Positions 1 through 40,850 of a stretch of DNA of 40,850 nucleotides are shown in pieces. Within the stretch, counting starts at the first letter, position 1; the number at the start of each line of letters is the position of its first letter. The stretch comes from an uncultured Actinotalea sp. GTDB lineage: Bacteria > Actinomycetota > Actinomycetes > Actinomycetales > Cellulomonadaceae. The notes below the pieces were generated by a model. The model was not told the DNA's origin. It did not search any database and worked only from the letters and a program-made list of their open reading frames with translations. The translations under genes were made by a program, and so were the position numbers. Location: the NCBI GenBank assembly GCA_963521045.1, contig CAUQTR010000001.1, positions 1 to 40,850 on the forward strand, given 5' to 3'.

Positions 1-22
1 GGGCGGGGCCGCCGGCGCGACC

Positions 23-952
23 TCAGCCCTTGACCGCTCCCGCCATGACGCCCGCGACGAGCTGCTTGCCGGCGAAGACGAAGACGATGAGCAGCGGCGC
101 GGCGACGAGGAACACCCCGGACATCACCAGGCCGGTGTCCGTCGTGAACGCGCCCCGCAGCTGCGGGATGACCAGGGGCATCGTCAGCTGCGAGCGCATC
201 ACCACGGCCGGCCAGAAGAAGCTGTTCCACGAGCCGACGAACGTGAAGAGCGCGAGCGTCGCCGCGGCCGGTCGCGCGGCGGGCAGCGCGATCGACCAGA
301 ACGTGCGGAACAGCGAGGCCCCGTCGACGCGCGCCGCCTCGACGAGCTCGAACGGCAGCGCCTCCTCGAGGTACTGCGTCATCCAGAAGACGCCGAAGGC
401 GCCGACCAGGCCGGGGACCGTCAGCGCGAGCAGCGAGTCGATCCAGCCGAGGTCGTTCATCATGACGAACATCGGGATGGTGCCGACCTGCGCCGGGATC
501 GCCAGCGTGGCGATCACCGTGAGGTAGAGCGCCTTGCGGCCGCGGAAGCTCAGCTTCGCGAAGCTGAAGCCCGCGAGCGTCGAGAAGAACACCGTCGACG
601 CGCTCACCGCGACGGCGACGAGCACGGAGTTGGCGAACGCCATCCAGAAGTTGAACTGCGACGCCGAGAGCACCGCGCCGAAGTTGTCGAGCAGCGTGAG
701 GGTCGGCAGCCACGCCGGCAGGGTGCCGACGGCGCGCGAGATCTCCTGGGTGCTCGACGAGCCGTACATCGCCGCGGCGTACAGCGGGAAGACGGACACG
801 ACGAAGACGACCGTGAGGAGCACGTAGGTGAGCCCGCCCGGCCTGCGGGTCGAGGGGTTGTGCCCCTGGACGGGCCTGCCCTTCGCCGCGCGCCTGCGCG
901 CGTACCGCACGGCGCCCCGGCCGGCCGTGTTCTCGATGAAGCCCGTGCTCAT
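23..952 (-). CDS. Carbohydrate ABC transporter permease (MalG-like)
   Basis: C-terminal part of ORF 23..2050. The ATG (MSTGFIENT) overlaps the upstream TGA (ATGA, 949-952). Several TM helices and EAA loop ELVEAARVDGAS; ends AGAVKG. Confidence 0.92.
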   Translation of the reverse strand: MSTGFIENTAGRGAVRYARRRAAKGRPVQGHNPSTRRPGGLTYVLLTVVFVVSVFPLYAAAMYGSSSTQEISRAVGTLPAWLPTLTLLDNFGAVLSASQFNFWMAFANSVLVAVAVSASTVFFSTLAGFSFAKLSFRGRKALYLTVIATLAIPAQVGTIPMFVMMNDLGWIDSLLALTVPGLVGAFGVFWMTQYLEEALPFELVEAARVDGASLFRTFWSIALPAARPAAATLALFTFVGSWNSFFWPAVVMRSQLTMPLVIPQLRGAFTTDTGLVMSGVFLVAAPLLIVFVFAGKQLVAGVMAGAVKG

Positions 953-2094
953 CGCTTCGCTCCTTCCTCGAGGCGGGCGGCGTCCGCCGCGCCCGGGTCG
1001 TGGGACGTCGTCGTTCCCGAGGCCGTGGCGGGCGCCGTGCCGGGCGCTGGGCTCCGCGGCTGCGCGGCAGCGGCCCGTGCCCGCGCGACGGCGGCGTTGT
1101 GCTGGGCCCGCGAGACCCGGCTCGTCCGCGCGGACGACGACGAGATGGACCGGGTGAGCAGGAAGTTGACCAGGGAGAAGATCATGATGACGAGCGCGAA
1201 GATCCAGCCCACGGCCGCGGCCTGGCCGAGGCGGTCCTGCCAGTCGCCGAAGCCGAGCTCGTACAGGTAGAGCACGACGGTGGTCCACTGGTTGTCGGCG
1301 CCGCCCTTGCCGCCGCCCGTGCCGCCGCCGTCGAACATGCGGGCCTCGTCGAAGATCTGCAGGCCGCCGATGGTCATGGTGAGGATGACGAAGATCATCG
1401 TGGGGCGGATGCTCGGGATGGTCACCGAGAAGAACTGGCGCACGCGGCTCGCACCGTCGACCGTGGAGGCCTCGTAGAGCTCGCGCGGCACCGCCTGCAT
1501 CGCGGCGAGCAGGATGAGCGAGTTGTAGCCGGTCCAGCGGAACACGACCATCGAGCCGATCGCCATGTGCGAGAGCAGGCGGTCCTGGAAGAACGGCGAG
1601 TCGACGTGGTCCAGCAGGCCCAGGTCCTGGAGGTTGGGCACCAGGAGGCCGAACTGGCCGAACACCTGACCGAAGATCATCGCCGTGGCCACGGGCATCA
1701 CGACGAACGGGACCAGCACGCTCATGCGCCAGAAGGTCCGGGCGCGCAGGTTCTGGTCGAGGATCGCCGCGATGAGCAGCGCGAGCACGAGCTGCGGGAT
1801 CCCGCCCCACAGGAAGATCGAGAACGTGTTCTCGAGCGAGCGCCAGAACAGCGGCTGGCGCAGCACCCAGACGAAGTTGTCGACCCCCACGAAGTCGCCC
1901 ATGCCGGCGCGGCGGTGCCAGTCGTGGACCGCGACGACGACGTTGAACAGGAGCGGGAACGCGCCGAAGAGCGCGAAGAGGACGAAGAACGGCGAGATGT
2001 ACAGGTAGGGCGAGACCTTGATGTCCCACCGGGACATCCGCTGCCCCCACCCCACGCGCCGCGCGACGCGGGGTGCCGCTGAGTTCGATGCCAT
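949..2094 (-). CDS. Carbohydrate ABC transporter permease (MalF-like)
   Basis: Start MASNSAAP at 2094; TM helices; EAA motif ELYEASTVDGAS. Confidence 0.92.
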   Translation of the reverse strand: MASNSAAPRVARRVGWGQRMSRWDIKVSPYLYISPFFVLFALFGAFPLLFNVVVAVHDWHRRAGMGDFVGVDNFVWVLRQPLFWRSLENTFSIFLWGGIPQLVLALLIAAILDQNLRARTFWRMSVLVPFVVMPVATAMIFGQVFGQFGLLVPNLQDLGLLDHVDSPFFQDRLLSHMAIGSMVVFRWTGYNSLILLAAMQAVPRELYEASTVDGASRVRQFFSVTIPSIRPTMIFVILTMTIGGLQIFDEARMFDGGGTGGGKGGADNQWTTVVLYLYELGFGDWQDRLGQAAAVGWIFALVIMIFSLVNFLLTRSISSSSARTSRVSRAQHNAAVARARAAAAQPRSPAPGTAPATASGTTTSHDPGAADAARLEEGAKR

Positions 2095-2182
2095 GGGTGG
2101 CGCCTTCCGTGGAGCTCGTGGTGACGCTGGGGTGCGCCGGGCCTGCCGCGATGTCAGCGCTCTGCGCCGCAGGCCCGGCGCC

Positions 2183-2213
2183 GGCCGGTCCCCGGAGGCT
2201 CCGAGGACCGGCC
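2183..2213. terminator. GC-rich stem-loop just downstream of the solute-binding protein gene (attenuator/mRNA stabiliser)
   Basis: GGCCGGTCC-c-CGGA-ggc-TCCG-a-GGACCGGCC inverted repeat directly after the SBP stop codon. Confidence 0.6.
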
Positions 2214-2224
2214 GCGTCAGGGGA

Positions 2225-3535
2225 TCAGCCGGCGGTCTCGAACCCGAGGGCGTCGAAGTCGGCGACGACGGACTCCCAGGCCTCCTGGGGCGTGGCGCCA
2301 CCCGACTCGACGAGCCGGATGCCGTCGGTGACGAGCGTCTGGATGCCCGCGAAGTTCTCGCCGCGGAAGCCGCCCGCCGCCGAGTCGCCGGCGGCCGCGG
2401 CGAGCTCGCCGTAGATCTGGCCCACGCGCTGGTCGCCGTAGAACTCGTTCTCCGCCTCGGCGATCTCCGGGCTCTCCATGGCCTCGAGCTGCGAGGGGAA
2501 CTGGCCGGTCGTGTTGAACCACGCGATCGCGGCGTCGGCCGACGTCAGGTGGTCGGCGAGCTTGACCGCCCACTCGGTGCTCTCGCCCGTGGCCGGGACG
2601 GCGAAGAACGAGCCGCCCCAGTTGCCGCCGCCCTCGGGGAACGTGCTGGCGATGCGCCAGCCCTCGATGCCCGCGGCGTTCTCGGCGATGATGCCGGTCA
2701 TCCACGCCGGGGTGACCACGGTCGCCCACTGCTGGTTCTGGAAGCCGGCGCCCCAGTCGGCGTGACCGATGGCGATGCCCGCGGAGACGCCGTCCTCGGC
2801 GGCCTCGGCGAACATCATGAAGAGCTCCTTGACCTCCTCGTTCTCGGCCAGCGCGTACGGCGCACCCGACTCCGGGTCCTCGAAGGCGGCCGGCAGCAGG
2901 TTGATCGAGGCCTGGAAGGCGTTGGTCAGCGAGTCGATGAAGTAGTTGTCGCTGGTCTCGACGTAGGCGCGGCCGGCGTCGAGGAACGACTGCCAGGTCG
3001 CGTCCTCGCCCCCGATGAACTCGCCGAGGGACTCCGGGTCCGTGGCCACGCCTGCGGCCGTGGTCATGTCCTGGTTGAAGGCGATGGCGAGCGGGCCGAT
3101 GTCGGTGCCGTAGCCGGTGATCGTGCCGTCGACCGAACCCTGGTCGACCTTCCAGTCGACCCAGCGGTCCGGGACCTCGGGGAGCGCTACCCAGTCCTCG
3201 GGCACGGCCATCATCTCGGTCCACCAGTCGAGCTCGACGAGGTGGACGTCCGAGAGGCCGGCACCGTCGGCGGACAGGCCGTTGCGCAGGACCGTCTGGG
3301 CCGAGGCGCCGTCGGGGAACGAGTTCACGACGATCTCGATGCCGTGCTCCTCCTCGAAGGAGTCGAGCAGCTCCTGCGGGAAGTCCATCCACGCCGCGAC
3401 GGTGAGCTCGTCGGGCTTGTTGTCCTCGCTCGGCTCCTCGGCCGTCCCGCCGCCCCCGCCGCCGCACGCGGCGAGCGTGAGAGCAGCCACGGCAGAGAAG
3501 GCTGCTGCGCCCGCGAACTTCTGGGTGATCCTCAT
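2225..3535 (-). CDS. Sugar ABC transporter substrate-binding lipoprotein (family 1)
   Basis: Signal peptide with lipobox LAAC, a GNWGGSF motif, and a position upstream of two permeases. Confidence 0.92.
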   Translation of the reverse strand: MRITQKFAGAAAFSAVAALTLAACGGGGGGTAEEPSEDNKPDELTVAAWMDFPQELLDSFEEEHGIEIVVNSFPDGASAQTVLRNGLSADGAGLSDVHLVELDWWTEMMAVPEDWVALPEVPDRWVDWKVDQGSVDGTITGYGTDIGPLAIAFNQDMTTAAGVATDPESLGEFIGGEDATWQSFLDAGRAYVETSDNYFIDSLTNAFQASINLLPAAFEDPESGAPYALAENEEVKELFMMFAEAAEDGVSAGIAIGHADWGAGFQNQQWATVVTPAWMTGIIAENAAGIEGWRIASTFPEGGGNWGGSFFAVPATGESTEWAVKLADHLTSADAAIAWFNTTGQFPSQLEAMESPEIAEAENEFYGDQRVGQIYGELAAAAGDSAAGGFRGENFAGIQTLVTDGIRLVESGGATPQEAWESVVADFDALGFETAG

Positions 3536-3573
3536 CGGTGAGGTCCTTTCGAGTTTCCTTGGGTGGGGTTCGG

Positions 3574-3608
3574 TGCGTGCTCAGTGCTGCGTGCTCAGTG
3601 CTGCGTGC
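3574..3608. repeat. 14-bp tandem repeat (TGCGTGCTCAGTGC x2.5) spanning the GH39 stop codon
   Basis: Read directly from the sequence. Confidence 0.8.
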
Positions 3609-5235
3609 CCGTGCGCGCGATCGACGCGACGGCCCAGGGGGCCAGCTCGAGGTCGATCTCCAGGACGCCGCCGGCGTCGACCGTGAGGGTCCGGCGGTCG
3701 AGGTCGTCGGCGACCCTCGTGAGGTCGACGACGTCCTGGCGCGAGAGGTTGAGCGGCTCGCCGCGGCGGTGCCACTCCTCCGCGACGTTGCCGTGCTCCT
3801 GGTCGAGCACCTCGACGACGTAGGTCGCACCCGGCTGCAGCCCGGCGACGGAGTGCGTGATGCGGCGGGCGGGGCCCTCGCCCGCGTGGCGGCGGGCGTC
3901 GGCGTAGCCGTTCGCGCCGCCGACCGACCGCATGCCCATGGAGTCCGGGTAGTTGAAGAAGACGGCCGCGACGGCGTCGTCGGCGGTGCGCGTGATGACG
4001 CCGTGCTCCGTCTGGAGCGCGATCGTCGGGCCGAGGCGGTGGAGCATCGCCATCGCGTGGAACGTGGGCTTGTGGATGCCCTGCTCGTTGACGAAGCCGA
4101 AGCCGCCGTGGAACGGCCCGATGCCCCCGCCGCCCTCCTCGAAGACGTCGGTGAACGTCCAGTAGGAGATCGAGTCCGCCAGGTCGTGGCACTGCAGGAA
4201 CGCGCGCGTGATGTATGTCGCGGCGAACACCGTGTCGTGCATGTGGTCACGGCTCGACGGCGAGGTGGACCACTCGGTGATGTGCAGCGCGGCGTCCGGG
4301 TACGGGCTCGCGGCGATGATCTTGCGCAGCGTCTCGAGGTCGTTCATCGTCGCGTCGCGGTTGCGGCTGATCGGCCGGCCCACGCCCTGGGTGTCGAACG
4401 CGTAGTCCGTCGGGTACAGGTGCGTGGAGAGGAAGTCGATCGGCAGGCCCCGCTCGGCGCAGTAGTCGATGAGCTCGGTGATCCACACCGGCTTCCAGGG
4501 CAGCACGTCCGGGTCCGGCGCCTCGGCGGTGGCCGCCTCGACCGACCGGTCCTGGTACTCGCCGTCGTACCGCGCGTCGGGGACGAACACGGACGACGAC
4601 GGGCCGCCGACCTTGAGCCCGGGGTCGATGCCCTTGATGGCCCGGGCGGTCGCCTCGTACAGCTCGAAGTACTCGGTGCGCGTGCCCGTCCAGAAGTGCG
4701 GCACGAGGTTCGGCTCGTTCCACACCTCGAACGGCCACCGGCGCACCTCGTCGAGCCCGTACCGGTCGATCCAATGGCGGACCGTCGTGGTGACGAGCTC
4801 GACCCACGCACCCATGTCGGTGGGCGGGCTGCAGTGCGCCTTCCACCAGAAGAGGGTCTCCGTCTGCGTCGCGAGCTCGCGGGGCATGAAGCCCAGCTCG
4901 ACGAACGGGCGGGCCCCGGTGGCGAGGATCGCGTCGAACACCTTGTCGACGTAGGCGTAGGTGTAGACGGGCGTCGGGAGCGGGGTCGGCGGGCCGAAGC
5001 CGCCGCCGTTGGAGGCGCGGTAGACGAACATGTCGTCGTGGAAGACGCCGTGGAAGCGCACGTAGCGGGCGCCGAGCACCTCGACCGCCTCGCGGAAGTG
5101 GCTCTGCCAGTCGACGCGCAGCGCCTCGTTGGCCCGACCCGCGCCGACGCACTCGTTCCAGACGTGTCGCAGCACCCGATCGGCCGAGGGACGACCATCG
5201 ATCAGTAGCGTTGACGGCGACGCGTCCGCAGACAT
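3595..5235 (-). CDS. GH39 glycoside hydrolase (beta-xylosidase-like)
   Basis: Motifs VGAGRA, YVRFHG, RPFVELGFMP, acid/base WNEPN, nucleophile ITEW, SYWTFTDVFEE. Start MSADAS follows a GGAGG RBS. Confidence 0.9.
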   Translation of the reverse strand: MSADASPSTLLIDGRPSADRVLRHVWNECVGAGRANEALRVDWQSHFREAVEVLGARYVRFHGVFHDDMFVYRASNGGGFGPPTPLPTPVYTYAYVDKVFDAILATGARPFVELGFMPRELATQTETLFWWKAHCSPPTDMGAWVELVTTTVRHWIDRYGLDEVRRWPFEVWNEPNLVPHFWTGTRTEYFELYEATARAIKGIDPGLKVGGPSSSVFVPDARYDGEYQDRSVEAATAEAPDPDVLPWKPVWITELIDYCAERGLPIDFLSTHLYPTDYAFDTQGVGRPISRNRDATMNDLETLRKIIAASPYPDAALHITEWSTSPSSRDHMHDTVFAATYITRAFLQCHDLADSISYWTFTDVFEEGGGGIGPFHGGFGFVNEQGIHKPTFHAMAMLHRLGPTIALQTEHGVITRTADDAVAAVFFNYPDSMGMRSVGGANGYADARRHAGEGPARRITHSVAGLQPGATYVVEVLDQEHGNVAEEWHRRGEPLNLSRQDVVDLTRVADDLDRRTLTVDAGGVLEIDLELAPWAVASIARTGTQH

Positions 5236-5285
5236 CCAGACCTCCGTTGGTCGGCGGGGTGGCACCAGTGCAGCACCCAGGGTTC

Positions 5286-5298
5286 CGAAACTGTTTCG
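5286..5298. promoter_or_regulatory. LacI-family operator CGAAAC-T-GTTTCG
   Basis: Palindrome in the divergent GH39/LacI intergenic region. A second copy lies at 5395-5407, and an overlapping palindrome GTTTCGAAAC at 5293-5302. Confidence 0.75.
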
Positions 5299-5394
5299 AA
5301 ACGTGTATCGTGGGTTGAGCGTAGAGCGCTGCACGGAAGTTGGCTAGTCCTTGCACGCAACTCGATCTTGCGGGCCGCTCGGCACACAGGTGAG

Positions 5395-5407
5395 CGAAAC
5401 AGTTTCG
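5395..5407. promoter_or_regulatory. LacI-family operator CGAAAC-A-GTTTCG (autoregulatory site)
   Basis: Exact reverse complement of 5286-5298, 14 nt upstream of the LacI start codon. Confidence 0.75.
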
Positions 5408-5421
5408 ACCCAGGGAGATCC

Positions 5422-6462
5422 ATGTCGCGTGACCCGGTCCGGCAGCGGCCCACGCTCTCGGACATCGCCGCGGCAGCCGGCGTCTCCAAGGCGACCGTCT
5501 CCAAGGCCCTCAACGGCCGGCAGGACGTCGCGGCCGAGACCCGCGAGCGCGTCCTCGCCGCCGTCGCGGAGCTCGGCTACCGGCCGACGACGGCGTCCCT
5601 GGCCGCTCCGGACCGGCGCGCGCTCGCCGTCGTCTTCGACATCCCGGCGTCGCCGTACATCCTCGGCGTGCTCCAGGGCGTGCTGGCCTCGGCCACCGAC
5701 CAGGGCGTCGACCTCATCACGCGGCTGGCCCCCGAGCGGGCCACGCGCACCGAGCGCGTGGTCGCCCGCGAGTGGGTGGCCGACCAGCGCGCCGTCGGCG
5801 TCGTCGGCATCATCGGGCTCACCCTGTCGCGGCCGAACGAGCTCATCCACGCCGCGAGCGACGCGAACCTGCCCGTGATCATCGTCGACCCCGTGGACAC
5901 GCGGCACCGCCGCATGGTGAGCGTCGGCTCGAGCAACTGGGCCGGCGCGCGCACCGCGACCGAGCATCTCGTCGGCCTCGGCCACCGGCGCATCGCCTGG
6001 ATCGGCGGGCCCGAGGGGTCGGTCGCCGCGCGCGACCGGCTCTACGGCTACCAGGCGGCGCTCGACGCCGCCGGCCTCGAGGTCGACCCCGCGCTCATCC
6101 GGGCCGACCAGTTCGAGGTGGCCACGGGCGCCCGGCACGCGCGTGACCTGCTCACCGCGGCCGACCCACCCACGGCGATCATGGCCGCCGACGACGAGAT
6201 CGCGGTCGGCGTGCTCGCCACGGCGCACGCGCTCGGCATCCGCGTGCCGGAGCAGCTCAGCGTCACGGGCTTCGACGACACCCCCCAGGCGGCGTGGACG
6301 ACGCCGCCGCTGACCACGGTGCACCAGCACCTCGAGGGCATGGGCCGGATGGCGGTCGAGACCGCGCTCGCGATGGCGGAGGGCCGGCACCCGGCGTCGC
6401 GGCACGTCGAGCTCGCGACGTCGTTGACGGTGCGGGAGAGCACGGGCCCGGCGCCGGCGTGA
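5422..6462 (+). CDS. LacI-family transcriptional regulator
   Basis: HTH TLSDIAAAAGVSKATVSKALN; C-terminal LSVTGFDD...PPLTTV. Confidence 0.95.
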   Translation: MSRDPVRQRPTLSDIAAAAGVSKATVSKALNGRQDVAAETRERVLAAVAELGYRPTTASLAAPDRRALAVVFDIPASPYILGVLQGVLASATDQGVDLITRLAPERATRTERVVAREWVADQRAVGVVGIIGLTLSRPNELIHAASDANLPVIIVDPVDTRHRRMVSVGSSNWAGARTATEHLVGLGHRRIAWIGGPEGSVAARDRLYGYQAALDAAGLEVDPALIRADQFEVATGARHARDLLTAADPPTAIMAADDEIAVGVLATAHALGIRVPEQLSVTGFDDTPQAAWTTPPLTTVHQHLEGMGRMAVETALAMAEGRHPASRHVELATSLTVRESTGPAPA

Positions 6463-6492
6463 GGTGACGGCGCGGGCCGCTCGGACGCGGCC

Positions 6493-7281
6493 TCAGCCGA
6501 CGTCGGACGTCCGCCCGCGGGGGTCGGCGCCGTGGAGGACGCACGCGCCTCGGCCGCTGCGCTTCGCGTCGTACATCGCGGCGTCGGCCGCAGCGAGGAT
6601 CGCGTCGGAGGTGGCGAAGCCGGCCGGGCCGACGGCCACGCCGATGCTGCTCGTCACGGTGTGCGCCACGGTGCCGAGCTCGTGCGGGGCACTCAACCGT
6701 TCGCTGAGGCGCTCGGCGACGGCCAGCGCGGCCGCACCGGAGGCGACCTCGTCCAGGAGGACGACGAACTCGTCCCCGCCGACCCGAGCGGCGGTGTCGC
6801 CCGCCCTCAGCTCGGCGGTGATGCGCCCGGCCACCTCGACGAGCAGCTGGTCCCCGGCGGCGTGGCCGAGGGTGTCGTTGACCGTCTTGAAGTGGTCGAG
6901 GTCGAGGAACAGGACCGCGAACCCGGTCCCGCGCCGGTCGGCGACGTTCAGGCGGTGGGCGAGCCGGTCCCAGAAGGCCGCACGGTTCGCCAGCCCGGTC
7001 AGGTCGTCGTGCAGCGCGCGTCGGCTGAGCTCCTGCGTGGCGATCGCGAGCTCGGCCGTACGGTCGGCGACGCGACGCTCGAGCTCCTCGTAGGACGCCT
7101 CGAGCTCCTCGCCGAGCGCGTTCACACCGGCCGCGACGGCGTCGACGATGTCGCCCGCGGGACCGACCGTGGCGCGGGCGTCGAACCGCAGGGCGGCGAA
7201 CTCCTGGATCGCGCTCACGACCTCCTCGAGGCGGCGCTCGAACTCCGCGCCTCCGGGGCCCGGGGGCACCTCGGTGGTCAC
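6493..7281 (-). CDS. Cytoplasmic HAMP/coiled-coil diguanylate cyclase
   Basis: Motifs HDDLTGLANR and DLDHFKTVNDTLGHAAGD, I-site RAGD and an intact GGDEF. The GTG start overlaps the upstream TGA (GTGA 7278-7281). Confidence 0.92.
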   Translation of the reverse strand: MTTEVPPGPGGAEFERRLEEVVSAIQEFAALRFDARATVGPAGDIVDAVAAGVNALGEELEASYEELERRVADRTAELAIATQELSRRALHDDLTGLANRAAFWDRLAHRLNVADRRGTGFAVLFLDLDHFKTVNDTLGHAAGDQLLVEVAGRITAELRAGDTAARVGGDEFVVLLDEVASGAAALAVAERLSERLSAPHELGTVAHTVTSSIGVAVGPAGFATSDAILAAADAAMYDAKRSGRGACVLHGADPRGRTSDVG

Positions 7282-7664
7282 ACCAGGTGCTCCTTCAGCC
7301 ACGCGACAGCGGCGGCCTCGTCCTCGAACAACCGGATGGGGACCTCGGGCCGGCTCACGTTGATGAAGAACGTCGCCATCATCCGGCTGAGCGGGTTCCC
7401 GACGATGAGCGCGACGGCGGACACGACGCCCTGATCGCGGACGAACTCCATCCGCGCAGCCCTGTCCTGCGGGCCGGCGTCGGTCGTGTGCACGAGGAGC
7501 GGCGCGCGGCGACCACCGGTGAGCTCGGCCATCGCCTTGATCGTCGCGATGGCGTCCTCGAGCCCCGACGGGACGTGCGGTGCCCACACGATCTCGCACA
7601 CGCCGTCCGGCCGGAGCCAGATGCGGAACTTCTCGCCCACGATCTCGGGGCACTCGCTGCTCAT
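7278..7664 (-). CDS. Small STAS/SEC14 (SpoIIAA-like) domain protein
   Basis: 128 aa, start MSSECPE. Contains PLLVH...AVALIVGNPLSRMMATFF...PIRLFEDEAAAVAWL, typical of SpoIIAA-like small proteins. Translationally coupled to the GGDEF gene. Confidence 0.7.
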   Translation of the reverse strand: MSSECPEIVGEKFRIWLRPDGVCEIVWAPHVPSGLEDAIATIKAMAELTGGRRAPLLVHTTDAGPQDRAARMEFVRDQGVVSAVALIVGNPLSRMMATFFINVSRPEVPIRLFEDEAAAVAWLKEHLV

Positions 7665-7680
7665 GTGGTCCGTCCCTCGT

Positions 7681-7752
7681 TCGGCGGCCCGGCTGACCTC
7701 GTAGGTCCCGTGGCTTTGCGTCCCCGCCTCGCGACGGGTTTGCCCTTGTCGT
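7681..7752 (-). ncRNA. c-di-GMP-I (GEMM) riboswitch
   Basis: Minus strand reads CGACAAGGGCAAACCCGUC-GCGA-GGCGGGGACGCAAAGCCACGGGACCUACGAGGUCAGCCGGGCCGCCGA. It has the conserved GGGCAAACC and GACGCAAAGCC blocks, a GNRA-capped P2 and a P3 hairpin. Confidence 0.9.
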
Positions 7753-7869
7753 CCTCCAGAAGAAGTATCGGCCGGAACAAGCCCTTTGGTGAGCAGAACG
7801 ACAGGGCACGTGGACGGGAGGCGAGCAGGGCCGGCTCCGCGCGCGCCGGGCACGCGGGCGGCGGCCTCG

Positions 7870-10161
7870 TCAGGGGACGACGACGAAGCCCGCCCGCAGC
7901 TGGTCCTGCGCGCGGGAGGACGAGCCGACCCGCAGCTCGAAGTCACCCGGCTCGACCACGCGACTCCCGGCGGCGTCGACCACGGTGCACGCGGCGACCG
8001 GGAGCCGGATCCGCAGCCGCCTCTCCTGTCCCGGAGCCAGCTCGACCTGGAGGAACTCCTTGAGCTCCTGCTCCGCCCAGCTGACCGAGGTGACGTCGTC
8101 GCTCACGTAGACCTGCACGGTCTCGCGGGCGGGGCGCGAGCCCGTGTTGACGACCGTCACCTCGGCCTCCAGCTCGTCCGTCGGCCTCACGGGGGACCCG
8201 AGGACGCGCAGGTCCCGGTACTCGACGGTCGTGTAGGACAGCCCCTGACCGAAGGCGAAGGCCGGACGCTGGGTGAGGTCGGCGTAGCGGTCGCCGTGCT
8301 GGCCGCGGATCTGGTTGTAGTACGTCGGCTGCTGACCGACGTGCCGGGCGAACGAGAGCGGCAGCCGGCCCGAGGGCTCGACGAGCCCGAGGAGCACCTC
8401 GGCGATCGCCCGTCCGCCCGCCATCCCGGGGTTCGCGACCCACACCAGGGCGGAGGCCTCGAGGGCGACCCGCGGCAGCACCAGGGGCTTGGACGCGAGC
8501 AGCACCACGACCAGGGGGGTGCCCGTCGCCGCGAGCGCCTCGAGCAGCGCGACCTGGCCGCCCAGCAGCTCGAGGGTCGCCGTCGAGCGCCCCTCCCCCA
8601 CGAGCTCGATCCGGTCGCCCACCACGGCGACCACGTAGTCGGCCTCGCGCGCGGCGGCCACAGCCCGGTCGATCGCGGCCTCGTCCACCGGGGCAGGGGT
8701 GACGACGCACGGACGCGGCTGCCCGTCCGGGAACCGCTCGCCCTCGGGGTGCGTCTCGAGCGTGAGGATCTGGGCGCCCTGCTCGTACGTGACGGTCCAG
8801 TCCGCCGGCACGTGCGCCCGGACGCCGTCGAGCACCGTCGTGATCATCGCGCGCGGGTGACCGTCGGGGATCCACCCGGCCTGGCCCGAGCTGCCGGCCC
8901 AGTCGCCGAGCTGGGTCTGCGCGTCGTCGGCGAGCGGTCCGACGACGGCGACCCGGGCCGGCCTGCCCCCGGGCTCGGCCACGGCACGCCCGTCGGCACC
9001 CGCAGTGAGTCCTCCCGCGAGCGGGAGCACGCCGTCGTTCTCGAGCAGCACCACGGAGCGACGCGCGACCTCGAGATTGAGGTCGCCGTGCGTCCCGAGC
9101 ACCGCGTCGATGCGCTCGCCCGACGGGCGGCGCGGGTCCTCGAACAGCCCGAGCTCGACCTTGAGGGTCAGGATGCGCCGCACGGCCTCGTCGAACGCGT
9201 GCTCGGCGAGCAGGCCGCTCTCGACCGCCTCGAGCGCACCCTCGAAGAAGCGCGGCGTCGTCATGATCATGTCGTTGCCGGCGCGCACGGCGGCGGCCGC
9301 AGCGTGCGCGTGGTCGGGCTGCACACGCTGCTCCCAGACCATGCGGCCCACGTTGTCCCAGTCGGTCACGAGGGTGCCGGTGTAGCCCCACTCGCCGCGC
9401 AGCACGTCGTTGAGCAGCCAGTCGTTGACGGTGATCGGGACGCCGTCGATCGACTGGTAGCCGAGCATGAACGTGCGGCACCCCTCGCGGGCGACGCGCT
9501 CGAACGGCGGCAGGAACCACGAGCGGAGCTTGCGACGGCTGAGGTCGGCCTCCGACGCGTCGCGCCCACCCTGCGTCTCGGAGTACCCCGCGAAGTGCTT
9601 GGCGCTCGCGAGGATCGCCGTCGGGTCGGCGAGCCCGTCGCCCTGGTAGCCGCGCACCATCGCCGAGGCGAGCTCGCCGATGAGGTGCGGGTCCTCGCCG
9701 AACGTCTCGTCCACCCGCCCCCAGCGCAGGTCACGGGCGACGCAGAGCACCGGCGAGAACGTCCAGTGGATGCCGGTCGCGGCGGCCTCGACGGCCGTCG
9801 CGCGCGCGACCCGCTCGAGCAGCGCGGGGTCCCAGGTCGCGGCCATGCCCAGCTGGGTGGGGAAGATCGTGGCGCCCTCGAAGAAGGAGTGGCCGTGGAT
9901 GCAGTCCTCCGCGATCAGCAGCGGGATCCCCAGGCGCGTGCGTGCGGTGAGCTCGTGCGCACGCAGCACCCGCTCGGGCGAGGCGTGCAGCACCGAGCCC
10001 GCGTGCCGGCGCAGCACGTGGTCGTCGAGGTCGTCGCGGGCGTCGAGCTGGAGCATCTGGCCGATCTTCTCGGCCGTCGTCATCCGCCCCAGCAGGTCCT
10101 CGACCCGCTCGGCGACGCCGAGGGTCGGGTCCTGGTACGGCGCGGTCGTCGTGACGGTCAT
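7870..10161 (-). CDS. GH3 beta-glucosidase (BglX-like) with C-terminal Fn3-like domain
   Basis: Motifs EKIGQM, RDLRWGRVDETFGEDP, KHFAGY, nucleophile VTDW, FGQGLSYT, ETVQVY. Confidence 0.93.
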   Translation of the reverse strand: MTVTTTAPYQDPTLGVAERVEDLLGRMTTAEKIGQMLQLDARDDLDDHVLRRHAGSVLHASPERVLRAHELTARTRLGIPLLIAEDCIHGHSFFEGATIFPTQLGMAATWDPALLERVARATAVEAAATGIHWTFSPVLCVARDLRWGRVDETFGEDPHLIGELASAMVRGYQGDGLADPTAILASAKHFAGYSETQGGRDASEADLSRRKLRSWFLPPFERVAREGCRTFMLGYQSIDGVPITVNDWLLNDVLRGEWGYTGTLVTDWDNVGRMVWEQRVQPDHAHAAAAAVRAGNDMIMTTPRFFEGALEAVESGLLAEHAFDEAVRRILTLKVELGLFEDPRRPSGERIDAVLGTHGDLNLEVARRSVVLLENDGVLPLAGGLTAGADGRAVAEPGGRPARVAVVGPLADDAQTQLGDWAGSSGQAGWIPDGHPRAMITTVLDGVRAHVPADWTVTYEQGAQILTLETHPEGERFPDGQPRPCVVTPAPVDEAAIDRAVAAAREADYVVAVVGDRIELVGEGRSTATLELLGGQVALLEALAATGTPLVVVLLASKPLVLPRVALEASALVWVANPGMAGGRAIAEVLLGLVEPSGRLPLSFARHVGQQPTYYNQIRGQHGDRYADLTQRPAFAFGQGLSYTTVEYRDLRVLGSPVRPTDELEAEVTVVNTGSRPARETVQVYVSDDVTSVSWAEQELKEFLQVELAPGQERRLRIRLPVAACTVVDAAGSRVVEPGDFELRVGSSSRAQDQLRAGFVVVP

Positions 10162-11186
10162 CGAGGCCCTTCGGTGGTGGTCGTGGTGGTGGGGGTGGGG
10201 CGCACGGCGGTCACGGCGTCGTTGACGTCCAGTCCCCGCCGCTTCATCGCGCGGGCACGCTCACCGGCCGACCGCAGGCGCGGGTTGACGTACTCGTCGA
10301 TGCCGAAGTTGATGAGCGACAGCGCCACGCCGATGGCGGCGATGCACAGCCCCGGTGGCAGGAACCACCACCACTGGTTCTGCCGGAACGCGCCCTGGGC
10401 ACCGGCCCAGTTCAGGATCGTCCCCCAGTTGTAGGTGTTCACGGGGATCACGCCGATGTAGGACAGCGTCGTCAGGGCGAGGATGGCCGCAGTGACCGTG
10501 CCGACGAAGCTCGCCGCGATCAGCGCCATGAGGTTGGGCAGCATCTCGTTGCCGATGATGCGGCGCAGCGGCTCGCCGTTCGCGCGGGCGGCCTGGACGA
10601 AGTCGCGGTTGCGCAGGGACATCGTCTGCGCGCGCAGCACGCGGGCTCCCCACGCCCAGCCGGTCAGGCCCAGCACGGCGGCGATCACCACGAGGGGCGG
10701 GTCGTCGAACATCGAGGCCACGATGATGATCAGCGGCAGCCCGGGGATGACGAGGAAGACGTTCGTCAGCGCCGAGAGGCTCTCGCTGCGCCAGCCGCGC
10801 AGGTAGCCCGAGACGACACCGACGACGATCGCGATGATCGTGGCCATGATCGCGGCGAGGAAGCCGACGACGATCACGCCACGGGTGCCGAAGATGACCT
10901 GGCTCAGGACGTCCTCGCCGAGGTGGGTGGTGCCGAGCCAGTGCTCCGCCGACGGCGGCTGGAAGCGCGCGGAGTTGTCGACCTGGGTGGGCGAGAAGGG
11001 CGCGAGGACGTCGGCGAGGGCGGCGACGAGGACGAAGAACCCCAGGATCGCCAGGCCGGTGATCGACTTGCGGTTGCGGAACATCGCGAAGGCCGAGCCC
11101 AGGCGGGCGCGCGTCGTCGTCCGGGGACCCGCCGTCGGCCGGGTGCTCAGCCCCGGTGCGGGCTCCGTGCGGAGGTCGGTGGTCAT
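10158..11186 (-). CDS. Opp/Dpp-family ABC permease (DppC-like)
   Basis: Motifs HWLGTT.LGEDV and DFVQAARANG; TM helices. Confidence 0.92.
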   Translation of the reverse strand: MTTDLRTEPAPGLSTRPTAGPRTTTRARLGSAFAMFRNRKSITGLAILGFFVLVAALADVLAPFSPTQVDNSARFQPPSAEHWLGTTHLGEDVLSQVIFGTRGVIVVGFLAAIMATIIAIVVGVVSGYLRGWRSESLSALTNVFLVIPGLPLIIIVASMFDDPPLVVIAAVLGLTGWAWGARVLRAQTMSLRNRDFVQAARANGEPLRRIIGNEMLPNLMALIAASFVGTVTAAILALTTLSYIGVIPVNTYNWGTILNWAGAQGAFRQNQWWWFLPPGLCIAAIGVALSLINFGIDEYVNPRLRSAGERARAMKRRGLDVNDAVTAVRPTPTTTTTTEGPR

Positions 11187-11189
11187 GGT

Positions 11190-12272
11190 TCAGGCCTCCG
11201 TCTGACGGGTGCGCGGGTCGAGGAACGCGTAGGCGACGTCGGCCAGGACGTTGGCGGCGAGCACCGACAGCGTGATCACCAGGAACACGCCCTGCATGAG
11301 GGCGTAGTCCTTGGCGTTGGTCGCGTCCAGCAGCAGCTTCCCGACCCCGGGGTAGCTGAAGACCATCTCCATGACGATCGTGCCGCCGACGATGAAGCCG
11401 ATCGACAGCGCGAAGCTCTGGATCTGCGGGAGCACCGCGTTGCGCGCGGCGTAGCGCCACAGGACCCGCCGGTTCGGCAGGCCCTTGGCCTGCGCCACCG
11501 TGACGTAGTCCTCATCGAGCACCGTGAGCATCATGTTGCGCATGCCCAGCATCCAGCCGCCGAGGGAGGCGATGACGATGGTGGCCGCCGGCAGGGTGCC
11601 GTGGTGGATCACCTGTCCGACGAACTCCGCCGACCACTGCGGCGTCATCCCCACCCCGTAGGCCTTGCCGATGGGGAACCACCCGAGGTTCACCGAGAAC
11701 AGGGCGATCGCCAGGAGGCCCAGCCAGAAGTAGGGGATCGTGCTGAGGAACGTGGTCAGGGGGATGAGGCCGTCGAGCCGGCTGCCTCGGCGCCAGCCGA
11801 CGATCGCACCGCCGATCGTTCCGATCGCGAACGAGACGATCGTCGCGAAGCCGACGAGGCCGACGGTCCACGGCAGCGCCTGGCTGATGACCTCGGTGAC
11901 CGGGCGCAGGCCGTGCAGCAGCGAGACGCCGAGGTCGCCGCGCAGCAGCAGGGCCCAGTAGTCGACGTACTGCTGCATCAGGGACGCGTCGGTGTCCAGG
12001 CCGAGCAGGGCCCGCAGCGCGTCGGCCGCCTCGGGGGTGACGTTCCGGTTGCGGGACAGGTACTGGTCGACCGCGTCGCCCTTCATCATGCGGGGCAGGA
12101 AGAAGTTGATGGTGATCGCGGCCCAGAGGGTGAACAGGTAGAACGCGGCGCGTCCGGCGAGGAACCGCCACGGGATGCGGGAGCGGCCCCGGACCGCCGT
12201 GGTCGCCGTGGTGCCGACCTCGAGGGCGTCCTGCTCGGCCTGGAGCTGGGGCTGGGGCTGGACGGCGGTCAC
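11190..12272 (-). CDS. Opp/Dpp-family ABC permease (DppB-like)
   Basis: Motifs GDLGVS, EDYVTVAQAKGL, EMVFSYPGVG, LDPR. Confidence 0.92.
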   Translation of the reverse strand: MTAVQPQPQLQAEQDALEVGTTATTAVRGRSRIPWRFLAGRAAFYLFTLWAAITINFFLPRMMKGDAVDQYLSRNRNVTPEAADALRALLGLDTDASLMQQYVDYWALLLRGDLGVSLLHGLRPVTEVISQALPWTVGLVGFATIVSFAIGTIGGAIVGWRRGSRLDGLIPLTTFLSTIPYFWLGLLAIALFSVNLGWFPIGKAYGVGMTPQWSAEFVGQVIHHGTLPAATIVIASLGGWMLGMRNMMLTVLDEDYVTVAQAKGLPNRRVLWRYAARNAVLPQIQSFALSIGFIVGGTIVMEMVFSYPGVGKLLLDATNAKDYALMQGVFLVITLSVLAANVLADVAYAFLDPRTRQTEA

Positions 12273-13074
12273 CGGGCACCACCGCCGGAGCCGGACACCG
12301 AGGCGAAGTGCTTCTCGGGGTCGGGGGACGCCGCCCGCAGCTCGCGGGTGTAGGGGTCCTGCGGGCGGAGGATCACGTCGTCGGCCGAGCCCCGCTCGAC
12401 GACCCGCCCCTGGTTGAGCACCAGGATCTCGTCGCTGAAGTGCCGGGCGGTCGCCAGGTCGTGGGTGATGTAGAGCACGCCGAGGCCCTCCTCGCGCCCC
12501 AGGTCGGCGAGCAGGTTGAGCACGCCGAGGCGGATGGAGACGTCGAGCATGGACACCGGCTCGTCGGCCACGAGGAGGCGGGGCCGGGAGGCCAGCGCCC
12601 GGGCGATCGCGACGCGCTGCCGCTGCCCGCCCGACAGCTCGTGCGGGCGCCGGTCGATCACCTCGTCGGGCTCGAGCCGGACCCGCTCGAGCAGCCGCCG
12701 CACCTCGGCCTCGAGCTCGGCCCCGGGGACGACGTCGTCCAGGCGCAGCGGGCGCTCGAGGTGGTACCGGATGGAGTGGTACGGGTTGAGGGACGCGAAC
12801 GGGTCCTGGAAGACCATCCGCAGCTTCTGGCGGTAGGCCCGCAGCCCGGCGCCGCGGCGCGGGATCGGCTGCCCGTCGAGGCGGACCTGCCCGCTCGTGG
12901 GCGTCTCGAGCTGGGTGAGGATCCGCGCGATCGTCGACTTGCCGCTGCCGGACTGGCCGACGAGCCCGATCGTCTGCCCCGACTCCAGCGTGAAGCTCAC
13001 GTCGTCGAGGGCCTTGATCTGGCCTGCGCCGCGCACCGAGTAGACCTTGGTGACGCGGTCGAGCTCCAGGACGG

Positions 13075-13078
<4 letters not shown>
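12269..13078 (-). CDS. Opp/Dpp-family ABC ATP-binding protein (DppF-like)
   Basis: GQSGSGKS, LSGGQRQR, ADEPVSMLD. Confidence 0.93.
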
Positions 13079-13899
<821 letters not shown>

Positions 13900-13933
13900 C
13901 AGTGCAGGCTCGCTCTCTCGGGGCGGTCGGCGA

Positions 13934-13968
13934 CGACGGGGCGGCTGCGCGCAGCACCCGCCCCGTCG
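13934..13968. terminator. Stem-loop downstream of the family 5 SBP gene
   Basis: CGACGGGGCGG...CCGCCCCGTCG, an 11-bp perfect stem just after the SBP stop codon. Confidence 0.6.
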
Positions 13969-13977
13969 CCGGCCGGG

Positions 13978-15645
13978 TCACTCGACGGGCTCGAGGTTCA
14001 CCAGGACCTGGACGACCCCGGGCTGCGTCGGGTCGGCGGAGGCGTAGGCGTCCTCCTGCGTCGGCCACCCGGCGTAGCTGCGCGTGTTGTACTCGCCCAG
14101 CAGCGGGTGCGATCCCAGCGGGATGGCGGGCACCTGCTCGACGAACGCCTTCTGCAGGACGGCCGAGGCCGCCGTGCGGTCCTCGTCGGAGGACGCCGTG
14201 GCGTAGGTGTTGAGCGCCTCGGTGACCGCGGCGTCGTCGAAGCGGCCGAAGTTGAACTGGGCCCGGTCGTCGACGACCCACCGCGGGTCCATCGTGGAGG
14301 TGTACAGGCCGTACGCGTTCCCGGTGTCCTCGAGCCAGTGGATGATCGCCTGGAAGCTGCCCTCCTGGCGGGCGGCGTCCCAGCCACCCCAGTCCGGCTG
14401 GTCGACGACGACCTCGATGCCCAGCGCCTCGTCGAGCTCCTCGGCGATCAGCGCCTGCTCGGTGTTCCAGTCGCTCCACCCGGCGGGCACGGAGATCGAG
14501 AACGAGACCGGCTCGCCGTCGGGGTCGATCAGGGCCTCGCCGGACCAGGTGTAGCCGGCGTCGGTGAGGATCTGACGCGCCTTGTCGACGTCGACCGAGT
14601 AGTCCTCGCCCTGGTACTCGGGGACGATCTCGTCCGCCAGCACGCTGCTGAGCCCGGTGACGTTCCAGACGGCCTCGCTCGCGCCCTCACGGGCGATCTC
14701 GACGTAGTCCTGACGGTCGATCGTCCAGGCGAGGGCCTGGCGCAGGGCCACGTCGTCGAACGGCTTGGTCTGCAGGTTCATGAACAGCGTGCCGGCGCCC
14801 GCGGTGGGCGAGACCAGGAAGTGGTTGTCCGGGTCGGCGGCCAGGTAGCTGTCCTCGATCTGCGGGATGAACGCCTGCGCCCAGTCGGCCTCGCCGGAGA
14901 CGAGGGCGGTGGTCAGGGCCGCGTTGTCGCCGTAGGAGACGTAGTGCAGCTGGGGCACGGCCAGCTCGCCGCCCCAGTAGTCGGGGTTCGCGGTCAGCGT
15001 CACCGACTCGGTCGACCAGGTGTCGAGCACGTACGGCCCGGTGCCGACGGCCAGGCCGTCCTCGGTGAGCGGGTCGGTGTTCGGGTCCTCGATGCCCTCC
15101 CAGATGTGCCGGGGGACGATCGGCGTGTGCAGCACCCGCGCCTGGGCGGTGTACTTCGACTCGGCGAAGGCCAGGGTGATGGCGTCACCCTCGACGGTCG
15201 CTCCCTCGTACCCCAGCCCCGAGGTGTCCGTGAGGCTGCCGTCGAGGTACTGGCCGAACGTGAAGACGATGTCCTCACCGGTGAACTCGGTGCCGTCGCT
15301 CCACGTCACGCCGCTGCGCGGGACCACCGTGAGCTCGGTGTAGTCGTCGTTCCACTCCACCGACTCCGCGAGCCACGGGGTGGTGGCGAGGTCACCCGTG
15401 GGGTTCACGAGCGCGAGCGGCTCGAAGATCACCTTGGCGTAGCCGTACTTCGAGGCCGACGAGTCGCCGAGGTACGGGTTGTGCGACTCGGTGGTGATCG
15501 CGCCGTCCGGCTTGGCGATCGTTAGCGCCGCGCCCGGTTGGGCGGCGGTGTCGGGGTCCGACGTGCCGGTGCCGCCCGACGAGCAGGCGGTCAGCACGAG
15601 CGCGGACGCGACGCTCAGGACGACGAGGGAGGTCCGTGGCCTCAT
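13978..15645 (-). CDS. Family 5 ABC substrate-binding lipoprotein (likely oligosaccharide-binding)
   Basis: Start MRPRTS follows a GAAGGAG RBS. Lipobox LTAC; family 5 motifs PWLAES and VGTGPY. Confidence 0.9.
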   Translation of the reverse strand: MRPRTSLVVLSVASALVLTACSSGGTGTSDPDTAAQPGAALTIAKPDGAITTESHNPYLGDSSASKYGYAKVIFEPLALVNPTGDLATTPWLAESVEWNDDYTELTVVPRSGVTWSDGTEFTGEDIVFTFGQYLDGSLTDTSGLGYEGATVEGDAITLAFAESKYTAQARVLHTPIVPRHIWEGIEDPNTDPLTEDGLAVGTGPYVLDTWSTESVTLTANPDYWGGELAVPQLHYVSYGDNAALTTALVSGEADWAQAFIPQIEDSYLAADPDNHFLVSPTAGAGTLFMNLQTKPFDDVALRQALAWTIDRQDYVEIAREGASEAVWNVTGLSSVLADEIVPEYQGEDYSVDVDKARQILTDAGYTWSGEALIDPDGEPVSFSISVPAGWSDWNTEQALIAEELDEALGIEVVVDQPDWGGWDAARQEGSFQAIIHWLEDTGNAYGLYTSTMDPRWVVDDRAQFNFGRFDDAAVTEALNTYATASSDEDRTAASAVLQKAFVEQVPAIPLGSHPLLGEYNTRSYAGWPTQEDAYASADPTQPGVVQVLVNLEPVE

Positions 15646-15723
15646 TGCTTCTCCTTCGGTGTGCGGGGACGCGGTGCGGCCGCAACCCCTCAGGGCGCCC
15701 TCCACGATGAGGGAGCGTGGGCA

Positions 15724-15745
15724 ACTTACCGACTTGTCAGTAAGT
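15724..15745. promoter_or_regulatory. Probable TetR operator ACTTAC-CGAC-TT-GTCA-GTAAGT
   Basis: AT-rich imperfect inverted repeat between the divergent SBP and TetR genes. Confidence 0.65.
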
Positions 15746-15863
15746 ATGTAAATGGCGGCATGCCACGGGAGTCGGCGGGCCTAGACTCGGTCGAGCGTGA
15801 CGTGCTCGCCGCGCACACCCGCCGAGCCCCGTGGCGTGGACACCAGAGGAATGCGAGGACGTG

Positions 15864-16529
15864 ATGACGACACGGCGCGTCCCCCGCGCCCGGGCCGAGA
15901 CCCTCGTCAAGCGGACCGAGATCCTGCGTGCGGCCGCCGCCACGTTCGGGGCCAAGGGCTTCAAGAACGGGCCGCTCGCCGAGATCGCCGAGCAAGTCGG
16001 CATGACGCACGCCGGGATCCTGCACCACTTCGGCTCGAAGGATCAGCTGCTCCTCGAGGTCCTCAAGCGACGGGACGCCGACGACGTCGCCGACCTCGAG
16101 GGTGCGCACATGCCCGAGGGCGCCGAGCTGTTCCGCCACCTGGTCCGCACGGCCTTCGCCAACGAGGCCCGCCGCGGCATCGTCCAGGCGTACGCCGTCC
16201 TCTCCGCGGAGTCCGTGACCGACGACCACCCGGGCCGCCCCTACTTCGAGGAGCGCTACCGGACGCTGCGCCGGGAGATCGCCGACGCCTTCACGGCCAT
16301 CTGCGTCGAGCGCGGCATCACCGCGCCGAGCACCCTCGACCTGGCCGTCGCGAGCATCCTCGCCGTCATGGACGGCCTCCAGGTCCAGTGGCTCCTGACG
16401 CCCGACGACGTCCAGCTGGCCGAGGCGAGCGCCTTCGCCATCGAGGCCATCGCGGCCCAGGTGCTCGCTCCGCAGGAGCTTCCCCTCGACCTCCGCTCCG
16501 CCAGGGCCGCGGAGGCACCCCGAGCCTGA
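15864..16529 (+). CDS. TetR/AcrR-family regulator
   Basis: N-terminal HTH LAEIAEQVGMTHAGILHHFGSKDQLL. The start could also be the GTG at 15861. Confidence 0.92.
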   Translation: MTTRRVPRARAETLVKRTEILRAAAATFGAKGFKNGPLAEIAEQVGMTHAGILHHFGSKDQLLLEVLKRRDADDVADLEGAHMPEGAELFRHLVRTAFANEARRGIVQAYAVLSAESVTDDHPGRPYFEERYRTLRREIADAFTAICVERGITAPSTLDLAVASILAVMDGLQVQWLLTPDDVQLAEASAFAIEAIAAQVLAPQELPLDLRSARAAEAPRA

Positions 16530-16634
16530 CCCTGGTCGCGCTCGCGTCGCCCGCGTCGCCCGCGTCGTCGACGGTGGAGCGACGTCGGTCCGACCGTGGG
16601 CGGGGCGACGGCCGCGTCTCGCGGGCCCCGGTGG

Positions 16635-17339
16635 TCAGGGGGTGAGGCGCTCGGCCAGGGCCGCGTGGAGGGCGGCGTCGTTCCCCGAGACGGCCAGCGG
16701 CGCGACGTCGAGGGGCAGGCGCCCCCACAGCAGCAGGGCGACGGCCGACGCCGGCCCGGTGACCGTCACGGCACGGCCGGCACCGTCCGAACCCGGGAGC
16801 ACCCACGACCGCCCCGCGTCCTCGGCGACGAGGGCCACGCCCGCGGCCAGCGAAGCCATCCGCCCCATGCGTACCTGCCGGGGTTGGAGGACGGTGACGA
16901 CCTCGTCGACGGTGTCGGCCCAGAGGTCCGCAGGGAGCGTCAGGTCCTCCCCGGACGCGCGCCGTAGGTCCCACAGGTGCACCGCGGTCTCGTGGAGCTG
17001 GCGGCGCCGCCAGAACGACGCCGGGCCGGGGCCGATGAGCGTCGAGGAGACGGCGTCGGGGCCCAGGGCAGTCAGGGTTTCCACGAGCTCGCGGGCGCAC
17101 TCCTCGTAGAGCCGGGGCAGGTCGAAGGGGCCGCGTCCCAGCGGGACCTCGCGCTCACGGCGTGCCTCCGCTGCCGCCCAGTGGTGGATCCGGGCGAGGT
17201 GCACCACCAGGTCGCGGACCCGCCACCGCCCGCACCACGGCACCGGGAGGGTGGGGTCGCTGCGGCGGACCCCGTCGAGGAAGGCGGCCTGGACCGTCAC
17301 CAGCTCGGCAAGATGGTCCAGCTCGGCGCCACGGGTCAT
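16635..17339 (-). CDS. Maleylpyruvate isomerase-family mycothiol-dependent enzyme (MDMPI/DinB-like)
   Basis: Motifs VPWCGRWRVRDLVVHL, RRQLHETAVHLWD and LLLWGR. Confidence 0.85.
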   Translation of the reverse strand: MTRGAELDHLAELVTVQAAFLDGVRRSDPTLPVPWCGRWRVRDLVVHLARIHHWAAAEARREREVPLGRGPFDLPRLYEECARELVETLTALGPDAVSSTLIGPGPASFWRRRQLHETAVHLWDLRRASGEDLTLPADLWADTVDEVVTVLQPRQVRMGRMASLAAGVALVAEDAGRSWVLPGSDGAGRAVTVTGPASAVALLLWGRLPLDVAPLAVSGNDAALHAALAERLTP

Positions 17340-17522
17340 CGCGCCATGATGCCGCTCGTCGTGGCGCACCGGGCAGACCGGGAAGTCCTCGGCGCGCGCC
17401 CAGCGGCTCCGGTCGCTGTCCCGGCCCGACGATCGCGCAGCCCGAGGCCCCGTGCCTAGGCTGCGACGGAGCGGGGCACCGCGGCTTGCGCGGGCGCAGC
17501 GGGAACCACGGGAGGTCGAGCG

Positions 17523-18491
17523 ATGGAGTGGACGTCGCTGGGGCGCTCCGGCCTCAGGGTGAGTCGTGTCGGCCTGGGGTGCATGAGCTACGGGGTGGCC
17601 GCCACCGGGATGCACCAGTGGACCCTCGACGAGGACGCCGCCGCACCGTTCTTCCGCCAGGCCGTCGAGCTGGGCGTGACCTTCTGGGACACCGCGAACG
17701 TCTACCAGGGCGGGACCTCCGAGGAGTTCGTCGGCCGCGCGGTCCGGCGCTACTCCCGCCGCGAGGACATCGTCCTGTCCACCAAGGTCCACGGCACGAT
17801 GCACGCGGGCCCGGGCGGCAGCGGCCTGTCGCGCAAGGCGATCCTCGAGCAGCTCGACGCGTCCCTGCGCCGGCTCGACACCGACCACGTCGACATCTAC
17901 TACATCCACCGGTTCGACGAGGCGGTACCGGTGGAGGAGACCATGGAGGCCCTGCACGACGTCGTCAAGGCCGGCAAGGCCCGCTACCTCGGTGCGTCCT
18001 CGATGTGGGCCTGGCAGTTCGCCAAGCTGCAGCACGCCGCGCGGGCGAACGGCTGGACGCCGTTCGTCGCGATGCAGGACCAGTACAACGTCCTGCGCCG
18101 CGAGGAGGAGCGGGACATGATCCCGCTGTGCCTCGATCAGGGCGTCGGGCTGACCCCCTACTCACCGCTGGCCAAGGGCCGCGCCGCCCGGCCCTGGGGC
18201 GAGCAGACGGCCCGCTCCTCGACCGACACCGTCGCCCAGGCGTTCGACCGGGACGTCGACAGGGCCGTGGTGGACGCCGTCGAGCGCATCGCGCAGAACC
18301 GCGGGACGTCCATGGCGCAGATCGCCCTGGCGTGGGTGCTGTCCAAGCCGGTCGTCACCTGCCCGATCGTGGGCGCCACGAAGCCGCATCACCTCCAGGA
18401 CGCTGTCGCTGCTCTCGCCGTCGGTCTCACCGCTGAGGAGGTTGCGTCGCTCGAAGGGGCGTACACGACGCAGGACAACTACTGGTGGTGA
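17523..18491 (+). CDS. Aldo/keto reductase
   Basis: Motifs LGRSGLRVSRVGLGCM, DTANVY, STK, YYIHRFD, KARYLGAS, YSPLAKG. Confidence 0.95.
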   Translation: MEWTSLGRSGLRVSRVGLGCMSYGVAATGMHQWTLDEDAAAPFFRQAVELGVTFWDTANVYQGGTSEEFVGRAVRRYSRREDIVLSTKVHGTMHAGPGGSGLSRKAILEQLDASLRRLDTDHVDIYYIHRFDEAVPVEETMEALHDVVKAGKARYLGASSMWAWQFAKLQHAARANGWTPFVAMQDQYNVLRREEERDMIPLCLDQGVGLTPYSPLAKGRAARPWGEQTARSSTDTVAQAFDRDVDRAVVDAVERIAQNRGTSMAQIALAWVLSKPVVTCPIVGATKPHHLQDAVAALAVGLTAEEVASLEGAYTTQDNYWW

Positions 18492-18532
18492 CAGCGCGGT
18501 GATCGGCCGGCACCGACTTTCGACAGCTCCGG

Positions 18533-18658
18533 ACTGCCGACACCCGCTTTGGGAGTTCGATCTTGGACTAGCGGTGACGGCCTGACCTGGGGAAACACAT
18601 GCGGGTAGTTCGCCAGATGACCCCCTTCCGGAATGCTCGCTGACCACGTGCTGACCAC
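18533..18658. repeat. Distal att site: tRNA-Arg core copy plus arm with GCTGACCAC direct repeats
   Basis: 22/23 match to tRNA 36371-36393. 18556-18658 is homologous to 22408-22510. GCTGACCAC occurs at 18639 and 18650. Confidence 0.85.
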
Positions 18659-18711
18659 AGCGCTCCCGCTTCTCGCGCTCGACCCTCGGCCGTCCCGCGC
18701 TCACGCGAGCC

Positions 18712-18960
18712 TCATGCCGCGGCGGTGCGCAGCGCGGTGACGCCAAGGTGTGGGCTCATCCGATCGTTGAGTGCGTAGCCGACGATCCGGTTGCTCAACG
18801 GGTCCTTGATCGCGCAGCAAGAGACCTCGCCGTCGGCGGTGAGATGCTCGGTGATGTCGGTGACGCAGACCCGATCCGGTCCGGTCCGCGGTGAAGGTGT
18901 GCTGGACGCGGTCGTCGTGGACCGCGGGACCCGCTAACTTCCTCGCGCCGGGCGGCCCTT
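18712..18960 (-). pseudogene. IS3-family transposase remnant (frameshifted rve fragment)
   Basis: GPAVHDDRVQHTFTAD, then after a frameshift VCVTDITEHLTADGEVSCCAIKDPLSNRIVGYALNDRM and a premature stop. This matches the start of the IS3 OrfB DDE core. Confidence 0.8.
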
Positions 18961-19158
18961 GCGGACGGGGGATGACCAGAGCCGTGCTGGGAGCACAGCC
19001 GCCAGACCCAGCGGTACGTCGCGCCACAGATGGAGTGTCAACCAGCCCTGCAGCAGTCCCGAGCGACAGGCCGCAGCCCTGTCCGGCAGCCGCCCTTCCT
19101 GGAAGACTGCGGCGAAGAAGCCGGCGGTCCCGGTCAGCGCAGCCCTGGAGGCACAGGC

Positions 19159-21681
19159 ATGGCCATGAAGGCGTTCCTCTCTTACGCGCACGCGGACGGC
19201 TCGCTAGTAGCAGCCGTGGCCAACAAGGTCGGGCGCCCTTTCGTGCACGTCGACGAGATTACATTCCATGCGGGCGACGAACTCCTCGCTTCGATGGAGC
19301 GGGCGGTAAGCGATGCGACCGTCTTCGTCCTATTCGCGTCTCGCGCTTCGCTCGATTCGGTGTGGGTCAGTTTCGAAGCCGAGCAAGCGCGCTACCTCCG
19401 GGCGGTTCGGCGCATCAAGAAGGTACTCGTCGTCCTCCTTGACGACCGCCTTTCCGCTGGCGACTTGCCTCCGTGGCTGCGCGAGACAAAGTATCTTCGC
19501 TCCCGTTCACCAGGACCCATTGCTCGAGCAATACGCTCGCTGATCGATGACCTAGTCCAGGAAGACCAACACAGTCTGTTCGTGGGACGTGCGGAGGAGA
19601 CAGCGAGCGTACAAGCTGCACTTGTCTCGCCAGACCTTGGTAAACCAACATCTCTGATCGCGATATGCGGCCTCCCTGGCATCGGGCGTCGCACCCTCCT
19701 CGCGAGGGTCGCAAAGGACACGCTTGCGTACGCCCGCGTCCTCACCGTGATCGTCGAGCCAGGTGACAACATCAATGCTCTGGCCATCAAACTCGCGGAC
19801 CTGGTCGAAGGAGCGGCGTCAGCTGACGAAGCCATCGCGCTCGCCCGGGAGATTGAGCAGGCTCCCGAAGACGTCGCCACTAAGCGCTTCATCTCCTCGC
19901 TGGAGAAGGCGAGCAAACTACATGAGCTAGTTGCTCTGTACGACGAAGGTGGGCTGTTAGAGGATCGGGGAGGACCCGTCGCATCATTCCTCCCCGCACT
20001 AACGGCGGTCGGTGCTAGGGATGACTTGCTTCTCGCCCTTGTGACCAATCGTAGGCCTTTCTTAGCACTCGGATCGACGGACATCGAGGTACCGGTTGTT
20101 GACGTGAGACCCTTGCGAGAGGAGGAGAGTCGGCAACTATTGGCGCTCCAGGCCCGTTCCCGTGGGCTCTCTTTGGAGCCTGCCGACCTGCGCAAGCTCG
20201 CGCAACAAGTGCGTGGATACCCGCCATCTGCCACTGCGATGACTCTCATGGTCGGCGCCTATGGAGTGGCCCTTGCCCTAGGGAACACGGACTCTCAATA
20301 CCAGCCCCGGCCGCTTAACCGCTACCTTCGGCAGTTGAGGCTCTCGCGCGCCGAACGGAACATTTTGCGAGTCCTCGCCGCCAACAGCCCTCTGCCGATC
20401 GACACGCTTCTCAAGCTCTCCGGCGCCGCCCGCGAGGAAGCAATCGGTGCCTTGACTAATCTGATCGACGCCTCCGTCGTCGCTCCCAGGGCCGGCACCT
20501 CGTGGTACGAGATCAGCGAGCCCGTCGTTGCCTACGTGGACCGCGAGTACCCGCCGTGTTCTGTCGAGGAATACGCGACGATCGCCGACGAATTGAGTAA
20601 GACGCTTGAAGAGGATCGGAGCGGCGGGCCATACCTTGACCTCGCGCGCACCTTCTATCGCTCCCTAGTGCGCGCTGGGCGGAGCTTGCAGCCACGCGCC
20701 TACGCCCTTCTATCAGACTGGCTCAGGCTCGCTGCTGACCTATATCACCACCGCGACTACGAGCAAGCCCTCCAATACGCCACTCTCGCACACGAGCAAG
20801 GCGGTCCGTCGGAGGCACTCCAATGGGTCGTGAAGTGCAACGTCAAACTGGGTGACTACCCGGCCGCGACTGATCGGATTGCCGAGCTCAGGCGTCAGGG
20901 CGAAGTGCGTGAGGCACACTTCCTCACCGGCTTCCTAGAGCGTCATCGCGGAGAGCATCGGAAAGCGATAAACGCGTACGAACTCGCTAGATCAGCCGGT
21001 CGGGGCGGCCTCGCCCTTGAACGCGATCTGGCCGATTGTTACCTCGAGGTGAATGACCTTGAGCGCGCAGAGGCTCGCATCAAGGCAGCACAAGACAGGC
21101 AGCCCGACAACCCCTACGTGGTCAGCCTGCGGATCAAGATCGCGTGTCGGACGGGTGACGAGACCACAGCGCGCGAGCTGCTTCCGCTCCTACACGAGGT
21201 CGACGAGCCGGCGTTTGCGAACCATAGACACTCACGGGTTGAGTTGGCCTTCGGTGACGCGGAGACGGCATATGACTACGCACGCCGGGCCGTGCAGTCG
21301 ACGGACCGCCCTCCCTTTGAGGCGCTCGCGAACCTGTGCGTGTGCGAGCTTCGGACGAACCGGTTAGAGGACGGCAAGACGTCTCTGACTCGCTTGTCGA
21401 AGCTTTACAAGTCGCAACGACCGAACGTCCAGGGCGGACTGCAGGCCCGTGTCGCAATAATCGAGAGGCGCTACGAAGACGCCCTCGGCCATCTTGCCGG
21501 TCTTGACGCCACCGGCAGTCCGGAGCACCTGGCGTTGAAGAGGGACGCCCTCCGAGGCATCCTCGATACAAGCTTCGTTGCACACGGGGTCCGCCAGCAA
21601 CATCAATCGGAGATCGACCGGATCGAGTCCGTCCTTTCCGCGCGGCCGAACCCGAACCTGTGGGTTATAGGCCCTGATTAA
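19159..21681 (+). CDS. TIR - STAND-type NTPase - TPR protein (NLR/Avs-like candidate antiphage protein)
   Basis: TIR: AFLSYAHAD...FVLFASRASLDSVWVSFE. NTPase: LFVGRAEE, ICGLPGIGRRT, LVALYDEGG, LVTNRR, VRGYPP. Helical TPR-like C-terminus. GGAGG RBS 7 nt before the ATG at 19159. Confidence 0.82.
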   Translation: MAMKAFLSYAHADGSLVAAVANKVGRPFVHVDEITFHAGDELLASMERAVSDATVFVLFASRASLDSVWVSFEAEQARYLRAVRRIKKVLVVLLDDRLSAGDLPPWLRETKYLRSRSPGPIARAIRSLIDDLVQEDQHSLFVGRAEETASVQAALVSPDLGKPTSLIAICGLPGIGRRTLLARVAKDTLAYARVLTVIVEPGDNINALAIKLADLVEGAASADEAIALAREIEQAPEDVATKRFISSLEKASKLHELVALYDEGGLLEDRGGPVASFLPALTAVGARDDLLLALVTNRRPFLALGSTDIEVPVVDVRPLREEESRQLLALQARSRGLSLEPADLRKLAQQVRGYPPSATAMTLMVGAYGVALALGNTDSQYQPRPLNRYLRQLRLSRAERNILRVLAANSPLPIDTLLKLSGAAREEAIGALTNLIDASVVAPRAGTSWYEISEPVVAYVDREYPPCSVEEYATIADELSKTLEEDRSGGPYLDLARTFYRSLVRAGRSLQPRAYALLSDWLRLAADLYHHRDYEQALQYATLAHEQGGPSEALQWVVKCNVKLGDYPAATDRIAELRRQGEVREAHFLTGFLERHRGEHRKAINAYELARSAGRGGLALERDLADCYLEVNDLERAEARIKAAQDRQPDNPYVVSLRIKIACRTGDETTARELLPLLHEVDEPAFANHRHSRVELAFGDAETAYDYARRAVQSTDRPPFEALANLCVCELRTNRLEDGKTSLTRLSKLYKSQRPNVQGGLQARVAIIERRYEDALGHLAGLDATGSPEHLALKRDALRGILDTSFVAHGVRQQHQSEIDRIESVLSARPNPNLWVIGPD

Positions 21682-22342
21682 GGGTACGCCCCCGCTATCC
21701 GGTGAGATGTGGCTCCTCCCCTGTTCACCGGCCTGTCGTCGTAAACTCGCAGACCTCCAGCGGCGCCACGATCCTCGCCCTCTCACGCGGAGCCTAGTCG
21801 AATCGCCGATGTAAGCCTGCAGAACCTCGCGAGGGGATGAGCCTCTGCACGGTGAATCGGATCCGACAGACACGTGGAGGCGCTCAAGTCGGCGCGCGGC
21901 AGGGGAACCACAGGAGCGACTTCGCGCCGGAAGTTGGTGCGGCCGCGAACCGAGGCCCCGCTCACGGCCGGCGAGAATCGCCGCCACGGTTATCGCCCGG
22001 GGGATCCGCCTCGTCGGACGGCGACGGCGACGTGGTGGAAGCGGTAGTTGATGGCCGCGTCACGGAGACATTCGGGCGCGCACGCCCTGAAGTTACGGTG
22101 ACACTTCGCAACGGGACCGTGGTTCGGACCGCTCAAGCAGAGACGTCCCGCTCAGGTGCCTCCCCATCCCGTGGTGGCGGAGGACCCAAGTGCCGCGCGC
22201 CGAGACTACATCCAGTACGGCCGAGCGGAGCGCGGAAATCGGGGCCCGAGGCAAGCGGCGAGTCCTCCATTGACACGTCCGCGGACATCCGTCCACGTCG
22301 CCGACGGACCGTCCACTTTCCGAGACAAGTCGCGACTCCTGT

Positions 22343-22510
22343 CCCTGACCTGTAGCAACACGCTGTGCGCCCGTGCAGATAGGAACTGCCGCCACCCGCT
22401 ATCGGAGTTCGATCTTGGATGGCGGATAACGCGCTGGCCTGCGGATCTACATGCGGGTAGTTCGCGTGGCGACCCCGTTCCGGGGTGCTCGCTGACCGCA
22501 CGCTGACCAC
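22343..22510. repeat. Internal attP-like junction between the two tandem elements
   Basis: 22343-22407 is a degenerate copy of 36329-36393 (tRNA 3' half plus flank); 22408-22510 matches 18556-18658. Confidence 0.85.
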
Positions 22511-22720
22511 GGACACGCACTGCAGACGGCGGCGAGCGAATGCAGCCCGCTTCACTCAGCTGCGGGCCGTTGCCGCCGGCGTACATCTCACGCGCGGGGC
22601 ACAAACCGAGGGGCCGCTCGCCCGGGGCACAGACCGACGGCCGCGCCGAGGCACGCGATGTGGCCAGTCCACTTTTCGACCGGGACACGCGAGCCACAAC
22701 GTCGCCACGCCCGGAGCCGC

Positions 22721-24565
22721 CTACTCGGCCTCGCCCGGAAGGTGTCCACCCGCGACTGGCGGTCGATCGAAGAAGCCCCAACGCCCACCCTCGACGCCGG
22801 CGAACTCCGCGACACTGCCACGCACGACGGCATCCCCTGGGTCCACGTTCTCGAGGACAATCGCCTGACCGAGGAACTCCTCATCGAGGAACCTGTAGAA
22901 CTTCTGAGCCACCTCGTCCGCGATCAGTTCGTCGTTCCCACCCCCACCGCCGTCGCCCGCCCTTCGCTTTGGCGACTTGTACGTCACGAGAGGAGAGTCG
23001 AGCACAACAAACCCTGGGTGCGGCTGACCATTGCGAAGGCACAGTTGTGCGAGTGCGACCATCTGAGCCGCGAAGAGAATCGCTCTAACGCCCTTGCCAC
23101 GGTCGGCTCTACGCTTACCCTCGAGAATGGGCTCGAGGTTGTCAGCGGACACGTGGGCCGAACTCCCGCCTCGCACTCCCCAAGCCGTAAGTACGGAAGC
23201 CAGTTCCCGAGAAAAGTCGGACAACATTAGCGGCGAAAGCTGCAAGTCTGGCAGCGGTTGGCCCTCCACAACCCGGATATCCGCTCGGAAGCGCTCAATG
23301 GACTCGAGTTGCGCGTACTTGGCGAGGACCGCCTCAACCTCCGACAACTTGGCCCGCAGGATCTCTAAGTCGGACCGAGACGGCGCAACTTGCGCCGAGA
23401 GAGATGCTATCCCGCGCGAGAGATCCCGCAGGACGGCCTCATTTTCCCGAATCTCCACTCGGAGTTTCGCACGCTCGCGTTCGAGTTCATCCATCGTAGT
23501 CAAGAGGCCTGCGCGGAGCGTTCGCACGCGCGACCGCTCACGTTGGACAGCGTCGGACATCGACGCATCCGCCTCATGCTCATGGGTAGTGACCGCCAGC
23601 TCTTGCCCGCACAACGGACAACGTCCTGGCTCATAGAGCCCCATCACCACTGCGCTCTCTTCGACCACATCGAGCCGTTCGAGATCGCTTCGGTACTGTT
23701 CGCTCAGGAGTGCGAAACGAGTGAGCGACTCCGAGATGCTGCGCTCACGCGCGTTGGACTCTTCGATGAGCGCGTGGACTCCCGCATACCTCCTGCGCTC
23801 ACTCACAAGCTGAAGAAGCACTGGCTCAAGACCCTCGGAGCCCGCCTGAAGCGATGCGAGCAATCGCTCGCGCATTCCGTGCGCCTCAACCCTCGACGGA
23901 AGGTCGCTCAGTTCGCCAATCAACTGGCCCATGAGTTGGTCAAGCAACTCGCGCTGCTTCCTGCTGAGGGCCTTCTCCTTGCGCCCCGCCCCCTTGACCT
24001 GCGGGGGGTCTGACCGGCCCGCCAAGACGCAGCGAACCAGCGACTTTTCTTTCGTGTTTGTCTCGAAGCGTCCCGACGAGAAAGGCGCCGACTTGCCGAA
24101 GACCCGGTCCTCAGATCCGATCACGAGGTGCAGGAAGTCCCGGAAGCCGACGTTTTCGGTATCGCCGTCCGAGTTTCGGATCACTACCCAGCCGTCGGCG
24201 CCGATGGCACTCAACATCGTGCGCGACACGTTGTCCGTTGTGGTTGCCGAGTGTCGCGCCTTCAGGGCCATCGGTGGCGCGCCGCTCCCGGGCGTGTAGA
24301 GGAGTTCGCCCCCGTCAAGGTCACGCTCAAAGACGGCCGATGGTCCTCGCCCAGCGGACCACTCGAGCCGCAGCTTGTCGTAGCCCTCAGACTCCGGCAG
24401 CTGCCGGAGGGCGCGAGTCCCGCCCAACATGTAGTCGATCATGTCCGCGATGTAGGACTTGCCGGTGTCTGAAGCGCCGTGGATGACGGTGAGTCCGTCC
24501 GCGAACGTGACGCTGGCTGGAGCGACCCCTTCGCCAATCGCATGGAGGCCTCGAAGCAGCACCAT
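22721..24565 (-). CDS. lmuB: Lamassu/ABC-3C SMC-like ATPase (LmuB-like)
   Basis: Walker A GASDTGKS, coiled coils with a central CPLC hook, variant signature RGKGVRA, Walker B FVVLDSPL, and LEN. Confidence 0.85.
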   Translation of the reverse strand: MVLLRGLHAIGEGVAPASVTFADGLTVIHGASDTGKSYIADMIDYMLGGTRALRQLPESEGYDKLRLEWSAGRGPSAVFERDLDGGELLYTPGSGAPPMALKARHSATTTDNVSRTMLSAIGADGWVVIRNSDGDTENVGFRDFLHLVIGSEDRVFGKSAPFSSGRFETNTKEKSLVRCVLAGRSDPPQVKGAGRKEKALSRKQRELLDQLMGQLIGELSDLPSRVEAHGMRERLLASLQAGSEGLEPVLLQLVSERRRYAGVHALIEESNARERSISESLTRFALLSEQYRSDLERLDVVEESAVVMGLYEPGRCPLCGQELAVTTHEHEADASMSDAVQRERSRVRTLRAGLLTTMDELERERAKLRVEIRENEAVLRDLSRGIASLSAQVAPSRSDLEILRAKLSEVEAVLAKYAQLESIERFRADIRVVEGQPLPDLQLSPLMLSDFSRELASVLTAWGVRGGSSAHVSADNLEPILEGKRRADRGKGVRAILFAAQMVALAQLCLRNGQPHPGFVVLDSPLVTYKSPKRRAGDGGGGGNDELIADEVAQKFYRFLDEEFLGQAIVLENVDPGDAVVRGSVAEFAGVEGGRWGFFDRPPVAGGHLPGEAE

Positions 24566-25020
24566 TAGTCGCCTTCCTCCGCCCGGACGTTCAGACTCTC
24601 CACATCGGCGCGAATCAATTGGGAATACGCCTCGGTCAGCGCTTCCTCCGACATCCCGCCAACAATCTCAACGGCTTGGCGACAGGAGGACTTCAGCCTC
24701 TCTGCCCCAGGGCACTCCAGAAGTTCTACAAAGCCGAGCGCACGCTCGGTGGCCCGATAGGAGCCGGCTTCAGGGTCGAGCGTCATGAGTTCCGCGCGCA
24801 CGAAGATGCTCGCGCCCGCCCTGACGTTCGCCCTCCGTACAGCGAGTCCGGTGCTGGCCTGCGTCACCGGAGGCTGCACGGCTTCAACGCCACCACCACC
24901 AAACAGCACCAAGTGCTCCATAAGCGCTAACCGATCGAGGTCGATAGGCGTTGGCCAGGCAGCTGCCAGCAGGCAGGTCGCGTGTACTCCGGCCTCGTAA
25001 GGTCCATTGAGCAGGATCAT
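24565..25020 (-). CDS. lmuC: ABC-three-component middle component (MC2-like; LmuC-like)
   Basis: 151 aa, LNGPYEAGVHATCLLAAAWP..IDLDRL. Coupled to both neighbours (ATGA and TAATG overlaps). Confidence 0.75.
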   Translation of the reverse strand: MILLNGPYEAGVHATCLLAAAWPTPIDLDRLALMEHLVLFGGGGVEAVQPPVTQASTGLAVRRANVRAGASIFVRAELMTLDPEAGSYRATERALGFVELLECPGAERLKSSCRQAVEIVGGMSEEALTEAYSQLIRADVESLNVRAEEGD

Positions 25021-26105
25021 ATTTCTTCGGCCACCCATCGGAGCCGCCCGTCCCCGGCGAGCTGGTGGCACGCCCCCTGCTTCTCCTTTACACCGCCACT
25101 CTGGACAAGCGCATTCGCTGAGAGATCAACTGTGGCGGCTTGGGCTAATGTTGCGGCGAGTCTCTCATAGCCGGTTCCGTATTCCATCTCGCATGTGTCC
25201 ACCACTCCACTGTGTATCTGATCCGTATAGCCCGCATACGTGCCGTCCGGGAGGAGGTCTCGGACATGCCTCTCGAGAGTCTCCGCGCAGTAGAACAGCT
25301 CCCGCTGCCGGAGTAGGTGCGAGGCCGCCTTCGGATGCGCCGAGCACTCCGCGAAGCCTGCATACTCGGGACCATACTTCTCGACATAGACGGGCCAAAG
25401 AGCCCGCAGGAAGTTCGCCTCGTCGTCCGTTGGGTTTTGCGGCACGGGCCCTGGCTCGGGCACCGGCGGTATCCCACCGCCGAATCTCAGCACATAGCGG
25501 TCGGTGCGCTTGTGGAGCTCAATCATCTCGTCGACGTTCTTCTCACGGAAGATCGAGAAGTCGATCGTCTGGGCAAGTTTGCGTACCGCTTCGAGACGGT
25601 GGGCCCGGTCTACATTCGACCTGTCTTCTTGACTTTCGAGCCACTCAATAAAGGCCGCTTTGAGATCATCGGCGCCGTTCAGCAGTCTCAGGAGATGAGG
25701 GCCGCAGCCTCTTGGCGCGATAAAGTAGTACGCACGCGGAAGGACCCACACGCCTTCCGCGACAGCCCAGAGGAACTTAAAAATCTCCTTGTGCGCGTCG
25801 AGTGGCTGGAGGCTCGCTGCGTAGTGCTTACACTGATAGGCGTCCCACTCGTCTCGGAAGCCAGACTCGGTGAGCCAGCCAGCGACGTCCACGCCCCTGT
25901 CGCCCGCGCCTGCGATGCGCCCAACGCGGTAGTAGCTCGGGAGCACTCGGACCCACTCGTTAGTGAACTCTTCCCATTCGTCCGGGTCAAAGATGCTGAT
26001 TAGCTTCTTCGGCGACCGAAACGCGCCCATCTGGACCTGGCCAGCGCCCATGCGGATGGGCGCGCTCGAGGCCGGGATCTCGGAAAGTCCCGGGTCTTCG
26101 CTCAC
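25017..26105 (-). CDS. lmuA: Lamassu effector (LmuA-like): Mrr-type restriction endonuclease domain + ABC-3C C-terminal domain
   Basis: EWEEF...GAGDRGVDV...YQCKHY (D...QxK nuclease). C-terminus QRELFYCAE...KQGACHQLA.DGRLRWV. Probable GTG start at 26105. Confidence 0.8.
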   Translation of the reverse strand: MSEDPGLSEIPASSAPIRMGAGQVQMGAFRSPKKLISIFDPDEWEEFTNEWVRVLPSYYRVGRIAGAGDRGVDVAGWLTESGFRDEWDAYQCKHYAASLQPLDAHKEIFKFLWAVAEGVWVLPRAYYFIAPRGCGPHLLRLLNGADDLKAAFIEWLESQEDRSNVDRAHRLEAVRKLAQTIDFSIFREKNVDEMIELHKRTDRYVLRFGGGIPPVPEPGPVPQNPTDDEANFLRALWPVYVEKYGPEYAGFAECSAHPKAASHLLRQRELFYCAETLERHVRDLLPDGTYAGYTDQIHSGVVDTCEMEYGTGYERLAATLAQAATVDLSANALVQSGGVKEKQGACHQLAGDGRLRWVAEEI

Positions 26106-26511
26106 GGTGTTCCCCCGTCCCCTGCCGCCGGTGGAGAGCACCGCCATCGTGCCAGCCAGCAGGCGCTTGAGGTCGGACTTCTCGCGCGCCCGTGTGTCTC
26201 GCGGCTGCCCTGCCGCCCGGGCGGCGGCCCATCAGCGCCGGTGCAAAGGGCTCGTTCAGGAGCTCGCTCGCCCCTTCGGGCGCTCGGCACTCCTCGATGC
26301 AAGAAGAGTCGGCTTGGGTCATCGGCTTCCGAAGCCAGGCCGACTGTGACGACACGCGGATGTCGCCTCGCTGAGCATCGCCGCCCCCGCCGGCGCTCCG
26401 GGTGGACGCGCGTCGGAGCGAGCTCGCCTCTGCTGCCGCAGGTCGCCCGCGTACTCAGTCCCGGAGCGCGGCCGAGACGGGCGCGACGGCCCCGATCAGT
26501 ACCCTGGGCGC

Positions 26512-27240
26512 ATGTTTGAACGCACCGTGAACTACGACGCGGTCTACGTGCCGTTCGAAGTCGACGACGACGCCGCGTTCGCGCTGGCGTTCGACTGGCT
26601 GCTCTCGAGACCGGGCGGCCCGCTCGTTGTGTTCCACGCGAAGAAGATGGTCACGAACAACCGGCAGCTAGAGTCGCTGATCCAGCGTCATCGCCTCCCC
26701 GTCGTCGCGCCGCCGCGGGTGCTTGAGGGCGGCTGGACGGGCGGTGCGGTGCTCGCCCCGTGGGCGTCCGGGAAGGTCCTCGCCGCGATCGATGACCAAC
26801 TCGGCTCCCGAGCCAACGGCGTTTGCGTGATCGGCGGCGCTCTCGGTGAGCATGAAGCATGGGTCCGAGGGCACCGCGCGCGAGACCTGAGCCAGCGCGG
26901 TGCCGAGCCGGCGCGAGCCGTCCTCGACCCGGTCGTGGAGGTGGCCATGCTTCACGCGACGACGGCTGTGAACCACAACAACGCCCTGCTCCAGGACGAC
27001 GACAAGGCATACGTGATCAGAACGCTCCAGCTCCTCGACGAAGCGGGACTGGACTGCGAGACGGACACACTGTGCGCCTGGGCGACCGAGCACGGCTGGA
27101 CGGCGACCGAGGTAGAACGACTGCGCGAGTACGCCGCCGGGGTCCGCGCCCGACGGAGATTCGTATTGCGGAGCAGTTGGGGCCCGAGCAACGACGCCTT
27201 AAGCCACTGGAGGCGTGAGGCGGCCGAGCGTCTCGGATGA
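26512..27240 (+). CDS. Hypothetical protein with a C-terminal region resembling DUF1889/YoaC
   Basis: Clean 242-aa ORF with protein-like composition. The C-terminal LDPVVEVAM...VNHNNAL...DKA...HGW pattern recalls DUF1889 (from memory, not searched). Confidence 0.65.
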   Translation: MFERTVNYDAVYVPFEVDDDAAFALAFDWLLSRPGGPLVVFHAKKMVTNNRQLESLIQRHRLPVVAPPRVLEGGWTGGAVLAPWASGKVLAAIDDQLGSRANGVCVIGGALGEHEAWVRGHRARDLSQRGAEPARAVLDPVVEVAMLHATTAVNHNNALLQDDDKAYVIRTLQLLDEAGLDCETDTLCAWATEHGWTATEVERLREYAAGVRARRRFVLRSSWGPSNDALSHWRREAAERLG

Positions 27241-27902
27241 CCCGTCGCAAGCGCGCACGTGGTGCCTCTGCACCGTGGCCTGGCCCGGAAGTCATGTCTG
27301 ACGGGCTAGCCGTGCCCGGTCGAGGCTGACGCTTCGTGCGAGGTCCGACACGACACCACAGGGGTCGCCGTCTATCGGTCCGGGCATCGAGGCGCAGAGC
27401 CAGTCACCGCATCTCGACACCGAAGACGCGGCGTCGAGCCAAGTTGCCGAGCTGGACTGGGCCACCGGCAGATAGGACCTGCTCGCAACGCTACGGGTGC
27501 TGCACGAGGCCGGCGGTGCCCTGCGGGTGGACCTCGTAGCGACGAGCAGCGCTCCTCGGTCTGCGGCGTGGCGTCGCAGCCGATACGCGAGGCCCTCGAC
27601 CGCCGCGCGGTGGTCGCCGGGTCCGCTTCGGTCCTCCACAAAGCGCAGGTCCACCTGCGTGCTGGTACACGCGCTTTGGCTCGAGGTTGCCGTTGAGGCG
27701 TTCGACGAGGAACGGGATCCCATACTCTGCCGATGCGGCGATCTCTAGTGCCTGGCTCGTCGTCGCGGCGCTATCGCCCTCCAGGGCCCGCCATCCCACT
27801 GGACCGGCGTGCCCCCCAGAGCACCAGGCAGGCGACGAAACGGACCAGGCCCTCCGCCACGACCGAGCTTGAGACGGAGCGCCTTGCCGCCGATAGAAGG
27901 GC

Positions 27903-28799
27903 ATGACGACCACGTCCGACGGGGACGCCGTCGCCCCGGCCAAGGTGATGCGCCTGCGCTACGCGGGCACCTGCGCAGGGTGCGGCGCAGAACTTGAGTC
28001 CGGGACCCATGCGGCGTACTACAGGGCCACGAAGACCGTCCGCTGTCTCGCATGCATCGAATCGGACGAGCCAGTGTCTTCGGCGGCGCCGGCGGATAAA
28101 CCGCCTCTGGACTCGACGCCGGCGCCCACCCCCGATGCCATCGAGACGGGGGCGGCGGGCTCCTCCGCCCGACGCGAGTACGAACGTCGGTCCGCGAAGC
28201 GCGAGGCTCGGATTCGCGAAGCGCACCCGCGGCTTGGTGGCCTCATCCTCGCGCTTACCGACGAGCCTCAGAGCACGGCCGCCTGGGCCAGCGGCGCCCG
28301 CGGGGAGGAGCTGCTGGGTGCGCGACTGGCCGATCTCACGCAGAAGGGTGTCCGCCTCCTCCACGACCGCCGGATCCCCGGGACAAGGGCGAACATCGAC
28401 CACATCGCCGTCGGACCCACAGGCGTTCACGTCGTTGACGCCAAGCGCTACAAGGGCCGGCCGTCACTTCGCGTCGAGGGCGGGCTGCTCCGGCCGCGCG
28501 TGGAGAAGCTCCTCGTCGGCTCGCGCGACTGCACCCGCCTGGTCGAGGGCGTCCACAAGCAGGTGGGTCTCGTCCGGTCCGCACTCGACGCCGTGACACT
28601 CACGGACGTGCCCGTGCACGGCACACTTTGCTTCATCGAGGCCGACTGGCCCCTCATCGGCGGATCGTTCGTCATCGCCGACGTCGCCGTCGTATGGCCC
28701 AAGAAGGTCGCCGAGCGCCTCGTCGCGCCGGGCGGGATGAGCGAGGCGGACGTCGAGACGGTTCACCGAGCGCTCGCACAGGCTTTCCCGGCCGCGTGA
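27903..28799 (+). CDS. NERD (nuclease-related domain) protein with N-terminal CxxC...CxxC zinc ribbon
   Basis: CAGC...CLAC, then GARGEE...LHDRRIPG..ANIDHIAVGPTGVHVVDAKRYKG. Confidence 0.85.
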   Translation: MTTTSDGDAVAPAKVMRLRYAGTCAGCGAELESGTHAAYYRATKTVRCLACIESDEPVSSAAPADKPPLDSTPAPTPDAIETGAAGSSARREYERRSAKREARIREAHPRLGGLILALTDEPQSTAAWASGARGEELLGARLADLTQKGVRLLHDRRIPGTRANIDHIAVGPTGVHVVDAKRYKGRPSLRVEGGLLRPRVEKLLVGSRDCTRLVEGVHKQVGLVRSALDAVTLTDVPVHGTLCFIEADWPLIGGSFVIADVAVVWPKKVAERLVAPGGMSEADVETVHRALAQAFPAA

Positions 28800-29058
28800 G
28801 CCGGGAGTAGGGCCCTACGGGGCGCCCCCGCCCTGTACGCCCTGCTACTGCTCCGTAGCCGCCTGACGGCGTCGTCGTCCGAGTGGCCGCTTGGACGCAT
28901 GGCGTCGCGTTCCCGGGCCTCCCGGCCCGCAGCCAGGGTGGTAGGCCCGCTGGCACACCTCTTCCTGAACGCCGTTGCGGCGGCAGGTGCGCATCTTCTC
29001 CCCCACCGCCGCACACCTGCAGGTAGCGACGGAGTCACGAGGGGAGGTGGGGCCGGTG
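28800..29058. other. Candidate oriT region upstream of the relaxase
   Basis: Non-coding, with several palindromes (GTAGGGCCCTAC, GGGGCGCCCC, GCAGGTG...CACCTGC). Its position directly upstream of a MOBF relaxase is typical for oriT. Confidence 0.4.
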
Positions 29059-31950
29059 ATGTCGATGCACAAGCTGACGGCCGGGGACGGGTACGCGTAC
29101 CTGACCCGGCACGTCGCCGCGGGCGATGCCGGCCTCGACGCGGGCGCATCCCTCACGGCCTACTACGAGCAGACCGGCAACCCGGCCGGCCGCTGGTACG
29201 GCGAGGGCCTCTCCGGACTCGGTGACGCGGCGCGGCGGATCCGCCCGGGCGACGTCGTGACCGAGGCGGCGATGACGGCCGTGTTCCGCGACGGCGTCGA
29301 CCCGCTCACCGATGACGCGCTAGGGCGGCCCTATAGCCGGTTCAATGACGGGAAGCGGCACGCGGTCGTCGGGTATGACCTGACGTTCACCGCGCCGAAG
29401 TCGGTATCGGTGGTGTGGGCGCTGGCCGATGACGCGACGCGCGTCATGGTCTATGACGCGCACCGGGCGGCGTTGGCGTCATCGCTGAAGTTCGTCGAGC
29501 AGCGCGTCATCCGCACGCGCATCGGCGACGCGGGCCGTCATCAGGTCCGCACCCGCGGGATGGTAGCCGCGGCGTTCGACTACTGGGACACCCGGGCCGG
29601 TGACCCGAACCTGCACACCCACGTCGTCATCGCCAACAAGGTCCAGGGGCCCGACGGCGCCTGGCGGAGCCTGGACGGGCGGACCGAGCACGCCGCCGTC
29701 GTCACCGTGTCCGAGCTGTACGACGCGCTGCTCGCCGACGAGCTCGCGCGGCGGCTGCCGGTGGAGTGGTCGATGCGCGACCGCGGGCCCCGACGGAACC
29801 CGGCGTTGGAGCTCGACGGGATCGGCGACGACCTGCTGGCGCACTTCTCGACGCGAGCGGAGGCGATCCACTGCGCCGAGCAGGAGTGGCTCGCCCATTT
29901 CGAGGCCACCCACGGCCGAGCACCGACGCGCATGGAGACGACGCGTGCGCGCCAGCACCTGACGCGGGCGACGCGGCCGCCGAAGACGGTTCGGCCGCTG
30001 GCCGACCTGTTGGCGGACTGGGCGAACCGCGCCCGGGCGCTGACCGGGCTCGAGCCGCACGACCTGGCCGCCCGGGCGCTGGCCGGCGCCTACGGGCGAG
30101 CGCTACACGCGCACGACGTCGGCCCGGAGGTCCGGGCGGCAATGGTCGCCCAGGTGCTCGACGACGTGTCGACGCGGCGGTCGGTGTGGACGACGTGGAA
30201 CCTCGGCGCCGCCGCAGTCCGCGCGTCGAAGCTGCTGCGGATGGCCTCGCCCGCCGAGCGGAGGGCGCTTCTCAACGAGATCACGGTCGATGCTGCGGCG
30301 GCGTGCGTGCACCTGGACGACAACCGCGACCCGATGACGCGGCGGGTCGGGGAGTCACTGTTCACCTCGACCGAGCTGCTGGGGACGGAGAAGGTCCTCA
30401 TCGACGCCGCCGAGACCACCGGCGCTCCGCACCGGCCGGCGGAGATGCTCGGCGTCATCCAGCTGCGCACGGAGCACCACCTCGGCGTCCTCGCCCCGGA
30501 CCAGCGCGCGGCCGCCGAGGCCGTCATCACCTCCGGGCGTCTGCTCGACGTGCTGGTCGGGCCGGCTGGGTCGGGCAAGACCACCACGCTCGCCGCGCTG
30601 ACGTCGTTCTGGCGTCACGGCATCGGGTCCGTCGTCGGGCTCGCGCCGTCAGCCACCGCGGCGCGTGCGCTGGCGGAGTCGCTCGGGGTGCCGTGCGAGA
30701 CGACCGCGAAGTGGCTGCACGAGTCCACCGGCGAGGGCGCCGCCACCCGCGCCCTGCGGTACGCCGACGCCCTCGCCCGCATGGCGCCCGGGGACTACCG
30801 CGAGATGCGTGCAGCCAACGAGGAGCAATGGCGGCTGCGGGCGGAACAGGACCAGTGGCGGTTCTCCCCCGGGCAGCTCGTCATCGTCGATGAGGCATCG
30901 CTCGCCGATACCCGCACGCTGGCCACGATCGTCGAACATGCACGCGCCGCAACGGCGAAGGTGCTGTTGGTCGGGGACCACCTGCAGCGTGGGTCGGTCG
31001 ACGCCGGCGGCGGGTTCGGGATGCTCGCCCGCCGTGGGCCTACCGCCGAGCTGACCAGCCTCTGGCGGTTCGCCCACCCGTGGGAGGCGCGGGCCAGCCT
31101 CGAGCTTCGCCGCGCCCACCCCGAAGTGCTTGACGCGTACGAGGCGCACGGCGCCATCGCTTCCGGCGGGCACGACGCGATGCTCGACGCCTCGATCAAC
31201 GCAGTCACGGTCGCAAGCGAGCGGGGCCGCGTCGCGGTGCTGCAGGCGGTCGACAACCGGACCGTCCGCGAGCTCAACGCGCGCATCCAAGCCGACCACA
31301 TCACCACCGGGCAGGCCGCACCCGCCGGCGTGAGCCTGCACGACGGGCTGGCGGCCGGCGTCGGCGACCGCATCGTCACCCGCCGCAACCACCGCCGGCT
31401 GGCCACCGCCGACGGGTTCGTGCGCAACGGCGCCCTGTGGGATGTCACCGCCGTCCTGCCCGACGGATCCGTCCGTGTCCGGCCCACCAACCAGTCCGAC
31501 GCGGCCACCGTCCGGCTCCCCGGGGACTACGTCGCCGAGCACGTCGAGCTCGGCTACGCCACGACCATCGCCCGCACCCAGGGCATGACCGTCGACGAGA
31601 CCCACACGATCGCCTCCCCCGGCATGGGCCGCGAGGACCTCTACGTCGCGATGAGCCGCGGCCGCCACACCAACTGCGCCTACGTCGTCGTCGACCAAGG
31701 CGAGCCGGAGTGCCTGCCCGGCCAGGCGCCGTCGTCGGGCCGCGAGGTCCTCGAGCAGATCCTTGCGACCAGCCACACCGAGCCCAGCGCCACCGAGACC
31801 TGGGACAGCTACCACCCCGGCCGCGCCGCGCCCCTCGTGCCGCCCGCGCGCCCACAGCAACCGTGGACGGCCGTGCCTCCACAGCCTGCCCCGCACCGCT
31901 TGACCCACGTCCCGCCGTCGGTCCCCGATGGGCCGGTGCTCGGGCTCTAA
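29059..31950 (+). CDS. MOBF (TrwC/TraA-type) relaxase-helicase
   Basis: Relaxase: GDGYAYL, YY, GRWYGEG, GYDLTFTAPKSVS, DPNLHTH. RecD-like helicase: GPAGSGKTT, VDEAS, LVGD, GYATTIARTQGMTVD, YVAMSRGR. Confidence 0.92.
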   Translation: MSMHKLTAGDGYAYLTRHVAAGDAGLDAGASLTAYYEQTGNPAGRWYGEGLSGLGDAARRIRPGDVVTEAAMTAVFRDGVDPLTDDALGRPYSRFNDGKRHAVVGYDLTFTAPKSVSVVWALADDATRVMVYDAHRAALASSLKFVEQRVIRTRIGDAGRHQVRTRGMVAAAFDYWDTRAGDPNLHTHVVIANKVQGPDGAWRSLDGRTEHAAVVTVSELYDALLADELARRLPVEWSMRDRGPRRNPALELDGIGDDLLAHFSTRAEAIHCAEQEWLAHFEATHGRAPTRMETTRARQHLTRATRPPKTVRPLADLLADWANRARALTGLEPHDLAARALAGAYGRALHAHDVGPEVRAAMVAQVLDDVSTRRSVWTTWNLGAAAVRASKLLRMASPAERRALLNEITVDAAAACVHLDDNRDPMTRRVGESLFTSTELLGTEKVLIDAAETTGAPHRPAEMLGVIQLRTEHHLGVLAPDQRAAAEAVITSGRLLDVLVGPAGSGKTTTLAALTSFWRHGIGSVVGLAPSATAARALAESLGVPCETTAKWLHESTGEGAATRALRYADALARMAPGDYREMRAANEEQWRLRAEQDQWRFSPGQLVIVDEASLADTRTLATIVEHARAATAKVLLVGDHLQRGSVDAGGGFGMLARRGPTAELTSLWRFAHPWEARASLELRRAHPEVLDAYEAHGAIASGGHDAMLDASINAVTVASERGRVAVLQAVDNRTVRELNARIQADHITTGQAAPAGVSLHDGLAAGVGDRIVTRRNHRRLATADGFVRNGALWDVTAVLPDGSVRVRPTNQSDAATVRLPGDYVAEHVELGYATTIARTQGMTVDETHTIASPGMGREDLYVAMSRGRHTNCAYVVVDQGEPECLPGQAPSSGREVLEQILATSHTEPSATETWDSYHPGRAAPLVPPARPQQPWTAVPPQPAPHRLTHVPPSVPDGPVLGL

Positions 31951-31983
31951 GGAACGCCAACCACAACCCAGAAGGAGAAGATC

Positions 31984-32196
31984 ATGACCACCACCGCACA
32001 GCACACCGCCCCCATCACCCCGGCTCGGCAGTACTACCGCGTGAAGGACGCGGCGCGGGTGCTCGGGGTGCCGCCCCGGACGCTGTACCACCTGGTCGAG
32101 CACGAGCAGATCCCGTACCGGCGCCTCGGCACGGTGATCCTGCTGCCGGCGGCGTGGGTCGAGCGCGAGCCGACGATGCCGGTGAAGCGGCGCTGA
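31984..32196 (+). CDS. Excisionase-like HTH (Xis/HTH_17) protein
   Basis: YYRVKDAARVLGVPPRTLYHLV...IPYRRLG. Strong GAAGGAG RBS; TGATG overlap with the integrase. Confidence 0.85.
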   Translation: MTTTAQHTAPITPARQYYRVKDAARVLGVPPRTLYHLVEHEQIPYRRLGTVILLPAAWVEREPTMPVKRR

Positions 32197-33329
32197 TGTC
32201 CGTCACCAGGCGGGCGCACTCGACGGGCAAGGTGACCTGGCGCGCGAAGGTGTTCTTCGAGGGCCGGGTCATCGCGCAGCGGTCGTTCGAGCGCCGAGTC
32301 GATGCCAAGCGCTGGGAGGCCGACCAGCTCGCGAAGCTGGACGCCGGCTCGTGGATCGACCCGGCGCGTGGGCGAATGGCGTTCGCGGCGCTGGCCGAGG
32401 AGTGGCAGGCCTCGCGTGGCCACCTGGCGGTGCGCAGCCAGGAGACCACGCGGTTCCTGCTGGACAAGTACGTGATCCCGGAGATCGGCGCGTACCCGAT
32501 CTCCGGGATCTCGGCGGCCGACGTCGAGCGGGTCATGTCCGCACTGACGGCGCGCGGCCTGGCGACGGCGACGCGGCGTCGGGCGCTGTCGATGATCCGG
32601 CTGGTGTTCGACTACGCGATCCGCGACCGGCGGCTGAGCGTGAACGTGGCGCGGATGGTGGCGCTGCCGCGCGGGGGAACGAAGCGCGAGCCGCACTGGC
32701 TGCGGCCCGAGCAGCTCGGCCGGTTGGTCATGGCGGTGCCGCCGCTGTGCCAGCCGGTGGTGCTGTTCCTCGGAACGACGGGGTGCCGGTTTTCGGAGAT
32801 GGCCGCGCTGCGGGTCGACGACGTCGTGCAGACGCCACACGGGCTCGGGGTGCGGGTGCACCGCGCGGCGACGCAGTCCAAGCGGACGAGCGGGGCGGTG
32901 TTCGGGCCGACGAAGACGCACCAGACGCGGACCGTGCCGGTGCCGGCGGCGCTGGATGAGTACGTGCGGACGCGGGTCGCCTTCACCGCGCCGGGCGGGT
33001 ACCTGTTCCCGAGCCCGACCGGGGCCGTGTGGACCAACACGAACTTCCGGGCGCGGTCGGGGTGGATGGAGGCGACGCGGAGGGCGGGCGTTGAGGGGAC
33101 GACGATCCACGACCTGCGGCACACCGCCGCGTCGCTGCTCATCGCAGCCGGGGCGGACGTGAAGGCCGTGCAGGTGATCCTCGGGCACTCCACGGCGACG
33201 ATGACGATGGACCTGTACGGGCACCTGTTCAGCGAGGCGACCTGGCAGGCGATGGAACGGCTGCCGGTGATACCGCTGATGCAGGCGCCGCGGGCGATCG
33301 AGCCCCCAGGCGTCACGCCGAGCCCGTAG
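32196..33329 (+). CDS. int: Tyrosine recombinase/integrase
   Basis: All catalytic residues present: TGCRFSE, PTKT, HDLRHT, LGHS, LYGH. N-terminal arm-binding-like region WRAKV...SFERRVDAKRW. Confidence 0.95.
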   Translation: MSVTRRAHSTGKVTWRAKVFFEGRVIAQRSFERRVDAKRWEADQLAKLDAGSWIDPARGRMAFAALAEEWQASRGHLAVRSQETTRFLLDKYVIPEIGAYPISGISAADVERVMSALTARGLATATRRRALSMIRLVFDYAIRDRRLSVNVARMVALPRGGTKREPHWLRPEQLGRLVMAVPPLCQPVVLFLGTTGCRFSEMAALRVDDVVQTPHGLGVRVHRAATQSKRTSGAVFGPTKTHQTRTVPVPAALDEYVRTRVAFTAPGGYLFPSPTGAVWTNTNFRARSGWMEATRRAGVEGTTIHDLRHTAASLLIAAGADVKAVQVILGHSTATMTMDLYGHLFSEATWQAMERLPVIPLMQAPRAIEPPGVTPSP

Positions 33330-33343
33330 CGCTCCCTATGGGT

Positions 33344-33364
33344 GGCTCCGCTGGTACCGGAGCC
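33344..33364. terminator. Hairpin between convergent integrase and ATPase genes
   Basis: GGCTCCG-ctggtac-CGGAGCC. Confidence 0.5.
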
Positions 33365-33376
33365 GGCGCAGCCTCT

Positions 33377-34720
33377 TCACTTCGCGTGGCGACCCCTGCT
33401 TCTCGGTGCGTCAGAATCAAAGCCCTCATAGGACTGTGACACTCGCAAGTCGACATTTGGGTAGATCGAGGGGCAGAGGTGGACATACGTGCGAAACATC
33501 TCGTCCGTGAACCTCGAGAACGCCCCCTCGCGAACGCTTCGGAGAACGGCTCCATAGCCGGTTTGGTGCAACTGATCCAAGTACCGCCTCGCTTCTGCGA
33601 CCCCGAGATCCTTCGCTCTCTGTTCGATCAGCGGGAGGGGCAAGTCAGACCCGGACGCCTCCGCGGCGACACGCAGAACCAGCTCCCTGTCCTTCGATTC
33701 ACCGATCGCATGTCGATAGAGCCCCGCATAGTTCTGCGCTAGCCTCGACTGAAGCAGGTGACTGATCGCCTCGGCGATGTCGGACGCGGTCACCTCGCTC
33801 TGACCAGCGTCATAAGCTCGGATGAGAGATGACTGGCCGAGTAGGTGGACGAACCAGGGAAATCCTGCCGCAGCCTTGATGATTCGATTGCGAGACCGCG
33901 GCCGAAATTGGATCTCAACGCCGCCGCCCGCCAGGGTTGTTTCCGCACGGGCGATGATCGTGTCCAGCTCGGCCCCGCTCATCGGCGGTACATGGACGGG
34001 AAGAAGGCTTCGCACGACGGATTCATGGTCAGCTAGCAGTTCCGAGTGGCTGTCGGCAATCCCGACAAGCATGAACTTCAACCAGTCTGAGGAGTGGGCC
34101 TTGAGGAAGGATGCTAGGCCCGCACTGTCCGTCAACAGATCGACCTCATCGACAACGATGAGGACTCGCCGACCAATGCACGTTGCGACGACTTCACACG
34201 TCGAGATCAGCCGCTCCTCGAGCGTGGGGGCTGCGCTTGACGGGCGACGGGCCTCGTGAGAGGTCTTGCCCCACTCCCGCTTCACAAACGTCGCTGAGAG
34301 TTCGGTGCGCGATGTTCGCTCAGTGACCTCTTGGGATCTCGCTTCTAGACACTCACGTGCGTCCGGATGTGCCTCCACCGCGTTGATGATCAACTGGAGG
34401 AGCCCCGCGAGGTTCCCAGTCGTGCGTGTGCAACTGACCCACGCAACGAGGAACGTCTCCTCGGGCGTGAACATCAACTCCGAGAAGCCAAGGTGGTCGA
34501 GCAGGGCTGAGTCGCCCATCGCGATTCGTCGCATCTGGCGCGCCAGACTGGACTTCCCGAGACCACGGTGACCGTAGATCAGTGGAACGGAGCCTTCTGT
34601 ACGGAGCGCGTCCGCGACCTCGCGCACTTCCGCGGCGCGCCCCGCGAACCGAGCTGGGTCATCGATCTCCTGGGACGGGAGAAAGGCGTTGAGCACCACC
34701 GATCGCTGCGCGTCCGCCAC
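33377..34720 (-). CDS. Stand-alone STAND/ORC-Cdc6-like P-loop ATPase with probable C-terminal winged helix
   Basis: Motifs AFLPS...FAGRAAE, Walker A GHRGLGKS, Walker B LIVVDEVD, MLVG, and GFPWFVHLLG (GxP motif). Confidence 0.8.
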   Translation of the reverse strand: MADAQRSVVLNAFLPSQEIDDPARFAGRAAEVREVADALRTEGSVPLIYGHRGLGKSSLARQMRRIAMGDSALLDHLGFSELMFTPEETFLVAWVSCTRTTGNLAGLLQLIINAVEAHPDARECLEARSQEVTERTSRTELSATFVKREWGKTSHEARRPSSAAPTLEERLISTCEVVATCIGRRVLIVVDEVDLLTDSAGLASFLKAHSSDWLKFMLVGIADSHSELLADHESVVRSLLPVHVPPMSGAELDTIIARAETTLAGGGVEIQFRPRSRNRIIKAAAGFPWFVHLLGQSSLIRAYDAGQSEVTASDIAEAISHLLQSRLAQNYAGLYRHAIGESKDRELVLRVAAEASGSDLPLPLIEQRAKDLGVAEARRYLDQLHQTGYGAVLRSVREGAFSRFTDEMFRTYVHLCPSIYPNVDLRVSQSYEGFDSDAPRSRGRHAK

Positions 34721-35046
34721 GACGCCAGGTTAGCCGCCACCGAGACGCATCAGGGGTGCTGGGACGACGTGATCCATCCGACCGCCCACCGGTCTCCCGC
34801 CGCCCACGCCACCGCGGCAGATCTGGGTGCAGGCCTGCAAGCCGCCCGCGTCTTGACTCCGCGGAGGGGAGCACGGACGACCCTTGCGACGACTTGAGGA
34901 GGGGCAGGCCGTCGTCGCGCATCTCAGCTCGTCGCCCCTGGCCCGACGCGTGGCCCCCACCATGTCACCGGAGTAGGTCATGATCGCCGCATCGCCGCAG
35001 GCACCGGCATTGCGGCCGACATCCCTCTGAGTGGAGTCGATGGCAG

Positions 35047-36162
35047 ATGATCGAGCCCGTTGAGTCGCCCGAATTATCGGGACCGGCACCGACCGGCGCC
35101 GTCCTCGGAGGCGTGACTGAGGCCCGGAACCGGGTGACCTCTGTCGTCGAAGAGTCGGTGCGCAGCCTCCTTCGCGAGGCCGGGTACCGGGTGTCCAAAC
35201 AGAAGATGGCGGTCTGGTGCCACCATCCGGAGAAGCCACAACGGCTACTCCCTCTCACGCCCGACATCGTTCTGATCGGAAAGCGGCTGGCGATCGAAGT
35301 CGACCCCTGCGGACACCTCACGAGCCATCGAGGCGCAAGCCATCGAGGCAAAGAGGCTGAGGATCTGCGGCGCAACCAGCTCCTGCAGGCCGTGGGCTGG
35401 ACAGTGCTCCGCCTGCGGCTAGGTGCCGAGAAGGGGATGCAGATCGGTGCCCGCGACGTCGTCTGCGAGTCCTCCGCGCTCACAGCGGACGCCGCTCAGG
35501 CCCTACTCGCGGCGGTCGACGACGCAATCGAGAAGCGCCAGCCGCTCGTACGCTTCGTATCGAATAAGTCCACCGCAGTGCCGAGGAAAGCGCCGATTCG
35601 CCGCTCCAGCGTCGTCAGGCTTGCCGAGTACACGTACGGGGACCAGGCGCACATCTTCTCCTGGCTGCCCGATCTCGAGAGCAGCAACCGAGTGCACCTC
35701 CGACTCGCCTTCGACGGGCGCTTCCTCTACACTCACGACCAGCCGCCGCGCTTCATCGGCGCCGTCGATCTGAACGAGCTTCCGCACTCCGACTGGAAGA
35801 CCCGGTTGCAGGAAGTGCTGCCAACACTCGCCCGTCTGCCGCTTGCAGGCGCCGGGAAGTACCCGTGGGGCGAGGAGTTGTTGGTTGTGGAGTCCTTGGA
35901 CCAAGATGCCGTCGCCATCGTGAACGCCTGCGAGTGGAAGTGCGACATTGACCGAGCGGACTACTCCTTCACGATCAACTGCGAGCGTCTGGCGAGCGTT
36001 ACCGACACCTCGCTCCTCGACGAAGCCGGCCACGTGATCGTGAGCCTCCACCCAAGGGCTGCCGATCTCGGCTACCGATTCGTGGGGGTGGAACGCCTCA
36101 ACGGCTACCGCGGACCGTACGAGCGGATCACTCTCACGCGCCGACTGGCCGGGGAGCCCTAG
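35047..36162 (+). CDS. Protein with N-terminal DUF559/Vsr-like endonuclease domain and unknown C-terminal domain
   Basis: TPDIV...LAIEVD...H...EDLRRNQLLQAVGWTVLRLR follows the Vsr/DUF559 pattern. The exact start is uncertain. Confidence 0.7.
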   Translation: MIEPVESPELSGPAPTGAVLGGVTEARNRVTSVVEESVRSLLREAGYRVSKQKMAVWCHHPEKPQRLLPLTPDIVLIGKRLAIEVDPCGHLTSHRGASHRGKEAEDLRRNQLLQAVGWTVLRLRLGAEKGMQIGARDVVCESSALTADAAQALLAAVDDAIEKRQPLVRFVSNKSTAVPRKAPIRRSSVVRLAEYTYGDQAHIFSWLPDLESSNRVHLRLAFDGRFLYTHDQPPRFIGAVDLNELPHSDWKTRLQEVLPTLARLPLAGAGKYPWGEELLVVESLDQDAVAIVNACEWKCDIDRADYSFTINCERLASVTDTSLLDEAGHVIVSLHPRAADLGYRFVGVERLNGYRGPYERITLTRRLAGEP

Positions 36163-36258
36163 GGCGCCGTGGGGAGGCCGAGCCTCGGCGTGTCCTCCCA
36201 GGCGTCCGTCGGCGTCCGTCCGCGTTCTTGACAGGCCGTCCATGTCCTGAGACAAGTC

Positions 36259-36277
36259 GCTGACCACACGCTGACCA
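36259..36277. repeat. tRNA-proximal integrase arm-type direct repeats GCTGACCA(C), 11-bp period
   Basis: The same motif pair occurs at 18639/18650 and 22491/22502. Confidence 0.7.
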
Positions 36278-36351
36278 ATGCCCGGCAAATCGGACACAAC
36301 CCCGCGGTCGCCGCGGCACCCAAACCGCCCCTGACCTGCAACAACACGCTG

Positions 36352-36424
36352 TGCGCCTGGGCAGATTCGAACTGCCGACACCCGCTTTAGGAGAGCGGTG
36401 CTCTATCCCCTGAGCTACAGGCGC
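36352..36424 (-). tRNA. tRNA-Arg(CCT)
   Basis: GCGCCTGTAGCTCAGGGGATAGAGCACCGCT-CTCCTAA-AGCGGGTGTCGGCAGTTCGAATCTGCCCAGGCGCA folds as a cloverleaf with anticodon CCT. CCA is not encoded. Confidence 0.95.
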
Positions 36425-36644
36425 TTCACACGTGGCGGGTTCCTGGAGAGCGGCCCGGAGCAAGGAACTGTCCGAGCACCTCGGAGGTTCCGATGAGTGC
36501 CACGACACGTCGACGAGGGCCCTCGAGCCGCTGGTGACGCGTGCGAAGCCTACCCGTCCACGCGCCTGGGACGCAGGCGCAGCCCTGTGGCGGAGCTACA
36601 GGATGGGGATGGTGAGCTCGGACGCCCCCACCGTCCTCGGCTGC

Positions 36645-37073
36645 TCAGTCGTGCTGGATGCGGACCGTGATCGACCAGCTGACGGTACGGCTCCCGCTGC
36701 CCCACCCGCCGGCGCTGAGGCCACCGCCACCGGTGCTCAGGCCGCCGCTGGTGTTCTCCCGGCCACCCTCGGACCACCGGTCCCGTGCACCGGCGGGCCG
36801 CGGCGGCGGCGCGTTGTAGCACGCACGAGCGACGCTGGCGCCGTTGGTGACGTACGCCTCGTAGCGGCCGTCGACGCGATAGACCACCACGCCGGTGCGG
36901 TTGAGGAAGTACTCGTCGACCACACTTCCGCGGCTCTGGGCGTTCTGGTACGCCGCCAGGATGGATCCGCCGGGGCAGGCAACCTCGGCGGCAGTCGCAG
37001 TGGTGCCGGTCGCCACGACGCCACCGAGGGCGAGGGCGGCGGCGGCAAGGAACGTGGTGAGCGGTCGGCGCAT
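36645..37073 (-). CDS. Small secreted hypothetical protein
   Basis: Sec signal MRRPLTTFLAAAALALGGVVATGTTATA, two Cys residues, and a Gly/Ser-rich tail. Confidence 0.7.
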   Translation of the reverse strand: MRRPLTTFLAAAALALGGVVATGTTATAAEVACPGGSILAAYQNAQSRGSVVDEYFLNRTGVVVYRVDGRYEAYVTNGASVARACYNAPPPRPAGARDRWSEGGRENTSGGLSTGGGGLSAGGWGSGSRTVSWSITVRIQHD

Positions 37074-37119
37074 CGGGGCTCCAGGGCTGGTGGTGTCGAC
37101 GTGGCGGGTCACCGCAGCG

Positions 37120-40100
37120 CTACGGGGCACTACGGGACATTACGGACCTTGCCAGTCCCTTCTCTGCACTGTAAAGACTCGCGCTCAGCCGGTGAGACGT
37201 CGTCTGTGGCGACGTCGGGGACTGCTGCAAGCCGTGCCCGTGGCCGGGGCGCCCCGGCTTCCCGGGGTGGTCCGGCTTCCCGGGGTGGTCCGGCTTCGGC
37301 TTGGAGTTGCCCCTGCCGGGCTGGTCGACGGTGAACGACGTCACCGGCGAGCGGTGCACGGCGCCGTACGGGTCGCTCGTGACGACGTACCAGGAGTAGT
37401 CGCCGTCGTGCCGGTCGTACCACCACGCCTCGACCACGCTGCCGCTCGCCACCGTGCCGAGGTCGGCGATGACGCGGTCGGTCAGCACCTCGACCTCGAG
37501 CGCGTCCGTCGCGAGCACCTTGGTCGCCCGCTCGATGCCGAGCGCCGCATAGCTGACCTCGAACTCCTGGTGCTCGAGGTCGAGCGTGGGGTCCGTCGAG
37601 TTGTACTGCATGAGGTACGGCGAGAACGTCCGCACGAGCATCCGCTCGCCCTCGTTGTCGAAGTGCAGCAGCCGCAGGAACGCCTGCCCGCCCTCGGGCA
37701 GCCCCTGGTAGTCGAAGAGCATCTGGTGGACGGTGCGGTCGGGCACCCCGTCGCCGTCGTCGTCGAACTCGTCGATGCGCGTGAAGGCGTCGTGGTAGTG
37801 CCCGGACATCACCATCGACACGTTCGGGTTGGTCGCGACGACCTCGTCCTGGATGCGCTGCGGGATCGGACCGAGGCCCCCGGTCGTGAGCATGTACTCG
37901 TGCAGGTTGATGATCGCCGTGCGCTCGGGGTACCGGGCGAGCACGTCGTTCATCCAGGCGATCGCGTCGTCGCCCGGGGCCCAGCCCATCGAGACCACGA
38001 TGAAGTCGATCCCGCCGGCGGTCACCAGGTCGTAGTGGCCGCGGTTGTCCTGGAAGTCGCCGCCGTACCAGGGGTTGCCCGCGTACCGGTCGGCGCCGAA
38101 CCACCGCGAGAACGCCGTGTAGTCGGCCTCCGCGTGGCCGACGTCGTGGTTGCCGGCGAGCACGCCGTACGGCAGGCCGGCCTCGTCGAGCATCCGGTAC
38201 GCCGGGTCGGCGTTGAGCCACTGGTACTCCTGGTCGTGCGCGTCCACCACGTCGCCCGTGTGGAACACGTACTGCAGGTTGAGCTCCTCGCGGCGCTCCA
38301 GCAGGTACTCGTGGATGTCGAGCTGCCGCTCGTAGTAGCTCGCGTTGTAGTACTGCGTGTCCGACTCCCAGGCGAGCGTGACGTCGTACTCGGAGCGGGC
38401 GACGTCGTCCGGGTGGTACGGGGTGACGGCCGTCTCGCGCGTGCTGAGGTCCGCGCCGGCGAAGCCCTCCGAGTGCTGCACCAGCAGCCGCACGGCGCCG
38501 TCGGTGACGTGGTCGGTGACCGGCACGGTCGCTGCGAGCGCGATGTCGGTCGGCGCGCCGCCGGTGGTCAGCGCGCGGTCGACCTCCTCCCACGCGTTCG
38601 TCGCCGTGCTCCACACGTAGAGCAGCACCTTGGCGTCGGCGTTCGCTCGCCCGTCCCAGCTGATCCGGACCTGCGACCCGTCGCCGAGGCCGTCCTCGAC
38701 CGGGACCTCGAACAGCTGGTACGGCAGGGCGTCGTCGGACGTCACCTGCGTGTCGACGCCGTCGTCGCCGACCATGGCCTCGAGCTGGGCGCCGGTGAGC
38801 AGCGTGTCCCCTGCGAGGTCGAGTGCGGCCGCGTCGCGGGTGGTGCCGCTGAGCGAGCGCACGCCCGCGTCGGTCGGATCGGCGCGGTGGCCCTCGCGGA
38901 GCTCGACGTCCAGCCGGTCGCCGGTCGGGTCGGTGACGCGGGTGCGGAGCAGCACGTCGTCGTCGCGCACGGTGGCGCCGTCGCGCGGGCTGAGCGCCTG
39001 CCCGGTCGGCATCTCCTCCGGCGTCGTGAAGGTGACGGTCCGCGTCGTGGCGTTCCCGACGGCGTCCGTGGCCTCGAGCGTGAACGTGTGCTCGCCGGCG
39101 GCGAGGTCGAGGGACGACGTCGCGTGCGGCAGCGTCACGGCCTGCCCGTCGAGCTCCGCGGTGAGCGAGGCGAGGCCCGAGCCGGCGTCGGTCGCGGCGC
39201 CGTCGAGCGTGAACGCGCCCTGGTAGCGGCGACCGTCCACGACGCCGGTGGTGACCTGCGGACCGGTGTTGTCGACGAGGACCGTGCGGGTGACCGTCGT
39301 CGCGCCGTCGGTCGCGGTGACCGTGTGCTCGCCGTCGGCCACGGCGGTCGTGTCCCACGGGTACGCGACGGCGGCGAAGGCGTCGTCGGGCAGCGTGAAC
39401 GCCGAGGAGGCGACGTCGAGCTTGCCCGCGCTGTCCCCCATCGCGATCCACTGGCCGGGGTCGGCGGCGCGCAGCGTGCGGCCGTCGGGCAGGACGAGGC
39501 GCAGGTTGCGCACCTGGAAGTCGTCGTTGTTCTCGTCCGGGTCGATCTCGGGCGCGGCCTTGGTGCCCGCGTAGATGTCGACGACGAGGTCCTCGCCCTG
39601 GCGCACCAGGTCGAGTGGGACGGGCGTGGAGACGGTGACCTCGGCGGCGTAGAAGCCCTCGTCGAAGACGTGCAGCACCTGGTCGCCGACGAGCACGCCG
39701 TTGCGGAAGAACGCGTCCGTCGCGGAGGCCTCGAAGGCGAACACCGGCGCGCCCTCGAGCGACGCCTGCGTGGGCGCGACCGGGGCGCCGTCGACGCTCA
39801 GCGTGATGGGCGAGGGGTAGACGTCGCCCGCGGCGCTGAGCCGCGCGGTGCCGGCGAGGTAGGTGCCGTCGGCGACCGACAGGCGCACCGGGCTCTGGTC
39901 GACGCCGGCCACGGGGACGCGGCGCACCTCCGTCGTCGTCGTGCGCGTGCCGTCGGACGCGGTGACCGCGTACTCGAGCCAGCGCTTGCCGGTGAGGTCC
40001 ACCTGGTTGATGGTCAGGCGGTAGCGGCCGTCCTCGCCGGCCTCGAGGTTGTGGCTGATCGCGGCGTCGTCGACGTTGCTGCGCAGGCTCAGGGTCGCGG

Positions 40101-40850
40101 TGAGGACGCGGACGTCGTCGGTGATGCCGAGGTCGACGACGAAGTCCTGACCCGGCACGGCCTCGGCGGGCGTCGCGTCCTCGACGACCGGCGTCGCGGC
40201 GTCCGGGGCCGGGGCGACGAGCGCTGCGGGCACCTGGTCGGGCGTCACCGTGCCGGGGGTCGCGGGGGCGAGGCCGGCGAGCAGGCGGCGCCGCGGGTCC
40301 TGCGGGTCGACGGCGTAGCGGATGCCCTGGTCGGCGACGGTGTCGTCCGCGCCGGCCAGGTTGTAGTACGCCGTGCTGACCGGGAAGCCGGTGTTCGTCA
40401 CGACCTCCAGACCGCGCGGCGAGCCGTTGGCCATGCCACCGACGAACGACTCGACCAGGTCGACGCCGGGCGTCAGGGCGGTGCCGAACGCGGCGTTGAA
40501 GTCGGCCGCGGTGAGGTGGTCGTTGCTGCCGTTCTTCACCCAGACGACGAGCGTGCCGCCCGGCGCGATCACGACCGAGCGCGGCACACTCGGCCACTCG
40601 ACGACGTTGGTGTTGACCAGCGCGCTGTCGGGGTAGAGGTAGTCGAGCGTGTAGTGGCCGTAGTCGATCGGCTCCGTGGTCGCGTTGTAGAGCTCGATGA
40701 ACTCGTAGGCATCGGCGCCGGCGACGTTGCGGGTGTCGGGCAGGAGCTCGGTGACGAGCAGTGGTGCGGCGCCGGCGACGGGATCGGGGGCCGGGGTCGG
40801 GTCGGTGTCGGGCGTGGGCTCCGGGTCGGGGGTGGGCTCCGGGTCCGGCG
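37120..40850 (-). CDS. Large extracellular lamin-tail-domain / Ig-like / calcineurin-like metallophosphoesterase protein (5' partial)
   Basis: The frame stays open to the window edge (PDPEPT linker, LTD VTELLPD...YEFIELYN). Phosphoesterase motifs SDTQYY, HTGDVVD, GNHD, SGHYH. Confidence 0.85.
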   Translation of the reverse strand, partial: PDPEPTPDPEPTPDTDPTPAPDPVAGAAPLLVTELLPDTRNVAGADAYEFIELYNATTEPIDYGHYTLDYLYPDSALVNTNVVEWPSVPRSVVIAPGGTLVVWVKNGSNDHLTAADFNAAFGTALTPGVDLVESFVGGMANGSPRGLEVVTNTGFPVSTAYYNLAGADDTVADQGIRYAVDPQDPRRRLLAGLAPATPGTVTPDQVPAALVAPAPDAATPVVEDATPAEAVPGQDFVVDLGITDDVRVLTATLSLRSNVDDAAISHNLEAGEDGRYRLTINQVDLTGKRWLEYAVTASDGTRTTTTEVRRVPVAGVDQSPVRLSVADGTYLAGTARLSAAGDVYPSPITLSVDGAPVAPTQASLEGAPVFAFEASATDAFFRNGVLVGDQVLHVFDEGFYAAEVTVSTPVPLDLVRQGEDLVVDIYAGTKAAPEIDPDENNDDFQVRNLRLVLPDGRTLRAADPGQWIAMGDSAGKLDVASSAFTLPDDAFAAVAYPWDTTAVADGEHTVTATDGATTVTRTVLVDNTGPQVTTGVVDGRRYQGAFTLDGAATDAGSGLASLTAELDGQAVTLPHATSSLDLAAGEHTFTLEATDAVGNATTRTVTFTTPEEMPTGQALSPRDGATVRDDDVLLRTRVTDPTGDRLDVELREGHRADPTDAGVRSLSGTTRDAAALDLAGDTLLTGAQLEAMVGDDGVDTQVTSDDALPYQLFEVPVEDGLGDGSQVRISWDGRANADAKVLLYVWSTATNAWEEVDRALTTGGAPTDIALAATVPVTDHVTDGAVRLLVQHSEGFAGADLSTRETAVTPYHPDDVARSEYDVTLAWESDTQYYNASYYERQLDIHEYLLERREELNLQYVFHTGDVVDAHDQEYQWLNADPAYRMLDEAGLPYGVLAGNHDVGHAEADYTAFSRWFGADRYAGNPWYGGDFQDNRGHYDLVTAGGIDFIVVSMGWAPGDDAIAWMNDVLARYPERTAIINLHEYMLTTGGLGPIPQRIQDEVVATNPNVSMVMSGHYHDAFTRIDEFDDDGDGVPDRTVHQMLFDYQGLPEGGQAFLRLLHFDNEGERMLVRTFSPYLMQYNSTDPTLDLEHQEFEVSYAALGIERATKVLATDALEVEVLTDRVIADLGTVASGSVVEAWWYDRHDGDYSWYVVTSDPYGAVHRSPVTSFTVDQPGRGNSKPKPDHPGKPDHPGKPGRPGHGHGLQQSPTSPQTTSHRLSASLYSAEKGLARSVMSRSAP
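37254..37296. repeat. 18-bp coding tandem repeat (KPDHPG x2+)
   Basis: CCGGCTTCCCGGGGTGGT repeated within the C-terminal tail of the metallophosphoesterase. Confidence 0.75.

Follow-up and report, generated by a model that had tools for sequence, protein, structure and literature searches.

Organisation of the locus

The window, a 40,850-nt stretch of DNA from an uncultured Actinotalea sp., is the longest contig of a 2.6-Mb assembly (501 contigs, 62% complete), and the features of the locus within it are listed in Table 1. Three copies of a 23-nt core, at 36371-36393, 22385-22407 and 18533-18555, are spaced by 13,986 and 3,852 bp and delimit what we call the 14-kb and 3.9-kb units. The 23-mer has just these three matches in the whole assembly, with up to 4 mismatches tolerated. 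The sites match tRNA-Arg(CCT) from exactly the first base of the anticodon loop, and the 3' half of the gene from 36393, at the attL end, appears to be derived from the element.

Table 1 Features of the tRNA-Arg(CCT) locus (positions in the window)
Feature	Position	Strand	Remarks
tRNA-Arg(CCT)	c36351-36424	-	target gene
Left (P') arm of 14-kb element	36200..36350	-	9-bp repeats at 36259 and 36270; kept beside the tRNA in many relatives
Slot 1: 371-aa protein, weak DUF559/Vsr-like nuclease domain	35047..36162	+	Pfam DUF559 E 5e-4, just under cut-off
Slot 1: 447-aa AAA_16/nSTAND1-type ATPase	33377..34720	-	no defence-system match
Tyrosine integrase	32196..33329	+	PF00589 and PF22022 above cut-off; catalytic R, HxxR, H and Y motifs present
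Excisionase-type HTH protein	31984..32196	+	TIGR01764 31.3 bits (cut-off 28.8)
MobF (TrwC) relaxase-helicase	28975..31950	+	NF041492 243.6 bits (cut-off 100)
Conserved stretch before the shared mobF start; candidate oriT/promoter	28933..29060	.	88-96% in closest relatives; marks backbone edge
Slot 2: NERD nuclease-domain protein	27903..28799	+	PF08378; same place in 3 related elements
Slot 2: 242-aa DUF1889-like protein, function unassigned	26512..27240	+	Atlas 0.96; no Pfam/PADLOC match
Slot 2: Lamassu/ABC-three-component operon	22721..26147	-	PADLOC; Pfam CTD6, MC2
lmuA	25017-26147	-	PADLOC LmuA 311 bits
lmuC	24565-25020	-	PADLOC LmuC 74 bits
lmuB	22721-24565	-	PADLOC LmuB 429 bits
Right (P) arm of 14-kb element	22408..22510	-	best relative 90% identical
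Middle core and displaced tRNA tail	22365..22407	-	7/43 positions changed from tRNA, 2 in the 7-bp loop
Damaged left (P') arm of 3.9-kb remnant	22276..22364	-	net 59-bp deletion, arm repeats gone
Frameshifted cargo-gene fragment	22029..22183	+	blastx E 1e-8; whole at same position in G004:C8
TIR-STAND-TPR (NLR/Avs-like) gene, 840 aa, intact	19159..21681	+	Pfam and PADLOC; 50 homologues
IS transposase gene fragment (rve domain, IS3-like)	18720..19069	.	
Right (P) arm of 3.9-kb remnant	18556..18658	-	76% to other right arm; best relative 81%
Terminal core (attR), decayed tRNA tail	18513..18555	-	12/43 positions changed from tRNA, 1 in the 7-bp loop

The arms beside the cores are also shared. On the left, 22343-22407 and 36329-36393 match at 86%, and the match extends, at an offset of 59 bp, to 22276-22333 and 36203-36260 (74%). 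On the right, 18524-18658 and 22376-22510 are 77% identical without gaps (BLAST E 1e-26). Paired 9-bp repeats lie in the arms at 36259/36270, 22491/22502 and 18639/18650; the 59-bp offset indicates a deletion in the left arm of the middle copy, where the paired repeat is gone. The three cores with shared arms noted in the preliminary description are thereby confirmed. The same description took the middle copy to be of attP type, and it does have the order arm-core-arm but, with a damaged left end, is not a whole attP. As judged from the alignments, it is a chimeric junction that joins the right end of the 14-kb unit to the damaged left end of the 3.9-kb unit.

The GC content is 72% in the genes to the left of the terminal site and 64% inside. 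A sugar-uptake block left of 18533 was considered as a further part of the stack and rejected, as the window holds no further arm or core; the block occurs at 89-90% in 9 genomes of the genus, in 7 of which its contig has no arm match. An exact pattern scan of the genome contigs for the terminal core with its arm end gave no match, because the arm sequence is too variable. A scan for sigma-70 promoters and terminators found nothing and is uninformative here.

The 14-kb unit

The 14-kb unit has a central mobF-xis-int backbone flanked by one cargo slot on each side. Relatives of its integrase are 64-99% identical. In the relaxase, the codon at 29581 encodes Tyr, at a position where homologues carry the His that opens the three-His motif; His occupies this position in all other 49 aligned motifs (some of which represent one genome twice), and the difference is a single-base change in a metagenome assembly. 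No coupling-protein or pore family was found among all 10 genes called between the arms, no TraG-D_C coupling-protein domain in the 62%-complete assembly, and no Pfam match among the genes of the unit to the FtsK/Tra translocase or Rep that are the hallmarks of AICEs. With its own int/xis module, attL and attR at a specific site (the right core being degenerate), a relaxase but not a complete conjugation apparatus, the unit is, by its predicted gene content, an integrative mobilisable element (IME).

Its cargo includes a Lamassu system, with lmuA, lmuC and lmuB together in one operon. The 371-aa protein of slot 1 has an Atlas feature score of 0.93 (169 of 256 features shared), a lead to PvuRts1I/AbaSI-like nucleases; a PDB sequence search with it gave no match, and pairwise comparison with the slot-1 protein of a related element (G001) showed no similarity.

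The 3.9-kb unit

The intact gene kept in the smaller unit encodes a protein in which TIR_2 and TPR_19 score above cut-off and nSTAND1 below; PADLOC matches it to TIR-NLR with 63 bits over 272 of 824 positions. TIR residue E73, the P-loop G171-T179 and D262 are invariant in 13 of 13 aligned sequences. Its predicted architecture is that of effector, STAND NTPase and TPR, which cannot be placed in any of the numbered Avs types. Searches of 400 other genomes of the order and of the 50 integrase loci did not find the gene, so no second copy of the 3.9-kb unit is known; a metagenome scan with it returned one weak partial match.

No trace of int or mobF was found in the unit below E 0.1 (nhmmer, profiles of the family int and mobF). 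The fragment at 22029-22183, considered as a mobF remnant, was rejected when its blastx match proved to be another cargo gene. Flanked by att sites of the family, carrying neither recombinase nor transfer genes and with its left arm partly deleted, the unit looks like a decayed older element (a CIME), whose former backbone is presumed, and not like a cassette.

The element family in related genomes

The family is common in Actinotalea and Cellulomonas. Its integrase is present in 17 of 37 other genomes of the genus, and the right arm was found in 16 of the 37. At 33 of 49 loci the integrase has tRNA-Arg(CCT) close by, and a further 5 loci have a core copy; the other 11 are short or cut off. 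Of 36 stretches mapped in relatives within the genus, 12 show the complete order arm-cargo-int-(xis)-mobF-cargo-arm on a single contig. Across relatives the backbone and arms stay the same, both cargo slots differ, and the cargo is different nearly every time; the variation lies mostly inside the elements. The integrase is 94.5% identical to that of Cellulomonas sp. B6, for which rpoB is 90% identical, whereas in other hosts an rpoB identity of 91% goes with 78% for the integrase; similarity so out of step with rpoB points to lateral spread of the family. The suggestion that one integrase family lies behind both sets of ends is supported.

Stages like those of the present tandem recur in relatives. 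Arm-core-arm junctions occur in G004:C8, G041:C4, L077, L100 and, in part, G013; a second unit in G041 has a truncated integrase, and G042 and G009 carry arm-bounded units at the tRNA that lack an integrase. In G051 four right arms follow one another. The comparison across relatives proposed earlier revealed variable content but no true empty site in the sample: the closest relative (rpoB 96%) has an element of its own, and the two genomes without the family, G015 and G010, have different flanks.

PADLOC matches of at least 150 bits, a cut set after seeing the data, were found for 15 of 150 cargo genes (in 11 of 22 element spans) and for none of the 148 flanking genes; with E 1e-8 as the cut, these numbers become 35 of 150 and 15 of 148. 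Across relatives this supports the earlier view of the site as a hotspot with variable, defence-enriched cargo. That the cargo is mostly defence-like holds by length in the window but not in the relatives, where 115 of 150 scanned cargo genes have no PADLOC match and some cargo is metabolic.

Comparison with known systems

Integrons stack adaptive genes site-specifically by means of a tyrosine recombinase, and the locus had been called integron-like. This likeness is not supported. The integrase scores 56.1 bits against the integron-integrase model TIGR02249 (cut-off 265), which gives no IntI, and the target is a tRNA gene. The integrase lies inside the mobile unit, both here and in the 12 relatives that are complete, with no fixed integron platform. 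General folding gave z values of -1.75/-2.19 for one arm with core and -0.65/+0.52 for the other; the two share no strong fold, and a conserved attC-like hairpin appears to be lacking in the arms.

The closest counterparts are the IME-CIME tandems (the CIMEs of the ICESt1/ICESt3 family; IME_Sag2603_tRNAlys), which passages of PMC5704250 describe with the same order of attL, element, chimeric internal site, decayed element and attR, with a relaxase but neither coupling protein nor pore, and with an integrase-less remnant that keeps its att ends. The present tandem differs from those described there in its actinobacterial host, its MobF relaxase, its central backbone, in which cargo separates int from attL, and the single integrase family for both units. 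The MOBF IMEs of Mesorhizobium (PMC8627217) and of the gut (10.1101/214213) share, in the parts of these papers that concern them, a tyrosine integrase, a directionality factor beside mobF and tRNA targets including tRNA-Arg; most of the Mesorhizobium elements have a traACD locus (PMC8627217), of which none was called here, and host phylum and cargo differ. AICEs resemble our element in being actinobacterial, in carrying int and xis and in forming tandems at tRNA genes, with tandem att sites at tRNA-Arg (e.g. Sav3708/Sav3728 and Fean6303), and both separate and joint excision has been shown for those of Frankia, according to sections of PMC3218068; they use an FtsK/Tra translocase and Rep, however, where the 14-kb element has a relaxase and neither of these. 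Defence systems occur in about 31% of IMEs, mobilisable islands commonly include Lamassu and tRNA loci are defence hotspots, as stated in passages of PMC10201445, PMC10121019 and 10.64898/2026.01.13.699239; those passages describe no member of the present family, and our literature search found no paper on it. Published examples already exist of IME-CIME tandems, of MobF IMEs and of defence-rich IMEs, and the idea of a "first MobF IME", prompted by a 2017 review, was rejected.

Origin of the tandem

We consider it very probable that two members of one family are stacked at the locus, an IME on the decayed remnant (CIME) of an element that came before it. The three-step path to such a tandem has been described (passages in PMC5704250). 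An earlier element would have entered tRNA-Arg(CCT) at the anticodon loop and made the gene whole again with the 3' half that it brought along. It would then have lost int, xis and mobF, arriving at the state seen now, with a deleted left arm, two gene fragments and the TIR-STAND-TPR gene kept. The attP of a second family member would have recombined with the restored tRNA and displaced the remnant downstream, an event that would yield the arm-core-arm middle junction. The order of arrival is deduced from position and decay only; the greater divergence of the remnant's right arm (best relative 81%, against 90%) is consistent with its greater age. Elements of this kind, with the constant backbone and arms and differing slots found across relatives, may spread by excision through Int and Xis followed by relaxase-led transfer through the conjugation pore of a helper, and Lamassu and the TIR-STAND-TPR protein are predicted to give defence against phages or plasmids. 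The 14-kb copy itself is predicted to move poorly and to be partly grounded, given the loop mismatches in both downstream cores and the relaxase without its conserved His.

The 3.9-kb unit might instead be a minimal, purpose-built satellite, without a backbone from the start and mobilised in trans by the integrase of the family; the site would then be a cassette array, as in the integron-like reading. Family-type ends around one intact defence gene, the want of any backbone remnant and the recurrence in relatives of arm-bounded units lacking an integrase, with the four right arms of G051, would all fit; a left arm without repeats, mismatched cores, an IS fragment and a frameshifted gene would not, nor would the missing integron features or the failure to find the unit again in the 400 genomes and 50 loci, and we regard this explanation as highly improbable. 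It is also highly improbable that both units arrived as one 17.8-kb composite by cis-mobilisation, or arose by tandem duplication followed by deletion, in which case two integrations in this lineage would not account for the stacking. Composite transfer is reported for ICE-CIME tandems in part of PMC5704250, and the terminal core has one loop mismatch where the middle core has two. The right arms, however, are 76% identical, near the family median of 79%, which argues against a recent duplication. In related strains, too, the Lamassu operon lies next to this arm, at about 92-95% identity, and no piece among those listed covers the TIR gene; this suggests that 14-kb elements of this type exist that have no remnant behind them, but a gap in data of this kind proves little. 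The two read runs found come from related strains only, and the contiguity of the stack is as given by the assembly; mapped to the locus, these reads gave no clean attP joint (shares 0.05-0.06). A mis-join of elements from two strains at the repeated core, which the extreme length of the contig among the 501 and the breaks of related strains' contigs at the core might suggest, is hardly credible, as the three cores differ and share only short exact identity, isolate genomes L077 and L100 have the same junction type, and in G009 and G042 the last arm is followed by DNA collinear with the left flank seen here.

Implications

Taken by itself, the tandem arrangement is an ordinary one. A bolder reading, which we hold to be rather improbable, is that tRNA-Arg(CCT) serves time and again as the slot of an undescribed family of actinobacterial MobF IMEs, with cargo that is hypervariable at two positions, in which elements replace each other and the right arm is renewed, while the displaced host tRNA tail decays beyond a minimal site of 14 to 18 bp and the cargo becomes locked in; many of the unannotated cargo genes would then be new defence systems. 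If this were true, precise excision would leave no working tRNA-Arg(CCT) in 5 of 17 relatives and for the whole stack here, so that defence cargo would stay locked in until another family member repaired the gene.

The family is useful in that it occurs in almost half of the genomes sampled from the genus, with sharp ends and two defined cargo slots. Since the annotated cargo is rich in defence genes and most of the cargo has no defence annotation, candidates for new immunity genes can be listed at once from the slots, in actinobacteria that have been little studied. The family also offers a site-specific integrase for these hosts, and the way in which the tail decays outlines the likely minimal attB and turns the lock-in into a testable claim.

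The att sites and the two units

On re-checking, the three copies of the core and the two arm matches were found where the preliminary description had placed them, and the stack that they delimit is real and correctly bounded. Allowing up to four mismatches, all three occurrences of the 23-bp core in the 2.6-Mb assembly fall at this locus, so that the copies are not there by chance. Read in the sense of the tRNA, the match between the sites begins at base 1 of the anticodon loop. Among the islands of Islander, those with anticodon-centred sites form the most common class (2,083 of 3,919 islands, PMC4383910). The left-arm sequence at the middle site extends further than previously described and lacks 59 bp, including a paired 9-bp repeat that the other three arms keep. 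By analogy with how lambda-type att sites are laid out, these paired repeats are putative arm-binding sites of the integrase.

Features of the window
Feature	Position	Strand	Remarks
tRNA-Arg(CCT)	c36351-36424	-	ARAGORN; sole tRNA in the window
GNAT-like gene	27425-27740		Broken fragment; whole version in a relative (G021:C1)
Glycosidase-like, ABC-transporter-like and TetR-like gene block	7870-16532		86-90% identity to blocks directly after the last arm in two relatives (G009, G042)
Part of this block	10200-16530		89-90% identity in 9/37 other genomes of the genus, whatever their rpoB distance
Metallophosphoesterase with Ig-like repeats	37120-40587		At least 1,155 aa; upstream of the tRNA; this flank not common to sampled relatives within the part searched

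From the tRNA inward, the 14-kb unit encodes a DUF559-like protein, a STAND-like ATPase, int, xis and mobF (all three in the same direction), a NERD protein, a DUF1889-like protein and a Lamassu operon. Its backbone has a host-like GC content of 73%, against 64-66% in the cargo and the 3.9-kb unit. A Pfam scan of its genes recognised none for a coupling protein, a pore or replication, and none of phage type. By sequence definition the unit is an integrative mobilisable element (IME). The label "integron-like" used earlier does not suit the stack; comparison with an integron-integrase model indicates that the integrase is not an integron integrase.

The 3.9-kb unit holds one intact TIR-STAND-TPR gene, in which the TIR Glu and P-loop residues are conserved (13 aligned of the 50 proteins found), together with an IS fragment and part of a cargo gene, frameshifted here, whose intact counterpart lies at the same position in another element. 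Searches with int and mobF profiles built from the family detected no remnant of either gene in the unit. Its right arm is the more diverged, with a best identity to relatives of 81% compared with 90% for the 14-kb unit. On its sequence the unit is classed as a decayed remnant with att ends (CIME), as defined in PMC5704250 and PMC10201445.

Distribution and variation of the family

Relatives of the integrase, at 64-99% identity, are found in Actinotalea and Cellulomonas records. The host itself is likely an Actinotalea, its rpoB being 93% identical to two named Actinotalea records and 90-92% to the other eight. tRNA-Arg(CCT) lies near the integrase in 33 of 49 loci (one weak Sphingomonas match excluded) and a core copy in 5 more, the remaining 11 being short or incomplete. 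Of the 37 other genomes in the genus sample, the integrase is present in 17 and the right arm in 16; the complete layout is seen on 12 of 36 mapped stretches, using genes from a simple purpose-made caller. Integrase identity does not correspond to host rpoB identity, which points to lateral spread of the family.

The variation across relatives on which the earlier reading of successive integrations depended is observed. Tandem junctions, and remnants lacking an integrase, are seen repeatedly (G004, G041, G013, G051, G042, G009, L077, L100), and other arm types are present at the same tRNA (G004:C23, G008, G049, G050). In two genomes (G015, G010) the tRNA is present with no arm or core in ~39 kb downstream. 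Two metagenome runs contain related strains in which the Lamassu genes adjoin the same arm on contigs at ~92-95% identity, and another contig links the arm to mobF across 5.1 kb of different DNA.

Several relatives show further arrangements. The other arm types after tRNA-Arg(CCT) number at least two and are seen in G004:C23, G050, G008, G049 and G022; G049 and G050:C22 have three extra core copies each, mostly near-intact. In the tRNA-Arg(CCT) of G053:C1 and G012:C151, and in locus L058, the usual T-stem is replaced by a variant whose two sides carry paired changes, and the displaced tail in G053 has the same variant as its tRNA. Locus L046 (G021:C1) combines the family right arm, MobF and the NERD gene with a distant integrase and a Qat operon as cargo; no left arm or tRNA lies within 23 kb.

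Cargo

The window's Lamassu, TIR, ATPase, DUF559 and DUF1889-like genes are absent from all 36 mapped stretches and 50 loci; its NERD gene is present in 3. The 22 element spans, complete or partial, gave 171 cargo ORFs, of which we scanned 150, leaving out the 21 shortest; the list omits 5 ORFs that cross the boundaries of retrieved stretches. Defence types comprise type I and II R-M, Shedu, GajB, Qat, PD-lambda-5, SIR2-STAND, GmrSD and TIR proteins, and transposases, regulators and metabolic genes also occur. Matches of at least 150 bits, a threshold picked post hoc, number 15/150 in cargo and 0/148 in flanking genes (148 scanned of 156 listed); with a threshold of E 1e-8 there are 35 and 15, those in flanking genes being partial and to general domains.

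One cargo cluster (L029:4218-9156, G041) contains TIR, Vut_1, QueC, PfkB with a nucleoside deoxyribosyltransferase, and an OGG-like glycosylase, and no complete PADLOC system. In G051:C4 (~273000-318100, L022-L024) three more right-arm sites lie beyond the first element, at intervals of 7.6, 11.9 and 25 kb without the family integrase. Genes in these intervals group with LacI-like and ABC-transporter-like genes of the window (labels from translations alone), and these may possibly be metabolic clusters captured between att remnants.

Mobility and decay of the sites

Of the seven loop positions, the middle core differs from the tRNA at two and the terminal core at one; lambda-type integrases generally require identity in this overlap region, with known exceptions. 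At a motif position that is His in F-type TraI and in the other 49 motif rows, the relaxase carries Tyr; the base at 29581 differs in related strains (metagenome reads). The core mismatches and the His to Tyr change, with its predicted loss of activity, suggest reduced mobility of this copy.

Of 32 distinct right-arm sites, 5 keep the 43-bp displaced tRNA tail unchanged; the 32 include the window's two, were selected by having an arm and are non-independent. Along the tail, the mismatch rate is 1.6% over positions 1-4, 9.4% over 5-7, 4.9% over 8-14 and 28% over 15-43, and at six sites the arm is within two changes of consensus, yet the tail has 17-23. This pattern fits reuse of the site, in which the arm would be renewed and only a minimal attB retained; plain deletions beside attR would fit it also. 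Damaged displaced fragments are described in 148 islands of Islander, there as small deletions (PMC4383910). When sites are joined in silico with the loop intact, a tRNA is still called after excision of the 14-kb unit and is not after excision of both; the call would be lost in 5 of 17 relatives. The genome also encodes tRNA-Arg(TCT), which may decode AGG through wobble, so any lock-in of the stack by loss of the tRNA on excision may be weak.

Relation to known elements

The locus is a known kind of structure. Its 14-kb IME and 3.9-kb CIME match the IME-CIME tandems of PMC5704250, which sets out a three-step route to them and calls them frequent. Tandem AICEs at tRNA-Arg in actinobacteria, with joint and separate excision (PMC3218068), MobF IMEs (PMC8627217, 10.1101/214213) and defence-rich IMEs (PMC10201445, PMC10121019, 10.64898/2026.01.13.699239) are all described. 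Family members may be in the element catalogue of PMC10201445. In the literature covered, which takes in few subscription journals, we found no paper on the family, nor on both genera with tRNA-Arg. What is new is at most the family itself, a common MobF IME of actinobacteria whose backbone sits centrally and whose two variable slots are enriched in defence genes.
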